From the NCBI GenBank assembly GCA_018062515.1, contig JAGOSC010000005.1, forward strand, positions 880 to 64,879: a stretch of 64,000 bases of DNA, given 5' to 3'. The position numbers and the translations under genes are program-made. This DNA comes from Candidatus Omnitrophota bacterium (GTDB taxonomy: Bacteria; Omnitrophota; Gorgyraeia; Zapsychrales; Zapsychraceae). The notes under the pieces are model-generated. The model did no database searches, was not told where the DNA came from, and was given only the letters and a program-made list of their open reading frames with translations. Numbering within the stretch: the first letter of the stretch is position 1; each line of letters begins with the position of its first letter. Positions 1-64,000 of the stretch are shown here, piece after piece.

Positions 1-2
1 TT

Positions 3-128
3 AGCCGAATGGAAAATAATAAATTAACAGGGAGCATTAAAACCTATATTGCGATTGCGAATGTATTAGGCTTTCGATTAAGTGAGATGTTTGCCATGAT
101 TGAACAGATTGAAAAAAGTCGAAATTAA
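3..128 (+). CDS. HTH XRE-family transcriptional regulator, C-terminal fragment (5' end outside window)
   Basis: Frame 3 reads ...LTGSIKTYIAIANVLGFRLSEMFAMIEQIEKSRN*. This matches the last helix of HTH_3/XRE repressors. It is open to the left edge and stops at 126-128. Confidence 0.4.
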   Translation, partial: SRMENNKLTGSIKTYIAIANVLGFRLSEMFAMIEQIEKSRN

Positions 129-144
129 AAGGAAAGGTATTACC

Positions 145-699
145 ATGACAAAGAAAGAGTCAGCAGAAAACGCGGTTAATTTAATACCCCACGAAAAAAT
201 TGAAAATAATATTTATTTAATTAGGGGCAGAAAAGTAATGCTTGATGAAGAATTAGCCGAACTATATGGTGTCCCAACAAAGTCGTTAAATTTGGCAGTT
301 AAACGAAATTTGACGCGTTTCCCGTCGGATTTTATGTTTCAATTAAATGAAAAAGAGAGCCAGTTTTTGAGGTTTCAAAATGAAACCTCAAATAAAGGCC
401 GTGGTGGTCGCAGATACTTACCTTATGTTTTTACTCAAGAAGGCGTTGCTATGCTTTCGAGTGTATTAAACAGTGAAAGGGCCATTCAAGTCAACATCCA
501 GATTATGCGGGCGTTCGTAAAGCTTCGAGAATTGATGATTTCACATAAGGGATTAGCCCAAAAAATCAATGAATTGGAAAAAAAATTTAAGGATCATGAC
601 AAAAGTATCGCCTTGATTTTTAGGGCAATCAAGGAATTATTGGAAAACCCACCTGAACAGGATAAATCTAAGCAAGGAATTGGTTTTCATGTGAGGTGA
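145..699 (+). CDS. ORF6N-domain DNA-binding protein (phage/ICE-associated)
   Basis: Motif block [18 protein letters not shown]...[13 protein letters not shown]...[22 protein letters not shown] is the ORF6N/KilA-N-like domain. GGAAAGG is a plausible RBS before the ATG at 145. The ORF table begins at 100, but that start has no better RBS. Confidence 0.7.
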   Translation: [184 protein letters not shown]

Positions 700-702
700 A
701 AT

Positions 703-897
703 ATGGCTGTCAGTGTAAACAAAAGGTTTTTAAACGTGGAAGAATTAGCTGAGTTTTTGGGAATTGCTGAAGGCACCGTTTATGTTTGGGTCTGTCATCG
801 AAAAATACCGTTTTTAAAAGTTGGACGTTTGGTTAAATTTGATCTTAGGAAGATAGAAAAATGGCTAGAACAAAAATCAGTTGAAATGTATAATTAA
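703..897 (+). CDS. excisionase / AlpA-like helix-turn-helix DNA-binding protein
   Basis: 64 aa with LNVEELAEFLGIAEGTVYVWVCHRKIPFLKVGR, an HTH_17/excisionase-type motif, immediately upstream of the integrase. Confidence 0.6.
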   Translation: MAVSVNKRFLNVEELAEFLGIAEGTVYVWVCHRKIPFLKVGRLVKFDLRKIEKWLEQKSVEMYN

Positions 898-929
898 TCA
901 TTAACTTTTAATATATATATTGATTAATT

Positions 930-2012
930 ATGGGCGTATATTTTAAAAATCAAAATTGGCATATTGACTATCGTTTGAAAAACGGCATACGTAGGCGTGA
1001 GAAAGTTGGAACGAGTAAAAAGCTTGCAGAAACCGTTTTAGCAAAACGCAAAGTTGAGATCGCTGAAGATAAATTCTTAGATGTAAATAAAAAAGAAAAA
1101 ATTCGTTTTGAAGAATTTTCAATCGAATTTTTAAACATTCATTCCAAACCAAATAAAAAAAGCTGGATTTCGGATTTATACAATATAAATCGTTTAAAAA
1201 AATCCTTTAAAGGTAAATATATTTTTAGTATTACTTTAAAAGATATCGAAAAATATAAAGCTGATCGCAATGAAGAAGTTTCTTCTGCCACTGTAAACCG
1301 TGAATTGGCAACTTTAAAAACAATGTTATCTAAAGCTGTTGCGTGGGGAAAATTATCTTCAAATCCAGCTCAGAATGTTAAGTTTCTCAAAGAACCTAGT
1401 GGGCGTCTTCGTTTTTTAGAACGTGAAGAAATCTTAAAACTACTCACCAATTGCAATAAACACATGAAATCGATTGTTATACTTGCCTTAAACACCGGAA
1501 TGCGAAAAGGTGAAATTTTAGGACTTAAATGGCGGGATATAGATATTAAACGTAATATAATTACTATATTAGATACAAAAAACGGTGAAAAAAGAGAAAT
1601 TTATATGAATGAACAGGTGAAAACGGCCTTGATTAGAACCCCGAAGCATCCTGATAGCCAATTTATTTTTTGTAAAGAAGATGGTAAACCGCGTCAGGAT
1701 ATACGCAAATCATTCTTTACAGCCCTACGCAAATCTGGTATAAAAGAATTTCGTTTTCATGATTTGAGGCATACTTTTGCAAGTCAATTGGTTATGTCTG
1801 GTACAGATATTAATACTGTAAGAGAATTATTAGGACATAAGGATATTAGAATGACACTTCGATATAGCCACTTGTCACCAAGTTATAAGCAACGGGCGAT
1901 TGATATTTTGGGCAGAAAAATGGACACTTTTTGGACACTTGGCCAATCACAGGTTATTTCTGAAAATTCTGAATTATCACAAACCCTTGATAATAAATCA
2001 TTAACAGTTTAA
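930..2012 (+). CDS. int: tyrosine site-specific recombinase / phage-type integrase
   Basis: C-terminal catalytic block HDLRHTFASQLVMSGTDINTVRELLGHKDIRMTLRYSHL carries the R..H..R..Y signature. An N-terminal SAM-like domain is present. The stop abuts a tRNA gene. Confidence 0.9.
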   Translation: MGVYFKNQNWHIDYRLKNGIRRREKVGTSKKLAETVLAKRKVEIAEDKFLDVNKKEKIRFEEFSIEFLNIHSKPNKKSWISDLYNINRLKKSFKGKYIFSITLKDIEKYKADRNEEVSSATVNRELATLKTMLSKAVAWGKLSSNPAQNVKFLKEPSGRLRFLEREEILKLLTNCNKHMKSIVILALNTGMRKGEILGLKWRDIDIKRNIITILDTKNGEKREIYMNEQVKTALIRTPKHPDSQFIFCKEDGKPRQDIRKSFFTALRKSGIKEFRFHDLRHTFASQLVMSGTDINTVRELLGHKDIRMTLRYSHLSPSYKQRAIDILGRKMDTFWTLGQSQVISENSELSQTLDNKSLTV

Positions 2013-2086
2013 CGGGGCGTAGCGCAGCTGGCTAGCGCACTTGTATGGGGTACAAGAAGTCGTGAGTTCAAATCTCACCGCCCCGA
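2013..2086 (+). tRNA. tRNA-Pro (anticodon GGG)
   Basis: Cloverleaf folded by hand. Acceptor CGGGGCG/CGCCCCG with C1:G72 and discriminator A73, both typical of bacterial tRNA-Pro. D arm GCGC-AGCTGGCTA-GCGC. Anticodon stem CTTGT/ACAAG with loop AUGGGGU, giving GGG. T arm GTGAG-TTCAAAT-CTCAC. No encoded CCA. Confidence 0.85.
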
Positions 2087-2114
2087 TTTTAATTTAAAAC
2101 TAAAAGGAGCTATT

Positions 2115-2501
2115 ATGCTTCCCAAGAAAAAAGAAGAATCCTTTACTGAAAAACGTAAATACAAACGTTTCCGAAAGCATTTCTTATTACGTTATTACGA
2201 CATTAGGACCCCACAAAATAAGGAAGAGCTAACGCAGTTAAAAAATATTAGCCAAGGCGGAATGTGTTTTGTCACAACATCAGCGTTTCCCATCGGCACG
2301 CACATGGGTGTTGAATTGAATACACCTTTTATTACCGGCACGACCATACTTGAAGGCATTGTTCGCGGCAGTAATGAAAAAGTCAAAAATATGATCTATG
2401 AAACACGCTTGGAATTTGAAAACCTAAATACCGAGGCATTGGTTGTCCTCGATAAGTTGATTACCTTTTTTAATCGGGCTGAAGGAGCTACACATGATTA
2501 A
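2115..2501 (+). CDS. PilZ-domain protein (c-di-GMP binding candidate)
   Basis: RxxxR motif (KRKYKRFRK) followed ~30 aa later by N-I-S-Q-G-G (the D/NxSxxG motif). SD AAAAGGAG upstream. The 3' end overlaps the hom start. Confidence 0.65.
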   Translation: MLPKKKEESFTEKRKYKRFRKHFLLRYYDIRTPQNKEELTQLKNISQGGMCFVTTSAFPIGTHMGVELNTPFITGTTILEGIVRGSNEKVKNMIYETRLEFENLNTEALVVLDKLITFFNRAEGATHD

Positions 2502-3804
2502 ACACCGCAAAATTTCAGATCGAATGAACGTTGGGCTCGTCGGATATGGTGTTGTCGGCCAAGGAGTGGTTCAAATTTTAAAGAAAAACAGACGAACCTT
2601 CCAAGAAACGTATAACACGGATTTTAATCTCGTCGCTATCTGTGACCGCAGTATTCACAAAAAAAACACATCCGGCCTAACTGGAGTTAAGAGGACAAAA
2701 AATATTGATGATGTCCTCAATGATCCTAATATCGATATCGTGATTGAACTTATCGGTGGAAAACAGCCGGCTAAACAAATTGTTGAACGGGCCTTGAAAA
2801 ATGGCAAGGACGTTATCACCGCGAATAAAGATTTAATCGCGAATCATGGCCTCGAGTTATTTAAACTTGCCCAAGACAATGGCCGGCATCTTTACTATGA
2901 ATCTGCCGTTGGTGCTGGTATTCCGATCATCAAAATGATTTCTGAAACGATTGCCGGAAATTCCTTTAAAGGTCTTTACGGAATTATCAACGGGACATGC
3001 AACTTTATCCTCGATGAAATGACCACCAAACATTGTTCCTTTCAAGACGCTTTAAAAGATGCTCAAGCCAGAGGTTACGCGGAGTCTGATCCGACGCTGG
3101 ATGTCAATGGGATGGACACTACCCATAAACTCGCCATTTTAACTTTTCTTGCCTTCGGAAAAATGTTTCCGGTTAAATCTATTTATACAGAAGGGATCAG
3201 TGATATTTCTCACATTGATATTACTTATGCCGAAAGCCTTAATTTATCGATCAAATTACTCGCCATTGCAAAAGAAACAAAAGGAAACTTGGAAGTACGC
3301 GTTCATCCGACGCTGATTTCTAAAAACCATCCATTGTCGACGGTACGCGGAATTTTCAATGCTGTGTATTTAAACACAGATCCTCTGGGAAATGTGATGG
3401 TTTCCGGCGAAGGAGCCGGCCAAATGGCCGCTGCCAGCGGCGTTGTCGCCGATCTTATCAATGCGGCGAATGCTCCCAACAATCCTATGTATTGTAACCG
3501 TTATGTGCAATCAAAAGGCATACGGCTCAGAACCATTGATCATATTGAAACAAAATTTTATATACGTATTCTCGCCGCTGATAAGCCGGGCGTTTTGTCA
3601 CAGGTAACCGGTATTCTCGGTCGCGCTGGTATCGGCATCAATTCGGTAACACAGCAAGCCCATGATGCAGATTTGAAGGCCGTTCCGGTTATTATGTTGA
3701 CCGATTATTCGACGGAAAAAGCGTTACGGAGCGCGCTAAATAAGATTGAAAAATTATCCAGCGTTAAAAGCAAACCTGTAGCAATCAGGATGGAGCAATT
3801 ATAA
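2494..3804 (+). CDS. hom: homoserine dehydrogenase
   Basis: N-terminal Rossmann fold VGLVGYGVVGQGVVQIL, a central catalytic domain, and a C-terminal ACT domain (ILAADKPGVLSQVTGILG). SD GAAGGAG. Confidence 0.9.
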   Translation: MIKHRKISDRMNVGLVGYGVVGQGVVQILKKNRRTFQETYNTDFNLVAICDRSIHKKNTSGLTGVKRTKNIDDVLNDPNIDIVIELIGGKQPAKQIVERALKNGKDVITANKDLIANHGLELFKLAQDNGRHLYYESAVGAGIPIIKMISETIAGNSFKGLYGIINGTCNFILDEMTTKHCSFQDALKDAQARGYAESDPTLDVNGMDTTHKLAILTFLAFGKMFPVKSIYTEGISDISHIDITYAESLNLSIKLLAIAKETKGNLEVRVHPTLISKNHPLSTVRGIFNAVYLNTDPLGNVMVSGEGAGQMAAASGVVADLINAANAPNNPMYCNRYVQSKGIRLRTIDHIETKFYIRILAADKPGVLSQVTGILGRAGIGINSVTQQAHDADLKAVPVIMLTDYSTEKALRSALNKIEKLSSVKSKPVAIRMEQL

Positions 3805-4862
3805 TGAGTTACAAAGGCCTCATTCATCAATACAGAAAATTTTTACCACCGATCAAAGATGAAAACATCGTGACTCTTTTGGAATGCAACACCCCATTGA
3901 TTTATTCCGAGGATTTATCTAAACGCACCGGTTTAAATGTTTATCTTAAATATGAAGGGCTTAATCCGACGGGATCGTTTAAGGACCGCGGAATGACCAT
4001 GGCTATTTCGATGGCCAAGGAAAAAAACGCCAAGATCGTTATGTGCGCCTCGACGGGAAATACATCTGCCTCCGCGGCTGCATACGCCGCTAAAAGCGGG
4101 AGCATGGAATGCGTGGTTCTTATTCCCGAAGGTAATATTTCCCTCGGTAAATTAGCGCAAGCGATGATTCATAATGCCAAAGTCATACAGATTAAAGGAA
4201 ATTTTGATCACGCGCTTGAATTGGTCAAAAAAATTGCCGACGAGTTTCCCGTCGAATTGGTTAATTCGATTAATCCTTATCGCATTGAAGGTCAGAAAAC
4301 AGCGGCATTTGAGATTTGTGATGTACTCGGCGACGCGCCGCATTTTCATGCCATTCCCGTCGGAAACGCAGGAAATATCACCGCGTATTGGAAGGGTTAT
4401 AATGAATACGAACAGGCATGTATCAGCGAAAGGTTGCCGAAAATGCTTGGATTTCAAGCCGCAGGGTCAGCGCCGATTGTTCATAATAAAATTATTGAGA
4501 AGCCGGAAACAATCGCAACAGCGATTAAAATAGGAAACCCGGCGAGCTGGAAACAGGCTGTTGCCGCGCGAGATGAGTCTGGCGGATTAATTGAAGCTGT
4601 CACCGACGAAGAAATTCTTGAGGCTTATAAAATTTTAGCTAATTACAGCGGTGTGTTTTGCGAACCAGCGTCGGCAGCTAGCGTCGCAGGTGTTCTCAAA
4701 TTACATAAACGTGGTTATTTTAAGAATGATTCAGAAGCAAATTTAGTGTGCACCTTGACGGGACATGGACTAAAAGACCCGACTTCTGCTATTAATCTCA
4801 TTGGTAAACCAGTAACGGTTGAGGCTGATATATCGGCTGTACTTAAAGAAATAGGATTATAG
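3804..4862 (+). CDS. thrC: threonine synthase
   Basis: PLP-binding lysine motif NPTGSFKDRGMT. The 352-aa length matches short-form ThrC. The ATG overlaps the hom stop (TAATG). Confidence 0.9.
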   Translation: MSYKGLIHQYRKFLPPIKDENIVTLLECNTPLIYSEDLSKRTGLNVYLKYEGLNPTGSFKDRGMTMAISMAKEKNAKIVMCASTGNTSASAAAYAAKSGSMECVVLIPEGNISLGKLAQAMIHNAKVIQIKGNFDHALELVKKIADEFPVELVNSINPYRIEGQKTAAFEICDVLGDAPHFHAIPVGNAGNITAYWKGYNEYEQACISERLPKMLGFQAAGSAPIVHNKIIEKPETIATAIKIGNPASWKQAVAARDESGGLIEAVTDEEILEAYKILANYSGVFCEPASAASVAGVLKLHKRGYFKNDSEANLVCTLTGHGLKDPTSAINLIGKPVTVEADISAVLKEIGL

Positions 4863-4930
4863 AAGTCACAAGACACAAAGTCACAAGTCACATCTGACCT
4901 TGTGACATGTGTCCTGTGACATGTGACTTA
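4863..4930. repeat. heptamer-built imperfect inverted repeat (GTCACAA-type), copy 1
   Basis: GTCACAAGACACAAAGTCACAAGTCACAT-ctgacc-TTGTGACATGTGTCCTGTGACATGTGAC. It fills the thrC-coaB spacer. A 19-mer ACAAAGTCACAAGTCACAT is identical to the copy at 6776-6834. Confidence 0.6.
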
Positions 4931-4933
4931 TAG

Positions 4934-5575
4934 ATGAGTAAACTTAAGAACAAATCAGTGCTGATCACATGCGGGCCCACATGGGTTCCGATTGATGATG
5001 TGCGGGTCATTAGTAATATATCGACGGGTGAAATGGGACAAACTCTTGCGCTCGAATGCAAAAAACGAGGAGCTAAAGTTACTTTAATTGAAGGTCCCGT
5101 CGAACGTCGCTTAGTCTCCAAGGGAATTAATGTTAAACCATTTAAATATTTTACCGATTTGGCAAAAATCATTCGGAAAGAATTGAAGAAAAATTACGAT
5201 GTCATCTTTCATGCGGCAGCGGTGAGTGATTACGCCGTGAATAAACCGTCTAAAAACAAAATCAAATCGGATCGATCACGTTTAACTTTGAACTTAGTTC
5301 CATTACCAAAATTGATCCAGTCATTACGGAAATTTAGCCCTAAAGCATTCATTGTTGGATTTAAACTGGAATCTGACATGACGGAAAAAACCGCACTGGA
5401 GTCGACTCGCGGATTATTTAAAAAATCATTTTGTGATCTTGTCATCGCGAACACCGTCCGGAAACAGAAATATCTGGGTTATATTGTTGAGCAAGATAAA
5501 GTTTTAGCGAAGGGAATCACATCGCGCTCGGCAATGGTTAAAAAAATATTAAATACGGTTGAAAATAAAATATGA
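4934..5575 (+). CDS. coaB: phosphopantothenate--cysteine ligase (CoaB domain, stand-alone)
   Basis: VLITCGPTWVPIDDVRVISNISTGEMG matches the CoaB signature ITAGPT.E.ID.VR.ISN.SSGKMG. No CoaC flavoprotein domain is fused. Confidence 0.75.
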   Translation: MSKLKNKSVLITCGPTWVPIDDVRVISNISTGEMGQTLALECKKRGAKVTLIEGPVERRLVSKGINVKPFKYFTDLAKIIRKELKKNYDVIFHAAAVSDYAVNKPSKNKIKSDRSRLTLNLVPLPKLIQSLRKFSPKAFIVGFKLESDMTEKTALESTRGLFKKSFCDLVIANTVRKQKYLGYIVEQDKVLAKGITSRSAMVKKILNTVENKI

Positions 5576-6774
5576 AATACGTCGTGATTGTGCCGGATGG
5601 TATGTTCGATCATCCGCTGGAAAATTTTGATAATCGTACACCTCTGGAAATCGCTCGCACACCGAACATGGATTATCTCGCGAGAAATGGAATGAGCGGT
5701 TTGGTGCAGACTATTCCTGATAAGCTTCCCCCAGGGTCTGACGTCGGAAATATGGCCATACTTGGTTATAATCCTGAAATTTCTTTGACTGGGCGATCGC
5801 CGCTGGAAGCTGCGAACATGGGCATCGATTTAAAGGAAGATGAGATTGCATTTCGCTGCAATATGATTACCGAAATGAATGGAATCATGGCAGATTACAG
5901 CGCCGGGCATATCCGGACAGAAGAAGCAGCAATTTTGATCGAAGCGTTAAAAAACCACCTCGGAACTAGAGAGGTAAAATTTTACGCGGGAAAAAGTTAC
6001 CGCCACATTATGGTTCTAAAAACCACGAATCTTAATGAATTTCTAGCGATTAAAACTGTGCCGCCGCATGACATCATCGACCAACCCATTGAAAAGTATT
6101 TGCCGCATGGCCCATTAGCGGATAAACTCATCGGTATTATGGAACAATCCAAAGCGATTTTTGCGGAAAATTCCATTAATCAAGTCCGCATTGATTTAAA
6201 AGAAAATCCGGCGACGATGATTTGGTTGTGGGGACAAGGGACGAAACCAAATCTTATACCTTTTAAAAAAAAATATGGGATTAGCGGATCCATTATTTCC
6301 GCCGTGGATCTTGTCAACGGTTTAGGACGATTGGCCGGATTAAATGTGATTGATGTCCCAGGCGCGACGGGTTACTACGATACCAACTACCAGGGAAAAG
6401 CGGATTATGCGATGGAATCGTTAAAGAAACATGATTATGTCTATATTCACATTGAATCACCCGACGAAGCTGGCCATAACGGAGATGCGCAAGCGAAAAT
6501 TGAAGCGATTGAAAAAATTGATAAGTATGTCGTCGGAACTGTATTAAATCACTTTGGGGACCATCCGGATGCGCGTATCCTAGTTTTACCAGATCATCCG
6601 ACGCCAGTTGTATTACGTACTCATACTCATGAGCCGGTCGGTTTTGCTATGTACGGGCGCGGCATTCCACCCAGCGGTGTAGATTCATACACTGAATCAT
6701 CGACACAAGAAATAGGAATGAAATTCAAGAGTGGCGAAGAAATGATTGAATACTTTATTAAGAAAAATTTATAA
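5572..6774 (+). CDS. cofactor-independent phosphoglycerate mutase family protein (archaeal-type iPGM/ApgM-like); candidate homoserine kinase analog
   Basis: MKYVVIVPDGMFDHP...NMDYLARNGMSGL...DVGNMAILGY is the ApgM-type metalloenzyme N-terminus. It is 400 aa and embedded in the hom-thrC-lysC cluster. ATGA overlap with coaB. Confidence 0.8.
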   Translation: MKYVVIVPDGMFDHPLENFDNRTPLEIARTPNMDYLARNGMSGLVQTIPDKLPPGSDVGNMAILGYNPEISLTGRSPLEAANMGIDLKEDEIAFRCNMITEMNGIMADYSAGHIRTEEAAILIEALKNHLGTREVKFYAGKSYRHIMVLKTTNLNEFLAIKTVPPHDIIDQPIEKYLPHGPLADKLIGIMEQSKAIFAENSINQVRIDLKENPATMIWLWGQGTKPNLIPFKKKYGISGSIISAVDLVNGLGRLAGLNVIDVPGATGYYDTNYQGKADYAMESLKKHDYVYIHIESPDEAGHNGDAQAKIEAIEKIDKYVVGTVLNHFGDHPDARILVLPDHPTPVVLRTHTHEPVGFAMYGRGIPPSGVDSYTESSTQEIGMKFKSGEEMIEYFIKKNL

Positions 6775-6775
6775 A

Positions 6776-6834
6776 TGACACAAGATACAAAGTCACAAGT
6801 CACATGTGTCATTGTGACCTGTGTCTTGTGTCTG
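6776..6834. repeat. heptamer-built imperfect inverted repeat (GTCACAA-type), copy 2
   Basis: GACACAAGATACAAAGTCACAAGTCACATG-TGTCATTGTGACCTGTGTCTTGTGTC. It lies directly after the iPGM-like stop. Confidence 0.6.
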
Positions 6835-6856
6835 ATATGAAAGGACATAATCACTC

Positions 6857-8083
6857 ATGAAAAAAGATATTGTCGTGCTAAAATTCGGCGGTTCTTCCGT
6901 CGCAAATATTGACCGCATTAAAAACGTAGCCCGGCGCATTGTCGACTCAAAAACGAAAACGAATAATTTAGTCGTTGTCGTTTCGGCCCTGGGAGATACG
7001 ACGGATGAATTAGAAGAAATGGCCTTTAAACTCTGTGATAATCCGCCGGACCGTGAAATGGATTTACTCATGTCAACTGGCGAACAAATTTCTTCTGCGC
7101 TTGTGGCTATGGCGATTAAATCACTGGGTCTTGACGCCATTGCCTTTACCGGCCCGCAAGTCGGAATTAAAACCGATAAATCGCATACAAACGCACGGGT
7201 CATGTCGATAGAATCGCCGCGCATCAAAAAAGCGCATCAGCAAAATAAAATTGTCATCGTCGCCGGTTATCAGGGAATTACCGAGGATGATGAGATTACA
7301 ACACTTGGGCGAGGCGGATCGGATCTGACAGCCGTTGCTTTAGCCGTCGCTCTTAAAGCCAAGGTATGTGAAATTTATACCGACGTGACCGGCATCTTCA
7401 CGACGGATCCACGCAAAGTTAAAGATGCGCGTAAAATAAAAACCATCACGTTTGAAGAAATGCTCGAAATGGCTTCTCTGGGCGCGCAGGTTATGCAGGC
7501 CCGCTCAATCGAAGTCGCCAAACGTTTTAATGTGCCAATCCATGTTCGATCAAGTTTTTCTAAGGAGGAAGGAACCATGATAGTGAAAGACGCACCTAAA
7601 ATCGAAGATATCGCCGTACGCGGCATTACCAGCAATACATCTGAAGCAAAAATTACCATACACGCCGTTCCTGATCAAACAGGTATCGCGGCGAGTATAT
7701 TTACGGAGATTTCTAAAAAAGGTGTCAACGTCGACATTATCGTCCAGAATGTTTCTAACACAGGCTTGACGGATATTTCTTTCACGGTTCCAAAAAAAGA
7801 ATTAGGGAAAGCTTTAGACGCATCCAATAATGTCGCCAAAAAAATTAAAGCCGGGCAAGTTACGTCGGCATCCAACATTGCCCGCGTGTCAATTATCGGT
7901 TCAGGCATGCGCTCGCATAATGGTATTGCAGCTAAGATGTTTGACACATTGGCTAAATTAAAAGTCAATATTGAAATGATTTCCACGTCGGAAATAAGCA
8001 TTTCTTGTATCATTAACGAAAAGCACGCCGAAAAGGCAACACTGGGATTACATAAAGCGTTCGCGCTCGATAAAATAAAATAA
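6857..8083 (+). CDS. lysC: aspartate kinase
   Basis: N-terminus VLKFGGSSV with VVVVSALGDTTDEL (amino-acid kinase fold) and two C-terminal ACT domains. SD AAAGGA. Confidence 0.9.
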   Translation: MKKDIVVLKFGGSSVANIDRIKNVARRIVDSKTKTNNLVVVVSALGDTTDELEEMAFKLCDNPPDREMDLLMSTGEQISSALVAMAIKSLGLDAIAFTGPQVGIKTDKSHTNARVMSIESPRIKKAHQQNKIVIVAGYQGITEDDEITTLGRGGSDLTAVALAVALKAKVCEIYTDVTGIFTTDPRKVKDARKIKTITFEEMLEMASLGAQVMQARSIEVAKRFNVPIHVRSSFSKEEGTMIVKDAPKIEDIAVRGITSNTSEAKITIHAVPDQTGIAASIFTEISKKGVNVDIIVQNVSNTGLTDISFTVPKKELGKALDASNNVAKKIKAGQVTSASNIARVSIIGSGMRSHNGIAAKMFDTLAKLKVNIEMISTSEISISCIINEKHAEKATLGLHKAFALDKIK

Positions 8084-8120
8084 TCAATCCATACAAATTC
8101 TATTTGGAGGATTTTCATAC

Positions 8121-9689
8121 ATGCAACGATTTATCATTTATGACACGACATTACGCGACGGCAGTCAAACCGAGGGTGTCAGTTATACGGTAAGCGACAA
8201 AATCAAGATCACCCACAAACTCGACGAGCTGGGCGTGCATTATATCGAAGGCGGTTGGCCGGGTTCTAATCCAAAGGACCAGGAATATTTCGCGCATTTT
8301 AAGGGCAAGAAATTAAAAAGCGCCGTTATTACCGCGTTTGGTTCGACTCGACGGGCTAAATCACCGACGGCAAAAGACGCGAATATCCGCGCACTCATTC
8401 AATCCGGAGCCAAGACCATTTGTATTTTCGGTAAATCGTGGGATTTGCATGTGACCGATGTCATCAAAACAACACTCGAAGAAAATCTAAGCATGATTTA
8501 TGATTCGGTTCAATATCTTAAAAAACAAAAGAAAGAAGTCTTCTACGACGCTGAACATTTTTTTGACGGGTTTAAAAATAATCCGGAATACGCGCTTAAG
8601 GCCGTCTTAACCGCCCAGAAAGCAGGGGCCGATTGTATTATTTTCTGCGATACCAATGGCGGAACCCTTCCAAGTGAAGTTTATAAAATCATCAGCGAAA
8701 TCAAACATCACTTTGATATCCCTTTGGGTATCCATTGCCATCATGATATGGAATTAGGTGTAGCGAATTCAATTGCAGCCGTCGAGGCTGGATGTAAACA
8801 AATTCAAGGAACATTTAATGGTTTAGGCGAACGTTGTGGAAACGCGAATCTTGCGACAATCATCGGCATTTTGCAAACAAAAATGAAATTCGAATGTTTA
8901 CCCAAAGCTAATTTAAACAAGTTAATGGACACTTGTTATTTTATCAGTGAAATCTCGAACAATCTTATTCCGAACAATGCCGCGTTTGTCGGTCATTCAG
9001 CATTCGCGCATAAAGGTGGCGTGCATATTGATGCCATGATGAAAAATCCGCTCGCGTATGAGCATATTGATCCTAAGCTCGTTGGAAATCACAGCCGATT
9101 TATCACATCGGAACTCGCCGGAAAAATGCCGATTGTTAAAAAAGCTGAACAGATGAATGTTGTACTCGATAAAAAGTCCCCTCAAACGAAAAAATTGATG
9201 AAACAACTGCAAGATAAAGAACACAGTGGTTATCAATTTGAAGCGGCGGATGCATCTTTTGAACTGTTTTTGAAACGCCAATTGAAAAAATATAAACCAT
9301 TTTTTATCCTCGAAGGTTTCCGAACCTATTCTGAAAAACGTCAGGATGGACGAGTGTTTGCGGAAGCGACTGTACGCTTAAGTGTTGACGGTCAGGAAAA
9401 GTACGCGGCCGTTGAAGGCGATGGCCCCGTCGACGCATTGGATAAGGCTTTACGGCAAGCATTAAATCCTTTTTATCCCAAGCTCCAGGAAATGCGTTTG
9501 TCTGATTATAAAGTCCGGGTGTTAGATACTAAAGAAGGAACGGGCGCTAAGGTGCGGGTCTTAATCGAAACACATGATGAACATGATTCTTGGACCACCG
9601 TCGGAGTTCATGAAAATATCATTGAAGCCTCGTGGGAAGCCTTAACCGATGCAATCGAATATAAATTATTAAAAGACCAAAAGAAATAG
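8121..9689 (+). CDS. cimA: (R)-citramalate synthase (LeuA/CimA family, Geobacter-type)
   Basis: YDTTLRDGSQ...IEGGWPGSNPKD...AFGSTRRAK...YDAEHFFDG...GIHCHHDMELGVANS...AFAHKGGVHIDA plus a LeuA-dimer-like C-terminus (VRVLIETHDEHDSWTTVGVHENIIEASWEAL). Co-linear with TIGR00977-type citramalate synthases as I recall them. SD GGAGG. Confidence 0.85.
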   Translation: MQRFIIYDTTLRDGSQTEGVSYTVSDKIKITHKLDELGVHYIEGGWPGSNPKDQEYFAHFKGKKLKSAVITAFGSTRRAKSPTAKDANIRALIQSGAKTICIFGKSWDLHVTDVIKTTLEENLSMIYDSVQYLKKQKKEVFYDAEHFFDGFKNNPEYALKAVLTAQKAGADCIIFCDTNGGTLPSEVYKIISEIKHHFDIPLGIHCHHDMELGVANSIAAVEAGCKQIQGTFNGLGERCGNANLATIIGILQTKMKFECLPKANLNKLMDTCYFISEISNNLIPNNAAFVGHSAFAHKGGVHIDAMMKNPLAYEHIDPKLVGNHSRFITSELAGKMPIVKKAEQMNVVLDKKSPQTKKLMKQLQDKEHSGYQFEAADASFELFLKRQLKKYKPFFILEGFRTYSEKRQDGRVFAEATVRLSVDGQEKYAAVEGDGPVDALDKALRQALNPFYPKLQEMRLSDYKVRVLDTKEGTGAKVRVLIETHDEHDSWTTVGVHENIIEASWEALTDAIEYKLLKDQKK

Positions 9690-9697
9690 AAAAATAA

Positions 9698-9795
9698 CTA
9701 AGTGGTAAGTGGTAAGTGGTAGGTGATAAGTGATATGAAATTTTACTAACCACTCACTGATGACTTACCACATATCACTTACCACTTATCACTCT
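9698..9795. repeat. heptamer-built imperfect inverted repeat (GTGGTAA-type)
   Basis: AAGTGGTAAGTGGTAAGTGGTAGGTGATAAGTGATATG ... ACTTACCACATATCACTTACCACTTATCACT between cimA and valS. It overlaps the ORF-table start of valS (9760). Confidence 0.6.
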
Positions 9796-9798
9796 AAT

Positions 9799-12408
9799 AT
9801 GGAACTAGATAAACGTTTTGATTTTAAAACTGTTGATGCCAAGTGGACGGCTTACTGGGAAAAGAATAATTGTTTTCACGCCACACCCAGCGATAAGAAG
9901 CCTTATGTCATCACCATCCCGCCCCCGAATGTTACCGGTATTCTTCACATGGGACACGCACTCAATAATACTTTGCAAGACATTCTCATCCGTTACAAAC
10001 GCATGCAAGGTTTTGAAACCTGCTGGATGCCGGGAACGGACCATGCTGGGATCGCCACGCAAAACGTCGTCGAGAAACAGTTAGCCAAAGAAGGGACTAA
10101 CCGTCATGCGGTCGGGCGGGAAAAACTTCTGCAACGCTTGTGGGAATGGAAACAGCAGTATGGGGACACCATCATCAATCAACTTAAAGCTATTGGCGCG
10201 TCCTGCGATTGGCCCCGCGCCGCCTTCACGATGGATGAACAATACAGCGAAGCCGTTAAAAAAGTTTTTATTGAGCTTTACAAAAAAGATCTCATTTATC
10301 AAGGCGAGCGAATTATCAATTGGTGCCCGCGTTGCCGCACCGCTTTATCTGATGAAGAAAGCGAACACGAAGAAAAACAGGGCACGTTAACGCATATCAA
10401 ATATCCGCTTAAAGATGATCCAAATCAATTTATTACGGTAGCGACCACCCGTCCTGAAACCATGTTAGGAGATACCGCCGTCGCTGTTCATCCGAATGAT
10501 GAACGCTACAAAAACCTTCATGGTAAAACACTTATTTTACCTATATTACGTCGAGAAATTCCTATTATTACCGATGAATTCGTGGATCCGACATTCGGCA
10601 GCGGAGCTGTCAAAGTAACGCCAGCGCATGATCCCAATGACTTTGATATGGGACGTCGCCATAATCTTAAATTTATCCGTGTCATGAATGAAGATGGAAC
10701 AATGAATGAACAAGCCGGCCCTTTTGCTGGTCAAGACCGTTTTGTCGCCCGCAAAGGTGTCCTCGAAGCTCTTAAAAATGAAGGCGTGTTTGTGAAACAA
10801 GAAGACCACACACATTCAGTCGGGCATTGTTATCGATGTCACTCAATCGTTGAACCTTATTTATCCAAACAATGGTTTGTCCGTATGGAACCGTTGGCTC
10901 GTCCAGCCATTGAAGCTGTCCGTTCCGGAGAAATAAAATTTCATCCCGCGCGTTGGGAAAAAGTCTACATGAACTGGATGGAAAATATCCGGGACTGGTG
11001 TATTTCTCGTCAGATTTGGTGGGGCCATCGCATTCCAGTTTGGTACGATGAACAAGGCAATCCTTATGCGGCGAATAATGAAGAAGAAGCGATCAAACTT
11101 TCCGGAAAGAAAAATTTACGCCAAGATGAAGATGTTCTCGATACCTGGTTCTCGTCGTGGTTATGGCCATTTGCCACGTTTGGTTATCCCAACAAAAATA
11201 AAGATTTGGAATTTTTTTATCCAGGCGATGCGCTTTTTACCGCCTCAGAAATTATCTTTTTTTGGGTGGCGCGTATGATCATGGCCGGATATGAATTCAT
11301 GGGCGATTTACCATTTAAAGACGTTTTCATTCATGGAACCGTGCGCGATGCACAAGGTCGTAAAATGAGCAAATCGCTAGGCAATGCCATTGATCCTCTG
11401 GAAATCGTCGACGAATATGGCGCCGATGCTTTAAGATTTTCTTTGATTCATAATTCCGGGCAAGACTTGTATATATCCAAAGATAATTTTGAGGTAGGAC
11501 GAAACTTTGCGAATAAAATTTGGAATGCTTCACGCCTTATATTAATGAATGTAGAATCCCGCGAATCCAAAAACACGAGTTCACTTGTTCCTATCGATGG
11601 AGATTTGGCCAGCAAGTGGATCGTTTCCCGGTTTTATTCAACATTAAAAAATGTGGAGGAAGCCATCGAGAATTTTCGTTATTCCGAGGCTGAACATTTG
11701 ATTTATGAATTCTTCTGGACGAATTTATGTGATTGGTATTTCGAAATTATTAAAAGTCAAAATCGATGGAATGAACCAGCTGTACAAAGATTGGTAGTAC
11801 AAATTCTCGAAGAATCCTTAAAGATGATGCATCCGTTTATTCCCTTTGTCACCGAGGAGATTTGGGAACATTTAAACAAAGAAAAAGGGCCACTATGCCT
11901 TCAAGATTGGCCTAAAGTTAATCAACAATTCATCAATGCTGAAATTGAGTCAGACATGCAGCAATATATCATGAACACGACTATTGCTATACGTGATATC
12001 CGAGCCACGCGGAATATTCCTCTCAAAAAAAATATACCCGTTAGCTATGATGGAGAGACCGAAGACATTGAACGTTTTCTGAAAAACCAAGATATTGTCA
12101 CATCCCTTACAAACTCTACAGTAAGTCTGGGACGAATAGTAACGGTTAACTGTGCTACTGCAATCGTCGGTAAAATCACATTGACCGTTCCCTTGGAAAA
12201 TCTTATCGACAATGAGGCCGAAAAAAATCGCATCCAAAAACAAATGGACACAGCGACAAAAAGTTATGATTCGTTGAAAAACCGACTCTCCAATGAAAGC
12301 TTTCTCGCTAAAGCCCCCGAAGATGTAGTCAAGAAAGAACAAGAGCGCTTAAAGACGTTAGAACATGAAATTACTGAATTTCAAAACGTTTTAAAAAACT
12401 TGAAATAG
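9799..12408 (+). CDS. valS: valine--tRNA ligase
   Basis: Class I motifs HMGH (PPPNVTGILHMGHA) and KMSKS. CP1 editing domain present. C-terminal coiled coil. The ATG at 9799 (MELDKRFDF...) is preferred over the in-frame 9760, which lies inside the palindrome. Confidence 0.93.
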   Translation: MELDKRFDFKTVDAKWTAYWEKNNCFHATPSDKKPYVITIPPPNVTGILHMGHALNNTLQDILIRYKRMQGFETCWMPGTDHAGIATQNVVEKQLAKEGTNRHAVGREKLLQRLWEWKQQYGDTIINQLKAIGASCDWPRAAFTMDEQYSEAVKKVFIELYKKDLIYQGERIINWCPRCRTALSDEESEHEEKQGTLTHIKYPLKDDPNQFITVATTRPETMLGDTAVAVHPNDERYKNLHGKTLILPILRREIPIITDEFVDPTFGSGAVKVTPAHDPNDFDMGRRHNLKFIRVMNEDGTMNEQAGPFAGQDRFVARKGVLEALKNEGVFVKQEDHTHSVGHCYRCHSIVEPYLSKQWFVRMEPLARPAIEAVRSGEIKFHPARWEKVYMNWMENIRDWCISRQIWWGHRIPVWYDEQGNPYAANNEEEAIKLSGKKNLRQDEDVLDTWFSSWLWPFATFGYPNKNKDLEFFYPGDALFTASEIIFFWVARMIMAGYEFMGDLPFKDVFIHGTVRDAQGRKMSKSLGNAIDPLEIVDEYGADALRFSLIHNSGQDLYISKDNFEVGRNFANKIWNASRLILMNVESRESKNTSSLVPIDGDLASKWIVSRFYSTLKNVEEAIENFRYSEAEHLIYEFFWTNLCDWYFEIIKSQNRWNEPAVQRLVVQILEESLKMMHPFIPFVTEEIWEHLNKEKGPLCLQDWPKVNQQFINAEIESDMQQYIMNTTIAIRDIRATRNIPLKKNIPVSYDGETEDIERFLKNQDIVTSLTNSTVSLGRIVTVNCATAIVGKITLTVPLENLIDNEAEKNRIQKQMDTATKSYDSLKNRLSNESFLAKAPEDVVKKEQERLKTLEHEITEFQNVLKNLK

Positions 12409-12413
12409 TCTCT

Positions 12414-13196
12414 ATGGAATACTTGATCGTATGCTTAGCATCACTCCTCGCCTCGGGATTAACATTATTTTCCGGGTTTGGTTTAGGGACTATTCTTACG
12501 CCGGTATTCGCCATATTCTTTCCCGTTCCCGTCGCTATTGCCGCCACCGCCGTTGTCCATTTAGCCAATAATATTTTTAAATTATTTTTAGTCGGCCAGA
12601 ACTCAAATAAAAAAATCCTAATCCGTTTTGGCATACCCGCCGTCGTTGCCGCCTTTTTGGGGGCATTTCTTCTCAAGTATGTGAGCGCTTTTCCTGTTCT
12701 TTGGTCTTATTCCATAGCTGAACACAGACATGAAATTACGCTCGTTAAATTAATCATTGGATTTGTTATTATTCTTTTTTCTGCCCTTGAACTTAACCCG
12801 CATTTCCAAAAAAAATCGATCGACGAAAAGTATATGCCGATCGGCGGAATATTATCCGGTTTCTTTGGCGGCCTGTCTGGTCATCAAGGCGCGCTAAGAT
12901 CTATGTTTTTAATTCGCGCCGGGCTTAGCAAAGAAGAGTTTATTGGGACCAACGTGGCATTAGCCATCATGGTCGATATGGGAAGACTTATCGTCTATGG
13001 AATGGGGTTTTATTCCTCAAAATTTTTAGCGATGGACGATATAAAGGGCCTGGTGTTGGCTGCTACTTTTTTCGCCTTCATCGGCGCGTATATCGGAATG
13101 AAATTCTTTAAAAAGGTGACTTTAACTGTTATACAAAATCTCGTCGGAATTATGCTGATTTTTCTTGGGTTGGGATTAAGCACTGGCCTGTTATAA
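12414..13196 (+). CDS. TSUP (TauE/SafE, DUF81) family membrane transporter
   Basis: Two 4-TM repeats with the GGLSGHQGALRSMFL-type motif. Confidence 0.75.
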   Translation: MEYLIVCLASLLASGLTLFSGFGLGTILTPVFAIFFPVPVAIAATAVVHLANNIFKLFLVGQNSNKKILIRFGIPAVVAAFLGAFLLKYVSAFPVLWSYSIAEHRHEITLVKLIIGFVIILFSALELNPHFQKKSIDEKYMPIGGILSGFFGGLSGHQGALRSMFLIRAGLSKEEFIGTNVALAIMVDMGRLIVYGMGFYSSKFLAMDDIKGLVLAATFFAFIGAYIGMKFFKKVTLTVIQNLVGIMLIFLGLGLSTGLL

Positions 13197-13208
13197 TAAA
13201 ACCCGGAG

Positions 13209-13622
13209 GTGGTGATGATAAAACATTTTTTTATTCTGTCATTTTTATTTCTTTTTTCCTCAACAGCTCAGGCTGAACCACAAACCTATGGAGCATTTGA
13301 TCTACACCTTGAATCTTCTAAAAAAGCATTTGCCGTAGAGGAAAATTTAAATATCAAAATAGTTATCTCACACTCGTATCCAGCTGCCTTGCCAGGAACA
13401 TTTAAGGTCGAGCTTTTTCATGATGGAATTAAGTGGTCGGAAAATTTAATTAATCTCGAGGCCATTTTGCCCGGAGAAAATGATTTTACTCTTAAAGAAT
13501 TTAATATTCAGCCATTTAATCGCGACAATTCCAGCGTCGGAAACTGGCGCATCCGTATTTTTCCTATAACGGATGAAAAAAAAGCGCAAGAGATACGGAT
13601 AACCATTCATCCACAAAATTAA
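13209..13622 (+). CDS. hypothetical secreted protein
   Basis: Signal peptide MVMIKHFFILSFLFLFSSTAQA followed by a hydrophilic 110 aa. SD GGAGGTGG. Confidence 0.45.
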   Translation: MVMIKHFFILSFLFLFSSTAQAEPQTYGAFDLHLESSKKAFAVEENLNIKIVISHSYPAALPGTFKVELFHDGIKWSENLINLEAILPGENDFTLKEFNIQPFNRDNSSVGNWRIRIFPITDEKKAQEIRITIHPQN

Positions 13623-13646
13623 TTGTTTTTTAAAAATGATTTGCGT

Positions 13647-13720
13647 GCGGGTGTAATTCAGTGGCAGAATGTAAGCTTCCCAAGCTTAATACGACGGTTC
13701 GATTCCGTTCACCCGCTCCA
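13647..13720 (+). tRNA. tRNA-Gly (anticodon CCC)
   Basis: Acceptor GCGGGTG/CACCCGC. Anticodon stem TAAGC/GCTTA with loop UUCCCAA. T arm GACGG-TTCGATT-CCGTT. Discriminator U. CCA is encoded. Confidence 0.85.
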
Positions 13721-13751
13721 TTAACAAATGTAAATCAACCGAAGGAGAGAT

Positions 13752-14213
13752 ATGTATAATTTGACTTTATTCGTTCATTCATGGTTACGCTGGGTGATTG
13801 TTATTTTATTAATTCTTTTAGCGGTTAAGTCATGGAGAGGATGGCGGAGTAATAGCACGTATACGAAATCAGATAATATTCTTCGCTTAGTCACCGTTTT
13901 AGTTTTTGATCTGCAAGCTCTCGTGGGAATTTATCTGTATTTTTTTCTCAGTCCCGTCGTGAAAGCGGCTTTTGAACCGAACAGTCATTTCATGAAAGAT
14001 TCACAATTAAGATTTTATGCGGTCGAACATATATTTTTGATGACCATAGCTTTGGTTATTTTGCATGTCGGGAACTTCTTGTCTAAAAAGGCACTGCAAC
14101 CACAACAAAAATTCAAAAGGATGGCGATAACCATTGCCTTGATTTTAATTTCCGTTTTAATATCGATTCCATGGCCGGGCCTGCCATATGGACGTCCGTT
14201 ATTACGATTCTAA
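13752..14213 (+). CDS. hypothetical small membrane protein
   Basis: Four predicted hydrophobic helices. SD AAGGAGAG. Convergent 4-nt overlap with the minus-strand gene. Confidence 0.45.
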   Translation: MYNLTLFVHSWLRWVIVILLILLAVKSWRGWRSNSTYTKSDNILRLVTVLVFDLQALVGIYLYFFLSPVVKAAFEPNSHFMKDSQLRFYAVEHIFLMTIALVILHVGNFLSKKALQPQQKFKRMAITIALILISVLISIPWPGLPYGRPLLRF

Positions 14214-15388
14214 ACAAATTGAGCGGCGGCATGGCCTGACGACCAGGCCCATTGAAAATTATAACCTCCCAGATGGCCGGTCACATCCACCACTTCACCG
14301 ATAAAATAAAGACCTTTGACTTTATGCGATTCCATAGTCTTAGATGATAGTTCGTCGGTGTCAATACCACCGAGCGTTACTTCTGCTTTTGAATATCCTT
14401 CCGTCCCGGCTGGATAGATATCCCAACGATGTAAACGCTGCTCAATCTCGGTTAACTCTTTAACCGAATACTGATTCAATGGTTTATTATCTAAATACAA
14501 TTCACAAAAAACTTCAGTAAACCGCTTAGGAAGATGATTAGCGAGAAAATTTTTAAGAGTAATTCTTGATGAAGAGGATGATTTAAAAAGTTTATCTTTT
14601 TTATTAGGAAGAAGATCGACGAGAATGGGCTGGTTCTTATTCCAATAAGAGGAAATTTGCAGGACAGCCGGGCCGCTTAAACCACGGTGAGTAAAAAGTA
14701 AATTTTCTCTAAACCTTATTTCAGGCACGGAGACATCAGCGTCGAATGATAGGCCAGACAGTGCTGCGAAATGCGCTAAATCAGCTTTACTTAAAGTTAA
14801 AGGAACAAGGCCTGGTAGACGAGGGCGGAGCTTGATACCAAATTGATCCGCCAATTTATATCCAAAATCAGAAACACCCAAAGGGGGAATGGAAAGACCT
14901 CCGGTAGCAACGACGAGACTTTGACATAAAATACTTCCCTGATCCGTGTGAACTAAAAACTTATCCGTCTTAACAACTTCTTTAACACGTGTGTTTAATT
15001 GGATTTTAACCTTAACAGCCGCGCATTCTTTTAATAACATATCGATAATTTGCTGCGCGCTTTCATCACAAAAGAGTTGGCCAAGCTTTTTTTCATGAAA
15101 ACGGATATGATTTTTTTGTACGAGTTGAATAAAATCCTGCGGAGTATAACGAGAGAGGGCCGAACGAGCAAAATCTGAATTTCCGCTTAGATATTGTGCA
15201 GAACCGGCATAGACATTCGTAAAATTACAACGGCCGCCTCCGGAAATACGAATTTTTTTACCGACTTTGTCATTGTGTTCGAGAAGAAGAACCGATCGCC
15301 CGCGCTGCCCGGCTTGCATGGCACACATTAATCCAGCAGCACCAGCGCCGATAATCACGACATCATATTGTTTTTTTTGTTCAGACAT
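14210..15388 (-). CDS. HI0933/BaiN/YhiN-family FAD-dependent oxidoreductase
   Basis: YDVVIIGAGAAGLMCA dinucleotide-binding motif, ...ISGGGRCNFTN..., and a C-terminal GHLGGYNFQWAWSSG block typical of this flavoprotein family. Confidence 0.85.
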   Translation of the reverse strand: MSEQKKQYDVVIIGAGAAGLMCAMQAGQRGRSVLLLEHNDKVGKKIRISGGGRCNFTNVYAGSAQYLSGNSDFARSALSRYTPQDFIQLVQKNHIRFHEKKLGQLFCDESAQQIIDMLLKECAAVKVKIQLNTRVKEVVKTDKFLVHTDQGSILCQSLVVATGGLSIPPLGVSDFGYKLADQFGIKLRPRLPGLVPLTLSKADLAHFAALSGLSFDADVSVPEIRFRENLLFTHRGLSGPAVLQISSYWNKNQPILVDLLPNKKDKLFKSSSSSRITLKNFLANHLPKRFTEVFCELYLDNKPLNQYSVKELTEIEQRLHRWDIYPAGTEGYSKAEVTLGGIDTDELSSKTMESHKVKGLYFIGEVVDVTGHLGGYNFQWAWSSGHAAAQFV

Positions 15389-15566
15389 AATTATCCTAAT
15401 AACCCGCGCTCATTGTAATCATTCACCTCAAAAGATCAATAAAAAATTAGCACCAATTCCACCTAATAAAACATTTGATATGTTTATATAACAAAAATAA
15501 ACTTTGTAGTAAAATTTTTATATGTTGATTTTATTTAATTAATTATTATTTTATTTTTCGAAACTT

Positions 15567-17228
15567 ATGACCGTTCATTATAAACCTTCGATCATTTTAC
15601 TCAGCATTATTGTCCTGGCCGCTTTTGCCATCCGGATCTCCTATCTAAACGCACTCAAAACCCATCCGCTCCCGATTCTTGCCAATCACGCGGATGAATT
15701 TGACCAATCACGCTTTATGAATCTTGCTGATAAAATAAGCGCGGGAAAATGGGAAGAGGCAGGTAAATCATTTTTCTCACCCGTCTATTCGATCTTAATA
15801 AGTCTGATTTTTTATTTCTTTGGCCACGATTTTTATAATGTATTTCTTTTTCAAAGCATCATCGCTTGTCTATCGATCATTACGGTTTATAAAACCGCGG
15901 AATTAGTATACAACAATCCGAGGATAGGCATTATTGCCGCATTCCTCATGGCTTTCTACGGGCCACTGATTTATCATGACAGTAAAATTGAGCGAGGCGC
16001 TTTAATCGCTTATTTAAATCTAACAAGCTTTTATTTCCTGGTAAAATTTCTCCAATTTAAAAATAAAATTTTTTTAGTTCTTTCCGGATTTGTGACGGGA
16101 TTATCCTTCATTATGAGAGACAATTTTTTGCCTTTTGTGGTTTTACCGTATCTTTTTATTAACGTGGATAAAAATTTTAAGGATAGAATTCTTTCTTGCG
16201 TACTTTTTTTATCAATTTTAGCTATTCCGATCGGATCCTTAATTATATTGCAAAAAACCTCTGAAAATAAAGGGATATTCACGACTCAAGGTTCTTCAGT
16301 TTTTTGGATTGGAAATACTCCGGATGCGATGGGAATCGGCCTTTACCGGTCACCGATACGGGAAGTTTATGATCAAAAAACCGAAGGAAAAGCATTAAAA
16401 ACCATCGGTCTTTTTTTAAATGAAGTTGTACATAATCCTTCGGTCTATTCAAGATTATATTGGCGTAAAATTCAAATGTATTTCAATGGTTATGAAATTC
16501 CCGGCAATTTAAGCTTTGACCTTTTCCGTGAAGATATAAAAATACTTCGTATAGGATTTGTTACTTTTACTTTTATTTGCCCTTTAGCACTTATGGCGAT
16601 GTTGATTGGCTGGAAAAAATTTGCTTATCATCGGCTTTTGGTTCTGTTCACGTTCGTTTTAAGCATGTCGGTCATTGCTTTTCATATTCAGGGACGTTAC
16701 CGTATTCCTTCCATACCATTTTTTATTTTATTAGCTGCTTTTACGATTGAATGGTTTATTCAAAAACTCGGCAATAAACAAACACTGAAGCTTATAATTG
16801 GAAGCGTAGTGTTCCTTTTATTGTTTAATTTCTGTTCTCCCAATGAGAGGATTATAAAAACATACTTCGGGGATAAAGTACGTCCGCTTGATTACGTTAA
16901 TACCGCCATTGCCTATCATTATTTACTTTTAACATATCCAGAGCGGTATCCATCTTCCCAAAAAGCAATCATTTATCAAAAAGTGATTGAATATTTTTCG
17001 AAGGCAATCGAAAGCACCCCCGGTACAGCAAAAAACTTTCGAACGGATCTTTATATCAATAAAGGATTGTTTGAAAAGTTGACCGGCCAAGAAAATGCCG
17101 CCGAAAAATCTTTTCAGGAAGCCTTGAGCCTTAATAAAGGAAAAGAAGACACGATATGGACAAATATCAAGGAAAGATGGCGCGTGTTATCCATTAGCCC
17201 TCAAGACACACAATACGTATATTTTTAA
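15567..17228 (+). CDS. GT-C fold membrane glycosyltransferase-like protein (ArnT/PMT family 39-like)
   Basis: Polytopic protein with an acidic DEF motif in the first extracytoplasmic loop (HADEFDQSRF) and a C-terminal soluble TPR-like tail. Confidence 0.5.
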   Translation: MTVHYKPSIILLSIIVLAAFAIRISYLNALKTHPLPILANHADEFDQSRFMNLADKISAGKWEEAGKSFFSPVYSILISLIFYFFGHDFYNVFLFQSIIACLSIITVYKTAELVYNNPRIGIIAAFLMAFYGPLIYHDSKIERGALIAYLNLTSFYFLVKFLQFKNKIFLVLSGFVTGLSFIMRDNFLPFVVLPYLFINVDKNFKDRILSCVLFLSILAIPIGSLIILQKTSENKGIFTTQGSSVFWIGNTPDAMGIGLYRSPIREVYDQKTEGKALKTIGLFLNEVVHNPSVYSRLYWRKIQMYFNGYEIPGNLSFDLFREDIKILRIGFVTFTFICPLALMAMLIGWKKFAYHRLLVLFTFVLSMSVIAFHIQGRYRIPSIPFFILLAAFTIEWFIQKLGNKQTLKLIIGSVVFLLLFNFCSPNERIIKTYFGDKVRPLDYVNTAIAYHYLLLTYPERYPSSQKAIIYQKVIEYFSKAIESTPGTAKNFRTDLYINKGLFEKLTGQENAAEKSFQEALSLNKGKEDTIWTNIKERWRVLSISPQDTQYVYF

Positions 17229-17355
17229 TAGAAAGATATGCCTACATATATAGGAAATTTTTAATACACATAAAAAATCAATGGAATAACCACCCCGGAT
17301 ATGTTGTAATGAAATTTAGTATTTCGAAACCTCCTCATAAAACGGCATATTCAAC

Positions 17356-17835
17356 ATGACAAATCTGTTCGACTTTATTCAATCAACCCTGTATGGAATT
17401 TTTCCACATCCGGATATTACCGGTTTTTATGGAAACAGCCATGTTATTTACTTTGTAATTTACACACAGATCGTTTTACTTACTTTACTCATCAGTTTCT
17501 TTAAACCCTTACAAAAATATTTTGATCCATTTTTAATCTGCTTCTATCACGGCTGGAGAAACTATTTCTTTTCCCTTTTTATTTTCTTTTTTCTTCTGAT
17601 TTCTTTTACTCAGATCAGCATGCATGTTCGGTATTTTTCAAACCGCTATACCCGCCTGGTCAGTTTTGGCCCAGGCTATTTTAATAATTCCACACGCATC
17701 AAAAATTTTGCAAATGGATGTCAGCAATTTTTTGGGAAAGAACGCTTAAAAGGAAAGCTGATCACTGATTTAGACATAACGGATGATCCCGGTATGATTA
17801 TGCATAAGAATTTGCGTACCAAGCTTACCCGGTGA
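17356..17835 (+). CDS. hypothetical protein (weak)
   Basis: ORF only. Low-complexity hydrophobic sequence with no recognisable motif. Confidence 0.25.
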   Translation: MTNLFDFIQSTLYGIFPHPDITGFYGNSHVIYFVIYTQIVLLTLLISFFKPLQKYFDPFLICFYHGWRNYFFSLFIFFFLLISFTQISMHVRYFSNRYTRLVSFGPGYFNNSTRIKNFANGCQQFFGKERLKGKLITDLDITDDPGMIMHKNLRTKLTR

Positions 17836-17982
17836 TCAATATTCGTGCGCACAATCGGCAGGAACAACCGGATTGCCTCGTCTATTTTTATAAGCTTAAT
17901 GCCCAACAATTCATTCCAGATGGATACGAAATTAAGTATAAATTTGATGAAATAAACATGATCGCGATGAAAAAAGAATCCA

Positions 17983-19344
17983 ATGGAAATCCTTAAACTT
18001 ATTTACAGCCTATCTTTACCCTGGTGGATGGGATATCAAATTTTATTCTTGATAGGTGGAAGAAATAAATTAGATTGGACCGTTTCCTCAGCTATTGCTT
18101 TCGGGATTGGATTCGGCATTTTGAGCCAAATCATGCTCATATTAGGTATTTTGAATGTTGAATTTTCCGTTTTTAATATTAGCGCTGTGCTTATTTTTCT
18201 AGGAGGAGGGAGCTGGCTGATTAAAAAAATAAGAACGTCCGGTAAAGAGGTTATGCCCATTATCCTTCCACATAAATTATTCACCGGCTATGATATTTTA
18301 AGTCCGTCCATGATCATTCTGATCAAGGCGATTATCGTTTACTATATTGTATACGTATTTTGGAATGCTATCAGTTTTCCTGTATACGAATGGGATTCCG
18401 TTTCGACCGCTATTTATAATGCCAAAGTTATATACTTTGACCGGTCATTAAAATCATTTGAATTTTTAGCTCATCGGGCTTACCCATTGCATATTCCATT
18501 TCTGACGGTATGGATTTCCACTAATTTAGGATTCTGGACAGAACAAACCTTTAAGATTATTTTTCCATTAACCCTGTGCATGTTTACCGGAGTGTTTTAT
18601 CAATATTTAGCGTCTCAAACCAATAAAAACTGGTCGCTGTTGGGTGTTTTTATGCTTTTTTCATCGAACTTGCTTATCTTTCACGCCAGTGCGACTTACC
18701 GTGATTTATCACTCATGTTTTATAACTGTTCCGCGATTATTTTTTTGCTCATCTGGAAAGATCAAAAACAAGACACATTTCTCATTTTGGCTGCGCTATT
18801 TTCCGGATTTGGTACTTTCATCAAGCAGGAAGGCACTGCCTATCTTTTAGTACATATTCTGGTTATGTTGACGATATTGATAAAATATAAGACCGAAAAT
18901 AATAAAGCGAAGGCGGTAAAGGCGGCAATTTTTTTAATTTTGACTTTAGGAATTTACTCGCTGTTTTTCGGCTATAAAATCCTGAATGGTTATAATACGA
19001 CGGAGTATTTGAGCTTTAATTTTTATTCTGCCTTTCAGCAGATTCCATTGATCCTTGTAGCATTTATCAAAGCCCTTTTTTTCACGGCTAATTGGAACAT
19101 ATTGTGGGCGCTTCTCTTTGTAAGCGCTGCCTTTAATATTAGAAAAATTAAAAACGATTCAAATATTCAGGTATTACTGATCACGATCACTTTATTCTTT
19201 GCTTTACTCATGTCTTTGAGTTTGGTAGTTGAAAAGGGACTCATTATTAATGTCTATAATATCTCAAGAATTTTACTTCATTTTTTCCCACTGTGCCCTT
19301 TAGCAATCATTCTTTTGATTAGTCGCTCCGATGAACAGCCTTGA
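17983..19344 (+). CDS. hypothetical polytopic membrane protein (possible GT-C/polymerase-like)
   Basis: 453 aa with more than ten hydrophobic segments. No family-specific motif recognised. Confidence 0.5.
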   Translation: MEILKLIYSLSLPWWMGYQILFLIGGRNKLDWTVSSAIAFGIGFGILSQIMLILGILNVEFSVFNISAVLIFLGGGSWLIKKIRTSGKEVMPIILPHKLFTGYDILSPSMIILIKAIIVYYIVYVFWNAISFPVYEWDSVSTAIYNAKVIYFDRSLKSFEFLAHRAYPLHIPFLTVWISTNLGFWTEQTFKIIFPLTLCMFTGVFYQYLASQTNKNWSLLGVFMLFSSNLLIFHASATYRDLSLMFYNCSAIIFLLIWKDQKQDTFLILAALFSGFGTFIKQEGTAYLLVHILVMLTILIKYKTENNKAKAVKAAIFLILTLGIYSLFFGYKILNGYNTTEYLSFNFYSAFQQIPLILVAFIKALFFTANWNILWALLFVSAAFNIRKIKNDSNIQVLLITITLFFALLMSLSLVVEKGLIINVYNISRILLHFFPLCPLAIILLISRSDEQP

Positions 19345-19492
19345 TAAAATCTTTATTTATCCGCGCCCAGATAAAGATGATTTATCTTTTAAAAAATCGT
19401 TCTTATCTTTTTAGGATAATCTGCTAAGATAGTTCGTTGTATTTTAGAATAATCGCCACACATAGCATTAACCATAGAGAAAGAGGTCATAT

Positions 19493-19867
19493 ATGCAAAA
19501 CCCGCTGGTAGTTACCTTTCATGATCTTCCGCATTATCCCCAAATTGAAAAACTTATATCCGAAAAATTTGCTAAACTTCAAACTATCAACTCCGACGTG
19601 ACTAAATGCCATGTCATCCTCGAAAAATTGAGCAAACATCATCAAAAAGCCAACTCATCGTGCGTGCGCCTCGACCTGAAAGTGCCGCATTTAGATGATA
19701 TTGTTATTACCGAGAAATGCAGCGATGACGAAGCGGATCTTGCTTCAAATGTCATCAAAGTTTTTAAACTCGGACAATTGTCAATGCGCGAAGGAATTAA
19801 ACGTAAGCAAGATCGTCAGCGCGTCCCACGGCCAAATCTGGTAGAATCTGTCGAGGAACCTGAATAA
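19493..19867 (+). CDS. ribosome hibernation factor HPF/RaiA (sigma-54 modulation protein) family, tentative
   Basis: Length and pattern resemble HPF: ...ISEKFAKL...CHVILEK...VRLDLKVPHLDDIVITEKCSDD..., where HPF has ...TAKFAKL...VYVVLKVEK... SD GAGAAAGAGG. Confidence 0.5.
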   Translation: MQNPLVVTFHDLPHYPQIEKLISEKFAKLQTINSDVTKCHVILEKLSKHHQKANSSCVRLDLKVPHLDDIVITEKCSDDEADLASNVIKVFKLGQLSMREGIKRKQDRQRVPRPNLVESVEEPE

Positions 19868-19883
19868 AATTACAGATACGAAC

Positions 19884-20201
19884 ATGCGTACAGATTTATC
19901 CCGGGAAGAAATCCTTAAATTCCGTCAAGACCGAACGAATTATATTTACGGCGGAACGGTGTACGCGTGCAAATCGGATCCATACGTCATTCTCCCTAAA
20001 AAAATAAAGTGGATGGGATGGACCATCAACATGGGGCATCATGACGCCCTTGCAACGTTGATGCTTATTATTTTATGGACGACGATCCCGGTTCTTTTGG
20101 TGATTTTCTTGTTTCAAAATGTACTCGCTATTTTTATCGCCGTTGTTATCGATACAATTTTATTATGTGCGTGGTGTGCCAAGAAGGCCAAGCTCACGTA
20201 A
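19884..20201 (+). CDS. hypothetical membrane protein
   Basis: ORF with two C-terminal hydrophobic helices. Confidence 0.35.
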   Translation: MRTDLSREEILKFRQDRTNYIYGGTVYACKSDPYVILPKKIKWMGWTINMGHHDALATLMLIILWTTIPVLLVIFLFQNVLAIFIAVVIDTILLCAWCAKKAKLT

Positions 20202-20207
20202 ATTTTT

Positions 20208-20444
20208 TTGAATGGAAAAACAGACTTTCTTATGGACAACTCATTATTAGAAAAAAAGATTATTGAACTGGAAAAACAAACGGCATTTTTAGACCAATCC
20301 GTCGATGAGCTTACCGAAGTAGTCAATAGTCAGAAGAAATTAATTGATTCCTTAGAAAAGAAGATTGAACAGCTCAGCATGCAGATGAGTGACGAACGTT
20401 TGGTTCGTCCGCTGGATGAAGAAGATAAACCACCGCATTATTGA
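20208..20444 (+). CDS. slyX: SlyX family coiled-coil protein
   Basis: 78 aa, an all-heptad coiled coil (LEKKIIELEKQTAFLDQSVDELTEVVNSQKKLIDSLEKKIEQL) ending in EEDKPPHY. This matches SlyX size and its PPPHY-type terminus. Confidence 0.7.
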   Translation: MNGKTDFLMDNSLLEKKIIELEKQTAFLDQSVDELTEVVNSQKKLIDSLEKKIEQLSMQMSDERLVRPLDEEDKPPHY

Positions 20445-20453
20445 GAAATTTAT

Positions 20454-21782
20454 ATGACCGTGGATTTCCAAAAAATTAAAAAGTATTTAACAGACGATAT
20501 CTGGCGCATCCGTAAAAGTCAATTGAGTGGACGGCATTCGATGTGGATCAATCAATTACGGATCATGATGTTGGCTGTCCGCCGATTTGACGAGAACGAT
20601 TGCCAGCTGCGCGCCTCGGCCTTGACATTTTATTCTTTGTTATCCATTGTTCCCGTCGTGGCCATGGCCTTTGGCATCGCGAAAGGTTTTGGATTTGAAA
20701 AACTTTTGGAAACACAGCTGTATGAAAAGTTGAGAGGACAAGAAGAAGCTGTTCGTCAAATTCTGGCCTTTTCAAATTCACTTTTACAGAATACACAAGG
20801 AGGAGTCATTGCCGGAGTGGGCGTCGCCATCCTTTTCTATACAGTCATTAAAGTGTTGGGGAATATTGAAAATTCTTTCAACATTATTTGGGGTGTTAAA
20901 AAAGCCCGCTCATTCAGCCGTAAATTCAGCGACTATATGTCGATTATGATGATTTGTCCGATTCTGTTGATCATGTCGAGCAGTTTAACGGTGTTCATGA
21001 CGAGTCAAGTCACCCTCATCGTGGCAAAACTATCTTTTTTAGGGCCCGTCGGGGAAATCCTTTTATTATGTCTTAAAATTTTACCCTTTTGTGTGATGTG
21101 GGCTGTTTTTACTTTTATCTATATATTTTTGCCCAATACAAAAGTTAATTTTAAAGCTGGCCTGGTCGGAGGAATTATTGGAGGAACATTCTACCAACTC
21201 GGGCAATGGATTTACATTAAATTTCAAGTGGGTGTAGCCAGTTATGGCGCGATTTACGGAAGTTTTGCGGCTCTGCCGCTTTTTTTAATTTGGTTACAAA
21301 CCAGTTGGCTCATCGTTTTATTCGGGGCTGAACTTTCTTTTGCGGAACAAAATGTGGATACATATGAATTTGAACCCGACAGCTTAAAAGCCAGCCGGAA
21401 GTTCAAACAAATTGTCGCATTAGGCATAGCTCAAGTATCCATCAAAAGATTTTATCAAGCTGAAGTTCCTTTAACAGCCAATCAAATCGCCCAATCCCTT
21501 GAACTGCCCATACGCTTAGCGAATCAAGTTATTTTTGAAATGACTGAAGCGGGAATTCTCGCCGAGGTAAAATTCAATGAAGGAAAAATTGTCGCCTATC
21601 AGCCCGCCCGGGATATACATCAATTGACTATCCATCAAGTTTTACGTTTGATGGAAGAGAATGGACTATCCAATATTCCCTATGCGGAAACAGCGGAGAT
21701 TAAAAAGATCAAAGAATCCTTGGAATCTTTGTCGAGAAAAATCCAAAGCGCCCCGGAAAATCAGCTCCTCAAAGATATTTAG
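20454..21782 (+). CDS. yihY: YihY/BrkB (virulence factor BrkB) family inner-membrane protein with C-terminal soluble extension
   Basis: LRASALTFYSLLSIVPVVAMAFGIAKGFG is the YihY core, followed by six TM segments and a ~130-aa hydrophilic tail. Confidence 0.7.
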   Translation: MTVDFQKIKKYLTDDIWRIRKSQLSGRHSMWINQLRIMMLAVRRFDENDCQLRASALTFYSLLSIVPVVAMAFGIAKGFGFEKLLETQLYEKLRGQEEAVRQILAFSNSLLQNTQGGVIAGVGVAILFYTVIKVLGNIENSFNIIWGVKKARSFSRKFSDYMSIMMICPILLIMSSSLTVFMTSQVTLIVAKLSFLGPVGEILLLCLKILPFCVMWAVFTFIYIFLPNTKVNFKAGLVGGIIGGTFYQLGQWIYIKFQVGVASYGAIYGSFAALPLFLIWLQTSWLIVLFGAELSFAEQNVDTYEFEPDSLKASRKFKQIVALGIAQVSIKRFYQAEVPLTANQIAQSLELPIRLANQVIFEMTEAGILAEVKFNEGKIVAYQPARDIHQLTIHQVLRLMEENGLSNIPYAETAEIKKIKESLESLSRKIQSAPENQLLKDI

Positions 21783-21822
21783 TTAATTAGTATATCAGTA
21801 TAGATAATTGTTAAAAATATTT

Positions 21823-21851
21823 TTGACAATGGATCGACTTTAATGTATACT
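21823..21851 (+). promoter_or_regulatory. near-consensus sigma70-type promoter (TTGACA-17 bp-TATACT) upstream of giant operon
   Basis: TTGACA at 21823-21828 and TATACT at 21846-21851 with a 17-bp spacer. It sits in an AT-rich 236-bp intergenic region ~170 bp before the gene A start. Confidence 0.45.
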
Positions 21852-22018
21852 CGTTTCAATTCAATAAGTAGTTCCAAATTCCCCAATCTTTAGAAGTTAA
21901 ATTTCACCCAACTTTAGTTAATTTTATTTTTTGCAGCGCGTCTTTTTTTTGATGCCCTTTATATTTTTTTGTCAAATTTAGATAAAAATTTGTTTAAACT
22001 ATTGAGAGGAAATGAGTT

Positions 22019-25000
22019 ATGATGATTTTTAAAAGAAATAAAAGAAATTTAACCCGAAAAATAACTTCCACCTTTGTCTTATTTTCATTTATTTTCTCAT
22101 CAATACTACCTCCTCAAGTCTCGGCGCAGAGCGTATTCCATTTACCTATACCTGGGACCCTGTTTAATGTTACAAATACCTTTAATCCTTTTATCATTCA
22201 AGGGCTTACTGTAGATCCGCAAAATCCTCTTCATTTCAGTTTTATTATTGACACCGGCGACACGCAAACAAACGATCCAGACGCTTTCCGCTTAGAATCT
22301 ACAAAACTAGTCAAATATTTCTTAGCATCCTTAACCGTTCCCGAAGATCAAATGTGGGTTAACCTTTCTCCGTATGAAGGCAACCGCATTATTTCGGACA
22401 CATTTGGTCAAACCGAAATGGGCCGTGACTTATTAGCTCAAGATTATATTCTCAAACAAATGTCGGCTTCTTTAACGTATTCAGAAGAAGAATTGGGTGA
22501 AAAATTTTGGCACAGGGTCCACCAACGCGCAAAAAAAGAATACGGCGTTAAAGATATTCCTTTAAATACTTTTAATAAAGTATGGATCATTCCTCAGAAG
22601 GCAACCGTTTATGAACATGACGGCAGCGCGTATGTCGTCAATAGCCGGTTAAAAGTAATGATGGAAGAAGATTACTTAGCCTTAAACAAAAATATCGGTG
22701 AGCAAGCTTTTGGTATGAATAATGTCAAGCAAGATGAGGCGGAATCCACGAGTAAAGTTACTTCCGCCATCATTAAAGAAATTATTATCCCGGAACTCGA
22801 GAAAGAAGTGAATGAAGGCAGCCATTTTGCCAATTTGCGTCAAATTTATCAGTCGATGATTTTAGCGACCTGGTACAAAGTGAATTTAAAAGAATCACTT
22901 TTAGGAAAAGTTTATATTGATCAAAATAAAGTCCAAGGAATTGATTTAAACGACAAAAACGCGAATCAGAAAATTTATGAACAATATTTAGCCGCCTTTA
23001 AAAAAGGTGTTTACAACTATATTAAGGAAGACTACGATTCAGCCACTCATAAGTCAACACCTCGTCAATATTTCGCCGGCGGATTTGTTCCAAAAACCGA
23101 AGATAATGCGACTTTAGCAGAATTGATCACACGAGAGAAGACCACTCGTTTAGCCGCTACGGATCAGGCAGCTTTAACTCCGAAAGGAAACCAGATTCGA
23201 GCTGATTTCGCTTTATTAGAAGACTTAACCGATGAAGATGCTCCAAAGGTACAAAAACCGATTGAAAAAATTGAAGACGCGCAGATAGCTGTGGACCCTA
23301 ATTGGGTTGAGGACTATTTGGAAAATCTTTTCCCTGAAAACAGCTTTCCTAAACCAGTCAAACAAGAACCAGTCATTATCAGCAAAGAAAGAAAAGAATT
23401 AGAAGACGAATTAATCGCCAATCGTTCTCAATTCTCGGGCTCTAGAATAAATCGGAATATTAAGGAAAAAACAGGGCTTGACGTTCCCGAGGACACTGTC
23501 GATTATTTCGTCGAGCATAGTGGAACCCTCCCTGGATTAAATCACCGTGCTGACCGTTCCCAGGTTATAGGGCAACTTATCCGCAATCATCGTCCTTATG
23601 AAATCTCTAAATTATTTGCCTTATCAGAATCCAAAAATTTTGAAAGAAAATATTATCCTGCCTGGATCCAAGCTTTATCAAAAATATTTACTTTTTTGAA
23701 AGATAAAAATTCAACCATTAATACAGAATTAACCGTTCAAGTCAATTTAGACGGAATTCTTTTAATTAAAGACGGCTCGGGAGAAGAACTCAAGGCGTTT
23801 CAGAAATTGGATCAATTGCACACGGAAAAAGCTTCCGTCGGTGCACTGGCCCTTCAAATTGTCAAATTATTAACCCATGATTACGACGGTTTGGAACTCA
23901 CCAACACTAAAGAATTGTCAGATGATTTAGTATCCATCTTTAATATTTTCGGAATCAAGCCGACGGTGATTAATGATGCGTGGATGCAAACTGTCCTGGG
24001 ATACGGAGATTCTTCATTAAATCTTCAAGCTCTAAAAGAAGGCGTTGAAGTAACTGAAGCTGATGTCGACACTTATCTTTTCCGTCTGGACACAGAAAAA
24101 AGTTTAGCTCGTCAAGCCGGAGAGACTGTATATCTTTCTACGCGCTCAGAAGCCGTCGCTGAAATGATTAAAGAAAATAAATATGATTCTGCTCTTTTAG
24201 CCTCCATCGATGAAAAGGCTTTAACACCGGAAATTCTTACTGCTTTTGGCGGAAATGTAACGGCCGCACAAACGGTCGTGGCCGAGCGTCTTGAGGCTAT
24301 GCGCGTCGCTGATCCGAATGCCACCGTCGAGCAAGCTGTCGCCCGTTTAGCTTGGGAATATAAGCCGCGCGATATTCAAAACGTTTTTCCTGGAGACAAC
24401 TGGAAATTTATGTTTTTGGCCGCCAAAGCCGGCATGAAAGCTCCGATTCTTTTATTAGACTTGGAAGACGCAGTTGCGACAACTCGTAAAGAAATTGCCC
24501 GCGGTGTTATCGTACAATTGATCCGGGCTTTTAAAGGTGAAGGATTAACACAAGATGAATTTGATTTCTTGCAGAAGAACGCGCTTCAGGCTGATGATGA
24601 AAAATATCCGATGACTAGTTTCTTTACACAAAGTCTTGTCGACGGAAAAACTGTTTATACGTTAAATCCTGAAAATCAATTCCATAAAGATCAAATGGTT
24701 CTTTTCCGCCCGAATAATTTAAGAACAAAGTGGTCGGCAGGGGATTATTCTCAAGTTTTTCGTAAAGTCGGTCATTTGGTAGACGGTATTTATATGCCTA
24801 AAGTAGAAGGCCCAGAAGATATCAAAATCGGCGCGTCTATTTTACGCGCCATTCAGAAAGAACAAAACTGGGTCGTTGGTCGTCACAAAATTTTTGTTTT
24901 AACCGAACTTCCCGGCGCTGTTTTGACCGCTGAAAATATTTTAAAAATAGCTCCTGAAGTTGAAGAAGTTCAATTAGGAGTCGTCGATTACACCGCAGCG

Positions 25001-28000
25001 ACGGGTGGAAAAAATCAAGTTCAAATCGAACAATTTCCATTTATGCGTTATGCCTTATTACGCTTGGTTGAAGCCGCTAATAATATAGGGAAATCCGCCG
25101 GTTTAGGTATTACCGTTCAATTTACTCCAGAAGCAACAGCCGAGGATACAGTCAAGGCTATTAATATTGGCCTTCATCGCAAATGGAGCGTTCATCCAGC
25201 GCATTTGAAAGGCATGGAATCATTCATCGGAAAATTCCCAAAGATTGTCCGAAAAGATATTCAATATGATGAACTACAAGGATTTGATTTGGTACAGCTA
25301 GATCAATACGCTAGTGAAAGCCGTCCAATTTTAGCTCCTAAAGTTTTAACACCTAAAGATGTGGTTTTATCCAGAGCTGTGGTCACTGTTTCATCCGGAA
25401 ATATTGATGGGCTTAAAAAAGCTCTGGATTCAAATGCTGATACTATTATTTTGGATTTCGGGAAAAAAGAAAATTTGTCTGAAATTAAAAAAATATTAGT
25501 TCAGGCTAAAACAACAAAGAGTATTCTTGTTGTCGATGAGCTTGATTCCCTACAATCAATTAAACAAATTGTAACTGAGTTAAATGGATATTTTCAAGGA
25601 TTTAACCTGAATAACATACAGAATGCATCAACAGTAAGAGATGTGGATGGATTGTTATCAGAAGCAGAAAGTGATTTGGGATTAAACGCAGGCAGCTTAA
25701 AAATTGCCGTCAGCTTTAATGACCCGCAAGTGGTCGAGGAGCAATCCCGCTATCTCGGCACCGATCCAGCTAAAGCTCTTTTGTATTCCAGTCAACGCCT
25801 CAGCTGGGCCATCTTGAATTTGCCTACCATGCCGACTGAAGATTTAGATGATCCGGAAACGAGAGGATACAATTATTATCATTCTTTATTTATTGCCATG
25901 ACCGCTCATGCCGAAGTCGATTCCATCGACGGTTATAGCGCGGATGAGAATTTAACAGAACAAGTTGCGACCTCAGCCATTTGGGGATTTCAAGGAAAAC
26001 TAGCTAACTTGAATCAAGTTGATGAAATTACTGAAGCCATGAGCCCGCAGCGAGCTGGAATTATGCCAGAATTTTCTACTCCAGAGGAACGTAAAGCTTG
26101 GTTAGCTACTGCCGAAGGAAAAATTTATGTAGCACGTTGGAAAAATTCATTAGAACGAGATTTGGAACTGATGGATCTGTATGCCGAAGCGGATCAAGAA
26201 CGGCAATTAGGTGCGGTAGGTTATAAGGATCCTTTAACCGGCGCTATTGAAATCGTCGACGCTGCTTCAGCTCGAATTCCATTCCGACAATTAGAAAAAG
26301 CTTTAAAGACAAATCAATTAACCGATACGGAAAAAGTTCGATATGCAAAATCACGAGAAAAATTACTTTTAGCCATGCGTCCAGGCGGACGAGAAGGCAG
26401 CGGTGAAAAAGTTTTTGCCGGGCAAAAAATTACAGCTCCGGCCATTGTGATGCGTCCTTGGATGGTTAATGCGTTTGCTAAAGATGGCGATCAAAACCGT
26501 TATCATTTAGATGAAGCTTATGCCAACGCCTCAAAATTTAAAGGATTAGTTGCTCATGGATTATTGACGGTAACTAAGGCTTTAAGTTCTTTAAAAGCTC
26601 AATTACCGGCTTATAAAATTGAAGAAGTCGACGACGCTAAATTCTTAGCTCCTGTACGCTTTAATGATACGATTACCCCGGTCATTGATGTTACGAGTGT
26701 CGACAATGAAAAAGCCAATGTAAAAATTAGTGTAATCAATCAAGACGGAAAAACAGTCAGTGAAATCAAAGTTTTATTAATAGAAAGCACTGATTCTCAA
26801 ATCATTCCAAAAATTAATAATGATTCTTTAAAATCAGCAGAAAAGGTGCCGGCTTCTATTCCGGCCGTCATTTACGATTTTACTGATCCACAAAGTCCTC
26901 GAGAACAAACGTTCAAGCAGGAAATCACATCCAGTTATTTAGAAAATGTTCAAGGATCTAATTTGATTACAAGCCGGGATTTATTAAGTCAATTAGCTGC
27001 CTTTAAAATGATGGCCGGTACTTCCGCCAATGCCGTCCCAGGCCACATATTATTGAATGCAACAAATGTAAAATTCGGAGCTGAAATTCATTTAGGTGAT
27101 GTATTGACCGCCAAAGCTACTGTTCCTGCAGCTGATCAAATTAAATTGACTAAAGACAATCTTCCTAAAGTTCCAGTCACGATTGAAATCACGAATCAAA
27201 ATGGAGAAATGGTTTTAAAAGGACAAGTATTAAAACTCATGGAACCGGGTAAAGATCGAGCGATGCTGGCCAAAAAACCATACCTTCTGCCAAGAGGAAA
27301 AATTGTTACATCGCCGGATGAACTTCCAACACATATGGAAGCATATGTAGTCCGACGCGGTGAGCATGGTGACCCAATTGATGCGTTTAAAAAATCCATT
27401 CAACCCGTTCCCGATGTGGGCGATTATGAAGTCCTTGTCCAAGTTATGGCTGGAGGATTAAATTTTAATGGAACATGGGCCCTTCAAGGTCTTCCCATTT
27501 CTCCATTTACTTATCCTTTGAATAAATTCCACGATGAACAACGCTTAGGTAGTGATGCTTCAGGCATTGTTGTGGCCGTTGGCAAACATGTCACACAATA
27601 TAAAATTGGTGATCAGGTTGTTATGGCTACCGGTGAAGATGACCGCGCTGAAAAAGATCCTGATCATGGCGATACCATGCAAAAACGAACGTTTGTTATC
27701 ACCGGGTATGAAACTCCGGATGGAACGTTCGGTCAATTTGTCGCTTTGGATGAACGTCAAGTACATCCGAAAGAGGCAAATATGACTTGGGAACAAGCCG
27801 CCAGTTATCATTTAGTCGCCGACACAGCTTGGCGAGATATGAAATACAAACTGGGTGTTAAAAAGGGAGATACTGTATTAATCTGGGGGGCATCAACAGG
27901 AGTAGGAGCTTTTAATGTCCAGATCGCTAAATATTTAGGAGCCAAGAATATTGTGGCGGTTGTTTCCAGTGCTTCAAGAGCGGAACAAGCCAGAAAATTC

Positions 28001-29941
28001 GGGGCCACTCAAGTGATTAATCGAACTGAACTTCCTAAAATTTTGGGATACAGTGATGCTGAAATTTGGGGTGAACTCTCTAACAATCCCCAAAAGCAGC
28101 AAAAACAAATTGAAATGTTAAATAAGTTCAGAGAATATTTTCTTTCTCTAACGGGTGGTGAATTAGCCGATGCCGTTGCGGAACAAATCGGCCAAACAAC
28201 TTATCCAATTAGTCAATATTTAGCTAAAGATTCCGGAAAAGTCACTCATTTTGCCGGAACATTTGGTTTCAAATTTACCTTTATGGGAAAAGATTTACCG
28301 TTGGATGAGAATACAAAAAAGCAAAAAACGCCACTTCAAATGTTAGAAGAAGCTGGTGTACGCGACGCTAAACGAGTGCTGATATATGGTGCTGATCAAC
28401 TTTCTAAAGAAATTTTTGAGGAAGTTAAAAAATACAGCACTAATATTGCTTTCATCGTTAAAAGCCAAGAAGAACAAAATACAGTCGAAAACTGGGATTT
28501 AGAAAAGACATATATCAAAGGTATTGTAGATTTAAATCCGATTTCTTTTCCTGAAGATATGCCTACACCTCCTCATCCAGACATCCCGGCAGATAAACAG
28601 GCAAAAAATCTTGAAGAATTTAATGAGTATCGTATCAAAGTACTGGATCCAATCCGAGGATCGGTTGTAAAAGCTTTAGGCGGTCAGCCCGACTTAATTG
28701 TTGAAAGAGCGGGGAACAAAAATACTTTGGATATCAGCGTATTTGTCGTGCGTCCTCATGGCGTCGTAACATATGTTGAATCAACAAAAGGAAAACGTTT
28801 AGTCTTTGATGCCCGATTTATTTGGATGTTCCAAAAGCAAATTTATCCTTGGGTTCTTGGGACTCATTATGCGAACCACACACAAACCAAGGAATTAAAT
28901 GATTTAGTTTTAAAAGGCATCATAAGCGTACCTGAACCCGAAGTATTTTCTTGGGATGAATTACCCTTAGCCCAGCAGAAAATGTATGAAAATAAATTAA
29001 TCGCAACCAAAGCGTCTGTTCTTATCGGAGCTGTTAAACCAGGACTGAAAGGTCTGCCCGAAGAAACTGCGGCAGAACTGCCCATAAAAAACGAAGAGGG
29101 ATTGCTTCCGGCTTTCATGATTACCTCAAAAATCATAGAACCCACCATTTCTGATAATCAAATCAATCTTTATAAGAATCCGGCCATTGATCTATCTGAG
29201 AAATTCGCAATATTAGCTGCTAAATCAAAATTTAAAGACCCAAATAGCGCCCTAGGAATGTATGCCTTGGAAACAAAGGCATTTATACCTGCCATTGTTG
29301 AAAAAGTTTTCGGGAACACGGCGGAATTAGGGGAATTTAAATTAAAGGGGTTTACATCATTTGCTCCTAGCGGATTAGATGCTAATGATCAAATTCGAAC
29401 GACATTGCAAGTAAGCCGCAATTTTAAGATCGACGGGGATGATGTATACCTTAATGCCCGTATATCTTTGGATAAATTTTTTGTCGATTCCGGAAAATGG
29501 AAAGAGTTGTTGGTCGGAAATCAAATACTAAAAATGCCAATTAACGACTTAAACTCTTTAGGTTTTTACTTACCGTCTGAAAAAATTGACTCCGCTTTGA
29601 TTGGAGAAAAAAACGATGTTAGCCTGAATAATAATATCGCTGAATCCAAAAAAGAATACGGCGGTATTGACTTTAATTCAAAATTTTTGAATCTTCAGAT
29701 CAAGCGTGATGGACGAGGAATTCCATTGCCGGTGAATCAGCAGCCATTGATGAACATTCACATCAATGGATTTTATCCGGTTCTCATTGAAACAATGCCG
29801 ATTAATTTACCATTGATTCTCGGTTTAGAGACGGAAGAAGAAGATTCGAATTCAAGAACTCAACAAAGTTCACTTGATCCTTTGCATAAACAAGAAGACA
29901 TACGTATCGAAGATTTAGAAACAGCCAGCATACTAAACTAA
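22019..29941 (+). CDS. giant secreted mosaic protein A (2640 aa): signal peptide + shared N-module + CitE-like lyase + MaoC double-hotdog + crotonyl-CoA carboxylase/reductase-like MDR + shared C-module
   Basis: RBS GAGAGGAAA. Signal peptide ...SILPPQVSA|QS. N-module 22127-23085. CitE signature ILLLDLEDAV at ~24445. Hotdog VAHGLLTV at ~26545. CCR-like VLVQVMAGGLNFNGTWALQG at ~27430 with Rossmann LIWGASTGVGAFNVQIAKYLGA. C-module YGGIDFNSKFLNLQIKRDGRGIPLPVNQQP at 29655-29941. Confidence 0.85.
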   Translation: MMIFKRNKRNLTRKITSTFVLFSFIFSSILPPQVSAQSVFHLPIPGTLFNVTNTFNPFIIQGLTVDPQNPLHFSFIIDTGDTQTNDPDAFRLESTKLVKYFLASLTVPEDQMWVNLSPYEGNRIISDTFGQTEMGRDLLAQDYILKQMSASLTYSEEELGEKFWHRVHQRAKKEYGVKDIPLNTFNKVWIIPQKATVYEHDGSAYVVNSRLKVMMEEDYLALNKNIGEQAFGMNNVKQDEAESTSKVTSAIIKEIIIPELEKEVNEGSHFANLRQIYQSMILATWYKVNLKESLLGKVYIDQNKVQGIDLNDKNANQKIYEQYLAAFKKGVYNYIKEDYDSATHKSTPRQYFAGGFVPKTEDNATLAELITREKTTRLAATDQAALTPKGNQIRADFALLEDLTDEDAPKVQKPIEKIEDAQIAVDPNWVEDYLENLFPENSFPKPVKQEPVIISKERKELEDELIANRSQFSGSRINRNIKEKTGLDVPEDTVDYFVEHSGTLPGLNHRADRSQVIGQLIRNHRPYEISKLFALSESKNFERKYYPAWIQALSKIFTFLKDKNSTINTELTVQVNLDGILLIKDGSGEELKAFQKLDQLHTEKASVGALALQIVKLLTHDYDGLELTNTKELSDDLVSIFNIFGIKPTVINDAWMQTVLGYGDSSLNLQALKEGVEVTEADVDTYLFRLDTEKSLARQAGETVYLSTRSEAVAEMIKENKYDSALLASIDEKALTPEILTAFGGNVTAAQTVVAERLEAMRVADPNATVEQAVARLAWEYKPRDIQNVFPGDNWKFMFLAAKAGMKAPILLLDLEDAVATTRKEIARGVIVQLIRAFKGEGLTQDEFDFLQKNALQADDEKYPMTSFFTQSLVDGKTVYTLNPENQFHKDQMVLFRPNNLRTKWSAGDYSQVFRKVGHLVDGIYMPKVEGPEDIKIGASILRAIQKEQNWVVGRHKIFVLTELPGAVLTAENILKIAPEVEEVQLGVVDYTAATGGKNQVQIEQFPFMRYALLRLVEAANNIGKSAGLGITVQFTPEATAEDTVKAINIGLHRKWSVHPAHLKGMESFIGKFPKIVRKDIQYDELQGFDLVQLDQYASESRPILAPKVLTPKDVVLSRAVVTVSSGNIDGLKKALDSNADTIILDFGKKENLSEIKKILVQAKTTKSILVVDELDSLQSIKQIVTELNGYFQGFNLNNIQNASTVRDVDGLLSEAESDLGLNAGSLKIAVSFNDPQVVEEQSRYLGTDPAKALLYSSQRLSWAILNLPTMPTEDLDDPETRGYNYYHSLFIAMTAHAEVDSIDGYSADENLTEQVATSAIWGFQGKLANLNQVDEITEAMSPQRAGIMPEFSTPEERKAWLATAEGKIYVARWKNSLERDLELMDLYAEADQERQLGAVGYKDPLTGAIEIVDAASARIPFRQLEKALKTNQLTDTEKVRYAKSREKLLLAMRPGGREGSGEKVFAGQKITAPAIVMRPWMVNAFAKDGDQNRYHLDEAYANASKFKGLVAHGLLTVTKALSSLKAQLPAYKIEEVDDAKFLAPVRFNDTITPVIDVTSVDNEKANVKISVINQDGKTVSEIKVLLIESTDSQIIPKINNDSLKSAEKVPASIPAVIYDFTDPQSPREQTFKQEITSSYLENVQGSNLITSRDLLSQLAAFKMMAGTSANAVPGHILLNATNVKFGAEIHLGDVLTAKATVPAADQIKLTKDNLPKVPVTIEITNQNGEMVLKGQVLKLMEPGKDRAMLAKKPYLLPRGKIVTSPDELPTHMEAYVVRRGEHGDPIDAFKKSIQPVPDVGDYEVLVQVMAGGLNFNGTWALQGLPISPFTYPLNKFHDEQRLGSDASGIVVAVGKHVTQYKIGDQVVMATGEDDRAEKDPDHGDTMQKRTFVITGYETPDGTFGQFVALDERQVHPKEANMTWEQAASYHLVADTAWRDMKYKLGVKKGDTVLIWGASTGVGAFNVQIAKYLGAKNIVAVVSSASRAEQARKFGATQVINRTELPKILGYSDAEIWGELSNNPQKQQKQIEMLNKFREYFLSLTGGELADAVAEQIGQTTYPISQYLAKDSGKVTHFAGTFGFKFTFMGKDLPLDENTKKQKTPLQMLEEAGVRDAKRVLIYGADQLSKEIFEEVKKYSTNIAFIVKSQEEQNTVENWDLEKTYIKGIVDLNPISFPEDMPTPPHPDIPADKQAKNLEEFNEYRIKVLDPIRGSVVKALGGQPDLIVERAGNKNTLDISVFVVRPHGVVTYVESTKGKRLVFDARFIWMFQKQIYPWVLGTHYANHTQTKELNDLVLKGIISVPEPEVFSWDELPLAQQKMYENKLIATKASVLIGAVKPGLKGLPEETAAELPIKNEEGLLPAFMITSKIIEPTISDNQINLYKNPAIDLSEKFAILAAKSKFKDPNSALGMYALETKAFIPAIVEKVFGNTAELGEFKLKGFTSFAPSGLDANDQIRTTLQVSRNFKIDGDDVYLNARISLDKFFVDSGKWKELLVGNQILKMPINDLNSLGFYLPSEKIDSALIGEKNDVSLNNNIAESKKEYGGIDFNSKFLNLQIKRDGRGIPLPVNQQPLMNIHINGFYPVLIETMPINLPLILGLETEEEDSNSRTQQSSLDPLHKQEDIRIEDLETASILN

Positions 29942-29957
29942 TAAGGGACGCAGCTAA

Positions 29958-32900
29958 GTGATTAATCAATTTAAGAAGTTTCAGCCACGATTTGCTTATA
30001 AATTATTCTGTGCGGTCATCAATGTTGCGTTTATTTCAACTTCGGTTCTCCCACCGAGTTATGCTCAGGTTTTACCAACCGCATTTGCATTACCGCAACC
30101 CGGGGCAATGGTTAACCTAACGGAGAAGTTTATGCCGGTCATCGTGCGCGGCATAACCATTCATCCTGAAAATCCGCTTATGTTTGATTTTATGGTGGAT
30201 CAAGGCGACACAACTCTTGATGCGACCGCCCTCAAAAACGAATCGTTAAAACTAATTAAATACTTTCTCGCTTCCTTGACCATTCCAGAAAAGGAAATGT
30301 GGGTCAATCTTTCTCCGACGGAAAAAGATAGAATTATTCCTGATTCGTTTGGAGAAACCGAAATGGGACGGGATCTCTTAGCCCAAGATTATGTTCTCAA
30401 ACAGTTGACGGCCTCTTTGATGTATCCGGAAAAAGAATTAGGCCAAAAATTCTGGCAGCGCGTCCGTGAACGGGCGAAATCCGAATATGGTCTAACAGAT
30501 ATTCCGATGGATACATTTAATAAGGTATGGATTGTGCCTAAATCAGCGGTTGTTTTTGAAGGTAAAAATTCTGCCTTTGTCGTTGAGAGTGAGTTGGACG
30601 TCATGCTTGAAGAAGAGTATTCCCAGTTAGATGGTGTCATCCAGGCTCAAGGTTCCTCGTCGATAAAAAGTAGTTCAGCAAAAGAAATTATTAAAGAAGT
30701 CATTTTACCGGAAATCAAAAAAGAAGTTAACACGGGAGAGACTTTTGCGAATTTGCGTCAGATTTATAATTCCATGATCTTGGCTTCCTGGTATAAAGAT
30801 AATTTAAAAAAGAGTCTTTTAGGACAAGTATACGTCGATCAGAATAAAATACGCGGCATTGATGTTGAGGATAAAAATGTCAAACTAAAGATTTACGACC
30901 AATATATGAAGGCCTTTAAAAAAGGTGTTTACAACTATATAAGAGAAGATTATGACTCAGCATCTAAGAAAATGGTTCCGAGAAGATATTTTTCCGGTGG
31001 GGAAACATTTACAAATTTAAAAATCACTCGCCAGGATATAGATGATTCCGGGATGCTAAGCGCTTCACAAAAAGATGCAATGAATCCGGGTAATACCGAC
31101 GTCATTGTGACAGTAGCGTTAGCTGACTTTGGAAGCAATGTCGATACGACAACTTTAAAACAAGCCGCAAAAGAACTCAATGAAGATCAATCCATGGTTG
31201 GCGAAAATCCTGAGAATAAAAAGGGAATAACCGGAGGATTTTTAACGGACGGCAATTTGGTTGTATATGATAATCCTAAAATTGTCCTTTATCCGGAAAA
31301 TGTTAAAGATCATCCTGATGTCGACACAATGTATCAAATGTTTGAATCCATCTTGGGTCAAAATTCTGAAATTGTACAATCAGTGGGTGAAAGGATTGAC
31401 ACGAAAGAAATTCACGTCGAAGAACCATATGAAGTTACCGTTAACGGGAAAAATGAATCACGAGAAAGTTTAATTAAACAATTAGGCGGTTTAGGTCTTT
31501 TAGGCATGTCGGTACCGGCTGAATATCGAACCGTTGAACTCGGTGGTGATGGTAAAAAGGCCTTCCCTAAAATTGTTAAATCATTGGCGGATAAATGGGC
31601 ATGGTATGGGAACGCGTCTATTGGATCGCTGGTGCGTGTTCATGGCGGCGTGTCTACATTTCCAATTTTAATTTACGGAACGGAAGAACAAAAGAAAAAA
31701 TATTTGCCAAAATTAGCCTCGGGAGAAATGATCGGCGCTTATGCGTTGACGGAATCGAATCATGGGTCTGATACTCTTAATCAGGAAACTGTATTTGATA
31801 CCACCGGGGTTATCGTCGAGCAAGATGGCAAAAAGTATGTAAAAATAAATGGTTCAAAACAATATATTACCAATACACGTTTTGCGGATATTTTCACCGT
31901 GTTTGTGTCTGTCCAAAATCCTGAATGGAATAAGGATCAACCAGACGCAGCCCCACAATGGTTAAAAAGCGTTTTTGTCGTTGAGAAGAAAGATTCCACA
32001 CCGGATACTTTTTCATTTGGACCCGAAATGGAAAAAATTGGGCTTCCCGGATCTGCGACCCAAGAAATATTTTTTAATGATTTACTGATACCGATGGACA
32101 ACCTTTTAGGCAAATTAGGCCAAGGCGATAAAATCGGCATGAGTATTCTTAATTATGGACGATTAGCGATTGGCGCCGGATCTTTAGGCGGAAGCCAACG
32201 TATTCTCGATGAGAGTATACGCTGGATCCTTACTCGTCAGCAATTCGGACATCCCTTGGCCGACTTTAGCGCTGTTCAAACCAATATCGCCGAAATGGAA
32301 GCGAATATTTATGCGATGGAAGCCTTGGTTTATGCCGTCAGCGCGTTATTAGATAACAATGAAGCACCGGGGTTAGAAGCATCAATAGCCAAGGTCTGGG
32401 GGTCCAACACATTTCAGAAAATTGCCCAGATGGGTGTCAATCTGCGTGATGATGAAGGTTTTCTCAAATCAACGCATGTTAACCGCATACTCGGTGATTC
32501 CGTTGTCATGTCTATTTTTGAAGGGGCGAATGAAGTTCTTTCGTCACAGGTCATCGCCGCTTTATCCATGAAATACTTAGACAAAAAAGATAAATTATTA
32601 GGCAGCTGGACAATCCCTCAAGATAGCCCTGTTTACGACGAGAGTTTGCATATAAAACAGGCTGCCGAAACAATTATGCAAGCCAAGGATAAATTGATTA
32701 AAACCTACGGAACGACGTCGGTCTTGCGGGAGCGCGGGAAAGAACATCTTCAAGAATATTTTAATGCATTTGGATTAATGATCGCCGATCTGTACGTATT
32801 AGTGAATACGCTTAATCGAACACATCATTTGCTTTTGTCAAATCCTCAATCACAACATGAAAGGAATTTAGCTAAATTGGTTGTTGAAGAAGGTATTCGT

Positions 32901-35141
32901 CGAATCGAAAGCAATGCCGGGCTCATCTTGACTCAGGATGAAATTAAACTAGTTAATCTGGGTACCGAAAGCCCTGTGGAGCTCAAAATACAAGTAGCAA
33001 AACATATTTTAGAGAATAATAAATTTATGACGTGGACCCCTGCGACAGCCACCGACGAAGAAATAGTGAGTACGGAAGGCGCAAAACCGGTATCAACATT
33101 CCTCTTTAGTGGTCAAAAAGGTGAATACCCGGAATCAGCTTTACCATTTATGGAAGATAATGAGCAGTTTGCTGAAGGCCCGATGTACGAAGGTCTTAAA
33201 GAAATTTTCGCGGATATGGTCGTTTCTAAACAGATTAATAAAAATTTGGATGAAGGCCATTTAAAACTCACGCAGATTTGGGACGAACTGAAAGAATTAG
33301 GCCTTTTTGATCCGGAATACTCTACCATTGTAAAAAATTGGGTGAATCAATTTGCGGCATATGCCAGCCCGTCGCTAGGACTTACTTTAGCCGTTCATAA
33401 CGGCGTAGGTTCTATGCCCATTAAACTTTTTGGAAGTGATGCGCAGAAGGAAAAATATTTACCGCTATTTAACTCTGGTGAAAATATCGCGGCCATGGCC
33501 ATCACGGAAAAAGAGCATAACTCAGATATTTATTCTGACAATACGGTATTAGAAACGACCGCCACGCCCATCACCGACGAGAATGGAACGATTGTTTCTT
33601 ACCAAATCAAGGGTTCAAAAGATTATGTGATTAATGCGAGTGACAACAGCATATATATTATCTTAGCTTCGGTTTTGAATGAATCACAAGGAAAACAAAA
33701 ATCTTTATTTATCGTCGAGCATAACGATACTGGAAAAATTTCGGTCACAGAACAAAAAAATAAAATGGGTTTGAGATCAGCTATGACCGCGGTTGTTGAT
33801 TTTAATATCACCGTTCCGGCAGACCGCATGATCGGTGAGGCGGATCAAAGCGATATGATCAACCAAAACATTCAAGGTTATACGTGGACTGCTTTGGGTT
33901 CCATTTATTTAGGCGCCAGTGACATTGCGTTTAAAGAAACTTTAAAGTACGTAACTCAGCGCAAACAATTTTCCTACAAAAAAGATAATGTTTTAAAAAG
34001 AAAATTCATCGCGGATTTCGGTGCCGTACAAATATCCTTAGCCAACTCAGAAGCCATGTTATACGCCTTGGAATCGATGGTCTATGCTGTCAATGCAGAA
34101 TTTGATAGCGGCCGTAATCCCGTTTTTGAATCAGCTATTTTGAAAGTGATCGGGACAAACACATTCCAGGATATTGCCCGTCAAGGTGTGCAAAAACACG
34201 GCGGCATGGGTTTCGGGCGGGAAACGGAAGTCGCTAAATATTTCGAAGATTCCATCGCACTCGCGCAGATTGGCGGATCAAATAATGTCCTATTAGGTGT
34301 TGTTATCGGCCCCTTGGGATTAACGGCTTTAAAAGAAAATTCCGGCCTGAGCATTTTGGAAAACTGGAATATTCCGGAAGGCCCGTTGACGGATGATGTC
34401 CTTAGAATAAAAGTAGCCGCTAAAACTATTTTGAATATGGTGAGTGAATTTGAAAAACGCGGCATTACGAAAAATAACCCTTCCGCCAGTATATATTTTC
34501 ACCTGCTTGGAGAAATGTTTGTCCAACTCTATGTGATGACCACGACGGTGAACCGCACTCAACATCGTTTAGATAAGGGCATGGATTCTGCGCATGAAAT
34601 TGGTTTAACAAAAACCATTGTCATTGACGGGATACAAAAAATACAAAAATTAGCGCAAGAATTACGTATTTCTGCGCCATCCACGCCATCCCTAAACAGT
34701 GATCAATTGGTGGCCTTGAAAACAGAAATCGCGGAATCAACATTAGAACGCACGACCGATTGGGAAAAACCACAAACAGAAAAAGATATAGCCATGGTGG
34801 CAGAAACCGAAGATCCATACTTGATGAATAAAGCAGATCTCAATACACCGTCGACAAAAGATAAGGTAGGGGGTATTAATTTAGACCGTTCCTTACTGAA
34901 TATGCAAATCCTCCGGGATGAGGGCGGTGTTCCTCTTCCGCTCGACGATCAACCGCTTTTGGAAATGAATATCGAAGGGTTTATTCCGGTGATCATTCAA
35001 ATTACACCGGCTCTAAATGTGCCTTTATTGTTGGGGTTAGCCGGTGAAAAGAAAGATTCAAATTCAAACAGCCAACGCGGTTCGCTAGACCCTTTGCAAA
35101 AAAAAGAGCATATGCTTGTAGAATATGAGGAACGCAGCTAA
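29958..35141 (+). CDS. giant secreted mosaic protein B (1727 aa): signal peptide + shared N-module + two acyl-CoA dehydrogenase units + shared C-module
   Basis: GTG start 16 nt after A. Signal ...VLPPSYA|QV. ACAD signatures GAYALTESNHGSD (~31740) and AAMAITEKEHNSD (~33490), each followed by a ~150-aa helical extension. C-module GGINLDRSLLNMQILRDEGGVPLPLDDQP at 34870-35141. Confidence 0.85.
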   Translation: MINQFKKFQPRFAYKLFCAVINVAFISTSVLPPSYAQVLPTAFALPQPGAMVNLTEKFMPVIVRGITIHPENPLMFDFMVDQGDTTLDATALKNESLKLIKYFLASLTIPEKEMWVNLSPTEKDRIIPDSFGETEMGRDLLAQDYVLKQLTASLMYPEKELGQKFWQRVRERAKSEYGLTDIPMDTFNKVWIVPKSAVVFEGKNSAFVVESELDVMLEEEYSQLDGVIQAQGSSSIKSSSAKEIIKEVILPEIKKEVNTGETFANLRQIYNSMILASWYKDNLKKSLLGQVYVDQNKIRGIDVEDKNVKLKIYDQYMKAFKKGVYNYIREDYDSASKKMVPRRYFSGGETFTNLKITRQDIDDSGMLSASQKDAMNPGNTDVIVTVALADFGSNVDTTTLKQAAKELNEDQSMVGENPENKKGITGGFLTDGNLVVYDNPKIVLYPENVKDHPDVDTMYQMFESILGQNSEIVQSVGERIDTKEIHVEEPYEVTVNGKNESRESLIKQLGGLGLLGMSVPAEYRTVELGGDGKKAFPKIVKSLADKWAWYGNASIGSLVRVHGGVSTFPILIYGTEEQKKKYLPKLASGEMIGAYALTESNHGSDTLNQETVFDTTGVIVEQDGKKYVKINGSKQYITNTRFADIFTVFVSVQNPEWNKDQPDAAPQWLKSVFVVEKKDSTPDTFSFGPEMEKIGLPGSATQEIFFNDLLIPMDNLLGKLGQGDKIGMSILNYGRLAIGAGSLGGSQRILDESIRWILTRQQFGHPLADFSAVQTNIAEMEANIYAMEALVYAVSALLDNNEAPGLEASIAKVWGSNTFQKIAQMGVNLRDDEGFLKSTHVNRILGDSVVMSIFEGANEVLSSQVIAALSMKYLDKKDKLLGSWTIPQDSPVYDESLHIKQAAETIMQAKDKLIKTYGTTSVLRERGKEHLQEYFNAFGLMIADLYVLVNTLNRTHHLLLSNPQSQHERNLAKLVVEEGIRRIESNAGLILTQDEIKLVNLGTESPVELKIQVAKHILENNKFMTWTPATATDEEIVSTEGAKPVSTFLFSGQKGEYPESALPFMEDNEQFAEGPMYEGLKEIFADMVVSKQINKNLDEGHLKLTQIWDELKELGLFDPEYSTIVKNWVNQFAAYASPSLGLTLAVHNGVGSMPIKLFGSDAQKEKYLPLFNSGENIAAMAITEKEHNSDIYSDNTVLETTATPITDENGTIVSYQIKGSKDYVINASDNSIYIILASVLNESQGKQKSLFIVEHNDTGKISVTEQKNKMGLRSAMTAVVDFNITVPADRMIGEADQSDMINQNIQGYTWTALGSIYLGASDIAFKETLKYVTQRKQFSYKKDNVLKRKFIADFGAVQISLANSEAMLYALESMVYAVNAEFDSGRNPVFESAILKVIGTNTFQDIARQGVQKHGGMGFGRETEVAKYFEDSIALAQIGGSNNVLLGVVIGPLGLTALKENSGLSILENWNIPEGPLTDDVLRIKVAAKTILNMVSEFEKRGITKNNPSASIYFHLLGEMFVQLYVMTTTVNRTQHRLDKGMDSAHEIGLTKTIVIDGIQKIQKLAQELRISAPSTPSLNSDQLVALKTEIAESTLERTTDWEKPQTEKDIAMVAETEDPYLMNKADLNTPSTKDKVGGINLDRSLLNMQILRDEGGVPLPLDDQPLLEMNIEGFIPVIIQITPALNVPLLLGLAGEKKDSNSNSQRGSLDPLQKKEHMLVEYEERS

Positions 35142-38100
35142 GTGATTATTCAGTTTAAAAAATTCCAGTTAAAATTTACCTATAAATTTCTTTGTACGGT
35201 TATCAATATTGCGTTTATCTCGACTTGTGTTCTACCGCCGAGCTATGCTCAGGTTTTATCTTTACCCCAACCTGGAACCATGCTGAATGTAAGCCCGGTT
35301 TATACTCCGCCCATGATCAAAGGACTGACCATTGATCAAGAAAACCCGCTGCATTTTCAATTTATTATTGATACTGGAAATGAACAATATAAAGATAATG
35401 ATCAGCTTCGAGAAGAATCAACACGCTTAATTAAATATTTCCTTGCTTCGTTAACAGTTCCTGAAAATGAAATGTGGGTGAACCTTTCACCCCATGAAAA
35501 AGACCGCATTATTCCCGACGGGTTCGGCCAAACCGAAATGGGCCGTGACCTTTTAGCCCAGGATTATATTTTAAAACAACTCACCGCGTCATTGATTTAT
35601 CCTGAAAAAGAATTAGGGGCTGAGTTTTGGAAAAAAGTGCATGACCGCGCTTGGAAAGAATTTAAAACAAAAGAAATTCCATTGGATACATTTAATAAGG
35701 TTTGGATTGTTCCGGAAAAAGCAGTGATTTATGAACATGAAAGAAGCGCTTATGTTCTGGAAAGTCATTTAAAGGTCATGTTGGAAGAAGATTATCAAGC
35801 ACTTATATCCAATACTTCGTCGACATCCGCGGACAATCAAAAATTAAAAGATGATAATCGGCAACTGACAGCGTCGATCATGAAAGAAATTATTATTCCG
35901 GAAATCGAACGGGAAGTTAATGAAGGTAAAAATTTCACAAATCTACGCCAAATTTACCAGTCGATGATTTTAGCGACGTGGTACAAGATGAACTTAAAAG
36001 AGTCATTACTTGGACAAATTTACGTCGATCAGAATAAACTCATAGGGATTGATCTCGACGATAAGAATGTTAAAGACAAAATTTACGCGCAGTATATAGA
36101 AGCCTTTAAAAAAGGTGTTTATAACTATATCAAAGAAGATTATGATCCTGACCAGCAAAAGACCGTTCCTCGTCAATACATTTCGGGCGGTTTCTCGACG
36201 GTAGGAAAAGATAACGCAACGCTCGTTGATCTCGTTGGCCGAGAAATCATTAAGTCCAGCGCCGGCTATGTGAGCGCGGATCAATATAAACGTATTTCCA
36301 AAGGACTTAAACCCAGCGGTGATCAATTCAGAACAGATGTTCAATTATTAGAAAACGGAAATAATGGAATTATTAACGCCGATCAATCCATGCTGGTTAA
36401 GATCGACGATGCTTTACAAAAAAATCCTTCTCAAAAAGTTCATACGGTTAAAGGATACACACCGGCTGGAAATCCAATTGAAGATGTTCTTACATATCAG
36501 GATATCAGCGACCAATCCAATCAATTTGCCCATGTATTAAAAAATGCGGGGATTGAAAAAGGCGACCGTGTGGCTGTTATGTCGCCGGTCTCAGGTTTGG
36601 AAATGATCGCGTCTTTGGGAATTTGGAAAGCCGGGGCAGTACGTGTACCGTTTAAAACCCAATGGACGTCGAATGAAATTAAAAAATATTTGACCCAAAC
36701 CACGCCTGAAGCGATGGTTATTCTAAATGTGTATTACGATCAACATTTATTGTCAATTTTAAATGAATTTAAAGATTTAAAAGTTTATATCATTTCTTCC
36801 GGCGAAACTATTTCTTCAACACCTCACGTCATGACTTTTCAAAATAGTTTAATCAATCAAACAACGGATTTCTTAAATATTTCTTCCGATCCGAGGGATT
36901 TAGTCCAATTGGCTATTTCCACCGGAACAACCGGTGAATCAAAAATTGTAAAGCAAACACAAGAAAACTTTTATTTCAGTACGCAAGAGTATAGTGAGTG
37001 GCTTGATGATGCTCCTCAAGGCCCTGTCGTCAGCACTTTACCGCCGGGAACGTACGGAAGCCATAGTATTTTAGGAACTGTTCTGCGAGGACGTCCGTTA
37101 TATATCGTTCCCCGTTTACCCAAAAATCAAACGACCGATGAATATACCCAGACATTATCGGAAACATTGAAGAGAACAAACGCGAAAATTTTATTCGGCG
37201 TTCCAACGCAATTTCAGGCTTTAGCCATGACGGGAGAAAAATTCCCCGGCCTTATTGGTTTAAGCCGAGGAGCCGCGTTAAGAGATGTAAAACAATTATT
37301 TGAGTCGGTGACCGGAGGACGGGTTATCGAAGGTTATGGATTGACAGAAGGAACCAGTTCAGTCACCAATCCGATTAATAGAGATAAGCCGGGTACCGTC
37401 GGAATTCCGTCAAAAGATACGACATTTAAAGTCATTAATCCATCCACGCAAAAAGAACTTCCCATTGGTGAAGAAGGTGAATTAGTGTTAAAAGGCCCGC
37501 AGGTTATGGCCGGATATTGGGAAGATCCTGTGGGCACTAAAGCCGCTTTTACAGAAGATGGATTTTTAAGGACCGGCGATTTGGGCTCCATCGACAAAGA
37601 TGGTTATATAAAAATCACCGGCCGCTTAAAAGACATTATTATTTCCGGCGGTGATAATGTCATTCCGTCGGAGGTAGAAAAAATTATTAAAACCAACGCC
37701 GCTATCGAAGAAGTTACCGTCGTCGGTATAAGTGATCCTGGCCGTTTTCCTGATGATCCGGCATTTGCTGAGCTCGTTGAACATTGGGGGGAAGTTGTTG
37801 TCGCGTTTGTCGTCCCGAAAAAGGGCATGAATACTTTAAATTTAGAGCCATCCATACGAGAATTTGCCAAAAAGAATTTGGCTGCTTATAAAGTCCCCAA
37901 AAAAGTTGTTGTCCTCAATAAACTGCCTCTGCTAGGAGACCTTTTTAAAATTGACCGTCAACAACTCATCCGAGGCGACAATGACAATGCTGTTTTAGTT
38001 ATTCCTTCAGCCATCAAGAATATAGAAAATATAAAAGCCAAATTAGTGTTAAATTTTATGATAAATGAGACTTTAAGAAATGGTTTAATTTCCCAAATTG

Positions 38101-41100
38101 ATGGCGAAAAACTTATTCCTTCTGTGGCCATTGATGATGAACAAATAACAGTTGCAAAAAAAGTCAGCGATGAAGAATATGAACTATCCGGAACGAAGGC
38201 GGCTGTTGTCAATGGAGGCCGGGCTTCTTTTTATATTGTATTTGCGCAGCTCAACGGAAAATCAAAAGCGTTCTTAGTCGACAATCCAAAAGGGATAACC
38301 AAAAAATCTGTTCCCACCATGGGCTTGGCTGAAAATAATATTGCTCAAGTTCAGTTTAACCGTGTTAGAGCCAAACTCATCACTGATAATTTAGACGATT
38401 CCGAAATACTTAAAGCTGTACAAAATAAAGAAAATAAAATCATTCGAGCCCTGGCTATTTCCGAAGCCCAAAGGATATATAAAATGGGCGAGAAATATGC
38501 CGCCGAAAGACGCGCCTTTGGACAATCCATCAATAAATTCCCATCTTTAAAACGATTAATGGATGGTATTCAAACGGATGTAGAAAACATCAATGCATCC
38601 CCGAATCCAACCGCCATGCTGGTTGATATAGCCAACCGTGTCCTTCAAATTTTTGCGGCGCGCGGATTTGAAAATAATACGCCGGCTGTAAAAATCTGGC
38701 GTGAGGCACAGGCCCTACATGCCATTGTCACTTATCGGCAATCTTTAACAAAAACAACTCCGGAAAACATATCTCTTGACCCTGAAGAGGTATTTAAAAA
38801 AGGTTCATGGGAAGATTTTGGATTAACACCGGATCAGATTTCTCTAAAATCGAAAATTCGCAATTTTGCGGAAAATATCGTCGCGCCAATGTATGAAGAG
38901 CTTGATCGTGATGGACAGTATCCGCTTTCTATATTGAAGAAAATGGGGGATGCCGGCATTACAAAACCCGGTTATCCAAAAGAAGTTGGCGGTGAAGAAG
39001 CTGACACATTAAGCTGGGCCATCGTCGTCGAGGAACTGGTTAAAGCGGCTCCGGCCTTCGGTATATTTTCCGGTGTTCCGCACACGGCTTCCGTTCCAAT
39101 TCTCAAATCCGGCACTCCCGAACAGAAAGAAATTGTCGCGCAAGTTGTCCGCGGAGAAATTCCTCTATCTTACGGACAGAGCGAACCTCACAGCGGATCG
39201 GACGTTGGCGGAATTAAGACAACGGCTCATTTAACAAAACGTGATGGTGTTGAAGGTTATGTTATTAACGGTGAAAAAATTTGGATTGGAAGCGCGACCG
39301 TAGCTCCGTGGTTGGTATTATTGGCAAAAACAGGCGAGGCTACTGATCGAGATTTAAATAAATTTGCATTTTTCCTAGTCCCGTTTCGGGATCAAGATGG
39401 TAAATTCCAAAAAGGAATTGAAGTTCATGAAATGGATTTATTGGGAATGCGGGGAATTGGCAACAGCCATATCATTATGAAAGATGTATTTATTCCCAAA
39501 GAAAATATATTAGGTGAAGTTGGTAAAGGATTTAAAACCGCTATGCACGCCATGGATAGCGGGCGTATTTTTGTTTCCTCTCGAGGATTGGGCGTGATAA
39601 GCCACGCGGTGGAGAATGCCAAAGAAGCTTTAAAAGAAGCATTGCGAGAAAATCCGAACTTGCCCCACGCTCAAAATTATATTTCTCAGATTGACTTAAT
39701 GGAAGCCGAACGGCTAAGCGTGCGGGCTATGCTGCAAAAAACATCTGACATGAATGACCGAGGCAAACGCATGACTTATGAAACGGCGATCATGAAATGG
39801 ATTGCCGGAGAAGTTGCTGCCGACATTGCTCAGCGTTCCTACGATCTAATTCACACCATCTCATATAATCCATCACGATGGGCGCATTCCGAACGGGTTT
39901 TGCGGGATTCGCGGCAAATTCGTATCGGCGAAGGGACGCCGCAAATTATGCAACGTATCGCTGGTCTTAAAATCCGACGTCAAATGAAAAAAAAGTTAAC
40001 ACATTTATCAAGTGACATTATTTTACAGGATGCCCTAAAACAAATTCTCGACGAAAAAGAAAATGATTCTGTGCCTACCCGTCTGAATATTCTGTTTAAT
40101 ATAGCTCTGGCCGCATACCTCAAAGCGATTAAAGATGGACAATTTGATATTACGCCCGTCGAGCCATATGGCATTGAATTGGATTTGGCTAATTTAGAAG
40201 CCTTGCGTATGCGTGTGAATGATTTTCAAAAAATGCTCACACAAATGGCGCAATCTGGACAACCTTTTCCTTATGGAAATGCTGTTCAGATATTTATGAA
40301 TCAGAAGTATGTCGAAGCTGAGACGATAGTTCATAATATTTTTACACAATTAAGTTTTAAGACCGAATTGGAAGAAATAAAAGACTATGCTATGATCGCT
40401 TCACTGCAAGTCGAAGAGCTTCGCAAACGTTTTAAAGAAACCGGCGGAGCGATCACACGGGAAGAAGCGCAACAAATAGTAAAAGGTGCAAAGCCAGAAG
40501 AGGTTGCAGTTGTCCTTGAGCAAATAGCATATCAGTCAAGCCTTTATGGGCCTGTCAACGATCCTGCCATTAACAGAGTTGATCCAAAAATTTATGAATC
40601 TTTAATTGGAATTCCTGGTCAAGCGCCGTTTGTCCGCGGATTGTTTCCTTCAGTTACGCAGCGCGCTGCTGGCCGATGGCCGACGGTACGACGTTATGGT
40701 TCGTATGGAACTGCGGAAGAATCAAACGCCAATCTTAAAAAACAATTAGAAGCGGGTGTTACTGGATTTAGTATTGCTTTTGATTTACCGACTCAAAATG
40801 GTTATGACACAGGTCATCCTTTAGCTGTTGGAGAAGCTGGCCGCGTCGGTATCGCCATTAACACATTGCAAGATATGGAAGATCTTTTTGATGGACTGCC
40901 TTTAGAGAAAATTAGTACATCAATGACCATTAATCCAACCGCGCCAATTCTTTTTGCCATGTATGTGGCTGCAGCGCGTAAGAAAGGCGTGCCAGACAAA
41001 TTAATTGCCGGAAGCGTTCAAAATGATAGCTTGAAAGAATACACGGCGCGTAATACGTATGTTCTACCTTATAAAGGTATGATGCGCATGACCACAGATG

Positions 41101-44100
41101 TATTTCGTTGGACGAAAGACAATTTGCCGCGATTTAATACGATTACGATTTCTGGTTATCATATCCGTGAATCCAACGTCGATGCGGTTAAAGAAATTGC
41201 TTTTACGATAACGAACGCGCTTCAATATGTCGCCGAATTAAAACGCAAAGGTCTAAGCCGTGATGAAATCGCCGGATCATTGGCCACGATGGCTTGGTTT
41301 ATCAATTTGAAAATGAATACGTTTGAAGAAGTCGGAAAACTTCGCGCACTCCGACGGGTATGGTCGAAAATTGTCCGTGATGGATTAGGCATTAAACCTG
41401 AAAATGTGACTGATCCTAAGCTCAAAGATGTGTATCAAAAAGCAACGAACGCCCGGGTTGCAACCTGGTCGGGTGGAAGCGAAGTCCGGTTACCGTACGC
41501 AACGACACTGAATTTTGCCCGTAACGCTATCCGTGCTTTTAACGCACCGTTAAGCGGCGTTCAAAGTTGGGACGGAGCAGCCTTTGATGAATCCATCGGA
41601 ATACCGACGGATTTTGCTCAAGAAGAAGCTATGCTTCGGCTTTTCGCGGCACAGTCGGAAACAGGCCTTATGGAATTAGATGATCCATTCGGCGGATCAT
41701 ATTTCTTGGAAGCTGAGACAAATCGAATTGAGCAAGGAATTTGGAATGAATTATCTGAATTATCACAAAAAGATTCATTCTTGGATGTTCTCCAATTTAT
41801 GGTCGATGAACGAACGCGCTTAACTGATCAGGACCGAATAGATTTAGAAGGGGGACAACGAAAAATCGTCGGGTACAACATTTCCACCGACGGGGCAGAT
41901 GCTTATCCTCAACCCAAAGCTCGGCCGATGAACACCGAAAATTTCGATGTAAAACAGGGCAAAAGATTAAAGAAAGTTTTGGAAACTCGCGATAATGACG
42001 CTGTACAATCCGCCTTGGATGAACTTGAAAAAGCATTAAAAAATGAAACTGAAAATGTCCTGCCATATATTTTTAAAGCCGTCGAAGTTTACGCTACGGT
42101 TGGAGAGATTAGTGACCGCATGCGACGCATATATGGCGCCTCCGACGGAAAGACTCCATGGAATGCGCAACCTGTTTGGAAAGATTTGAAAGACAAAGAA
42201 TGGACTCCTCCAATACAAGAGAAGCCAGAAATTTTTGATCAAGATATACGGAACTTTATCGAAACACAAAAAAATCTTATTGGGAATAGCTATCAAGAAA
42301 TTTATGACCGAGGGATTGCCCGCGGATATTTCTTGGCTGGCGACATGCCATATGTTAGACATTTGCATGTTGAAGAGCGCCCCGGGGAGTATCCATATAC
42401 ACGCGGAATTATTAAGCAGCGACCAGAAAAATTAAATAACATTAGTGGATATTTATTAAGAGAAGCTGGGATGGATGGAATGCAGGAATTGGCTTTGAGT
42501 TTATTTGCTGCTAAAAAGGAAATTGAAAAAGGAAATACTCCCAGCGAACGTGCAGACATTGCCAATCAAATCCGTATTGTGCTTTCTTCCAGCGATAATT
42601 TTATGGAAGAAACCGCTCGAATATTTTTAGCACGTAGAATGTGGGCTGAAATGCTCAAAGAAATGGGAATCACCGATGAAAATGCATTGCAATTGATCGT
42701 CGGTGTTAAAACCGATGCAACCACATACACGGAAGATAAACATTGGCTGAATATTAGCCGCGGCACACGTCAAGCATATCAAGCTTATTTAGCCGGTGTT
42801 GATCCGCAAGATATTATCATTACCCGTTTTGATGCTCCTTATGGCCATACAGATCAAACTCGATTAGCCGAACAAATTGCCAAAGATACTCTCGATGTAT
42901 TCCGTTATGAATTACCCAAAAAAGTTCAAAATCCTTTAAGCGGAATGTTTGCTTTAGAAGCTAAGATCGAAACAATGGAAGGTGAATTAAAAGCTGAATT
43001 AACAAAACTTGAAGATTTGTCATCTGATAAAAAATCAATATCTATTTCCGCAGAATCTGAAATGAAAGCCCTTATACCTGTTACCAATGTTACTGGATCC
43101 ACGGGTGTTCCAACTTGGTTAACTCCGTCATTAGCGAATTATCTGATCACTTCACTTTTACATTCGCAGGCTGTTCAGCTAGCCAAAGTTACCGCCGGAT
43201 TGACTCCAAAAGTAGGCGAGAATATTAAAACCAGTTCGACGAAATATTTTCCGCCAATGAATACCGAGGCCATGGGTATGAAACTTCTACCGCCATCAGA
43301 ACAAGTCACCATTGATGCCTTAGCCTCTGATTCAGAGGATTTAAGAATTGCAATTGCGGACGCATGGTTCAATCAAGCTGCAAATTTATATACAAAACTT
43401 TTAGGCGCGCTTCATCTTAATAACAGTAATCGTCATATTACAAAACTCCTCAGAGGTTTAGCAGCGGCTAATTTAAGTGTGAATGCTGAACAATTTTCAA
43501 AAATTGCTGAAAAATGGTCAATTATTTCTGAAGGCGATCAATTCACTATTCAGACGGATAATGGATCACAACTGAATATTATCCGTGATACTGATCACCA
43601 AGGGAAAATGGGCATTGAATTGGCGGGAAATGTTTCAGAAATAATGCGGTATGTTTCACAGTATACACTAAAAAATAAAATGACTAAAAAAGATAAATTA
43701 CGTATTCTCGTCGCTAAACCAGGACTTGATGGTCATGATGTCGGTGCACGAACAATCGCCAATGGCTTTCGTGACGCCGGCTTTGATGTAATTTATACGG
43801 GATTGCAAAACACCCCGGAACAAATTGTGGAAACAGCTCGCCAAGAAAATATTGATGTCATTGGGTTAAGCATTCTTTCTAACGCTCATAATTCGATTGG
43901 ACCAAAAGTCGCTAGCCTTTTAAATAAGAATGGAATGGATGATGTTTTTGTCGCCATGGGCGGAATGATTCCTGACGATGATCAGCGTAATTTATTTCGA
44001 AAAAGCGCGGTCAACGCAATCTATATTGCCGGTACAACCATGCAAAAGATTGTTGACGATATCAACCATTGGAATGAATGGCGGGGGAAATCAGATAAAA

Positions 44101-45560
44101 TAAAAATCACAAATGATCATCAGTTTACGGCAACATTATTCGATGGAAGTTCAGTCGAAGTTGTTGTCATCAATAAGGAAATTCCAACAGCTAAACCGGT
44201 CACGGACGTAGAAGAAACGGAAATTCCTCAAACTGCTTTAGCCGTGCCAACAAAACTAGGCCCATTGCATCGATCAAATATTCCCGTCGTTGAAGGCGTT
44301 TGGAGCGATGATCCAGAAATTCGAAACCGTGCTCTACAACACTATGCTTTAGCTGGAGACATATTGTTAGAACAGGTCATAAAAACGAGTCCAGTACTGG
44401 GACGATTTATTATTCCGGTTTCGAATGCCGTTTCTCCTCATATTGAACACGCCACTGTTGCCTCAGCTGGAATTGCTTTAACACCCGAACATTTTGAACA
44501 AGCCTGGGAGGCTAATGGAAACCCTCATCGTTCCAATGTACCGGAAGACGTCCGTGCAGAAGAATTTGAAGTTATAGTAACAATGCCCGATGGAAGTAAG
44601 CGAATTTTGGATATTCTTCGTGATAAAAAGGATGACTTTGAAGCTGGCGATATTGTCCGAAGAAAGATAGACGTCTCACACACGTTGGTTGAAGCATGGA
44701 ATAAAAAAGCTAAAACCAACCCTAAAGCCAAAGATCAAGAAGCAGAATGGTTAAATATGACCATAAAACAAATTCTTAATCCGCCGTTTGCTTCAAATAT
44801 TTTTCCAGCTAATGCGATTGTGATAAAGGTTCAAAACAGAAATAGTGAATTGGACCGAGGTATTATTGAACTTGATCAAGAATTAAATATTTACGTGAAG
44901 GTTCTCGACGTCACCCCATTTAATCAACAAACTGTCGACGGAAAATCATTCATTAAAGCGGATGTCATCGTTAAAGATAAAGAAGAAAACATTCTCATCG
45001 ACAGTATCGTCACAGTCATGAAACCGCTGACCATCGCTCGTCATATTAATGAATACAGTGAAGCGGTGATTCAGCAAGTTGAAGTTTGGACCGACGACAT
45101 TCAAGCGGCTCACAAAGCGATTTCCGCAGCGGCTAAAGATAAAACAAATGGTATTAATGTCGTACTGCCTGTCCGTGACGGAGCGAATGGAACAAAGGTT
45201 TTCTTTACGATGGTGACAATCGAAGGCGGCGTCAAAGTTCTCGTTGAGTTAATTCAAAATCCAAAAGCCGCGGTTGATAACGCTTCGCTCAGCCAATACG
45301 GCGGTATCGACCTTAATCCAGCGCATTTGGATTTGCAAATCAAGCGTGATGGACGAGGAATTCCGCTTCCGGTTAATCAACAGCCAATCATCAATATGCA
45401 TATCGACGGTTTTTATCCGATTATTATTGAAATGACGCCAGTGAATTTGCCGATGTTGCTCGGTTTCGCGGATGAAAATATGCCTGCGGATGAAACAGAT
45501 GATTATTCTCAATCAGAATTAAACGCCAGAGAACCTGAAGATTTAAGTTATTTAAATTAA
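35142..45560 (+). CDS. giant secreted mosaic protein C (3472 aa): signal peptide + shared N-module + AMP-forming acyl-CoA synthetase + acyl-CoA dehydrogenase + methylmalonyl-CoA-mutase-like catalytic region + B12-binding domain + shared C-module
   Basis: GTG start immediately after the B stop. AMP-binding motifs GYGLTEGTS and TGDLGSIDKDGYIKITGRLKD. ACAD YGQSEPHSGSDVGG. Mutase RYGSYGTAEESNANLK...GFSIAFDLPTQNGYD is co-linear with the MCM large subunit. B12 motif RILVAKPGLDGHDVGA (DxHxxG) at ~43700. C-module YGGIDLNPAHLDLQIKRDGRGIPLPVNQQP at 45298-45560. Confidence 0.85.
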   Translation: MIIQFKKFQLKFTYKFLCTVINIAFISTCVLPPSYAQVLSLPQPGTMLNVSPVYTPPMIKGLTIDQENPLHFQFIIDTGNEQYKDNDQLREESTRLIKYFLASLTVPENEMWVNLSPHEKDRIIPDGFGQTEMGRDLLAQDYILKQLTASLIYPEKELGAEFWKKVHDRAWKEFKTKEIPLDTFNKVWIVPEKAVIYEHERSAYVLESHLKVMLEEDYQALISNTSSTSADNQKLKDDNRQLTASIMKEIIIPEIEREVNEGKNFTNLRQIYQSMILATWYKMNLKESLLGQIYVDQNKLIGIDLDDKNVKDKIYAQYIEAFKKGVYNYIKEDYDPDQQKTVPRQYISGGFSTVGKDNATLVDLVGREIIKSSAGYVSADQYKRISKGLKPSGDQFRTDVQLLENGNNGIINADQSMLVKIDDALQKNPSQKVHTVKGYTPAGNPIEDVLTYQDISDQSNQFAHVLKNAGIEKGDRVAVMSPVSGLEMIASLGIWKAGAVRVPFKTQWTSNEIKKYLTQTTPEAMVILNVYYDQHLLSILNEFKDLKVYIISSGETISSTPHVMTFQNSLINQTTDFLNISSDPRDLVQLAISTGTTGESKIVKQTQENFYFSTQEYSEWLDDAPQGPVVSTLPPGTYGSHSILGTVLRGRPLYIVPRLPKNQTTDEYTQTLSETLKRTNAKILFGVPTQFQALAMTGEKFPGLIGLSRGAALRDVKQLFESVTGGRVIEGYGLTEGTSSVTNPINRDKPGTVGIPSKDTTFKVINPSTQKELPIGEEGELVLKGPQVMAGYWEDPVGTKAAFTEDGFLRTGDLGSIDKDGYIKITGRLKDIIISGGDNVIPSEVEKIIKTNAAIEEVTVVGISDPGRFPDDPAFAELVEHWGEVVVAFVVPKKGMNTLNLEPSIREFAKKNLAAYKVPKKVVVLNKLPLLGDLFKIDRQQLIRGDNDNAVLVIPSAIKNIENIKAKLVLNFMINETLRNGLISQIDGEKLIPSVAIDDEQITVAKKVSDEEYELSGTKAAVVNGGRASFYIVFAQLNGKSKAFLVDNPKGITKKSVPTMGLAENNIAQVQFNRVRAKLITDNLDDSEILKAVQNKENKIIRALAISEAQRIYKMGEKYAAERRAFGQSINKFPSLKRLMDGIQTDVENINASPNPTAMLVDIANRVLQIFAARGFENNTPAVKIWREAQALHAIVTYRQSLTKTTPENISLDPEEVFKKGSWEDFGLTPDQISLKSKIRNFAENIVAPMYEELDRDGQYPLSILKKMGDAGITKPGYPKEVGGEEADTLSWAIVVEELVKAAPAFGIFSGVPHTASVPILKSGTPEQKEIVAQVVRGEIPLSYGQSEPHSGSDVGGIKTTAHLTKRDGVEGYVINGEKIWIGSATVAPWLVLLAKTGEATDRDLNKFAFFLVPFRDQDGKFQKGIEVHEMDLLGMRGIGNSHIIMKDVFIPKENILGEVGKGFKTAMHAMDSGRIFVSSRGLGVISHAVENAKEALKEALRENPNLPHAQNYISQIDLMEAERLSVRAMLQKTSDMNDRGKRMTYETAIMKWIAGEVAADIAQRSYDLIHTISYNPSRWAHSERVLRDSRQIRIGEGTPQIMQRIAGLKIRRQMKKKLTHLSSDIILQDALKQILDEKENDSVPTRLNILFNIALAAYLKAIKDGQFDITPVEPYGIELDLANLEALRMRVNDFQKMLTQMAQSGQPFPYGNAVQIFMNQKYVEAETIVHNIFTQLSFKTELEEIKDYAMIASLQVEELRKRFKETGGAITREEAQQIVKGAKPEEVAVVLEQIAYQSSLYGPVNDPAINRVDPKIYESLIGIPGQAPFVRGLFPSVTQRAAGRWPTVRRYGSYGTAEESNANLKKQLEAGVTGFSIAFDLPTQNGYDTGHPLAVGEAGRVGIAINTLQDMEDLFDGLPLEKISTSMTINPTAPILFAMYVAAARKKGVPDKLIAGSVQNDSLKEYTARNTYVLPYKGMMRMTTDVFRWTKDNLPRFNTITISGYHIRESNVDAVKEIAFTITNALQYVAELKRKGLSRDEIAGSLATMAWFINLKMNTFEEVGKLRALRRVWSKIVRDGLGIKPENVTDPKLKDVYQKATNARVATWSGGSEVRLPYATTLNFARNAIRAFNAPLSGVQSWDGAAFDESIGIPTDFAQEEAMLRLFAAQSETGLMELDDPFGGSYFLEAETNRIEQGIWNELSELSQKDSFLDVLQFMVDERTRLTDQDRIDLEGGQRKIVGYNISTDGADAYPQPKARPMNTENFDVKQGKRLKKVLETRDNDAVQSALDELEKALKNETENVLPYIFKAVEVYATVGEISDRMRRIYGASDGKTPWNAQPVWKDLKDKEWTPPIQEKPEIFDQDIRNFIETQKNLIGNSYQEIYDRGIARGYFLAGDMPYVRHLHVEERPGEYPYTRGIIKQRPEKLNNISGYLLREAGMDGMQELALSLFAAKKEIEKGNTPSERADIANQIRIVLSSSDNFMEETARIFLARRMWAEMLKEMGITDENALQLIVGVKTDATTYTEDKHWLNISRGTRQAYQAYLAGVDPQDIIITRFDAPYGHTDQTRLAEQIAKDTLDVFRYELPKKVQNPLSGMFALEAKIETMEGELKAELTKLEDLSSDKKSISISAESEMKALIPVTNVTGSTGVPTWLTPSLANYLITSLLHSQAVQLAKVTAGLTPKVGENIKTSSTKYFPPMNTEAMGMKLLPPSEQVTIDALASDSEDLRIAIADAWFNQAANLYTKLLGALHLNNSNRHITKLLRGLAAANLSVNAEQFSKIAEKWSIISEGDQFTIQTDNGSQLNIIRDTDHQGKMGIELAGNVSEIMRYVSQYTLKNKMTKKDKLRILVAKPGLDGHDVGARTIANGFRDAGFDVIYTGLQNTPEQIVETARQENIDVIGLSILSNAHNSIGPKVASLLNKNGMDDVFVAMGGMIPDDDQRNLFRKSAVNAIYIAGTTMQKIVDDINHWNEWRGKSDKIKITNDHQFTATLFDGSSVEVVVINKEIPTAKPVTDVEETEIPQTALAVPTKLGPLHRSNIPVVEGVWSDDPEIRNRALQHYALAGDILLEQVIKTSPVLGRFIIPVSNAVSPHIEHATVASAGIALTPEHFEQAWEANGNPHRSNVPEDVRAEEFEVIVTMPDGSKRILDILRDKKDDFEAGDIVRRKIDVSHTLVEAWNKKAKTNPKAKDQEAEWLNMTIKQILNPPFASNIFPANAIVIKVQNRNSELDRGIIELDQELNIYVKVLDVTPFNQQTVDGKSFIKADVIVKDKEENILIDSIVTVMKPLTIARHINEYSEAVIQQVEVWTDDIQAAHKAISAAAKDKTNGINVVLPVRDGANGTKVFFTMVTIEGGVKVLVELIQNPKAAVDNASLSQYGGIDLNPAHLDLQIKRDGRGIPLPVNQQPIINMHIDGFYPIIIEMTPVNLPMLLGFADENMPADETDDYSQSELNAREPEDLSYLN

Positions 45561-45566
45561 TAAACC

Positions 45567-48500
45567 ATGAAAAAGAAAATTTTCCTTATGAAAAAGTTTG
45601 TGTCTATATTAATTCTTTGCGCATTTACAATGAACACCATTGTTCCGCCGAGTTTGGCGCAGAGCATATCGTCAACGATCCTACCGCCGGTAGGTTCAAT
45701 GCTAACCATGACACCATCGTTTGTTCCGATACAAATCAAGGGTCTAACCATCGATCCCGAAAATCCTTTGCATTTTGAATTTATCATCGATACCGGCGAT
45801 TCAAAAATTGTAAACGATGAAGAATTGCGCGCCGAAACAACAAAACTGGTTAAATATTTTCTTACATCGCTGACCGTTCCGGAAGAAGATATGTGGGTCA
45901 ATCTTTCTCCTTATGAAGGAAATCGTATTGTTACCGACGGATTCGGACAAACGCAAATGGGTCAGGATCTCTTAGCGCAAGATTATATTCTAAAACAAAT
46001 CACCGCATCATTAATGTTCCCTGAAAAAGAGTTGGGCAAAAAGTTCTGGGATAAAATTTATCAGAGAGCAGAACAAGAATACGGAACTAAAGATATTCCA
46101 ACGAATACATTTAATAAAGTATGGATCATTCCGGAAAAAGCCACGGTTTATGAGCATGACGGCAGTGTTTTTGTTATCGAAAGCCGTTTAAAGGTTTTAT
46201 TGGAAGAAGATTATTTTGCCCAAAGAAAATCTGAAGGAGCCTCCGTCGATCCAAATAAATCTGTGTATACCGACATCGTTCGAGAAATTTTAATTCCGGA
46301 GATTGAAAAAGAAGTCAATGAAGGACAGCATTTTGCCAAACTGCGTCAAATTTATAATGCGATGATCTTAGCGACTTGGTATAAAACCAATCTGCAAAAA
46401 TCCGTCTTAGGACAAATTTATGTTGATCAAAATAAGTTGGAAGGCATTAACGGCGAGAATAAAAACGCTAAGTCAGATATTTATAATCAATATCTCAAGG
46501 CTTTTAAGGCCGGCGTTTATAACTATATTAAAGAAGACTATGATTCGACAACTCGGTCAACGATTCCCCGACAGTACTTCTCCGGTGGATTTGCCGCTAC
46601 TTCAGATAAAGCGGCATTATCCACCGTAGTTAAGGAATCAAACCTGGGTCAAAACAACACGCCGTTATCCGACGAGGACTCAGCACTCATCGCAGATGCA
46701 TTATCCGCGCGAGGCAAACAGTTTAATACAGATATCCTCCTTAGAGAAGCCGTCTCGGGGATAACTTCCGGCGATGAAGCTATTCTTAGTTCTTTTACTG
46801 AAGATGAAATTGTGTCACGAATTCTAAATACTCCATATGATCCGATAAAAATTGGTCAGCAAATGCGGGCATGGTACGCTGATGGTAACCTCGACGCTGA
46901 TATCTTAAAAGCAACCTTGACCAATTTAAGCCGCCGTGTTGTGTACGTAAAAAGTACAGCTGATTTAAAAGACTATGAAAAAATGAAGCCTTTTTTGATC
47001 AAGACCTGGGCGCTGCTTAAAGAAGCGAATGACTCTCAGTATACCGAAAGCATTTCGATCATTGAGAGAACCATGGCCTACTCCTTATATATTTCGGATC
47101 CAAAATTATTTTATGCCGAACCGATTGAATCCATGGTCGCTGATTTAAGAAAAATTAAAGACAGCACCGCGGATGAACGTATTAAATTTGATGAAGCTTG
47201 GACACTGATTTCCAAACGCTACAGCCAAAAAAATCCGCGAGATATTTTTTATATCGCCCGGGCGATGAAACGTCCCAAGGCCTCAGATATTGTTAAAAGT
47301 TCTTTATTTAAAGATTTCATGGAATTGCGGGATGCCAAAGATCCGCTCGACCCTCAAAAAAATGAACGTTACACGCCGACGGAAAATGAGATTCAAGAGG
47401 CCATGTCGATCGGGTTCAAAGATAAATTAGAAGCCCGTGAATATGTCATTGCCAAACGAGACGCCCAATATGATGACGCATCCGTACTTACGGGAATAGG
47501 GACTTTTGTGGATCCAAAAACCGGAAAAGAGACAAAAGTTATGGTTGTTGCTTTACAAAATGGAAGTGATATTAAGGAATTATTTGAAAGAAATGCCGGT
47601 TTAAACCGCCCGTGGGGATATTGGAAAGCGATCCGCGCTTTTCGTTTGGCGGAATCTACAGAGTATAGAATTCCAATTGTCACTTTTGTTGACACGAAGG
47701 GGGCGGATAACACATTACCGTCGGAAATCGCCAATCAATCGGGCGTGGTTTCCTACGCCATACAAGTTCAACAAGAGCTGACGGTTCCGTTTATTTCCAT
47801 CATCAATATCGACGGCGTAAGTGCTGGAGGCATGGTTGTCACTCAAGGCGGCGCATTATATATGATGGATTATTCGAATCGATATTTAGCTGCTCCGGCA
47901 GGGTCTTTAGATATTATCGGCAAAGCAAAAACGACTATTCCCGTCGCTGAGCAACGCGGCGTGAAAGATACAATCGGAATGCAAATCATTGAAAAAGAAG
48001 TGCAAAGTGTGTGGGGAGATGCTTTTCATGCGGACGCGAAAAGATCATTGGAAGAATTAAAAACCATTTCCGGAATTATCCCTGAAGCGCTCGGTGGTGC
48101 GCATCGATTCCCTGAACTTTCTTATGAAATGATAGGCGATGTCATTCACAATTACTTAAAGGAAAATGCCAACAAAACAGTTGCGCAGCTTAAAGCCCAG
48201 CGTCATGACTTTTTCCGTCGATTAGGTGGAATTCCTGAAAAAGATTTTAGAATCGTCGACGATCAAGATGTCCCAACCTTGACCAAATCCATCATCACAC
48301 CGGATGAATTTGCACAGTTGGTGGAAACTATTCTTGACAATAAACAAAATACCGAACGTATGCTCCATGCGTATCGCCAGTACACTTTTACACTGAAATC
48401 AGCGAAACAAAAAAAAGAGGTTGTCGCTGTATGGATGAAAGTTTTTAGAGCTAACCGCAGCTGGTTTGATAATCGCTGGATGGTCAAAGTTTTAAATGCT

Positions 48501-51500
48501 TCGTTAACAGAATTTGAAAAGAAGGGAACGCAAAATGCTAAAACTCTTAAAGAGGCGATGATCAAGAGTTTCTTTCCGGAACCGCGCAGTATTGCTGATC
48601 GTCTCGAACAATTTGTCGACCGCAAAAAAGATGGAAGTTTGGAGATTATTGAAGAATTAAATGCGAATTTAGCCGAGACACCCATCATCGATTTTGATGA
48701 AACCATTCATGAAGCCTATCCCTTTTTGAAGATTGATGGCCAGGATATTGCGGCCAAGTTTGACCAATTCCGCAAATTAACCGGCTCATTAACCGGCGTT
48801 TGGACCGGTTATGTTAAAATCGGCGGAGTAAAGACGATGCTGGTTTTAAAAGATCCACGCTGGTTGAACGCCAGCGCAACAACGGCCGTCATCGGCGAGA
48901 AAGTGACCCGCGCCTTGGAAGATGTGCGTCAAAAATTTGATAAAACCAAAGAAAAAATTCCCGTGATCATGTTGACGACGGCGAGCGGTGCTCTTCAGCA
49001 AGAAGGCCAGCGCGCTATGGACCCGTTAAATAAAAAACTCGCTGGATTGGTTGAATTGAAGGAACGAAATATTCCCGTCGTGATTTTAGGTGCCTACGAA
49101 GTTTTCGGTGGTGATAGCGCCTCCGACGCGACATATCAAGATGCTGATCTTTTACTATTAGAAAAAGGGACAAGAAAAGGATTCACCGGCCACCCGACGC
49201 TGACCGGAGAAAATGATCGACGTAAGAAAAAAGGTGTTAAAGATACTTCGCAAAATGAGGTTGTGCCATTAACCGTTTTGCCTTTTCCATATCAGACTGA
49301 TCAGTTCTTAGACCGGCTTGGATTTATCGATGGAATTGTGACTGTCGAGCAAGAAACGCCTTTATTACAAGCTTTCTTACAAGACGTGACTAATAAAGAA
49401 CTGACTGTTAAATCCGAAGAAATTAAAGAACTTTTAAAAACCTTTAAAGACAAACGTGAAATGCGAGTAAAGCTTGTACGCGCCTTGGAACGAAAACCAT
49501 TTAAGACGACGTTTCAAAATGGAAATGAGGCTGAAGTTTTTAATCTGCGAAATAAGGCAAGACTATTGATGAATCAGCCAGGCATTGGCTGGCGTTATGA
49601 AAAGCCCGCAACAGGCCAAGAAACGGTGAATTCAGATGAAGCCATGCTGACCAACGTTTATGAAAATGCTGAAACGATGTATCAAAATTTGCCGCAAGAT
49701 ATTGAAAAATTTATGATGAGTACGGCATCGAAAATTAACGGCGGTGAAGCTGTAATGAATGATCAAAAAGCGATTACGGACATGATGTCCTTAATCGGAG
49801 AAATTTATGAAAAAGAAATGGACGGCCTGACGACGAAAAATTATCACAATCATATGCATAATCTTTCTGTCTCATTTGGAAGTTTAATTCTCGCCCAAAA
49901 TGCAAATTTAATTAAAGATAAGAATGATTTGATTATCGTCTTTTTAGGATCATTGTTTCATGATTTTCATGTGCGCGATGTCCGTCCTTTGCGTGAACGC
50001 GGCCCGGCAACGCCCGCCTTGGTTAATGAAACATTAGGTATTGAAGGATCAGGTGGGCAGCTCCCTGATTTATTAGCAATAGATGGATTCGTTTATAAAA
50101 ATCCAGCTATTGCCAATGCGCGTTATGGAGTGGTCGGAACCGATGTTAAAAAATCGGCCCGGGAAATCTATCAAACTTTAACTGGTAATGATGGTTCAAA
50201 TGGAATTTATAATGAAATTGCCGCCATTATACGGCGAACTGATTTTTCATCGGATCTCCCGCCAGCTATCGATAAGTATAAAAACCGTACTTTTGTTGTC
50301 CGCGATTTTATGGATGCAAAGGTTAATGAATGGTCACAAACGAAATCAGAAATATCCGACACTGATTTAACGCAACTCATTAATCAGGTGGAAAAACAAT
50401 ACCAGGATATTTATACTGATATGGCTCGGGACAAAGAATTGACTCCTGTAGGAAAAAGGGAAGTTTCCGAGAAGTGGGTAACACGTCAGCGTAATATTGA
50501 ACTGGCCTTCTTAAATGCTTTAACTAAAGTCAGATCTTCTCGACGATTAAATGTTTACCAAATAGCCAATCGTGTTGAGCTGGCCGATCAATCTGTTGCC
50601 TCGTGGATCGGATCCCCGGATATTGCCAAAAATATCACGTTAGGACTTAAAGAGGAACTGCCTTTTGTCAGCATCGAAGCTAATTATCCCTTATTTTATA
50701 CACCGCAATTATTACCCACACGGGTTTTATCACGCTTAAGAGATCTTCCCCTCAATTTAAGAATTAATTTCTTAAAAAATATGGAATATTTTGCCAGTTA
50801 TAGTACTGATTTCGCTAAAAATCTGAATGATGAGCAGAAAACGAAAATAAATGAATTTGTTTATAAGATGATGTTAAATTCTTTAGGAGAGTGGGACAAG
50901 ATTGAAGAAGATGTCCTTATGGAATTACGACTATATGTAGATGAAGAAGGTCAGATTAAACAACAAAGAATGGATCCTGAAGTAGTGCAGGGACTGAGAA
51001 AATCTATTATCGGAACAGTCTTTAACCTACGTGACATACATTCAATGGTTGCACAAAGAACAGTGAAAAAAATAAACTTGGCAGCAAATCAAACGATCAT
51101 TGAAGAAGGTGATGTCATTAATCACAAGAATTCAGAAGGTCTTTACATTATTATTTCCGGGGAAGTTAAGGTTATTGTCGGTGGAAGTCCTGTGGCAACG
51201 CTTAAGGCGGGGGACCATTTCGGAGAATTGGCCATCATCAGTCGCCTACCGCGCAATGCCACTGTTGTTTCCACTAGTCCTACAGTATTGGTTAAAATGC
51301 CGAGCAGATTTTTACATGGATTAAGATTAGTCAGCGATGAATTTAGTGATGCATTATATGCTGAAGCCAGAGCTAAAACGCGAAAAGGAACATCGATTCT
51401 GCCATATTGGGTTGAATCAGAAATTGTCATGAAAATGGCGCGGTCAAACCAAATATTAAATGAACAATCTAAAATTTTAGCTTGGCAGATGCCACAGTTT

Positions 51501-52088
51501 GTTAGGGGAAATGAAAATAAGAGCGAACGTTTAACACTCCAAAGCGTATATGACCGTTTACCAGCTGCCCTTTATGAATTTGAAAATGATTATCCTGAAA
51601 TAGGACCGATTAAGCTTGTTGGAATTGCCTCTAACGGACCGTCCGTCAGTGTTTATGTGGATCCGATTGACCATAAGTCGATTGTGGTTTTCTCCGATGA
51701 TTTCTTTAAGAGAGACTTGGACAACTTTAATCAACGTATAAAAACGGCTTTGCAGACTGCGATGAATGACGCGGCCATGTTCGCTGATGATGAATCTCCC
51801 AACGCTTTAACCAAAGGTGGTATTGATTTAAATCCCCAGGCGCTGGACCTAAAAATTAAAAATACCGGCACACAAATTCCTTTTCCCGTCGATGAGAACA
51901 TCGAACAGTTTATCGATATCAAAGGATTTTCTCCTGTCATTATTAATATAACCCCGATCCACAATCTTCCGCTTATTTTAGGAATCATTGATGGGAAGAA
52001 TGACCAATCTCCCCAAGTTAAAAGTGATCATTTTCCGTTATATAACGTGAAAGGTCGTTTTGAATCCGTCGAGGATTATCCTTCCTAA
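45567..52088 (+). CDS. giant secreted mosaic protein D (2173 aa): signal peptide + shared N-module + carboxyltransferase alpha (AccA-like) and beta (AccD-like) domains + HD-like domain + cNMP-binding domain + shared C-module
   Basis: ATG 6 nt after the C stop. Signal ...IVPPSLA|QS. AccA-like RIPIVTFVDTKGA...PEALGGAHRFPE. AccD-like VIMLTTASGALQQEGQ...VVILGAYEVFGGDSAS. cNMP block GDHFGELAIISRLPRNATVVS. C-module GGIDLNPQALDLKIKNTGTQIPFPVDEN at 51815-52088. Confidence 0.85.
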   Translation: MKKKIFLMKKFVSILILCAFTMNTIVPPSLAQSISSTILPPVGSMLTMTPSFVPIQIKGLTIDPENPLHFEFIIDTGDSKIVNDEELRAETTKLVKYFLTSLTVPEEDMWVNLSPYEGNRIVTDGFGQTQMGQDLLAQDYILKQITASLMFPEKELGKKFWDKIYQRAEQEYGTKDIPTNTFNKVWIIPEKATVYEHDGSVFVIESRLKVLLEEDYFAQRKSEGASVDPNKSVYTDIVREILIPEIEKEVNEGQHFAKLRQIYNAMILATWYKTNLQKSVLGQIYVDQNKLEGINGENKNAKSDIYNQYLKAFKAGVYNYIKEDYDSTTRSTIPRQYFSGGFAATSDKAALSTVVKESNLGQNNTPLSDEDSALIADALSARGKQFNTDILLREAVSGITSGDEAILSSFTEDEIVSRILNTPYDPIKIGQQMRAWYADGNLDADILKATLTNLSRRVVYVKSTADLKDYEKMKPFLIKTWALLKEANDSQYTESISIIERTMAYSLYISDPKLFYAEPIESMVADLRKIKDSTADERIKFDEAWTLISKRYSQKNPRDIFYIARAMKRPKASDIVKSSLFKDFMELRDAKDPLDPQKNERYTPTENEIQEAMSIGFKDKLEAREYVIAKRDAQYDDASVLTGIGTFVDPKTGKETKVMVVALQNGSDIKELFERNAGLNRPWGYWKAIRAFRLAESTEYRIPIVTFVDTKGADNTLPSEIANQSGVVSYAIQVQQELTVPFISIINIDGVSAGGMVVTQGGALYMMDYSNRYLAAPAGSLDIIGKAKTTIPVAEQRGVKDTIGMQIIEKEVQSVWGDAFHADAKRSLEELKTISGIIPEALGGAHRFPELSYEMIGDVIHNYLKENANKTVAQLKAQRHDFFRRLGGIPEKDFRIVDDQDVPTLTKSIITPDEFAQLVETILDNKQNTERMLHAYRQYTFTLKSAKQKKEVVAVWMKVFRANRSWFDNRWMVKVLNASLTEFEKKGTQNAKTLKEAMIKSFFPEPRSIADRLEQFVDRKKDGSLEIIEELNANLAETPIIDFDETIHEAYPFLKIDGQDIAAKFDQFRKLTGSLTGVWTGYVKIGGVKTMLVLKDPRWLNASATTAVIGEKVTRALEDVRQKFDKTKEKIPVIMLTTASGALQQEGQRAMDPLNKKLAGLVELKERNIPVVILGAYEVFGGDSASDATYQDADLLLLEKGTRKGFTGHPTLTGENDRRKKKGVKDTSQNEVVPLTVLPFPYQTDQFLDRLGFIDGIVTVEQETPLLQAFLQDVTNKELTVKSEEIKELLKTFKDKREMRVKLVRALERKPFKTTFQNGNEAEVFNLRNKARLLMNQPGIGWRYEKPATGQETVNSDEAMLTNVYENAETMYQNLPQDIEKFMMSTASKINGGEAVMNDQKAITDMMSLIGEIYEKEMDGLTTKNYHNHMHNLSVSFGSLILAQNANLIKDKNDLIIVFLGSLFHDFHVRDVRPLRERGPATPALVNETLGIEGSGGQLPDLLAIDGFVYKNPAIANARYGVVGTDVKKSAREIYQTLTGNDGSNGIYNEIAAIIRRTDFSSDLPPAIDKYKNRTFVVRDFMDAKVNEWSQTKSEISDTDLTQLINQVEKQYQDIYTDMARDKELTPVGKREVSEKWVTRQRNIELAFLNALTKVRSSRRLNVYQIANRVELADQSVASWIGSPDIAKNITLGLKEELPFVSIEANYPLFYTPQLLPTRVLSRLRDLPLNLRINFLKNMEYFASYSTDFAKNLNDEQKTKINEFVYKMMLNSLGEWDKIEEDVLMELRLYVDEEGQIKQQRMDPEVVQGLRKSIIGTVFNLRDIHSMVAQRTVKKINLAANQTIIEEGDVINHKNSEGLYIIISGEVKVIVGGSPVATLKAGDHFGELAIISRLPRNATVVSTSPTVLVKMPSRFLHGLRLVSDEFSDALYAEARAKTRKGTSILPYWVESEIVMKMARSNQILNEQSKILAWQMPQFVRGNENKSERLTLQSVYDRLPAALYEFENDYPEIGPIKLVGIASNGPSVSVYVDPIDHKSIVVFSDDFFKRDLDNFNQRIKTALQTAMNDAAMFADDESPNALTKGGIDLNPQALDLKIKNTGTQIPFPVDENIEQFIDIKGFSPVIINITPIHNLPLILGIIDGKNDQSPQVKSDHFPLYNVKGRFESVEDYPS

Positions 52089-52110
52089 AATAATTCGTTA
52101 AAAATATTAG

Positions 52111-52182
52111 TATAATCCTGAATATTTTCGTTATAATACTACACAAAAGTTATTCCAACCTATAACGTCAGGATTATATATG
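52111..52182 (+). promoter_or_regulatory. imperfect inverted repeat carrying TATAAT boxes, overlapping start codon of downstream TPR gene
   Basis: TATAATCCTGA(atatttt)CGTTATAAT ... CTATAACGTCAGGATTATATATG. The right arm contains the ATG at 52180. Confidence 0.3.
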
Positions 52183-52773
52183 AACCCATCGATCAATTTC
52201 AGCGACCTACGAAAATCTCTGGATGAAGCAATCACGTTCGCCGAGCTCGAAAAAGCCGAACAAATTGCCGATCAAGGTTTAGAATTTGCCCTTTTTAAAG
52301 AAGACTTGGGCGAAATTATGTACTTCCAAGCACAACACGCCATTCTCGATGAGAATTTTAATCTCGCTATTCGATTTCTAAAAGAAGCGGTTGAATATAA
52401 CCCCTTCGACGGAGCCGCGTACAATGATATTGCTTTGTGTATGATTGAAATCGAAGAAGATGTTCACGAAACAATGTCTTATTTCGACATTGGCATAGAA
52501 GTAGAACCCGACTATGCCACCATTTTCCATAATAAAGGTTGGTTTTTGAATCAACTCGGACGCCCGCAAGAGGCAATTGCCTATTTAAATAAGGCATTAA
52601 CGATTGAACCAGATAGAGCGGTGACTTTCGAGAATTTAGCCGACGTTTATATAAAACTCGGTGAAACCGCCAAGGCCATCTCGGCCTATCAGACGTCCTT
52701 ACGTCTTCTCGATCAATCCTATCCTGATATTCGTCAGCAAATTTTCGAAAAACTCAAAATCCTGATGAGCTAA
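52180..52773 (+). CDS. TPR-repeat protein
   Basis: Three to four TPR-like 34-aa repeats (AIAYLNKALTIEPDRAVTFENLADVYIKLGETAKAISAYQTSLRL). Confidence 0.6.
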   Translation: MNPSINFSDLRKSLDEAITFAELEKAEQIADQGLEFALFKEDLGEIMYFQAQHAILDENFNLAIRFLKEAVEYNPFDGAAYNDIALCMIEIEEDVHETMSYFDIGIEVEPDYATIFHNKGWFLNQLGRPQEAIAYLNKALTIEPDRAVTFENLADVYIKLGETAKAISAYQTSLRLLDQSYPDIRQQIFEKLKILMS

Positions 52774-52780
52774 TCTTTGT

Positions 52781-53143
52781 ATGATTCATATTCCCGATAC
52801 TTTTCTCCCCAGGGATGAAAACGGACAAATCATCTGTCCAAAATGTAAACTTCCGACAAATAAATGTCAATGTCCTTCTTACGATCCGACACAGCCTAAA
52901 ACGGAACGCTATAGTCCGACGATCAAGTTAGAGAAGGCAGGCCGTTCAGGAAAAATTGTTTCGGTTATTCAGCATTTACCCAATGATGAGGCCTACTTGA
53001 AACGATTGATAAAAATAATTAAAACGAGGACAGCCAGCGGCGGAACCTTTTATATCCTCGACGCTGAAGGTGTCATCGAAATTCAAGGCAATCATCAAGC
53101 GATCATTGAAAAAATATTAGGTGATGAAAATTTTTCAGTGTAG
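52781..53143 (+). CDS. yciH: translation initiation factor SUI1/YciH family protein with N-terminal zinc ribbon
   Basis: CPKCKLPTNKCQC followed by the SUI1 core ...IKLEKAGRSGKIVSVIQHL...TASGGTF...IEIQGNHQAII. Confidence 0.7.
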   Translation: MIHIPDTFLPRDENGQIICPKCKLPTNKCQCPSYDPTQPKTERYSPTIKLEKAGRSGKIVSVIQHLPNDEAYLKRLIKIIKTRTASGGTFYILDAEGVIEIQGNHQAIIEKILGDENFSV

Positions 53144-53157
53144 GAAAAATTAATCCC

Positions 53158-53814
53158 GTGGAAAAAATCCAATTTGATTTAGCGCAACACGACGGTAAAT
53201 TAAGTTTATTGTTTGCGGATGAACTTAAAATTAAACCAATTTCTGTTGATTTTACGTCGGACGTTTTGAATTATCGCCTCAAACATGGAGGCGGAAAAAA
53301 ACAATTAATCGCCCGCGCCGTCGGGATAAAATCAGGAAAAGATCTTCCCACCATCTTGGATGCCACGGCGGGTTTTGGACGTGATGCCTTTGTTTTGGCT
53401 TCGTTGGGATGCCGAGTACACATGCGAGAACGTTCAGCGGTAATTCGGGCTTTATTAGAAGACGGTTTGAACCGCGCTAAATTGGATCCTAAAATCGGCA
53501 GTTGGGTGGAAGAGCGTTTAAGTTTAGCATTGAATGATTCACAAAAAATACCGTTTAAACCGGATGTTGTTTATCTTGACCCTATGTATCCAACTAAAAA
53601 AAAATCAGCGCATGCTAAACAGGAAATGCGGATCATTAAAATGGTGGTGGGTGAGGATCCTGATGCGGATGAATTGCTGGAACCGGCCTTAAAAATAGCT
53701 TTAAAGAGAGTGGCTGTCAAACGTCCGGCCTATGCGGGCTGGTTGGCTGACCGAAAACCCGACGCTGTGATCGAATCTAAAAACAGCCGATTTGATATTT
53801 ATATGATTAAATAA
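53158..53814 (+). CDS. rsmJ: 16S rRNA (guanine1516-N2)-methyltransferase RsmJ
   Basis: LDATAGFGRDAFVLASLGCRVHMRERSAVIRALLEDGL...VVYLDPMYP.KKKSA..KQEMRI...LLEPALKIALKRVAVKRPAYA is co-linear with E. coli RsmJ. GTG start. Confidence 0.8.
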   Translation: MEKIQFDLAQHDGKLSLLFADELKIKPISVDFTSDVLNYRLKHGGGKKQLIARAVGIKSGKDLPTILDATAGFGRDAFVLASLGCRVHMRERSAVIRALLEDGLNRAKLDPKIGSWVEERLSLALNDSQKIPFKPDVVYLDPMYPTKKKSAHAKQEMRIIKMVVGEDPDADELLEPALKIALKRVAVKRPAYAGWLADRKPDAVIESKNSRFDIYMIK

Positions 53815-53908
53815 TACCAAAGATCGTGATAGATTCTGTGTTGACGATGTGTACAATATCAATTATATTATTTACACATATCCACGGTCTAAACGCTTAA
53901 AAAAATTC

Positions 53909-55177
53909 ATGAATAAAATGCGAAAATCAATTTTTATTATGGGCAGAAAATTTACGATTTTATTATCCTTATTTTTAATTTTCTTAACATGTCAAGAAAG
54001 CTGCGTATTCGCTTCACAGGAAGAAGACATCAAGACGGTCGCTGAAAATAATCAGCAATTTGCCTTTGATTTGTATTCTCAAATTAAAAACAATGATGAC
54101 AATCTGTTCTTTTCTCCATTTAGTATTTCGATGGCTTTGGCCATGACCTACGCTGGCGCCCGCGGAAATACAGAAAAGCAAATGGCGGAAACTCTCCATT
54201 TTTCTCTCAACCAAGATGAGTTACATCCGATTTTCCTAAAAATCAACCGGGATTTACAAGCTGATCAAGGGGAAAAAGGTTTTGAACTTTCGATTGCGAA
54301 TGCCCTATGGGGAGAAAAAAGTTTTAAATTTCATAAGTCTTTTATCGATCTAACAAAAAATTATTATGAAGCCGGGTTTAAAGAAGCTGATTTTAAAAAC
54401 AACGCCGAACCCGAACGTCAAACGATCAATAGCTGGGTTGAAAAACAAACCAAAGATAAGATCAAAGACTTACTTCTCCCGAGAGTTTTGACAGAAATAA
54501 CAAAATTGGTTTTAGTAAATGCCATTTACTTTAAAGGACATTGGATATATCCATTTGAGAAAGAATACACACAACCAAGAAAATTTGAATTAATAAGCGG
54601 AGAGCAAATTGAAGTGCCGACGATGAATCAGGAAAGTTCGTATGGATATTCGGAAAATGAAACGCTTCAAATTCTTGAAATGCCTTACAAAGGCGATGAG
54701 CTGTCTATGGTTATTTTTCTTCCTAAAAAAGCGGGCGGAATAAAAGAATTAGAGGCTTCGCTTAAAACAGAGAATGTCCGAAATTGGCTTTCAAAATTAG
54801 AGAAACAAGAAGTCACTGTATTTTTACCAAAATTTACAATGACCAGAGAATTTTCTTTAAAAGAAAACTTTGAATCACTCGGAATGACCGATGCGTTTAA
54901 TCCATACGCGGCTGATTTTTCCGGTATGTCTCCGCTAGCCTTAGATACAGAATATCATTTATGCATATCGGAAATAATTCATAAAGCCTTTGTGGATGTG
55001 AATGAAGAAGGTACTGAGGCTGCTGCCGCGACCGCTGTTGTCATGGTCAAGATGACTGCCGCAGCCGTAGAACCAAAACCTATTTTTAACGCTGACCATC
55101 CGTTTATTTTTATTATTCGTGATAAGATTTCCGATAATATTTTATTTATCGGCCGGGTAATGGACCCTTTAAAATAA
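53909..55177 (+). CDS. serpin (serine protease inhibitor), secreted
   Basis: Serpin core NAIYFKGHWIYPF. Reactive-centre-loop hinge EEGTEAAAATAVVM. C-terminal signature HPFIFIIRDKISDNILFIGRVMDP. Signal peptide after M at 53909 (KFTILLSLFLIFLTCQESCVFA). The upstream in-frame 53849 start is unlikely. Confidence 0.85.
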   Translation: MNKMRKSIFIMGRKFTILLSLFLIFLTCQESCVFASQEEDIKTVAENNQQFAFDLYSQIKNNDDNLFFSPFSISMALAMTYAGARGNTEKQMAETLHFSLNQDELHPIFLKINRDLQADQGEKGFELSIANALWGEKSFKFHKSFIDLTKNYYEAGFKEADFKNNAEPERQTINSWVEKQTKDKIKDLLLPRVLTEITKLVLVNAIYFKGHWIYPFEKEYTQPRKFELISGEQIEVPTMNQESSYGYSENETLQILEMPYKGDELSMVIFLPKKAGGIKELEASLKTENVRNWLSKLEKQEVTVFLPKFTMTREFSLKENFESLGMTDAFNPYAADFSGMSPLALDTEYHLCISEIIHKAFVDVNEEGTEAAAATAVVMVKMTAAAVEPKPIFNADHPFIFIIRDKISDNILFIGRVMDPLK

Positions 55178-55178
55178 T

Positions 55179-55496
55179 ATGAACTCAAACAATAAAGAAG
55201 TCAAAGAAGTTGACATCAATCAAGCCAAAGAAATGCTCGGGCGGGATGACACCATCATCATCGATATTCGTCATATATCCGATTATGAAGCCGGAAATAT
55301 CGAAGGCTCTCAACATCTAACGCCTGAAACATTCAAAGATTTTCTCGAATTAACTGATAAAACAAAAACAATATTATGTTATTGTTATCATGGAATCAGC
55401 AGCCTGGACGTATGCGAAACTTTGAAGGATCATGGATTTCAAAATCCTATCAGCCTCAAAGGCGGCTTCAGTGCCTGGCAGACAAATCAACCCTAA
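55179..55496 (+). CDS. single-domain rhodanese-like sulfurtransferase
   Basis: IIIDIRHISDYEAGNIEGS...ILCYCYHGISS (active-site Cys loop)...LKGGFSAWQ. Confidence 0.75.
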   Translation: MNSNNKEVKEVDINQAKEMLGRDDTIIIDIRHISDYEAGNIEGSQHLTPETFKDFLELTDKTKTILCYCYHGISSLDVCETLKDHGFQNPISLKGGFSAWQTNQP

Positions 55497-55508
55497 AAGG
55501 AAATACCT

Positions 55509-55991
55509 ATGCAAATTGCGGATAAAAAAGTGGCTCAGTTTCATTTTTCTTTAAAGAATGATCAAGGTGAAATACTGGATTCTTCTAAAGGAGAAACACC
55601 ATTAGGATATATTCACGGTCAAAATAATTTAATGCCCGGGCTTGAAAAGGCGCTGGCTGGCCACAAAAAAGGCGACAAATTCAGCGTTAAACTTGATCCG
55701 GAAGACGCTTTTGGGTCTTACGCGGAAGAATTAATCAAAGAAGTACCGCTCAATGAATTTGAAAACCCAAAAGAATTAAAGCCGGGAACAAAAATGCAGG
55801 TCCACAGCCAACAAGGCGACCAAATCGTTACAGTTCTCGATATCGTTGGAGAAACGGTGCGCGTTGATTTTAATCATCCGTTTGCCGGCCAAACATTACA
55901 GTTTGATATTGAAGTTCTTGAAGTTAGAGATGCGACCGCGGATGAATTATCTCACGGCCATTTGCACGGAGACGGCGGTTGCTGTCATTAA
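55509..55991 (+). CDS. slyD: FKBP-type peptidyl-prolyl cis-trans isomerase SlyD
   Basis: FKBP plus IF domain, co-linear with E. coli SlyD, and a metal-binding tail HGHLHGDGGCCH. Confidence 0.85.
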   Translation: MQIADKKVAQFHFSLKNDQGEILDSSKGETPLGYIHGQNNLMPGLEKALAGHKKGDKFSVKLDPEDAFGSYAEELIKEVPLNEFENPKELKPGTKMQVHSQQGDQIVTVLDIVGETVRVDFNHPFAGQTLQFDIEVLEVRDATADELSHGHLHGDGGCCH

Positions 55992-56049
55992 TTTTTATTT
56001 ATCAGCGTCGATCATTTGAAAAATAATTGTCAATGAAAGGATCAATAAG

Positions 56050-56475
56050 ATGAGTTTAAACAGTGTCAATATGCTGGGGAATTTGACCCGGGATCCGGAA
56101 ATGCGCTTTACCACCGCCGGGCGTCCGGTCTGCAATATATCCATCGCGAATAACCGTATTTATACAAAAGACGGACAAAGAGTCCAGGAAGTATCTTACT
56201 TTGACGTTGAGGTATGGGGCACGATGGCGGAAAATTGTAATAAATATTTATCCAAAGGCAGCGGAATTGTCGTCGAAGGCCGGCTCAAACAAGACCGTTG
56301 GGAAAAAGACGGCAAAACACAAACCCGCGTGCGGATTGTCGCTAACAATATCCATTTTCTACCTAAGAAAAGTGGAGATAATTCAGCCCCGTCGGGAAAT
56401 GACTATCAACCAGAAGCTCAAATGGCCCCGGCCGCTCAAGATCCTGGCTATGATACAACCTCATGGGACGGATAA
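56050..56475 (+). CDS. ssb: single-stranded DNA-binding protein
   Basis: OB-fold: NSVNMLGNLTRDPEMRFTTAGRPVCNISIANN...FDVEVWGTMAENCNKYLSKGSGIVVEGRLKQDRWE.DGKTQTRVRIVANNIHFL, then a Gly/Pro/Gln-rich tail. Confidence 0.85.
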   Translation: MSLNSVNMLGNLTRDPEMRFTTAGRPVCNISIANNRIYTKDGQRVQEVSYFDVEVWGTMAENCNKYLSKGSGIVVEGRLKQDRWEKDGKTQTRVRIVANNIHFLPKKSGDNSAPSGNDYQPEAQMAPAAQDPGYDTTSWDG

Positions 56476-56478
56476 TTC

Positions 56479-56856
56479 GTGAGTGAACAGTATCAACATC
56501 CCAGTTTTATTGCTCAAGAAGTAGATGACCTGATCATTGTTCGCCTCTACGGTGATTTCAATCAGCATACGCTGCATCAATCACGGAAAATGATTGATGA
56601 AATGATGCGTATTCATCAAATCAATGAACGGCATAATCTCAGCATCATCATCGACTATCAAAATGTCAATGATGTTGATTCCTCGACGATAGCGGACATC
56701 TTGGAACATATTGAAGAGAACAGTGAGCATTCGCATAAAGTGGCATTCATCAATGTTCCGGACGAATTTATTAAATTACTGGAAATCTATAAGCTCCAGG
56801 ACAAAATCCTCGTTTTCAAAACAGAAAAAGAGGCTATCAAAGCTCTGCAACAATAA
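56479..56856 (+). CDS. STAS-domain protein (anti-sigma-factor antagonist-like)
   Basis: GTG start. SpoIIAA-like pattern: DDLIIVRLYGDF...IIDYQNVNDVDSSTIADILE. Confidence 0.6.
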   Translation: MSEQYQHPSFIAQEVDDLIIVRLYGDFNQHTLHQSRKMIDEMMRIHQINERHNLSIIIDYQNVNDVDSSTIADILEHIEENSEHSHKVAFINVPDEFIKLLEIYKLQDKILVFKTEKEAIKALQQ

Positions 56857-56877
56857 TACATATCAATCTTTCACAGG

Positions 56878-57336
56878 ATGAATGTAAAACCACAATCAAT
56901 AACCGCAAAAACCTTCCGATCATATGGAAAATTGATTGAATATCCTGATCAAAATAAAAAGGGAACGGTAAGGAATTTGTGGCGGATAATCCATCGGGCG
57001 CCGAATAAAAATGGCTGGCGCGTTGCCTATCTGATTTTACGTGATCGTTCTATCGGCCGTTTGGAATGCCATCCAACCAGTGACGAAACATTCGAACCCA
57101 TTAAAAACAGCGCCTTATTTTTTGTATCTAAAACTAAAAACATTGACGACATTGAATGTTTTATCCTCGACCGTCCCATTATTTTATATAAAGGAATTTG
57201 GCATGGGCTCATCACGCAGGGAAATGAAGCCGAAATTAAAATAACCGAAAATTTAAATATTTCCAGCCGTTACTGGCCGTTTGGTTTCCGTATTAAAAAT
57301 TTAACTGATTTAAACCGAAAAAGGACAAGAACATGA
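56878..57336 (+). CDS. cupin-fold protein, ureidoglycolate lyase (AllA)-like
   Basis: Block-wise co-linear with AllA: SITAKTFRSYGKLIE / RLECHPTSDETFEPIKNSALFFVS / LYKGIWHGLI. Confidence 0.5.
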   Translation: MNVKPQSITAKTFRSYGKLIEYPDQNKKGTVRNLWRIIHRAPNKNGWRVAYLILRDRSIGRLECHPTSDETFEPIKNSALFFVSKTKNIDDIECFILDRPIILYKGIWHGLITQGNEAEIKITENLNISSRYWPFGFRIKNLTDLNRKRTRT

Positions 57337-57716
57337 ACAAAACAATTATTCTTTCCACAAACGCACCGCAACCCGTCGGTCCTTATAGCCAAGCCGTTAT
57401 GTCGGGTCAATTCATCTTTCTGGCCGGACAGATTCCTTTGACGAAAGAAGGCAAGAAGATCGACGGTGGCATCACTGAGCAAACCGAACAGGTCATTACC
57501 AATATTATTGCCGTTCTCGCCGCCGGGGGAACAACGCTGGAAAGAGTCGTTAAGGTGACAGTGTTTCTACAAGATATGAATGACTTTAAAGCCATGAATG
57601 AAGTGTATGCCAAATATTTTAAGCCAGGCTATGCGCCGGCCCGCTCAACCGTTCAGGTCGCGCGTTTACCCATGGACAGCCTGGTCGAAATTGAAGCCAT
57701 AGCTGAAATCAGTTAA
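57333..57716 (+). CDS. ridA: RidA (YjgF/TdcF) family reactive-intermediate deaminase
   Basis: APQPVGPYSQAV..G.FIFLAGQIP...TEQTEQVITNIIAVL..AGGTTLERVVKVTVFLQDMNDFKAMNEVYAKYF...PARSTVQVARLPMDSLVEIEAIA. Confidence 0.85.
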   Translation: MNKTIILSTNAPQPVGPYSQAVMSGQFIFLAGQIPLTKEGKKIDGGITEQTEQVITNIIAVLAAGGTTLERVVKVTVFLQDMNDFKAMNEVYAKYFKPGYAPARSTVQVARLPMDSLVEIEAIAEIS

Positions 57717-57744
57717 TCAAGCAGTCTAAAGAAAGGACGCTACG

Positions 57745-59502
57745 TTGATTAAAAATTTACTAAAGGATACGTCAGCCAAATTCATTCATATTTCCGCATT
57801 AATGATCATTGGCCTCATTATCTATGCGAATTCACTCCATGGTGAATTTATAGCTGATGATTTTGGTTCCATTCTCGCGCACGCGAAAGCACTTTCAACG
57901 TTTAATCTTATTGAACTTTGGCAAGCCTACAGCACACGTCTCATCGGAGGCCTGACTTTCGCGATTAATTATCAGCTTAGCCATGAAGATGTGCTTAGTT
58001 ATCATTTTTTTAATGTCATGATACATATCCTCAATGCCGTCCTGTTTTATCATTTTATTCTGCAGATATTCACAACACCCGTCGGGAAAAAATCATCAAT
58101 AGTCGATCATGCCGGCGGCGTAGCTTTCTTAAGCGCGGTTTTATTCCTTGTCCATCCAATCCAGAGCCAAGCGGTGGCTTACATCGTCCAGAGATATATT
58201 TCGCTGGCGACTTCTTTATGCCTGGCATCAATCTTGTTTTATGGGAAAGCCCGATTGATGGGAGATAAAAAATATTATTTTATTTCATTTCTATTTTTGG
58301 TTTTCGCCATGTTCACCAAAGAGTCGGCATACCCATTTTTCATTTTAATTATTTTGTACGATATTATTTTCTGGGGAAAGACAACGGCTTCACTAAAAAG
58401 GGTAGGGGCTTACGGGCTTTCGGCGCTGCTTTTTATTAGTTATATGCTTCGGTTGTCAACGTCTCGCGTTGAACAAAATCTTTTCGTGGATTATCCATCC
58501 TCTTCCATGCCCAGCCTTTGGAATCTTTTTTTAACTCAACTGAATGTTCTACGCACATATTTCCGTCTGCTTATTTTGCCCTATAAACAATCCTATTCCT
58601 ACGACTATAACATTGTTTCTCATTTGGATTTGAACACTTTGGTTTCGATTATTTTATTGTCATCCATTGGTATTCTGGCTGTATATCTATATAAGAAAAA
58701 TAAATTAATTCCGTTTTTTACTATTCTTTGGTATTTTTTAACGCTTTCGATTCATGCTTTATTTGTGATCGTTTATGGCCAAAACGGCGACGGGTTACTA
58801 AACGATCATTGGCTATATTTACCCACGGCCGGTTTCGCTTTATTTATTGTTTATACTCTGGTCGACTTGGTTAACATTAAAAATGCACGGCGAATACTGT
58901 TTATGGTCCTGATTGTTTTTTGTGTACTGACATTCCAACGGAATAAAGTCTGGCGGTCCAGTACTACATTATGGGAAAATGTCGTCAAGAATAACCCGGA
59001 TCGTTTTTACCATACTCTGGGGCTGGGAGGAAGTTATCAAGCGAAAGGTTTAACGGAAAAAGCTTATTCAGTCTATACAGAAGCATTATATCAGCATCGA
59101 TTCGAATCGATTAAAGACATGTTGCCCGCCCAACAGTTTTACATGGCGCAAATGTATTTTAATTTAGGATTAGCGGCAAATGGTCTGGGAAAAAAAGATG
59201 AATTTATTTCATCATTACATGCGGCCGTAGCTATTGCCCCGAAAGAACCTTTCTACACGTACCATTTAGGAATAGCCTATTATCAGTTATCCATACCGGA
59301 AAAAGCGATTTTCTACTTAAATCAGGTTGAAAAAAGATTTCAAAACGCCCCCTATTTGCATTATTATCTAGGCTCCGCGTATCTCCAAATAAACAACAAA
59401 GTTTTAGCGAAAGAACATTTGGACCACGCTTTGACCTTATTCCATGCGGCGGGAGATGTGGTCAAAGAGCAAGAGGTGGAAGCGATGGTCAAAAAACTAT
59501 AA
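57745..59502 (+). CDS. GT-C fold membrane glycosyltransferase-like protein with C-terminal TPR repeats (PMT_2/TMTC-like)
   Basis: TTG start in the ORF table; a downstream ATG at ~57806 is also possible. Acidic loop motif EFIADDF after TM1, ~10 TM segments, and C-terminal TPRs (YHTLGLGGSYQAKGLTEKAYSVY...). Confidence 0.5.
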   Translation: MIKNLLKDTSAKFIHISALMIIGLIIYANSLHGEFIADDFGSILAHAKALSTFNLIELWQAYSTRLIGGLTFAINYQLSHEDVLSYHFFNVMIHILNAVLFYHFILQIFTTPVGKKSSIVDHAGGVAFLSAVLFLVHPIQSQAVAYIVQRYISLATSLCLASILFYGKARLMGDKKYYFISFLFLVFAMFTKESAYPFFILIILYDIIFWGKTTASLKRVGAYGLSALLFISYMLRLSTSRVEQNLFVDYPSSSMPSLWNLFLTQLNVLRTYFRLLILPYKQSYSYDYNIVSHLDLNTLVSIILLSSIGILAVYLYKKNKLIPFFTILWYFLTLSIHALFVIVYGQNGDGLLNDHWLYLPTAGFALFIVYTLVDLVNIKNARRILFMVLIVFCVLTFQRNKVWRSSTTLWENVVKNNPDRFYHTLGLGGSYQAKGLTEKAYSVYTEALYQHRFESIKDMLPAQQFYMAQMYFNLGLAANGLGKKDEFISSLHAAVAIAPKEPFYTYHLGIAYYQLSIPEKAIFYLNQVEKRFQNAPYLHYYLGSAYLQINNKVLAKEHLDHALTLFHAAGDVVKEQEVEAMVKKL

Positions 59503-61166
59503 TGAACAAACAAAACGATTATAAATCAAATAAAATCACTGAATGGAAGAAGAAACTAGCACGTCCGACGAACCCGGTAAGCCTGGCTTGTTTCCGTATC
59601 GGCTTCGGTATATTCATGTTTTTTCACATTTATCTATACCAAACACCGGATGTGATTAATGCTGTTTATTTATCACCGGATTTTCACTTTACCTTTCCTT
59701 TATTTGATTGGTTACATCTACCGATCCCAACAGCGGTGAGCATTTCCATTTTACTAAAAATAATAGCTGTTTCAGCTTTATGTATTGCCATAGGGCTATT
59801 GACCCGTATATCGGCCGGTATTTTTTTCATCACGTTCGGTTACATCTTTCTCCTCGAGAAATCAGAATACAGCCAATATTATTATTTGGTTTTGCTATTA
59901 TCCTTTTTATTTATGATAACCAACGCGAACCGGTTTTTTTCCGTCGACAATCTTATATTCAAGCAATCAAAGAAAAATGCTATTCCCTATTGGAACCTTT
60001 TCTTATTTCAGTTTCAGTTTATTTTGGTGTACTTTTTCGGTGGCATAGCCTATTTGAATAATGATTGGATCAGCGGACGGGTGGTTCAATCGATTTTTGA
60101 AGGGGCGGGCGATTTATTTTTCTTTGCGACTTCGATCAGCGCATTGCTCATCCTGCTCAGCGCTCCGTTAATGTTAATTTATAAACCGTTAAAATATGCC
60201 GGAATCTTGCTTTTGGTGATTTTCAATGCATTTATCAAATATAGTCTTGGTTTTGGAATTTTTCCATATTTGATGATTATCTCGTCGGTGTTATTCATTC
60301 ATTTAGAGGAAATAAGAGGCCTTTCCCGTTTATTCCGTCCTAAGAAGGCTGCGGCAACTATTCAACCGGAAATGGCTCATTCCGAGGCGATAAAGCCGGG
60401 AGTTTGGTTATTTATTATCACTTATGTTTTCTTTCAATTTTTTATCCCCTTACGATTTTTATTAGAAAAAGGACCTGTACAGTGGACACTCAATGGCAGC
60501 CGTTTTTCCTGGAGATTGTTGGCACAAAATAATCTTGGCCATATTGATTTTTTTGTCACCGATATAGTGACGGGAGAAACAAAAGAGGCGCCCCGATTAA
60601 AAGGGATAACCGTTAGCTCTTATCTTCAAATGGCTTGTCACCCCGACATGATTATTCAATATGCAAGGTACCTGCACGACGTTTATCAAAAACAGGGAGT
60701 TTATAATCCCATTATCACGTCAAATTCTTTTGTTTCATTTAACGGCCGGCCTTTTTCTCTATTCATTAATCCTGAATTCAATTTAGCTCACCCCACGATT
60801 CATCCGAACAGCGACAATCTTCTCACGCCCGCGCCTTTTGTAAGGCAAGACACTATGATCACACCAAAAAATGTCGGACGGTTTTTCCCTCCTGAGTATC
60901 AGTTAGCGGTTATCGAAGAGGAGAGTTTACTGCCGGGTGATCATCCGACCGTTGGTGTCATGAACGATTTAATTTATCAATTGATCGGTGACCCGACGGT
61001 GAGCCCGGCTGAGATTTCAGATACCGTCGTAGAACTTCACAATATGCTTTATTCAAAATATGGCCGGCATTTCACCATCAAACAGATTCTGGAGACACTG
61101 TATGATAAAGCCGGTCAAATGACAACTGTACCTTCCATCGACGAACTCATAAAATATTTTCTTTAA
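59502..61166 (+). CDS. HTTM-domain (vitamin K-dependent gamma-carboxylase-like) membrane protein
   Basis: N-terminal LACFRIGFGIFMFFHIYLY resembles the HTTM signature (LA.FRI.FG). Polytopic N-terminal half with a soluble C-terminal half. Confidence 0.5.
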   Translation: MNKQNDYKSNKITEWKKKLARPTNPVSLACFRIGFGIFMFFHIYLYQTPDVINAVYLSPDFHFTFPLFDWLHLPIPTAVSISILLKIIAVSALCIAIGLLTRISAGIFFITFGYIFLLEKSEYSQYYYLVLLLSFLFMITNANRFFSVDNLIFKQSKKNAIPYWNLFLFQFQFILVYFFGGIAYLNNDWISGRVVQSIFEGAGDLFFFATSISALLILLSAPLMLIYKPLKYAGILLLVIFNAFIKYSLGFGIFPYLMIISSVLFIHLEEIRGLSRLFRPKKAAATIQPEMAHSEAIKPGVWLFIITYVFFQFFIPLRFLLEKGPVQWTLNGSRFSWRLLAQNNLGHIDFFVTDIVTGETKEAPRLKGITVSSYLQMACHPDMIIQYARYLHDVYQKQGVYNPIITSNSFVSFNGRPFSLFINPEFNLAHPTIHPNSDNLLTPAPFVRQDTMITPKNVGRFFPPEYQLAVIEEESLLPGDHPTVGVMNDLIYQLIGDPTVSPAEISDTVVELHNMLYSKYGRHFTIKQILETLYDKAGQMTTVPSIDELIKYFL

Positions 61167-61171
61167 TCTGA

Positions 61172-62569
61172 ATGAATCTAAAATATTTCAAAATTATTTT
61201 TCTTATTCTCAGTTTGCAAATGATATATATCCATCCGGCCGTATCTCAGGAATATCCGCCGCTGCCGAAAATTCTCCCTGAAGACCGTATATTAATTATC
61301 GCGCCTCATCCCGACGATGAAACCATCGCCGCCGCCGGTGTTATTCAGAACACACTAGAAAGTAAATCCCAACTTCGAATGGTATGGCTGACGAACGGAG
61401 ACAGCAATGAATATGCGTTTCTCCTCTACAAGAAAAAACCCGTCCTTAAGCGTTCCGCCGTTATAAAAATGGGGACTTTACGACGGAAAGAAGCTATTGA
61501 CGCCATGAAGGTGTTAGGCGTTGATGAAAGCCAACTGACTTTTTTGGGTTATCCGGACTTCGGCACCATGAGTATTTTTAAAGACTTTTGGAAAAGTTCA
61601 AAATCTCTGAAGAGTGTATTAACTCGGGTGCGAAGCGTTCCTTATTACAGCAGCCCATCATTCGGCAAGCCGTATATTGGAGACAGCATTCTCGAGGATA
61701 TGATCCGCATCCTCATTGAATTTAAGCCGACGAAAATATTCGTGACTTTATCGTCCGACTTAAATTCTGACCATCAAGCCGCTTTTCTTTTTTTGCAGGT
61801 CGCTGTTTGGGAAATAAAGGATCTGATCGGAGAGCCGGAAATTTATTCTTATCTCGTCCATTCCGCCCGTTGGCCAAAACCAAAAGGCTATCATCCCGAA
61901 TTGGCGTTTGAACCACCTAAACGGTTTAGTACATCGAGCATTCAGTGGTATACATTAAAATTAAATCCTGAACAAATCGAAAAAAAAAGAGAGGCAATAT
62001 TAAAATATAAATCTCAACGCTACAAGCCTGGTTATCTTTTAGCGTTTGCGCGCAGTAATGAATTATTCGGACAGTATCCCGATATTAAACTTTATGATAA
62101 AGAAGAATCACTTGATTGGAATTCCGTCGAGAAAGAAATGAATATTGAATCCCAAATCTATGATGAAGACTATCCGGGAAGTAATACCATCGAGGAAGTA
62201 CTTTACGCCAAAACGGCCGATTCACTGTATGTAAAAATCAAATCACCGACGTATAAGAGCCGATTATTCGGCGTTAATTTATTCTTGTATGGGTATAAGA
62301 AAGACAAACATTTTAGTGAAATGCCTAAACTGCGTTTTCATTTCCAACGTCCGAATAAAGTGGTTATTTATGATAAACGTCATCCCGTTATGTTGCCGGA
62401 TATTAAATATGAGTACAAAAAAAGAGAGATTGAGGTCCGGATTCCATTGAAATTATTGGATAATCCGGAAATGATCCTGACCAGCGTCTCGTCGTGGCTG
62501 CGCGGAATTCCTCAAGAAACAACGGCTTGGCGTGTATTGGAATTTCCATCGGAAGAGGACAATCCATAA
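61172..62569 (+). CDS. PIG-L/LmbE family N-acetylglucosaminyl deacetylase, secreted, with C-terminal extension
   Basis: Signal peptide, then ILIIAPHPDDETIAAAGVI (the PIG-L HPDDE motif) and ...LNSDHQAAF. Confidence 0.7.
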   Translation: MNLKYFKIIFLILSLQMIYIHPAVSQEYPPLPKILPEDRILIIAPHPDDETIAAAGVIQNTLESKSQLRMVWLTNGDSNEYAFLLYKKKPVLKRSAVIKMGTLRRKEAIDAMKVLGVDESQLTFLGYPDFGTMSIFKDFWKSSKSLKSVLTRVRSVPYYSSPSFGKPYIGDSILEDMIRILIEFKPTKIFVTLSSDLNSDHQAAFLFLQVAVWEIKDLIGEPEIYSYLVHSARWPKPKGYHPELAFEPPKRFSTSSIQWYTLKLNPEQIEKKREAILKYKSQRYKPGYLLAFARSNELFGQYPDIKLYDKEESLDWNSVEKEMNIESQIYDEDYPGSNTIEEVLYAKTADSLYVKIKSPTYKSRLFGVNLFLYGYKKDKHFSEMPKLRFHFQRPNKVVIYDKRHPVMLPDIKYEYKKREIEVRIPLKLLDNPEMILTSVSSWLRGIPQETTAWRVLEFPSEEDNP

Positions 62570-62570
62570 C

Positions 62571-63215
62571 ATGAATGTCATCATTCGTCCCTACGAATCG
62601 AACGATTTAGAAGCGTTACGTCAAATCGCCTGCGATACGGTCTTTATGGGAAAACCCTATCACCACATCGTATCGAATGCCGAAGTTGTTGCCGACGTGA
62701 TAACCCTTTGTTATACGCAGTACGAACCTGAATCCTGTCTTGTCGCGGAAATTGGAGGTAAGGTCGTCGGTTATCTTATCGGGACAAAAGATATACGACG
62801 AATGAACAAAATAAAAGCAAAAATGATACCCCGCATAACGCTTAAAATCATCCGGTATGGTTTATTGTTTAACAAAAAAAATTTAAAATTTCTTTGGTTT
62901 AATTTATTTAGTTTTTTTAAAGGAGAAACTCGGAAGGAAGACTATGCGATAGAATACCCGGCGACAGGTCATATTAATATTGACGCTCAATATCAATCCA
63001 GCGGTATTGCGAGCAAACTACTGGGGGAATCTCTCCATTACTTACGAAAAAATAATATTCCCGGCGTACAAGTATCGATCAACACCGAAGCCGGAAAGAA
63101 ATTCTTTTTAAAGCATAAATTCAATTTTTTATATAGTCAAAAGAGAAGTGAGTTACGATATCTCATTCATCAAGACTTCACCAATTACATTTATGGACTG
63201 AAACTTTCCGAATGA
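62571..63215 (+). CDS. GNAT family N-acetyltransferase
   Basis: The ATG at 62571 (MNVIIRPYESNDLEALRQIA) is preferred. Acetyl-CoA-binding-like block HINIDAQYQSSGIASKLL. Confidence 0.6.
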   Translation: MNVIIRPYESNDLEALRQIACDTVFMGKPYHHIVSNAEVVADVITLCYTQYEPESCLVAEIGGKVVGYLIGTKDIRRMNKIKAKMIPRITLKIIRYGLLFNKKNLKFLWFNLFSFFKGETRKEDYAIEYPATGHINIDAQYQSSGIASKLLGESLHYLRKNNIPGVQVSINTEAGKKFFLKHKFNFLYSQKRSELRYLIHQDFTNYIYGLKLSE

Positions 63216-63236
63216 TGGTCGGGCAGGAAATAAAAA

Positions 63237-63326
63237 TGGCGGAGAGGCAGGGGTTCGAACCCTGGGTCCCGTTTCCAGGACAACTGCTTAGCAGGCAGCT
63301 GCAATCGACCACTCTGCCACCTCTCC
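63237..63326 (-). tRNA. tRNA-Ser (anticodon GCU), long variable arm
   Basis: Reverse complement: GGAGAGG-UG-GCAGAGUGGUCGAUUGC-AGCUG-CCUGCUAAG-CAGUU-GUCCUGGAAACGGGACCC-AGGGUUCGAACCCCU-GCCUCUCC-G-CCA. Anticodon loop CU-GCU-AA. Class II long variable arm. CCA encoded. Confidence 0.85.
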
Positions 63327-63446
63327 GACAATATTTTATGGTAATACTTTGGCTAGATATTTAGTTAGGAAAATAACGAGAACTCTTTATACCAGACTTT
63401 ATCTTCAGTGTAAAGAGCGAAGTTTCGGAATCAAGGAAGAATGTAA

Positions 63447-63577
63447 GAGTTATTGAGTTATTTGTGTTTATTGCGTTTGCTGAGTTAAACACGGCAACTC
63501 AAAAACTCAATCAACCCAATCAACTCGACCAACTCAATTAACTCAATTAACTCAAGAAACTCAACAAACGCAAGTTT
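63447..63577. repeat. heptamer-built imperfect inverted repeat (ACTCAAT-type) in tRNA-Ser upstream region
   Basis: Left arm GAGTTATTGAGTTATTTGTGTTTATTGCGTTTGCTGAGTT. Right arm is ~10 degenerate tandem AACTCAA(T) units ending ...AACTCAACAAACGCAAG, which is the complement of the left arm. Confidence 0.5.
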
Positions 63578-63707
63578 ATTTGACATTTCGTCAAATATAG
63601 TTTATTCTTTCTTCAGGTAATCGCCTCCCCAATAGTTCTACCCATAAACAGGCAAGCCTACGAAGGGTGTTAACATTACAAGTCTAATAATTCGGAATAA
63701 CCTGTTT

Positions 63708-64000
63708 ATGTTCAAAAATCCTATTCTTAAAATCATCCTTCTGATCGCAGCGGTTTTGTCCTTTTATATAAGGGAAGCCGACGCGATGAAACAAATCGAA
63801 CCCCGCGATAATAAAGTCCTAATCAACTTTACCCACAACGGAACTTGGCAAACCGTCAATCTTACGCCAATTCTTAATTTCAGCGGTTCTACCAAATTGG
63901 TAACAATCATGATTGTTTCAAGCGCGGACAGAAAGGTCGGGATCCGTCCGACGGGAACAACGTTCGGGGACGATAAGACCCGCTGGAGAACTGATCCGAC
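63708..64000 (+). CDS. hypothetical secreted protein, 5' partial (runs off right edge)
   Basis: ATG at 63708 with signal-peptide-like MFKNPILKIILLIAAVLSFYIREADA, open to the window end. A weak promoter-like TTGACA (63580) ... TATTCT (63603) lies upstream. Confidence 0.3.
   Translation, partial: MFKNPILKIILLIAAVLSFYIREADAMKQIEPRDNKVLINFTHNGTWQTVNLTPILNFSGSTKLVTIMIVSSADRKVGIRPTGTTFGDDKTRWRTDP

What the first reader, a model, noticed from the sequence alone, without database searches (positions are those of the whole stretch)
24350..49200. Cargo domains of the giant proteins together resemble an ethylmalonyl-CoA / methylmalyl-CoA type acyl-CoA rearrangement toolkit, yet sit on exported proteins
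Domain assignments by motif are as follows. A carries a CitE-like lyase of the malyl/citramalyl-CoA lyase family (LDLEDAV), a MaoC double hotdog like mesaconyl-CoA hydratase, and an MDR of crotonyl-CoA carboxylase/reductase type (VMAGGLNFNGTWA plus Rossmann fold). B carries two ACAD units with C-terminal extensions, as in methylsuccinyl-CoA dehydrogenase-like enzymes. C carries an AMP-forming acyl-CoA synthetase, an ACAD, and a B12-dependent acyl-CoA mutase with DxHxxG. D carries carboxyltransferase alpha and beta halves, as in acetyl- or propionyl-CoA carboxylase, with no biotin carboxylase or BCCP seen. This is nearly the full enzyme complement of the ethylmalonyl-CoA pathway (Ccr, Ecm, Mcd, Mch, Mcl) and propionyl-CoA assimilation, fused into four polypeptides. 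The catalytic signatures look intact (CitE DLED, ACAD xTExxxGSD, mutase AFDLPT plus DGHDVG, CT GGAHR), so these are probably active enzymes and not decoys. CoA-, ATP- and B12-dependent enzymes behind Sec signal peptides are paradoxical. This suggests either delivery into another cell (host, prey or partner), a non-canonical use of the signal-like N-terminus, or a membrane-tethered metabolon. A stand-alone citramalate synthase (cimA, 8121-9689) in the same window makes citramalate/mesaconate-type C5 acid metabolism a plausible context.
Basis: partly seen in the sequence, partly recalled or inferred. Interest (0 to 1): 0.92.

Follow-up and report, generated by a model that had tools for sequence, protein, structure and literature searches.

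The report
Exported cysteine-free acyl-CoA enzyme giants
Four adjacent giant genes of an Omnitrophota bacterium fuse apparently active acyl-CoA enzymes, including a B12 mutase and a carboxylating reductase, to a secretion signal and to end-pieces shared by thousands of proteins in this phylum, and contain no cysteine after the signal, which suggests these bacteria run cytoplasm-type metabolism outside their own cytoplasm.

Summary
ORFs A-D (22019-52088) carry the reported domains. These are a CitE/HpcH lyase, a MaoC hydratase and a Ccr-type reductase; two ACAD units; an acyl-CoA ligase, an ACAD and an MCM-type B12 mutase; and AccA/AccD carboxyltransferase halves. D also has a cyclic-nucleotide-binding domain. 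Catalytic residues are intact in most units, but three units are degenerate partner-like copies.

The specific ethylmalonyl-CoA pathway labels (Mcd, Mch, Ecm) are not supported. The set fits generic EMC/3-hydroxypropionate-type chemistry, and cimA belongs to a Thr/Ile cluster.

A-D are four members of an Omnitrophota-restricted family with at least 8,251 sequence clusters. The architecture is a Sec-type signal peptide, a ~320-aa N-domain with no fold match in the PDB, variable cargo, and a ~60-aa C-terminal motif. Cargo elsewhere includes glycolytic, gluconeogenic and glyoxylate-cycle enzymes.

The mature A-D proteins have 0 Cys in 9,870 residues, where about 82 are expected. In relatives, cysteines at GAPDH, ICL and PPDK-like catalytic motifs are retained.

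I read these as real exported enzymes that need a cytoplasm-like milieu, most likely that of a host or prey cell. This last step is inferred, not shown.

The parts
21823..21851 (+). sigma-70-like promoter candidate (TTGACA-17-TATACT) upstream of A
   Evidence: It matches 11 of 12 consensus positions. This is a consensus match only, not shown to function.
22019..22129 (+). A: Sec-type signal peptide (n-region KRNKRNLTRK, hydrophobic core, VSA|Q site)
   Evidence: The family-wide statistics are n-region charge +3.1, H15 hydropathy 2.3, and an A-Q site in 86 of 94 members.
22130..23221 (+). A: conserved N-domain of the Omnitrophota carrier family
   Evidence: The AF2 model has no fold match in the PDB.
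24401..25243 (+). A: CitE/HpcH-type acyl-CoA lyase domain. It is remotely malyl-CoA-lyase-like.
   Evidence: PF03328, E 1.6e-15. The best PDB hits are 4l7z, 5ugr, 6kin and 4l9y, at 35 bits or less. The Arg, Glu and Asp residues are kept.
26420..26719 (+). A: MaoC hot-dog domain, a PhaJ-type (R)-specific enoyl-CoA hydratase
   Evidence: PF01575. PDB hits are 5cpg and 1iq6. The GDQNRYH motif is present.
27326..29038 (+). A: enoyl-CoA carboxylase/reductase (Ccr/ECR family) with a ~170-aa insert of the propionyl-CoA synthase type
   Evidence: TIGR01751 scores 341.7 bits. PDB hits are 4gi2 at 244 bits and 6eqo, which aligns through the insert. The domain has 0 Cys, against a mean of 7.7 in 119 stand-alone Ccr homologs.
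29648..29854 (+). A: C-terminal family motif (GGIDxN..L.LQIKRDG.G.PLP..Q....I.GF.PVII...P.NLP.LLG)
   Evidence: AF2 gives an extended chain with almost no secondary structure.
29958..31142 (+). B: signal peptide plus N-domain
31440..32957 (+). B: ACAD unit 1 (VLCAD/FadE-like, catalytic Glu in FEG kept) with a C-terminal helical extension
33255..34673 (+). B: ACAD unit 2 (35% identical to unit 1, catalytic Glu replaced by Gly) plus an ACAD9/ACADV_C-type extension. It is probably a non-catalytic partner.
34857..35066 (+). B: C-terminal family motif
35142..36362 (+). C: signal peptide plus N-domain
36486..37931 (+). C: AMP-forming acyl-CoA ligase
   Evidence: PF00501 and PF13193, and NCBIfam
38148..38717 (+). 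C: degenerate ACAD (middle and C-terminal parts only)
38826..39959 (+). C: ACAD with a complete three-domain set and the GEG catalytic Glu
40608..42137 (+). C: B12-dependent acyl-CoA mutase TIM barrel, MCM-type pocket (Tyr, Arg and Tyr-His kept)
   Evidence: PF01642 at 492 bits. PDB hits are 2xij, 8gju and 1req.
42438..43016 (+). C: second, degenerate mutase barrel fragment (MutA-like partner)
43701..44033 (+). C: B12-binding domain with DGHDVG (DxHxxG)
45291..45491 (+). C: C-terminal family motif
45567..46763 (+). D: signal peptide plus N-domain
47469..48227 (+). D: AccA-like carboxyltransferase alpha half
   Evidence: PF03255. PDB hits are 8uxz and 2f9y. It is 54% identical to the CT in L030.
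48687..49382 (+). D: AccD-like carboxyltransferase beta half, without a Zn ribbon
   Evidence: TIGR00515. PDB hits are 9m70_A and 2f9i_B. It is 51% identical to L030.
51075..51317 (+). D: cyclic-nucleotide-binding domain with an intact FGELA...PRNAT cassette
51810..52010 (+). D: C-terminal family motif

Best explanation
**What it is (well supported).** A-D form one tightly packed operon, with gaps of 16, 0 and 6 nt. They are four members of a very large family of modular exported proteins, named only from Omnitrophota apart from a few likely mis-binned records. Each protein has:
- a cleavable Sec-type signal peptide;
- a ~320-aa conserved N-domain with no fold match in the PDB;
- variable enzyme cargo;
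- a ~60-aa extended C-terminal motif.

The cargo here is a coherent acyl-CoA set under selection for activity:
- an acyl-CoA ligase;
- two catalytic ACADs, plus degenerate partner units;
- a Ccr/ECR-type enoyl-CoA (carboxylase/)reductase;
- an (R)-enoyl-CoA hydratase;
- a malyl-CoA-lyase-like C-C lyase;
- an MCM-type B12 mutase;
- an AccA/AccD carboxyltransferase;
- a cNMP sensor.

**How it works (inferred).** The polypeptides leave the producer's cytoplasm unfolded through Sec, which is why every non-essential cysteine has been purged. The enzymes then work where ATP, CoA, NADPH, FAD with an electron acceptor, adenosylcobalamin and cyclic nucleotides exist. That place is most likely the cytoplasm of an attached host or prey cell. 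The shared N-domain and C-motif would serve as the common delivery or anchoring module.

There the proteins would activate short-chain acids, desaturate them, reductively carboxylate the enoyl-CoA, rearrange the carbon skeleton, hydrate, cleave, and move or remove carboxyl groups. This is EMC/3-hydroxypropionate-type chemistry. The exact substrates are unknown.
For: **Operon and architecture.**
- ORF layout and gaps.
- N-termini are 56-60% identical among A-D, and all four share the C-motif.

**Family.**
- 1,255 N-domain hits, almost all named as Omnitrophota.
- At least 555 genomic matches in Omnitrophota MAGs, with many paralogs per genome.
- 8,251 representative clusters, with the N-domain always at the N-terminus and protein lengths of 400-5,358 aa.
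- 77 complete ORFs have the C-motif close to the C-terminus.

**Export signal.** In 94 members the mean n-region charge is +3.1 and the hydrophobic core hydropathy is 2.3. An A-Q site is present in 86 of 94.

**Cys purge.**
- Mature A-D have 0 Cys. Their only 4 Cys lie in the signal segment. The other ORFs of the window have 0.83% Cys.
- 144 family representatives have 92 Cys in 250,505 residues.
- Stand-alone Ccr homologs have a mean of 7.7 Cys.
- Cysteines at catalytic motifs are retained in relatives: GAPDH SCTTN, ICL KKCGH and PPDK-like GICGEH.
- Cys exclusion is a documented adaptation of exported proteins (PMC2823432).

**Enzyme integrity.**

**Cargo needs a cytoplasm-like milieu.**
- Cargo elsewhere includes PGI, PGK, TIM, GAPDH, enolase, aldolase, FBPase, PEPCK, NDK, ICL, malate synthase, response regulators and an RNAP alpha-CTD.
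- In L030, the MeaB chaperone GTPase is fused to a mutase, a B12 domain and a CT in a 0-Cys polypeptide that ends in the C-motif.

**Lifestyle context.**
- Omnitrophota are inferred to be host-dependent or predatory (PMC10066038; PMC12583861).
- Related PVC bacteria (Chlamydia) secrete glycogen-metabolism enzymes (PMC4829429).
Against: - No experiment shows export, signal cleavage or delivery.
- I could not run a dedicated signal-peptide predictor.
- No secretion or injection machinery is conserved next to these genes.
- The N-domain has no structural relative that would suggest a translocation function.
- The C-motif model is an unstructured chain.
- ACADs need an electron acceptor (ETF), the CT needs a biotin carrier, and the mutase needs adenosylcobalamin loading. 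None of these is encoded in A-D.
- It is not obvious why delivering housekeeping-type enzymes into a cell that already has metabolism would help.
- Delivery of 1,700-3,500-aa proteins into another prokaryote has no precedent known to me.
- This acyl-CoA cargo is rare. I found one other lineage (L030), one fragment (P0241) and a few ACAD-bearing members. It cannot be central to the phylum.
Confidence: 0.4

Rival explanations
1. The proteins are exported but stay with the producer. They would work in its periplasm, on its surface or coat, or in a sealed contact zone with prey. There they would process metabolites and cofactors released from lysed prey, or supplied by transporters. In effect this would be an extracytoplasmic metabolic compartment.
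For: - The signal-peptide and Cys-purge evidence is the same as for the main explanation.
- The strong conservation of the N-domain and C-motif would suit anchoring to a conserved envelope structure, or head-to-tail assembly.
- V. archaeovorus predation is thought to release prey cytosol (PMC12583861).
- A 2026 preprint places the multi-enzyme content of Omnitrophota giant proteins on the periplasmic or extracellular face.
- Chlamydia runs glycogen metabolism in the inclusion lumen, a compartment outside the bacterial cell (PMC4829429).
Against: - ATP, CoA, NADPH, GTP (for MeaB) and cNMP are not known to be kept at useful levels outside a cytoplasm.
- Apart from the N-terminal signal, the only hydrophobic segment in A-D lies in the C-motif. 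It is Pro-rich, and I treat it as unlikely to span the membrane.
- No envelope-binding fold was detected.
Confidence: 0.25
2. The proteins are not exported. The hydrophobic N-terminus would be a membrane tether or assembly tag, and A-D would form a cytoplasmic membrane-associated metabolon that channels reactive acyl-CoA intermediates, as propionyl-CoA synthase does. The lack of Cys would have another cause, such as oxidative robustness of very long proteins.
For: - All the cofactor requirements are met at once in the cytoplasm.
- The reductase is related to the propionyl-CoA synthase fusion 6eqo, including its insert.
- The tight operon suggests stoichiometric co-assembly.
- Family cargo includes core glycolytic enzymes, response regulators and an RNAP alpha-CTD.
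Against: - The n-region carries about +3 charge. With the hydrophobic core and the conserved small-x-Ala|Gln site, this predicts N-in/C-out topology and cleavage.
- Ordinary cytoplasmic proteins in the same window have normal Cys content, 0.83%.
- The purge spares cysteines at catalytic motifs. That is the pattern expected from selection against free thiols outside the cytoplasm.
Confidence: 0.15
3. The enzyme-like domains are pseudo-enzymes. They would have been reused as ligand-binding, adhesive or structural modules of surface proteins.
For: - Three units are clearly degenerate: B ACAD2 lacks the catalytic Glu, and C has a truncated ACAD and a partial second mutase barrel.
- A large fraction of each protein has no recognisable domain.
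- The CitE-like domain is very divergent.
Against: - Catalytic and cofactor-binding residues are kept in the main copy of every enzyme type.
- The degenerate units correspond to known non-catalytic partner subunits, MutA and heteromeric ACADs. This comparison rests on my own knowledge.
- Relatives keep the GAPDH, ICL and PPDK-like catalytic-motif cysteines while Cys is almost absent elsewhere.
- MeaB is fused to the mutase in L030.
- The CT is 51-54% identical between distant carrier proteins.
Confidence: 0.05

Closest known systems
Multi-enzyme 'metabolic cluster' long proteins of Omnitrophota with signal peptides or TM helices (bioRxiv 10.64898/2026.06.07.730766; also West-Roberts et al. 2023, 10.1101/2023.11.21.568195)
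   Same: - Same phylum.
- Many unrelated cytoplasm-type enzyme domains are tiled in one polypeptide behind a signal peptide.
- The cargo repertoire overlaps: PGM/PMM, starch synthase, ROK, response regulators and HAD.
- Function is unresolved in both cases.
   Different: - Those studies treat proteins of 10,000 aa or more. In that catalogue most carry TM helices and only 9% are signal-peptide-only.
- The words 'acyl' and 'mutase' do not occur in the 2026 preprint, and 'CoA' appears only in its central-metabolism sections. 'CoA' and 'mutase' do not occur in the 2023 preprint.
- My term searches found no mention of a conserved N-terminal domain in either preprint. I did not search them for the C-motif or for cysteine content.
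- A-D are 1.7-3.5 kaa. Their only hydrophobic segment besides the signal lies in the C-motif.
Ethylmalonyl-CoA pathway (Ccr, Epi, Ecm, Mcd, Mch, Mcl1) and the 3-hydroxypropionate bi-cycle (Pcs, Pcc, Epi, Mcm, Mcl, Mch)
   Same: The enzyme superfamilies match: ECR, B12 acyl-CoA mutase, ACAD, MaoC hydratase, CitE-type lyase, carboxyltransferase and acyl-CoA ligase.
   Different: - None reaches an equivalog cut-off.
- The ACADs are not Mcd-like, and the hydratase is PhaJ-like rather than Mch-like.
- No epimerase, thiolase, reductase, BC or BCCP was found.
- The known pathways use separate soluble cytoplasmic enzymes without signal peptides.
Propionyl-CoA synthase (PDB 6eqo), a ligase-dehydratase-reductase fusion that encloses acrylyl-CoA (function from my own knowledge: Bernhardsgrütter et al. 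2018)
   Same: - The ECR-type reductase aligns with the 6eqo reductase domain across the ~170-aa insert that ordinary Ccr lacks.
- Both fuse consecutive acyl-CoA enzymes in one chain.
   Different: - Here the ligase is on another polypeptide (C).
- The hydratase is a hot-dog fold, not a crotonase.
- Pcs is cytoplasmic, to my knowledge without a signal peptide or conserved termini.
Secreted metabolic enzymes of Chlamydia (glycogen enzymes and phosphoglucomutase exported by type 3 secretion; PMC4829429, PMC9251005)
   Same: A bacterium related to the PVC group exports housekeeping-type carbohydrate enzymes to run metabolism outside its own cytoplasm. Overlapping enzyme types (PGM, starch/glycogen synthase) occur as cargo in this family.
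   Different: - Chlamydia uses T3SS signals on single enzymes.
- This family has Sec-type signals, fused multi-enzyme chains, and a shared N-domain and C-motif.
- No CoA-, B12- or ATP-dependent pathway is known to be exported in Chlamydia.
MARTX and polymorphic toxins (conserved delivery termini flanking variable effector cargo; from my own knowledge)
   Same: The layout is similar: conserved N- and C-terminal regions bracket swappable cargo, and domains are shuffled between paralogs.
   Different: - No RTX repeats were seen.
- No cysteine protease domain is possible, because there is no Cys.
- Export would use a Sec signal rather than T1SS.
- The cargo is anabolic and catabolic enzymes, not toxins.

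Membership tests
Ethylmalonyl-CoA pathway enzyme set | Crotonyl-CoA carboxylase/reductase (ECR with the CO2-pocket residues Asn, Phe/Tyr-Glu and His) | tested here: inconclusive
   TIGR01751 scores 341.7 bits, below the cut-off of 378.55. The best PDB hit is Ccr 4gi2, and the pocket residues are kept. The same residues and the insert also match the propionyl-CoA synthase reductase 6eqo.
Ethylmalonyl-CoA pathway enzyme set | Ethylmalonyl-CoA mutase (the Ecm clade of B12 mutases) | tested here: inconclusive
   The best matches are methylmalonyl-CoA mutases. NF006944 scores 520 bits, below the cut-off of 876, and the top PDB hits are 2xij and 1req. The Tyr/Arg carboxylate pocket fits either methylmalonyl- or ethylmalonyl-CoA.
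Ethylmalonyl-CoA pathway enzyme set | (2S)-methylsuccinyl-CoA dehydrogenase (Mcd) | tested here: not met
   The Mcd structure 6es9 ranks about 41st, at 111 bits. VLCAD/FadE-like 2z1q scores 213 bits. The extension is C-terminal, of ACAD9/ACADV type.
Ethylmalonyl-CoA pathway enzyme set | Mesaconyl-CoA hydratase (Mch) | tested here: not met
   Only PhaJ-type (R)-enoyl-CoA hydratases and AF1124 are hit. A second hot-dog half was not detected by Pfam.
Ethylmalonyl-CoA pathway enzyme set | Malyl-CoA/beta-methylmalyl-CoA lyase (Mcl1) | tested here: inconclusive
   The top PDB hits are all malyl-CoA lyases, but at 35 bits or less. NF041626 scores 32.9 bits, against a cut-off of 500.
Ethylmalonyl-CoA pathway enzyme set | Ethylmalonyl/methylmalonyl-CoA epimerase, thiolase, acetoacetyl-CoA reductase | tested here: not met
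   No such Pfam or NCBIfam domain is present in A-D. The C tail (residues 2990-3380) has no PDB or Pfam match.
Sec-exported protein with type I signal peptide | Positively charged n-region, a hydrophobic core of about 15-20 aa, and small residues at -3 and -1 | tested here: met
   The predicted cleavage sites are VSA|Q in A, SYA|Q in B and C, and SLA|Q in D.
Sec-exported protein with type I signal peptide | Actual translocation and cleavage | not testable with these tools
   This needs proteomics or reporter fusions. The Cys purge is indirect support.
Omnitrophota N-domain/C-motif carrier family (defined here) | N-domain directly after the signal peptide | tested here: met
   HMM scores for A-D are 705-750 bits, covering residues 1-407. 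The domain is at the N-terminus in all 150 listed representatives.
Omnitrophota N-domain/C-motif carrier family (defined here) | GGIDxN...LLG motif within about 130 residues of the C-terminus | tested here: met
   77 complete relatives also have it.
Omnitrophota N-domain/C-motif carrier family (defined here) | Near-absence of cysteine in the mature chain | tested here: met
   There are 0 Cys in 9,870 residues here. Across 144 representatives the Cys content is 0.037%.
Acetyl-CoA carboxylase carboxyltransferase (AccA/AccD) | AccA and AccD crotonase-fold halves with oxyanion Gly-Gly pairs | tested here: met
Acetyl-CoA carboxylase carboxyltransferase (AccA/AccD) | AccD Zn ribbon; biotin carboxylase and BCCP partners | tested here: not met
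   With no Cys there can be no Zn ribbon. No biotinyl or BC domain is present in A-D. The rest of the genome could not be searched.
Propionyl-CoA synthase-type fusion | Ligase, dehydratase and reductase in one chain | tested here: not met
   The reductase and a hot-dog hydratase are on A, and the ligase is on C. Only the reductase, with its insert, resembles 6eqo.

The most novel reading that the evidence does not exclude
Omnitrophota 'outsource' metabolism. They would export whole stretches of cytoplasm-type pathways as cysteine-free modular proteins. The pathways seen as cargo are glycolysis and gluconeogenesis, the glyoxylate cycle, glycogen metabolism and, in this genome, an acyl-CoA carboxylation and rearrangement route with a B12 mutase. 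A dedicated N-domain/C-motif delivery module would place these proteins in the cytoplasm of a host or prey cell, or in a sealed compartment fed by it. There they would run on the partner's cofactors for the benefit of the ultra-small predator.
Probability: 0.3. Interest if true: 0.95.

Novelty: new variant of a known kind. Interest (0 to 1): 0.82.

Why it matters
- **A new way for one cell to exploit another.** If these proteins are exported and active, a widespread uncultivated phylum runs CoA-, ATP-, NAD(P)H- and B12-dependent metabolism outside its own cytoplasm.
- **A possible function for a large protein family.** The family has at least 8,251 sequence clusters and no annotated function. 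These proteins take up a visible share of small genomes.
- **A simple marker.** Zero cysteine except at catalytic-motif positions can be used to find such proteins elsewhere.
- **Enzyme resources.** The proteins are naturally Cys-free versions of ECR, B12 mutase, ACAD, ligase and CT enzymes, which interest synthetic CO2-fixation work.
- **Direct testability.** Public V. archaeovorus proteomes (PRIDE PXD025008, named in PMC12583861) and simple export-reporter assays can address the question.

Tried and rejected
1. **C-motif profile search.** It returned only fragments of 123 aa or less, so it gave no cargo information. One such 'small protein' is the end of a frameshift-fragmented giant gene.
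2. **Joint alignment of N-domain proteins and C-motif fragments.** MAFFT placed the fragments on the N-domain's GIDL.D stretch. I rebuilt the alignment without them, so the N-domain/C-motif contact could not be modelled. The C-motif has low confidence in the P0081 model.
4. **C-motif on its own.** The model is an extended chain with pTM 0.31, not a folded sorting domain.
5. **An epimerase in the C tail (residues 2990-3380).** I suspected one by eye. There is no PDB hit even at E = 1 and no Pfam hit, so I dropped the idea.
6. **MeaB or another P-loop in A-D.** None was found.
7. **A biotinyl domain.** Only a stray 'EIVMKMA' in D, in the wrong context.
8. **An HD-type domain in D (residues 1290-1800).** I suspected it from an H..HD motif. 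There is no PDB or Pfam support.
9. **Conserved neighbouring genes, such as secretion machinery.** Clustering 481 flanking ORFs gave no family in more than 8 of 79 loci, and those present looked like housekeeping genes.
10. **Orthologs of the operon.**
    - The ECR search found one fragment, P0241.
    - The metagenome scan with the CT alignment found only ordinary AccA genes at 25-31% identity.
11. **cimA as pathway context.** I rejected this because cimA lies in a hom-thrC-lysC cluster.

Full report
**Observation**

The window holds four same-strand giant ORFs:
- A, 22019-29941 (2640 aa)
- B, 29958-35141 (1727 aa)
- C, 35142-45560 (3472 aa)
- D, 45567-52088 (2173 aa)

The gaps between them are 16, 0 and 6 nt. 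A sigma-70-like TTGACA-17-TATACT lies upstream of A.

- **A:** HpcH/CitE (residues 878-1025), MaoC (1468-1567), and an MDR that matches TIGR01751 crotonyl-CoA carboxylase/reductase at 341.7 bits, just under the 378.55 cut-off.
- **B:** two ACAD units plus an ACAD9/ACADV-type C-terminal extension.
- **C:** AMP-binding ligase (449-930), ACAD (1229-1606), MM_CoA_mutase (492 bits, 1823-2332) and a B12-binding domain (2854-2964).
- **D:** AccA-like (635-887) and AccD-like (1041-1272) carboxyltransferase halves.

Protein B and its flanks occur identically in an independent assembly, Logan SRR11088468. The locus is therefore not an assembly artefact.

**Catalytic residues**

- **Reductase.** The closest solved structure is Methylobacterium Ccr 4gi2. 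The NFN, GYET and GTHYAN segments that hold the CO2-pocket residues are kept. The second-best hit is the reductase domain of propionyl-CoA synthase 6eqo, which aligns through a ~170-aa insert that ordinary Ccr lacks.
- **Mutase.** It is closest to human and bacterial methylmalonyl-CoA mutases. The equivalents of Tyr89 (RRYGSY), Arg207 (ARNTY), Tyr243-His244 (SGYHI) and the DGHDVG cobalt-ligand motif are kept. I assigned these residues from my own knowledge of 1req numbering.
- **CitE-like domain.** It hits only malyl-CoA lyases, and weakly (35 bits or less). The Arg, Glu and Asp positions are kept.
- **MaoC unit.** It is PhaJ-like and has GDQNRYH.
- **ACADs.** B unit 1 is VLCAD/FadE/Bcd-like and keeps the FEG glutamate. 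The methylsuccinyl-CoA dehydrogenase structure 6es9 ranks only about 41st. B unit 2 is 35% identical to unit 1 but has Gly where the catalytic Glu should be.
- **Degenerate units in C.** C holds a truncated ACAD and a partial second mutase barrel. I read these three degenerate units as non-catalytic partner subunits, by analogy with MutA and heteromeric ACADs. That reading is inference.
- **Carboxyltransferase.** It keeps the Gly-Gly oxyanion pairs. It has no Zn ribbon, and A-D contain no biotinyl domain or biotin carboxylase.
- **cNMP domain.** It keeps the FGELA...PRNAT cassette.
- **Not found.** No epimerase, thiolase, MeaB or P-loop is present.

The toolkit is real and mostly looks active. 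It can only be called EMC/3-hydroxypropionate-type chemistry in general, not the EMC pathway specifically.

cimA (8121-9689, TIGR00977 at 738 bits) lies in a hom-thrC-lysC cluster. Isoleucine synthesis explains it.

**The carrier family**

All four proteins share two end-pieces. The first is an N-terminal ~400 aa that is 56-60% identical among them. The second is a C-terminal motif, GGIDxN..L.LQIKRDG.G.PLP..Q....I.GF.PVII...P.NLP.LLG.

- The N-domain finds 1,255 proteins in the 90%-clustered collection. Almost all named sources are Candidatus Omnitrophota.
- A profile search of 1.84 billion representatives finds 8,251 clusters, 6,507 of them at E of 1e-30 or better. The domain is always at the N-terminus, and protein lengths run from 400 to 5,358 aa.
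- A scan of GTDB species genomes gave at least 555 matches, all in Omnitrophota MAGs. Some of these are labelled 'uncultured Planctomycetales'. One genome contributes nine or more loci.
- In the 79 loci fetched I found 110 N-domain ORFs. 77 complete ones have the C-motif close to the C-terminus.
- The C-motif is predicted as an extended chain.
- No gene family is conserved next to these genes.

**Cargo across the family**

I ran Pfam scans on 74 cargo regions and 34 further full-length members. The families fall into these groups:
- **Glycolysis and gluconeogenesis:** phosphoglucose isomerase, phosphoglycerate kinase, triosephosphate isomerase, GAPDH, enolase, class I aldolase, FBPase and PEPCK.
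- **Glyoxylate cycle:** isocitrate lyase and malate synthase.
- **Sugar and glycogen metabolism:** PGM/PMM, UDPGP, starch synthase and ROK kinase.
- **Other enzymes:** NDK, glutamate dehydrogenase, proline dehydrogenase, ACADs and GH116.
- **Regulatory or nucleic-acid-related domains:** response regulators, PP2C and an RNA polymerase alpha-CTD.
- **Repeats:** HEAT.

Acyl-CoA cargo like that of A-D is rare.
- Locus L030 has one ORF with an AprA-like methyltransferase, MeaB (373 bits), a mutase, a B12 domain and AccA/AccD (51-54% identical to D), ending in the C-motif.
- The next ORF in L030 has the N-domain, a PPTase, an AMP-ligase, an acyltransferase, MaoC, HpcH and a crotonase.
- The only close relative of A's reductase is a 711-aa fragment with the reverse domain order.
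- A metagenome scan with the CT alignment found only ordinary AccA genes.

Domains are therefore shuffled among carrier proteins, and this cargo set is lineage-specific.

**Evidence for export**

The N-termini have the three parts of a Sec signal: KR-rich n-regions, a hydrophobic core, and VSA|Q, SYA|Q or SLA|Q sites. In 94 family members the mean n-region charge is +3.1 and the best 15-residue hydropathy is 2.3. An A-Q site is present in 86 of 94.

Apart from the N-terminal signal, the only hydrophobic segment in A-D is the Pro-rich stretch of the C-motif.

The strongest new result concerns cysteine.
- The mature parts of A-D contain none in 9,870 residues. Their four cysteines all lie in the signal segment.
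- The other ORFs of the window have 0.83% Cys. About 82 Cys are therefore expected, and the Poisson chance of zero is about 1e-35 by my arithmetic.
- 120 homologs have 26 Cys in 48,592 residues.
- 144 representatives have 92 Cys in 250,505 residues, which is 0.037%.
- Both L030 giants have none.
- 119 stand-alone Ccr homologs have a mean of 7.7 Cys each.
- Among the few retained cysteines are those at catalytic motifs: GAPDH SNASCTTNA (twice in one protein), isocitrate lyase KKCGH, and a PPDK/PEP-synthase-like GICGEH.

This pattern indicates two things. The cargo enzymes are under selection for activity. Free thiols are selected against, as documented for exported proteins (PMC2823432).

**Mechanism**

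The following is shown: the modular architecture, the operon, intact active sites, the signal features and the Cys purge.

The following is inferred: the proteins cross the inner membrane unfolded and then act where ATP, CoA, NADPH, FAD with an acceptor, AdoCbl, GTP and cNMP are present.

Omnitrophota are thought to be host-dependent or predatory ultra-small cells (PMC10066038; PMC12583861). Chlamydia secretes glycogen-metabolism enzymes and a phosphoglucomutase (PMC4829429 and PMC9251005). On that basis I consider action inside an attached partner cell the most likely resolution (0.4). Less likely alternatives are:
- an own extracytoplasmic or contact-zone compartment (0.25);
- a non-exported, membrane-tethered cytoplasmic metabolon (0.15);
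- pseudo-enzymes (0.05).

Weak points of the preferred reading:
- no conserved delivery machinery was found;
- ETF, a biotin carrier and B12-loading factors are missing from A-D;
- the benefit of delivering housekeeping-type enzymes is unclear.

**Comparison with the literature, and novelty**

A 2026 preprint on complete Omnitrophota genomes describes proteins of 10,000 aa or more as 'multi-enzyme metabolic clusters'. Most of them carry signal peptides and/or TM helices, and their function is unresolved. Giant genes in the phylum were reported earlier.

My term searches of the two preprints found no acyl-CoA cargo and no B12 mutase, and no mention of a conserved N-terminal domain. I did not search them for the C-motif or for cysteine content. 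Other library searches found no description of this family.

I therefore rate this a new variant of a recently recognised kind, with high interest. It is broader than they realised, and existing proteomes and simple assays can test it.

Noticed in passing
window 5572-6774 (with 2494-9689): The gene matches both cofactor-independent phosphoglycerate mutase (NF003242, 540 bits) and TIGR02535 'proposed homoserine kinase' (521 bits, above the cut-off). It sits between thrC/coaB-like genes and lysC/cimA. It is probably the non-canonical homoserine kinase of a Thr/Ile biosynthesis cluster.
   Followed up: partly
window 53849-55177: A full-length bacterial serpin (Pfam 425 bits) with a hydrophobic N-terminus lies about 1.8 kb downstream of D.
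   Followed up: no
window 59502-62569: An HTTM / vitamin-K-dependent gamma-carboxylase-like protein with its lumenal domain is followed by a PIG-L-type deacetylase-like protein. The latter has a signal-like N-terminus and no cysteine.
   Followed up: no
window 1-2012: A tyrosine recombinase (XerC/D or integron-integrase-like) lies in a stretch of only 33% GC, against about 40% elsewhere. It may mark the edge of a mobile element.
   Followed up: no
L021:6815-15143: One carrier protein holds two GAPDH units, each with SNASCTTNA. The catalytic Cys is kept, and the second Cys of the usual SCTTNC is replaced by Ala. The protein also has an ACAD.
   Followed up: partly
L030:1-21052: Two adjacent cysteine-free giants. 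The first fuses an AprA-like methyltransferase, MeaB, a mutase, a B12 domain and AccA/AccD. The second fuses the N-domain, a PPTase, an AMP-ligase, an acyltransferase, MaoC, HpcH and a crotonase. This is an acyl-CoA/ACP-flavoured cargo set in a different order.
   Followed up: partly
window 22937-22954 (A residues ~307-312) versus the C-motifs: The N-domain contains GIDL.D, which resembles the GGIDLNP start of the C-motif. The resemblance was enough to make MAFFT place C-motif fragments there. It may be chance or a trace of shared origin.
   Followed up: no
window 51414-51434 (D residues ~1950-1956): 'EIVMKMA' resembles the biotin-attachment motif, but the surrounding sequence does not look like a biotinyl domain.
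   Followed up: partly
window 52180-52773: A small TPR protein follows D after 91 nt on the same strand. No + strand terminator candidate lies in between, so it may be co-transcribed with the giants.
   Followed up: no
L081:1464-10348: A long-read contig shows a carrier gene broken into about ten called genes (PGI, PGM/PMM and others, ending in the C-motif). Many short 'C-motif proteins' in databases are therefore probably frameshift fragments.
   Followed up: yes
hits P0014 and P0073: Two N-domain proteins are filed under Heimdallarchaeota and Pacearchaeota bins. These are probably binning errors rather than true archaeal members.
   Followed up: no

Follow-up and report, generated by a model that had tools for sequence, protein, structure and literature searches.

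A near-invariant C-terminal module on giant multi-enzyme proteins of Omnitrophota, tentatively one half of a lineage-specific bracket

The four giant proteins encoded in the window, i.e. the analysed stretch of 64,000 nucleotides from a Candidatus Omnitrophota bacterium, all end in the same element of about 55 residues (GGIDLN..L.LQIKRDG.G.PLP..QQP....I.GF.PVII.ITP.NLPLLLG), which is followed by a tail of 31-38 residues. This C-module is a real, autonomous and strictly C-terminal element. We tentatively regard it as one half of an Omnitrophota-specific bracket, in which a signal peptide and a conserved N-domain precede the cargo and the C-module with its charged tail follows it. From this we infer a function in sorting, and it is quite possible that the C-module is a new C-terminal trafficking or anchoring signal that a shared partner recognizes. 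The Omnitrophota are a widespread group of mostly uncultured nanobacteria, which are thought to depend on hosts or prey, and their long proteins are a known puzzle. What was a vague “multi-enzyme giant” becomes a defined and searchable class with thousands of members, a fixed bracket and almost Cys-free mature chains, which raises the testable claim that ordinary cofactor-dependent metabolic enzymes are exported. If this is true, bacteria would possess both a route for secretion or targeting and a metabolic site that are as yet not known from them, the two HMMs could be used to find the partner machinery through phylogenetic profiling, and metabolic reconstructions of Omnitrophota that treat these enzymes as cytoplasmic may be wrong.

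The giants A (22019-29941, 2640 aa), B (29958-35141, 1727 aa), C (35142-45560, 3472 aa) and D (45567-52088, 2173 aa) are encoded by four closely packed ORFs on the + strand, which form a same-strand tandem array with intergenic gaps of 0-16 nt. Gene C has a GTG start immediately 3' of the stop codon of gene B, and its Shine-Dalgarno sequence lies inside the final codons of gene B. The signal peptide of A (22019-22126, aa 1-36, ending in PPQVSA before QS) has an n-region rich in K/R, a hydrophobic h-region and a c-region of the A-x-A type; those of B (29958-30065, GTG start, PPSYA before QV) and C (35142-35249) also comprise aa 1-36, and that of D comprises aa 1-31 (45567-45659, PPSLA before QS). 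The N-domains extend over aa 37-355 in A (22127-23083), aa 37-348 in B (30066-31001), aa 37-350 in C (35250-36191) and aa 32-341 in D (45660-46589). The cargo of A (23084-29659) contains no cysteine and is HpcH/malyl-CoA-lyase-like, MaoC hydratase and crotonyl-CoA carboxylase/reductase-like, as indicated by Pfam matches and by NCBIfam TIGR01751 at 342 bits. B carries two acyl-CoA dehydrogenase units (31002-34868), C an acyl-CoA ligase, an acyl-CoA dehydrogenase and a methylmalonyl-CoA-type mutase with a B12-binding domain (36192-45299; Pfam matches, NCBIfam NF006944 at 520 bits), and D carboxyltransferase alpha- and beta-like units with a cNMP-binding domain (46590-51815). The C-module cores follow at 29660-29824 in A (aa 2548-2602, from GGIDFN to NLPLILG), 34869-35036 in B (aa 1638-1693), 45300-45464 in C (aa 3387-3441) and 51816-51983 in D (aa 2084-2139). 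A first-pass annotation of the window had aligned these C-termini correctly, but its start coordinates were 1-5 nt off the cores and out of frame, and its end coordinates included the stop codons.

The four C-modules have 20 invariant columns in common, and their cores are pairwise identical to 43-71% at the amino acid level, with A and C being the closest pair although their genes are not adjacent. Recent gene conversion among the four copies was rejected, as the nucleotide identity is just 57-76%. In a six-frame HMM scan of the window, the module was found exactly four times, each time at the end of a giant ORF, and a 49-sequence profile gave E = 1e-27 to 1e-32 with a library of 1.84 billion proteins; the similarity of the window C-modules is far above chance. 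With the profile, 5,605 protein clusters were matched at E<=1e-3, of which 2,799 also passed E<=1e-10. Thousands of further carriers thus came out of the HMM scan that the first-pass annotation had suggested, and the possibility that no other proteins carry the module is refuted. Among the top 150 matches, the distance of the best-scoring copy to the C-terminus is always 1-48 aa, and a second matched stretch is absent from 146 of these proteins; with the module being terminal and single, the idea that the giants are concatenated units with internal C-modules was rejected. All 44 module-bearing genomic loci belong to Omnitrophota MAGs. The core is kept across unrelated cargo and across MAGs, with hardly any variation among thousands of proteins. 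The C-module gave no match to a Pfam, NCBIfam or PDB family, and it is also not an internal enzyme subdomain, which the first-pass annotation had named as a finding that would refute its idea.

The first-pass annotation had described the proteins as otherwise unrelated, which does not hold: A-D have in common not only the signal peptide of 36 aa (31 aa in D) but also the N-domain of ~315 aa, with 52-60% identity, and this co-occurring N-domain had been overlooked. Almost all representatives of >770 aa with an intact N-terminus carry a signal peptide and the N-domain, and the complete module ORFs in the 44 loci all begin with the N-domain, the sole exceptions being apparent frameshift splits. 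The genes of the bracket are arranged in tandem arrays. The N-domain is the stronger conserved element of the two, and trafficking may primarily be determined by it. The C-module is missing from many N-domain proteins, and some of these have TM-like segments downstream of the N-domain, in part at or near the C-terminus (P0141, P0128, P0228); such alternative C-termini fit with an anchoring or retention role of the C-module. There are also minimal carriers that consist of the N-domain and the C-module only, such as P0153.

The co-occurrence of N-domain and C-module, the same-strand tandem genes with short gaps, and the minimal proteins such as P0153 would agree with a head-to-tail assembly as well, in which the C-module binds the N-domain of one particular or of any other protein and the exported enzymes polymerize to form a coat or matrix that surrounds the cell or lies on its surface. 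In that case, the C-module would serve as a generic connector and not as a sorting signal. The cargo sets do resemble pathways that would benefit from co-assembly, and a peptide that orders only upon binding would account for the low pLDDT of the monomer described below. We nevertheless consider such an assembly rather unlikely, as the module stays undocked in an AF2 model with paired N+C alignment, as the many N-domain proteins without a module indicate that the N-domain does not need it, and as a near-invariant sequence encodes neither order nor specificity, in contrast to the pair-specific, divergent codes of PKS/NRPS docking domains. The short “GIDLN” likeness of N-domain and C-module is not significant (hhalign probability 1.3%), and a duplication of the N-domain segment “GIDLNDKN” as origin of the C-module was rejected with the same value. 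A docking domain that orders the four proteins in the PKS sense, which had been suggested as an alternative to sorting, is unlikely because the module is nearly identical on thousands of proteins and thus encodes no partner specificity. Its near-invariance rather favors one common reader over pairwise docking codes.

Are the carriers exported? For the 109 signal peptides of the family, the median length is 36 aa and the charge of the n-region +3. Position -3 of their cleavage sites is occupied by small residues, and in 97 of 109 cases Q is found at +1; A at -1 was imposed by the search pattern. In the same set, K+R make up 0.46% of the mature residues +1 to +20, as compared to 11.5% overall. 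The mature parts of the window giants do not contain a single Cys in 9,868 residues, where ~98 would be expected from the 0.99% Cys of neighboring ORFs (P(0) ~2e-43). In the whole family, 56 Cys were counted in 158,900 residues (0.035%), and 71 of 94 proteins have none. Cys makes up 1.76% of the signal peptides of the family, and the only Cys residues of B (aa 18), C (aa 18 and 29) and D (aa 18) lie within the signal peptide. The carriers have a pI of 5.0-5.6. In autotransporters, periplasmic disulphide formation blocks the passage through the outer membrane (PMC3419692). With a Cys-free mature chain, Cys in the signal peptide and a scarcity of early K/R, the carriers look truly exported from the cytoplasm, and this probably in an unfolded state. 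The Sec-type signal peptides that had been recognized before are genuine, and Cys avoidance and the early K/R-free region add independent evidence for export.

The cargo includes CoA, ATP, NADPH, FAD and B12 enzymes, PGK, PGI and PGM, as well as response-regulator receiver and cNMP-binding domains, and starch synthase, PGM and UDPGP were found as cargo, too. Such cargo is typical of the cytoplasm, and its function outside a cytoplasm-like milieu is hard to see. As it requires cytoplasmic cofactors and regulators, one may think of a cytoplasmic scaffold or encapsulation tag, i.e. the N-terminal hydrophobic segment would not be used for export, and the module would direct the enzymes into an assembly inside the cell. 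Encapsulation peptides indeed follow the same logic, with one conserved peptide at the end of diverse enzymes, and P0107 has the module without a signal peptide. This is nevertheless highly improbable, since the exclusion of Cys from the mature chain and not from the signal peptide, the cleavage site between A and Q, and the early K/R-free region argue for real export. Moreover, there are no shell genes in the flanks of the loci, and there is no likeness to known targeting peptides. Cargo of encapsulins and microcompartments has no signal peptide and bears a short peptide that is helical or of the LTVGSL type, whereas the carriers have signal peptides and a module of 55 aa that is not helical in the AF2 model.

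In an AF2 model of P0153, for which the paired N+C alignment comprised only 36 sequences, the module has a pLDDT of 30-50 except for the GF.PIIINVTP stretch with 68-78. No strands are assigned over the module in this model, and it is neither helical nor docked onto the N-domain. The lack of a confident fold with these 36 sequences touches on the predicted disorder that the first-pass annotation had named as a point against its idea. When the sequence itself is inspected, three or four segments of alternating polarity suggest beta-strands. The hydrophobic stretch has a Kyte-Doolittle hydropathy of 1.3-1.8 (19-residue window), which is the level of the signal-peptide h-region, and GF.PVIINITP..NLPLLLG might therefore be embedded in the membrane to hold the cargo at the envelope, be it as inner-membrane stop-transfer or re-entrant segment or as an oligomeric small outer-membrane beta-barrel like that of trimeric autotransporters. 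The segments of alternating polarity and the TM-like segments of some module-less N-domain proteins would agree with such an anchor, type V secretion typically involves extended signal peptides and Cys-free passengers (PMC3419692), and the low pLDDT of the monomer is compatible with an obligate oligomer. We regard a membrane anchor as unlikely, because three prolines and a polar Asn are conserved residue by residue, which a lipid-facing anchor would not need, and because the acidic tail of 31-38 aa without a terminal aromatic residue is against the positive-inside rule and the outer-membrane beta-signal. Furthermore, no YadA_anchor, autotransporter beta-domain or other known anchor family was found in the Pfam and NCBIfam scans.

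How could the C-module then function as a sorting signal? The carriers would be threaded via Sec, their signal peptide would be cut between A and Q, and the Cys-free chain would remain translocation-competent in the periplasm. The C-module alone would not be a folded domain. It would comprise amphipathic beta-type segments that are separated by a Pro-rich loop, together with the very hydrophobic stretch with three prolines, and it may represent an extended recognition peptide that becomes ordered upon binding one shared partner. This partner could be an envelope receptor, a translocon, or the envelope itself, and would either retain the cargo at a common site outside the cytoplasm or send it there, while the role of the N-domain might be comparable to that of an N-terminal secretion or retention domain. 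The logic would be akin to that of other C-terminal signals for secretion or anchoring, e.g. the T9SS CTD, the T1SS signal or the T5SS anchors. Around the 44 loci (20-kb), we found no receptor, protease or translocon and no conserved flanking gene. The proposed sorting signal is partly supported, namely by the C-terminal module on unrelated cargo and by the evidence for export of the carriers; an export or processing apparatus was not found next to the genes. A C39-peptidase ABC exporter was rejected as partner, since an apparent cluster of four loci turned out to be generic ABC similarity; the C39 ABC gene adjoins only one of 45 loci (L020).

The tails after the core were said to be acidic on every giant, which is clearly the case for A (29825-29938, 38 aa, 11 D/E versus 3 K/R) and C (45465-45557, 31 aa, 10 D/E versus 1 K/R), but only mildly so for B (35037-35138, 34 aa, 7 D/E versus 6 K/R) and D (51984-52085, 34 aa, 6 D/E versus 4 K/R). 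The tail of A ends with ETASILN and thus with a terminal S-x-L-N motif, and that of C ends with AREPEDLSYLN, which places it in a subgroup with a REPE..S.LN end. Among 299 tails, ~27% end with N and 20% with LN, and a (K)AREPE..S.LN terminus is recurrent. Such ends could point to a processing or quality-control tag, with a periplasmic protease or chaperone (e.g. a PDZ-type tail-specific protease) reading the module together with the terminal S-x-L-N. This factor would trim, mature or degrade the giants, possibly freeing enzymes at D-x-A-M-L or SSPV linkers, and linker motifs are in fact much more frequent than expected at module borders: the window giants have 7 copies of D.[AS]M[LVIF] versus 0.4 expected, and 88 copies of SSP[VILM] were counted in relatives versus 4.8 expected. 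A processing tag is still quite improbable, as the 55-aa core is universal but only a minority has the terminal motif, as no protease is linked to the loci, and as a degron does not need 55 conserved residues. The D-x-A-M-L linkers are also not internal starts for enzymes without signal peptide, as none of the seven ATGs has a Shine-Dalgarno-like sequence, which the real gene starts do have.

Which known systems come close to the bracket? The CTD of T9SS substrates (PF18962/TIGR04183, Por_Secre_tail) likewise combines a Sec signal peptide with a conserved C-terminal element of <100 aa on unrelated cargo, and in Bacteroidota it is likewise lineage-specific with many carriers per genome. The T9SS CTD profiles did not match the four giants (Pfam, E<=0.01-0.1), the four C-modules alone (NCBIfam, E<=1) or the 49 C-modules (Pfam and NCBIfam, E<=1). 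A Por_Secre_tail match in one of 33 full-length relatives (1.8e-6) is not attributable to the module, because the 49 C-modules are without Pfam match. While T9SS CTDs are autonomous Ig-like beta-sandwiches of 70-100 aa, the module is not predicted as beta-sandwich (a weak negative, with 36 sequences in the AF2 alignment), is followed by a charged tail, is almost always paired with an extra N-domain, and is attached to Cys-free cargo of cytoplasmic type. A T9SS is not known in Omnitrophota.

Long signal peptides and very large, Cys-avoiding passengers are also features of type V secretion, where TpsA has the TPS domain as conserved secretion domain near the N-terminus and trimeric autotransporters have a short anchor at the C-terminus, but the C-module of 55 aa is proline-rich and is followed by an acidic tail instead of a terminal aromatic residue, and autotransporter (PF03797), YadA_anchor (PF03895) or TPS (PF05860) matches were not obtained in Pfam and NCBIfam scans. 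T1SS substrates and LapA-type adhesins resemble the carriers in being giant, acidic and poor in Cys and in having an unstructured signal within the final ~60 residues. LapA-like proteins, in addition, have a conserved module at the N-terminus, behind which a short protease motif lies. In contrast to T1SS substrates, the carriers have Sec signal peptides and no RTX repeats, and a C39 ABC transporter is exceptional beside their loci. Sortase, exosortase and rhombosortase substrates (LPXTG, PEP-CTERM, GlyGly-CTERM) are signal-peptide proteins with a motif, a hydrophobic stretch and a charged C-terminal tail, but the motif of the module has ~35 aa rather than 3-5, its hydrophobic stretch is itself conserved with three prolines, and its tail is long (31-38 aa) and acidic in place of a basic cluster. 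No NCBIfam match to such signals was found in the 49 C-modules, and it is correct that the module contains no LPXTG or PEP motif; no known sorting signal was matched.

Taken further, it is conceivable, albeit doubtful, that a cysteine-free “second metabolism” leaves the Omnitrophota cytoplasm by a new two-signal route with N-domain and C-module as recognition elements. Multi-enzyme polypeptides would then serve glycolysis, glycogen turnover and CoA-ester carbon metabolism at the cell surface, in an enlarged or specialized extracytoplasmic compartment, or in the interior of a host or prey, whose cytoplasm would supply the cofactors, and a new system for secretion or organelle targeting would use the C-module as its address label. 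Chlamydia reportedly secretes enzymes of glycogen metabolism into the inclusion, which would be a similar case of a bacterium of the wider PVC group that exports ordinary enzymes of sugar metabolism. There, however, type III secretion signals are used and not a Sec signal with N-domain and C-module, the proteins are not fused giants, and Cys avoidance is not known. We found no description of such an export route, and the C-module, the N-domain and the cysteine avoidance are absent from the Omnitrophota papers that were consulted.

The carriers range from 85 to 5,808 aa. Most stand-alone small C-module proteins are fragments on short contigs, and P0005 and the ORF of locus L024 were rejected as small C-module proteins, as they are the ends of fragmented giants. 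Genuine-looking small module ORFs are only P0107, without signal peptide and N-domain, and P0095, with a signal peptide but without N-domain; such ORFs speak against the bracket. Another small C-module protein, P0085, is preceded by a transposase.

The four giant ORFs A to D are packed on the + strand of the window (A, 22019-29941, NCBI product MBP9853540.1; B, 29958-35141, MBP9853541.1; C, 35142-45560; D, 45567-52088, MBP9853543.1), with gaps of 16 nt (A-B), 0 nt (B-C) and 6 nt (C-D). The GTG start of gene C immediately follows the TAA stop of gene B, the GAGGAA Shine-Dalgarno sequence for gene C lies inside the last codons of gene B (35127-35144), and to judge from the sequence the genes A-D look translationally coupled. 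All four proteins follow the same five-part plan: a signal peptide (36 aa in A, B and C, 31 aa in D) that ends in ...PPxxxA and is followed by Q, a strongly conserved N-domain of ~315 aa (52-60% identity among A-D), a cargo of unrelated enzymes, a C-module of 55-56 aa, and a charged tail of 31-38 aa. The C-termini align as the first-pass annotation had written them, with 20 invariant columns and a pairwise core identity of 43-71%; its start coordinates were 1-5 nt off the in-frame cores, which lie on the + strand at 29660-29824 (A), 34869-35036 (B), 45300-45464 (C) and 51816-51983 (D). A six-frame HMM scan of the 64-kb window detected four C-modules, each located where a giant ORF nears its 3' end. 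The tails had been described as acidic on every giant, which is clearly so for A and C, both ending in ...S.LN, and mildly so for B and D. Among the tails at 29825-29938 and 45465-45557 and those of relatives, one subgroup has the end (K)AREPE..S.LN, which may serve at the C-terminus as a recognition motif of its own; of 299 tails, ~27% terminate in N and 20% in LN.

The shared C-module is real, and it is much larger in extent than could be seen in the first-pass annotation. A profile of 49 C-modules, searched against 1.84 billion representative proteins, matched 5,605 proteins with E<=1e-3, of which 2,799 reached E<=1e-10. In all of the best 150 of these 5,605, which range from 85 to 5,808 aa in length, the top-scoring copy stops 1-48 residues short of the C-terminus, and a second matched stretch is absent from 146 of them. 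A scan of 185,579 species, each represented by a single genome, with two peptide patterns that both derive from the C-module subtype of the window, gave 44 confirmed loci, all 44 in Omnitrophota MAGs, including some labeled "uncultured Planctomycetales" and one Candidatus Zapsychrus. The source names of the protein matches are likewise Omnitrophica or Omnitrophota, with a few archaeal labels on short contigs that are probably binning errors. A second subtype of the C-module was also found (..QQDMAQL..IQGF.P.IIEIKPA.N.PI.SELQQKLQ).

The C-module belongs to a bracket, with signal peptide and N-domain at one end and the C-module at the other. According to local HMM searches, signal peptide and N-domain start nearly all representatives longer than ~770 aa that have an intact N-terminus, and in the genome loci the N-domain begins every complete C-module ORF, the exceptions being adjacent ORF pairs that resemble frameshift splits and fragmented long-read contigs. 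One minimal protein, P0153 (549 aa), consists of N-domain, linker and C-module only. Same-strand tandem arrays of bracketed genes occur at other loci (three genes at L006, four to five at L031, two to three at L009, L011, L022 and L043), and the array of four in the window fits this pattern. The N-domain family is larger still (>1,487 among the matches listed); many N-domain proteins have no C-module, and some of these carry TM-like segments after the N-domain, in part at or near the C-terminus. Two unusual arrangements were noted. At L002 (3634-10363), and also at L003, an N-domain fragment ORF is followed by a RelB/YafQ toxin-antitoxin pair, by PPX, PPK and a ROK kinase as separate ORFs of normal size, and then by P0107, a stand-alone 120-aa ORF with a subtype-II C-module and no signal peptide; this order gives the impression that a bracketed giant gene was split up into an operon, or that the opposite took place. 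P0095 (L048, 480-965; 161 aa) has a signal-peptide-like N-terminus and a C-module only, and adjoins an aa3-type cytochrome oxidase operon.

Are the bracketed proteins really exported? Three independent lines of sequence evidence say yes. Firstly, among 109 intact N-termini of the family, the signal peptide has a median length of 36 aa and a positively charged n-region, position -3 is taken by small residues, and position +1 is Q in 97 cases; the A at -1 was fixed by the search pattern itself. Secondly, K+R make up 0.46% of the mature residues 1-20 in these N-termini versus 11.5% overall, and a K/R-poor early mature region is a classical requirement for Sec passage. Thirdly, cysteine is avoided: the mature parts of A (22127-29938), B (30066-35138), C (35250-45557) and D (45660-52085) contain none in 9,868 residues, whereas ~98 would be expected from the other ORFs of the window with 0.99% Cys (P(0) ~2e-43), and the sole cysteines of the giants, at positions 18 and 29, are within signal peptides. 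Family-wide, 56 cysteines occur in 158,900 residues (0.035%), 71 of 94 proteins are Cys-free, and the N-domains have 3 in 29,700 residues, as compared to 1.76% Cys in the signal peptides. As ordinary housekeeping genes of the window (among them homoserine dehydrogenase, aspartate kinase, ValRS and iPGM) lack the bracket and have a normal Cys content, the bracketed set forms a distinct class. An exclusion of cysteine from the mature chain, yet not from the cleaved part, is as expected if the chain passes unfolded through an oxidising periplasm. Similar avoidance is a property of T1SS substrates and S-layer proteins. Disulphide formation is known to stall autotransporter secretion (PMC3419692).

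This evidence for export stands beside a cargo that, by sequence, is typical of the cytoplasm and would require CoA, ATP, NADPH or B12, which is a paradox. Protein A (cargo 23084-29659, + strand) contains an HpcH/malyl-CoA-lyase-like unit, MaoC hydratase units and a crotonyl-CoA carboxylase/reductase (TIGR01751, 342 bits); B (31002-34868, +) two acyl-CoA dehydrogenases; C (36192-45299, +) an acyl-CoA ligase, an acyl-CoA dehydrogenase and a methylmalonyl-CoA-type mutase with B12 domain and intact DxHxxG motif; and D (46590-51815, +) carboxyltransferase alpha- and beta-like units and a cNMP-binding domain. Relatives carry PGK, PGI, PGM, UDP-glucose pyrophosphorylase, starch synthase, CofD, NUDIX, HEAT repeats and response-regulator receivers. 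A cytoplasmic scaffold tag, with a signal peptide that is never used, would accommodate such enzymes, and in view of the three lines for export we give this idea almost no credence. Taken together, the cargo of A-D (lyase, hydratase, Ccr, acyl-CoA dehydrogenases, ligase, B12 mutase, carboxyltransferase) resembles an ethylmalonyl-CoA or 3-hydroxypropionate-like CoA-ester enzyme set; it includes no thiolase or other Cys-dependent enzyme. A linker motif, D-x-[AS]-M-[LVIF], recurs where the N-domain ends, where one cargo unit gives way to the next and just ahead of the C-module (aa 1746 in A, aa 410 and 1610 in B, aa 414 and 1748 in C, aa 1357 and 2068 in D), with 7 observed versus 0.4 expected sites in A-D, none preceded by a Shine-Dalgarno-like sequence, and a 15-fold enrichment in relatives. 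Higher-GC relatives have SSP[VILM] in its place (88 observed versus 4.8 expected), and the linker might mark a junction for processing or recombination. A role of the C-module as a tag for a protease or chaperone, tied to these linker motifs and the S-x-L-N end, is improbable.

Neither the C-module nor the N-domain has a Pfam or NCBIfam match, be it in the four giants, as isolated modules, or with 49 modules searched singly (E<=1), and neither matches any PDB sequence. One of 33 aligned N+C relatives matched Por_Secre_tail, the Pfam family of T9SS CTDs (1.8e-6), which none of the 49 isolated C-modules did. In a model of P0153 built from 36 N+C proteins in a paired alignment, the C-module reached a pLDDT of 30-50, only the GF.PIIINVTP stretch attaining 68-78, and it was not docked on the N-domain. 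Because of this low pLDDT and the missing docking, the C-module is read as a predicted extended peptide that would need a partner or oligomer to become ordered. A generic head-to-tail binding of C-modules to N-domains, building an enzyme coat, would make use of both ends of the bracket and appears unlikely beside the undocked model. The first-pass annotation had also considered a docking domain for assembling the four proteins; such pair-specific docking is not supported, since no specificity resides in the C-module and its two closest copies, those of A and C, are not on neighboring proteins. The hydrophobic stretch of the C-module has a Kyte-Doolittle value of 1.3-1.8, equal to the signal-peptide core, and one alternative is anchoring in a membrane, perhaps through an oligomeric barrel as in trimeric autotransporters. 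However, the stretch contains three prolines and an Asn, each of them conserved at its position, which points to protein recognition rather than plain lipid anchoring, and we regard the anchor as having a rather slim chance.

The new sorting signal suggested in the first-pass annotation is still unproven and is the best available reading, function, partner and destination of the C-module being what we infer. Four observations (the module sits strictly at the C-terminus, hardly varies between unrelated cargo, goes together with signal peptides and lacks an autonomous fold) lead us to favor, tentatively, a C-terminal trafficking or anchoring signal that would be read after Sec export. Sec would export the unfolded, Cys-free chain, one shared partner would then read the C-module, and the N-domain would act as second determinant beside it. 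The logic resembles that of T9SS CTDs, of T1SS/LapA-type giants and of sortase-type tripartite signals, and type V secretion shares long signal peptides, Cys-poor passengers and an N-terminal TPS domain or short C-terminal anchor, but the match to each of these systems fails in at least one defining feature. We found no counterpart to a bracket with Cys-free, cytoplasm-type cargo, which appears to be new. Papers on long Omnitrophota proteins describe "multi-enzyme metabolic" giants and SP+TM topologies, and in these papers there is no mention of N-domain, C-module or cysteine avoidance; some of their SP+TM calls may stem from the bracket with its two hydrophobic stretches.

No conserved partner gene was found beside the C-module loci. 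The only recurring neighbors (8 of 45 loci) are PMT_2/TPR membrane proteins, polytopic proteins near bracketed genes in the window and at L017, L018, L019, L020, L025, L036 and L044, the L044 representative showing TPR repeats only. Those of the window are at 15567-17228 (PMT_2 match), 17983-19344 (no Pfam match) and 57745-59502 (TPR repeats only). Glycosylation of exported Ser/Pro linkers might be their role; alternatively, such proteins may simply be abundant in the phylum. Further downstream, a protein with an HTTM domain and a vitamin-K-dependent gamma-carboxylase lumenal domain (59502-61166) is followed by a PIG-L deacetylase (61172-62569), and any link to the Glu-rich tails of exported proteins would be pure speculation. 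A full-length serpin with an N-terminal hydrophobic segment (53849-55177; Pfam E 3e-127) is encoded 1.8 kb downstream of the array. At the other end of the window, a low-GC stretch (1-2012; 0.33) that includes a phage-type integrase gene (930-2012) may mark the border of a mobile element.

Follow-up and report, generated by a model that had tools for sequence, protein, structure and literature searches.

An old, diverged copy of a gene-boundary segment in a tandem array of multi-enzyme genes from an Omnitrophota bacterium

Bacterial paralogues that undergo ectopic gene conversion and evolve in concert include tufA/tufB of Salmonella, the opa genes of Neisseria and pilS/pilE, and in these classic cases the copies are near-identical and ongoing exchange can be demonstrated. 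Efficient RecA-dependent recombination in E. coli usually needs roughly 23-27 bp of exact homology. The vlp, vsp and vsa lipoproteins of Mycoplasma, which are subject to phase or antigenic variation, carry a conserved 5' region and signal peptide in front of a divergent mature part. In polymorphic toxin, Rhs and CdiA arrays conserved flanks enclose variable inserts, and recombination at the conserved parts can swap the variable ones. In translationally coupled cistrons of operons, stop and start codons abut or overlap.

Surveys of the Omnitrophota have described very long proteins, of 10,000 aa or more, as 'multi-enzyme metabolic clusters' that carry signal peptides or TM anchors, and one of these studies concludes that the repeats in the corresponding genes are ancient and diverged and not recent expansions (Nielsen & Lui 2026, bioRxiv 10.64898/2026.06.07.730766; West-Roberts et al. 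2023, bioRxiv 10.1101/2023.11.21.568195). The array analysed here comes from the same phylum and likewise has an N-terminal signal for export or anchoring in front of a string of cytoplasmic-type enzymes, but its genes are shorter, at 1.7-3.5 kaa, and neither its ~360-aa N-module and ~55-aa C-module nor an exchange across a gene boundary is described in the available portions of the same two texts (bioRxiv 10.64898/2026.06.07.730766; 10.1101/2023.11.21.568195). A search of the available literature found no paper joining Omnitrophota with gene conversion.

The window, the whole stretch of 64,000 nt that was analysed, contains four consecutive forward-strand genes, whose domains were assigned from the open reading frame list, the translations and Pfam. 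Gene A (22019..29941, 2640 aa) encodes a signal peptide, the N-module, a cargo of HpcH/citrate-lyase-like, MaoC and Zn-ADH/enoyl-reductase-like domains, the C-module and a tail. Gene B (29958..35141, 1727 aa; MBP9853541.1 at NCBI) has a signal peptide, the N-module, two acyl-CoA dehydrogenase units, the C-module and a tail, and gene C (35142..45560, 3472 aa) has a signal peptide, the N-module, a cargo of AMP-binding acyl-CoA synthetase, acyl-CoA dehydrogenase and methylmalonyl-CoA mutase plus B12-binding domains, and the C-module. Gene D (45567..52088, 2173 aa) starts with a signal peptide of another type, followed by the N-module, a carboxyltransferase and cNMP-binding cargo, and the C-module. 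No complete product of gene A is on record, and B and D form singleton 90% clusters from one MAG. The genome and metagenome collections searched contained neither strain variants nor close orthologous arrays, their nearest relatives reaching at most 61% aa identity. The best match to a sigma-70-like promoter (TTGACA-17-TATACT, 21823..21851, forward strand, 11/12 positions) lies upstream of A, and as the consensus scan returned no more sites in total than shuffled sequence did, this match is only suggestive. The same scan gave no comparable promoter or terminator-like site at the A/B or B/C boundary, and the four genes thus probably form a single operon.

In all four genes a variable cargo separates the N-module, which directly follows the N-terminal hydrophobic signal, from the C-module, which ends within ~50 aa of the protein's C-terminus, and at least 1458 homologues with varied cargo were found. 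Across 160 loci the N-module stood at the start in 180 ORFs and was internal in none, and the C-module lay 7-48 aa from the end (5th-95th percentile) in 130 ORFs and more than 150 aa from it in none. The possibility that B and C, which share a frame and are separated by one TAA, represent a split or soon-to-fuse single ORF was rejected, since in no locus was the N-module internal or the C-module distant from the end of its ORF, and their common frame is taken as coincidence.

An exact 17-nt sequence, ACGCAGCTAAGTGATTA, lies on the forward strand at the A/B boundary (29948..29964) and again at the B/C boundary (35132..35148). A DNA search found exactly these two matches in the window, even when up to 2 mismatches were allowed, where 0.01 were expected by chance, and inclusion of the preceding AGGx extended the agreement to 21/22 positions. 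The first-pass annotation had pointed to such a core common to both junctions, and its account of the surrounding frames was also borne out. B ends in frame with E-E-R-S-stop (GAG GAA CGC AGC TAA), its TAA at 35139-35141 adjoining the GTG of C at 35142-35144 in the same frame; A stops at TAA TAA (29939-29944), and the GTG of B at 29958 is in another frame than A. The non-coding A/B spacer (29945..29957, forward strand) contains a GGGA Shine-Dalgarno-like motif, then CGCAGC, then a TAA in the frame of B directly before its start. In the alignment, with frames read from the sequence, the counterpart of this spacer is the last codons of B (Y-E-E-R-S-stop, 35125..35141), which carry a Shine-Dalgarno-like GAGGAA for C. 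About half of the window's other genes have such a motif upstream, at -16 to -8, and the boundary motif is spaced alike. The C/D boundary (TAATAAACC ATG) bears no relation to either boundary copy, hereafter J1 (A/B) and J2 (B/C). An RNA element at the junction was ruled out as a candidate by fold z-scores close to zero (+0.14 and +0.27) and by the lack of an Rfam match there, the three tRNAs in the window lying elsewhere.

The core is part of a longer tract, with 29941-30074 and 35125-35258 being 80.6% identical over 134 nt (blastn, E=2e-30) across the ribosome-binding site, stop, GTG start and signal peptide. The earlier figure of about 80% identity between the starts of B and C is thus sound, and over the first 114 nt of the genes it amounts to 79%. 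As a feature in itself the 17-nt core is not exceptional: a tract with 108/134 matches would contain an exact run of at least 17 nt with P=0.47, and longer exact matches between the paralogues are found in coding motifs (29 nt for A-B, 26 nt for A-C and 20 nt for B-C). The B/C junction resembles those of coupled cistrons in that the TAA of B is followed directly by the GTG of C, a Shine-Dalgarno-like GAGGAA lies inside the end of B and the boundary has no promoter or terminator signal, and this geometry suggests that translation of C may depend on that of B. At A/B, by contrast, 16 nt separate the stop of A from the start of B, and the sequence common to both boundaries is therefore not bound to a single coupling geometry.

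The tails that follow the C-modules of A (29841..29895, forward strand, ..DSNS..SLDPL.K.E..) and of B (35053..35107, forward strand) are also homologous and form the upstream parts of J1 and J2, respectively. They are about 76% identical (76.4% over 55 nt; blastn, E=8e-7), and a local alignment of the whole tails gave z=11.7, with 0/500 shuffles scoring as high; no other pair of the four genes gave a tail alignment. This upstream continuation into the tails of A and B had not featured in the earlier reading of the locus. With the tails included, ~240 nt of the boundary are duplicated, with one 28-nt indel. In the pairwise boundary alignment this single gap falls on 29913..29940 (forward strand), which is present at A/B only and holds the last codons of A (L-E-T-A-S-I-L-N) and most of its first TAA. 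The lack of these 28 nt at B/C shifts the frame, and B consequently reads into the spacer. The RS-stop codons at A/B had been regarded as an out-of-frame fossil, but A and C both end in ...LN TAA TAA, and this polarity is probably to be reversed. The simpler reading of the indel takes the arrangement at A/B as ancestral and the ...ERS-stop of B as probable former spacer, read as coding after a 28-nt deletion.

Downstream, J1 extends to ~30074 with the GTG start and signal peptide of B (29958..30074, forward strand, MINQFKKFQPRFAYKLFCAVINVAFISTSVLPPSYA|QVL), and J2 to ~35258 with those of C (35142..35258, forward strand, MIIQFKKFQLKFTYKFLCTVINIAFISTCVLPPSYA|QVLS). The GTG start of B is supported by the family-wide 'MI...' N-terminus. 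Both read by eye as predicted Sec-type signals, with a KK..R/K n-region, an h-region of ~18 residues and a PPSYA|Q site at which cleavage would be expected, and residues 2-30 of the signal peptide form one helix in the AlphaFold model. The B and C signal-peptide regions are 76% identical in amino acids and 78% in nucleotides, compared with 25-34% and 44-50%, respectively, in the other five pairs, while identity in the N-module core is uniform over the pairs (60-66% aa), B/C at 64% aa being no higher than the others. The statement that the starts of B and C are far more alike than the rest of their N-modules was too strong, as the B/C core averages 64% nt and its conserved windows reach 75-79%, and those of other pairs up to 85%. 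It is thus pair-specificity, and not the level of identity, that on these comparisons sets the region apart. Signal-peptide types are kept between genomes, and in cross-genome pairs this region is often conserved above the core, as judged by blastn (semi-global alignment was set aside, as it inflated identities when alignments were short). Nevertheless, the B and C signal peptides match at 27/37 residues with a score of ~135, whereas the best cross-genome signal peptide at the same core identity scores 83. The array is thus similar to the vlp, vsp and vsa families in that tandem paralogues are much more alike in their upstream region, start and signal peptide than elsewhere in the protein. However, the 5' block of those families is shared by the whole family, and in the array by only two of the four genes, whose mature N-module is conserved and which give no hint of switching.

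The tract has a history distinct from its flanks. A GENECONV-type permutation identified a B/C fragment at alignment nt 16-142 (p<0.0002), in which 58/83 variable sites match against a background of 39%; four of the other five pairs were not significant, and A/D reached p=0.009 at another place. Informative sites of the type AD|BC made up 11/13 at the start compared with 44/104 elsewhere (Fisher p=0.004). The neighbour-joining tree of the N-core, with moderate support over ~320 columns, grouped A, C and D at 76% bootstrap with B outside and recovered B and C as sisters in 2/200 replicates. B and C are therefore the closest pair only in the boundary tract and not in the N-module core. The proposal of a duplication or gene conversion is upheld in so far as a non-chance segment with its own history exists, as seen in the permutation result and the tree discordance, but a tandem duplication of whole genes does not fit, given that the cores are not sisters and the acyl-CoA dehydrogenase cargo of B and C is only 24-26% identical. 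The C-module of A (29655..29826, forward strand) in turn forms a pair-specific tract with that of C (45295-45466; self-blastn 76.7% over 172 nt, E=3e-31), with a dS of 0.73 over the 55 codons where other pairs are saturated; the B C-module has no recent tie to either. Thus the boundary piece links B with C, the tail links A with B and the C-module links A with C, and with such differing histories the units are mosaics and not clean duplicates, which matters for phylogeny and orthology assignment of the array genes. This mosaicism is compatible with modular shuffling of cargo, although it is no proof of it.

Synonymous divergence in the N-cores is saturated (dS 2.2-3.9 or undefined; 2.6 for B/C), while the tract, of 37 codons only, gave a dS of 1.04 and a dN of 0.13. 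As the history of the tract is also discordant, the exchange probably postdates the divergence of the four genes. Same-codon counts in the core lay close to the number predicted from codon usage, a little above it in every pair (81-107 observed vs 77-93 expected). Third-position identity in the tract was 23/37 (p=0.027), a value that AT-rich codon preference at gene starts could inflate; the same-codon comparison of tract with core gave a Fisher p=0.075 on these 37 codons only, and synonymous identity in the core window aa 304-342 equalled or exceeded that of the tract. The resemblance of the non-coding spacers and of the tails agrees with a lower divergence of the tract. The longest exact run in the tract, 17 nt, is shorter than exact matches in conserved protein motifs and falls below the ~23-27 bp given above for RecA. 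Neither adjective of the first-pass annotation survives these data: with 20% nucleotide divergence, a dS of ~1, nine amino-acid changes (and a 12-nt indel just after the tract) and no exact stretch longer than 17 nt, the exchange cannot be called recent, and copies only 80.6% identical with so short an exact run do not indicate ongoing homogenisation. The boundary piece thus appears to be an old, diverged trace of paralogue recombination. It shares with tufA/tufB, opa and pilS/pilE a tract that is contiguous, pair-specific, discordant with its flanks and located between close, co-oriented paralogues. It differs from them in being a relic, by the divergence just given, and in spanning a gene boundary, with a 3' tail and the next 5' end, instead of lying within one gene.

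We consider it reasonably probable, at roughly 60%, that the ~240-nt boundary piece was copied between neighbouring boundaries after the cores had diverged, with a later 28-nt deletion at B/C and drift to ~20%. The piece would run from the polar tail of one gene through a Shine-Dalgarno-like motif and a TAA-ended spacer to the GTG start and 36-residue Sec-type signal peptide of the next. It may have been transferred between adjacent boundaries by non-allelic homologous recombination inside the array, either as a gene-conversion tract or through an unequal crossover or insertion after which B had the repeat on both sides, at a time when the N-module cores of the four genes would already have diverged to saturation. 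At B/C the later deletion would have removed the original ...LN TAA TAA ending, so that B reads the former spacer as E-E-R-S and stops at the TAA beside the GTG of C, an abutment that would allow coupling by termination and reinitiation. Both copies would since have drifted to ~20% nucleotide divergence (dS ~1). Purifying selection on the signal peptide (dN/dS ~0.13), and probably on the translation-initiation region too, would make the stretch around the start codon the best preserved.

The comparisons point to a segmental exchange after divergence of the four genes and are compatible with conversion, with unequal crossover or with an insertion that placed B between repeats. In the last case, which corresponds to the route for plugging new cargo genes into the array suggested in the first-pass annotation, one crossover at the boundary piece would have placed the B unit (N-core, cargo and C-module), carried for instance on a circular or ectopic copy, between its neighbours A and C, with J1 and J2 as the resulting direct repeats. 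J1 and J2 border B exactly, at about 29841-30074 and 35053-35258; in the N-core tree B stands as the outlier, and its C-module lacks the recent tie that joins those of A and C. However, B groups with foreign sequence at only 50% bootstrap, no integrase or transposase was found among the flanking genes scanned, none of 24 other tandem junctions has a gene flanked by a full tail-plus-signal-peptide repeat, and the repeats are 20-25% diverged, making the event old and indistinguishable from a conversion tract. We hold such an insertion to be unlikely, if the least so of the alternatives. Only a little more doubtful is that no exchange took place and that B and C retain an ancestral signal-peptide and initiation type under purifying selection, A and D having diverged or acquired other types. 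The low dN/dS would agree with this, as would the conservation of signal-peptide types across genomes, often above the core, and the presence in the 17-nt core of the Shine-Dalgarno motif, stop, start and family-wide M-I N-terminus; since the signal peptide is under purifying selection and of a type seen across genomes, part of the B/C similarity could indeed be retained ancestry. Retention does not, however, account for similarity that crosses into the non-coding spacer and, for A/B only, the upstream tails, for a tract dS below that of the saturated core or for a signal-peptide similarity far above that of cross-genome pairs at equal core identity, and both the 17-mer and the 134-nt tract are absent from 159 loci of other Omnitrophota.

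A whole-gene tandem duplication of a common ancestor of B and C, with the boundary as a remnant and N-core and cargo later overwritten, is improbable. B and C are adjacent and co-oriented, both start with GTG and both have acyl-CoA dehydrogenase domains, but the low identity of these domains and the rarity of B and C as sisters in the bootstraps speak against it, as does synonymous saturation of the cores in all pairs, including A/C and C/D, which implies that none was overwritten after the boundary was copied. Chance similarity or an assembly artefact can practically be dismissed in view of the expected 0.01 matches and the blastn E-value. A Logan contig that covers window 28440-43610, and with it both boundaries, matches the window without a difference, although it comes from run SRR11088468 and possibly from the same reads; with 20% of positions differing between them, the copies cannot result from collapsed or chimeric repeats, and the longest exact repeat is far below read or k-mer length, so mis-assembly is not an issue.

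Taken alone, the copied boundary is what routine recombination between adjacent paralogues leaves behind; the mechanism is ordinary, and the protein family in which it acted is uncharacterised. The exchange would fall after the split of the four genes but long ago, and its trace offers a marker for the evolution of an Omnitrophota family that places cytoplasmic-type acyl-CoA enzymes between a signal peptide and N-module and a C-terminal module. That the boundary piece and the N- and C-modules serve as recombination homology for inserting, swapping and re-ordering units of N-module, enzyme cargo and C-module, with B as an inserted unit between the two copies of the piece, seems to us quite unlikely. 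If true, the arrays would amount to a modular cassette system, based on an N-module without recognisable fold relatives, for metabolic enzymes that are exported or anchored. Conserved flanking modules with variable inserts are common to this array and those of Rhs and CdiA, but the array lacks toxin/immunity pairs and orphan cassettes, its cargo belongs to acyl-CoA metabolism and swapping is in its case hypothesised.

A family-wide conserved motif was rejected as an explanation of the boundary sequence, as neither the 17-mer nor the tract was present in the 159 loci and, among 27 tandem junctions surveyed, tail and signal peptide were both shared only at the A/B-B/C pair. Partial homogenisation was seen in other tandem arrays of the Omnitrophota: in one (L077) 2.4 kb are 98.8% identical, and in another (L018) two genes reach 89.5% identity at their 5' ends compared with 73% in the core.

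The four giant paralogous genes of the array, A to D, lie on the forward strand and share a common layout, in which a hydrophobic N-terminal leader (the signal-peptide region) is followed by an N-module of ~360 aa, a cargo of enzymes, a C-module of ~55 aa and a short tail. Gene A (22019-29941, 2640 aa, ATG start) carries HpcH/citrate-lyase-like, MaoC and Zn-ADH/enoyl-reductase-like cargo, and gene B (29958-35141, 1727 aa, GTG start) two acyl-CoA dehydrogenase units. The cargo of gene C (35142-45560, 3472 aa, GTG start) comprises an AMP-binding synthetase, an acyl-CoA dehydrogenase and a methylmalonyl-CoA mutase with a B12 domain, and that of gene D (45567-52088, 2173 aa, ATG start) a carboxyltransferase and a cNMP-binding unit; B and D correspond to NCBI records MBP9853541.1 and MBP9853543.1 from a Candidatus Omnitrophota MAG. 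In each gene the N-module lies within approximately the first 400 codons, and the C-modules, with the pattern GGIDLN..L.LQIKRD..G.PLP..QP...GF.PVII..TP..LPLLLG, are located at 29660-29824 (A), 34869-35036 (B), 45300-45464 (C) and 51816-51983 (D). Taken together, the cargo resembles a cytoplasmic-type acyl-CoA pathway set, with synthetase, dehydrogenases, hydratase, enoyl reductase, B12 mutase, carboxyltransferase and a malyl-CoA/citrate-lyase-like domain, and all of it lies behind apparent Sec-type leaders. CoA- and cofactor-dependent enzymes would be odd in an extracytoplasmic location.

The first-pass annotation had described a shared core at the A/B and B/C junctions and near-identical starts of B and C, and these observations were largely confirmed. 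The element ACGCAGCTAAGTGATTA is present at 29948-29964 and 35132-35148, and these are its only matches in the window even when two mismatches are allowed (0.01 expected from shuffled sequence); it was not found in the loci of other genomes. The reading frames are also as claimed, since B ends in GAG GAA CGC AGC TAA with the GTG of C immediately next and in-frame, while A ends in TAA TAA at 29939-29944 and the GTG of B lies 16 nt past the stop of A in another frame. The reported identity of ~80% between the starts of B and C was reproduced as 79% over the first 114 nt without gaps, and blastn aligned 29941-30074 with 35125-35258 at 80.6% over 134 nt (E=2e-30). However, the claim that these starts are far more alike than the rest of the N-modules was overstated, as stretches of the core (the N-module past the leader) reach 75-79% between B and C and up to 85% in other pairs, against a B/C core mean of 64% at the nucleotide level. 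What sets the leader apart is that its identity is pair-specific, at 76% aa and 78% nt for B/C and only 25-34% aa and 44-50% nt for the other five pairs.

The 17-nt exact core requires no explanation of its own, because a run of at least 17 nt arises in 47% of cases when 108 matches are placed at random over 134 positions, and longer exact matches between paralogues are found in conserved protein motifs (29 nt for A-B, 26 nt for A-C and 20 nt for B-C). Chance similarity and assembly artefact are both excluded as explanations for the repeat as a whole. Mis-assembly is of no concern, given that one position in five differs between the two copies and that no exact repeat between them exceeds 17 nt. 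Both boundaries are spanned by a Logan contig of run SRR11088468 (window 28440-43610) that is identical to the window, although it may derive from the same reads as the window. The two Logan contigs of this run (L161 and L081) are interrupted within gene C, where they overlap by only 20 nt (43591-43610).

The homology was found to extend further upstream than the first-pass annotation had noticed, over the gene boundary and into the tails of A and B. The tail of A at 29841-29895 matches that of B at 35053-35107 with 76% identity (E=8e-7), and when the tails were aligned locally in full (29835-29957 against 35041-35141), the score was z=11.7, which none of 500 shuffles equalled; the tails of the other gene pairs did not align. 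The alignment runs unbroken from ~29838/35050 to 30074/35258, save for one gap of 28 nt, where the stretch 29913-29940 is present at A/B only. Thus the duplicated object is a boundary piece of ~240 nt, consisting of a tail, an SD-like motif, a spacer ending in TAA, the GTG and the leader peptide.

This piece is set against cores that are evenly diverged in all six pairs, with 60-66% aa, 64-68% nt and 45-48% third-position identity. Synonymous sites in the cores are effectively saturated (NG86 dS 2.2-3.9 or undefined), and same-codon counts are near the expectation from codon usage, though slightly higher in every pair. In a neighbour-joining core tree that included the nearest sequences from other genomes, A, C and D grouped together (76% bootstrap) with B outside, and B and C were sisters in only 2 of 200 bootstrap replicates. 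In contrast, B and C are far closer to each other in the leader than any other pair; a GENECONV-style permutation test identified a B/C fragment at alignment nt 16-142 (p<0.0002), and parsimony-informative sites supported AD|BC at 11 of 13 positions in the first 90 nt versus 44 of 104 beyond (p=0.004). The B/C leader has a dS of ~1.04 and a dN of 0.13, noisy values from 37 codons; its third-position identity of 23/37 exceeds the core rate (p=0.027), and the same-codon Fisher test of leader against core gave p=0.075 over the same 37 codons. The similarity of spacer and tail and the discordance with the tree point in the same direction as the noisy leader dS. The boundary piece thus postdates the divergence of the four cores from one another, yet it is old. 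Of the earlier proposal of a recent duplication or ongoing gene conversion, the part that stands is segmental exchange in the past, borne out by the fragment test and the tree discordance. Neither a recent nor an ongoing event is supported: dS is close to 1, the nucleotides have diverged by 20%, and an exact stretch of only 17 nt leaves little for homologous recombination to use now.

Selection on the start region could be envisaged as an alternative source of the similarity, with B and C purely retaining an ancestral sequence. The leader is indeed translated and under purifying selection, as judged from a dN/dS of ~0.13; an N-terminal M-I-x-x-(F/I/L) and a leader end of the form ...PP..A|Q recur family-wide, and AGGA/GGGA lies at -15 to -11, the same spacing as SD-like motifs before about half of the other genes in the window. 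Selection thus accounts for the start region being the best-preserved part, but it leaves unexplained the pair-specific excess of B/C and the upstream extension: the B and C leaders match at 27/37 positions with a score of ~135, while foreign leaders at the same core identity score no higher than 83, and the leader of A has its best matches in other genomes rather than in its own array. Pure retention is contradicted by the tree and by the similarity of the non-coding spacer and the tails. Duplication of a whole gene with subsequent overwriting fails too, as none of the core pairs is younger than the boundary piece and the cargo dehydrogenases of B and C are only 24-26% identical. A repeat-flanked insertion of B between A and C, on the other hand, is compatible with the place of B as the outlier of the core tree and with its position exactly between the two copies of the boundary piece; separating it from a conversion tract would take related genomes. 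The duplicated boundary is a relic left when adjacent paralogues of an uncharacterised Omnitrophota family underwent non-allelic recombination. Non-allelic recombination of this kind is a well-known process.

The 28-nt indel bears on the polarity of the change. The B/C boundary is without exactly those 28 nt that hold the LN TAA TAA codons at A/B, and the ending ...LN TAA TAA is common to A and C. In an A/B-like sequence, deletion of the 28 nt changes the frame: the ORF then reads on through AAG GGA CGC AGC and stops at the TAA beside the GTG, an ending that matches the arrangement at the end of B. On the simpler reading the A/B state would be ancestral and the E-E-R-S-stop of B would be former spacer. 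The RS-stop codons at A/B had been regarded as an out-of-frame fossil; the gap and the shared ending suggest that the polarity is probably the reverse.

The array has a second mosaic tract, independent of the first, in the C-modules of A and C. They are specifically similar (29655-29826 against 45295-45466, 76.7% over 172 nt, with a 26-nt exact match) and have a dS of 0.73 over 55 codons, all other pairs being saturated. A weaker A/D-specific fragment was seen in the N-core at alignment nt 521-616 (~22540-22635 in A and 46080-46175 in D), with matches at 33 of the 50 variable sites (p=0.009 by permutation). Partial homogenisation of varied ages was also found among neighbouring family genes in other Omnitrophota arrays. 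In one contig (L077), 2573-4965 and 6895-9283 are 98.8% identical over 2.4 kb, covering the upstream region, leader, N-module and further, and the 3' ends of the same two neighbours (6625-6862 and 10442-10679) are 88.7% identical; this near-identity means either that a duplication or conversion here is truly recent or that the assembly has collapsed. Another contig (L018) holds four tandem family genes (3720-4796, 7102-8199, 10146-11082 and 18717-19633) whose N-cores show a mosaic of identities from 69 to 89%; one pair has 5' ends at 89.5% against a core of 73%, and a different pair has cores at 88.7%. Adjacent paralogues of the family have thus exchanged sequence repeatedly; a duplicated boundary like that of A/B and B/C is not a general feature of its tandem junctions.

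The protein family itself is a more unusual object than the boundary. Neither the N-module nor the C-module matched any Pfam, NCBIfam or PDB-sequence entry, and although AlphaFold models the N-module with confidence (pLDDT 79, pTM 0.81), Foldseek returned no match for this model in the PDB. At least 1458 N-module homologues were found, the named ones nearly all from Omnitrophota, with highly diverse cargo that includes ankyrin, NUDIX, HAD, epimerase and receiver domains, among others. In 160 fetched loci the N-module was at the ORF start in every case, and the C-module ended 7-48 aa (5th-95th percentile) and never more than 150 aa before the ORF end. B and C share one reading frame with a single TAA between them (35139-35144); a fused B-C-like ORF was absent from the 160 related loci, none of which had an internal N-module or a C-module far from the ORF end. 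The available text of Omnitrophota long-protein surveys describes multi-enzyme proteins with signal peptides or anchors (Nielsen & Lui 2026, bioRxiv 10.64898/2026.06.07.730766; West-Roberts et al. 2023, bioRxiv 10.1101/2023.11.21.568195) and judges the repeats in such proteins ancient; these N- and C-modules and the boundary exchange were not found in that text.

The array is probably one operon. The best promoter match lies upstream of A (21823-21851), and neither the A/B nor the B/C boundary has a standout promoter-like or terminator-like site; the junction RNAs are not unusual in structure, Rfam gave nothing at the junctions, and no integrase or transposase was found among the flanking genes scanned. 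The boundary piece would then supply the ribosome site and start of an internal cistron together with an export leader, and the abutting TAA-GTG at B/C has a geometry that may permit termination-reinitiation. Downstream of the array, a gene with HTTM (E=4e-49) and vitamin-K-dependent gamma-carboxylase lumenal-domain (E=7e-32) matches and a full-length serpin (E=3e-127) were also noted, the genes concerned lying at 59502-61166 and 53849-55177; both types of gene are uncommon in bacteria.
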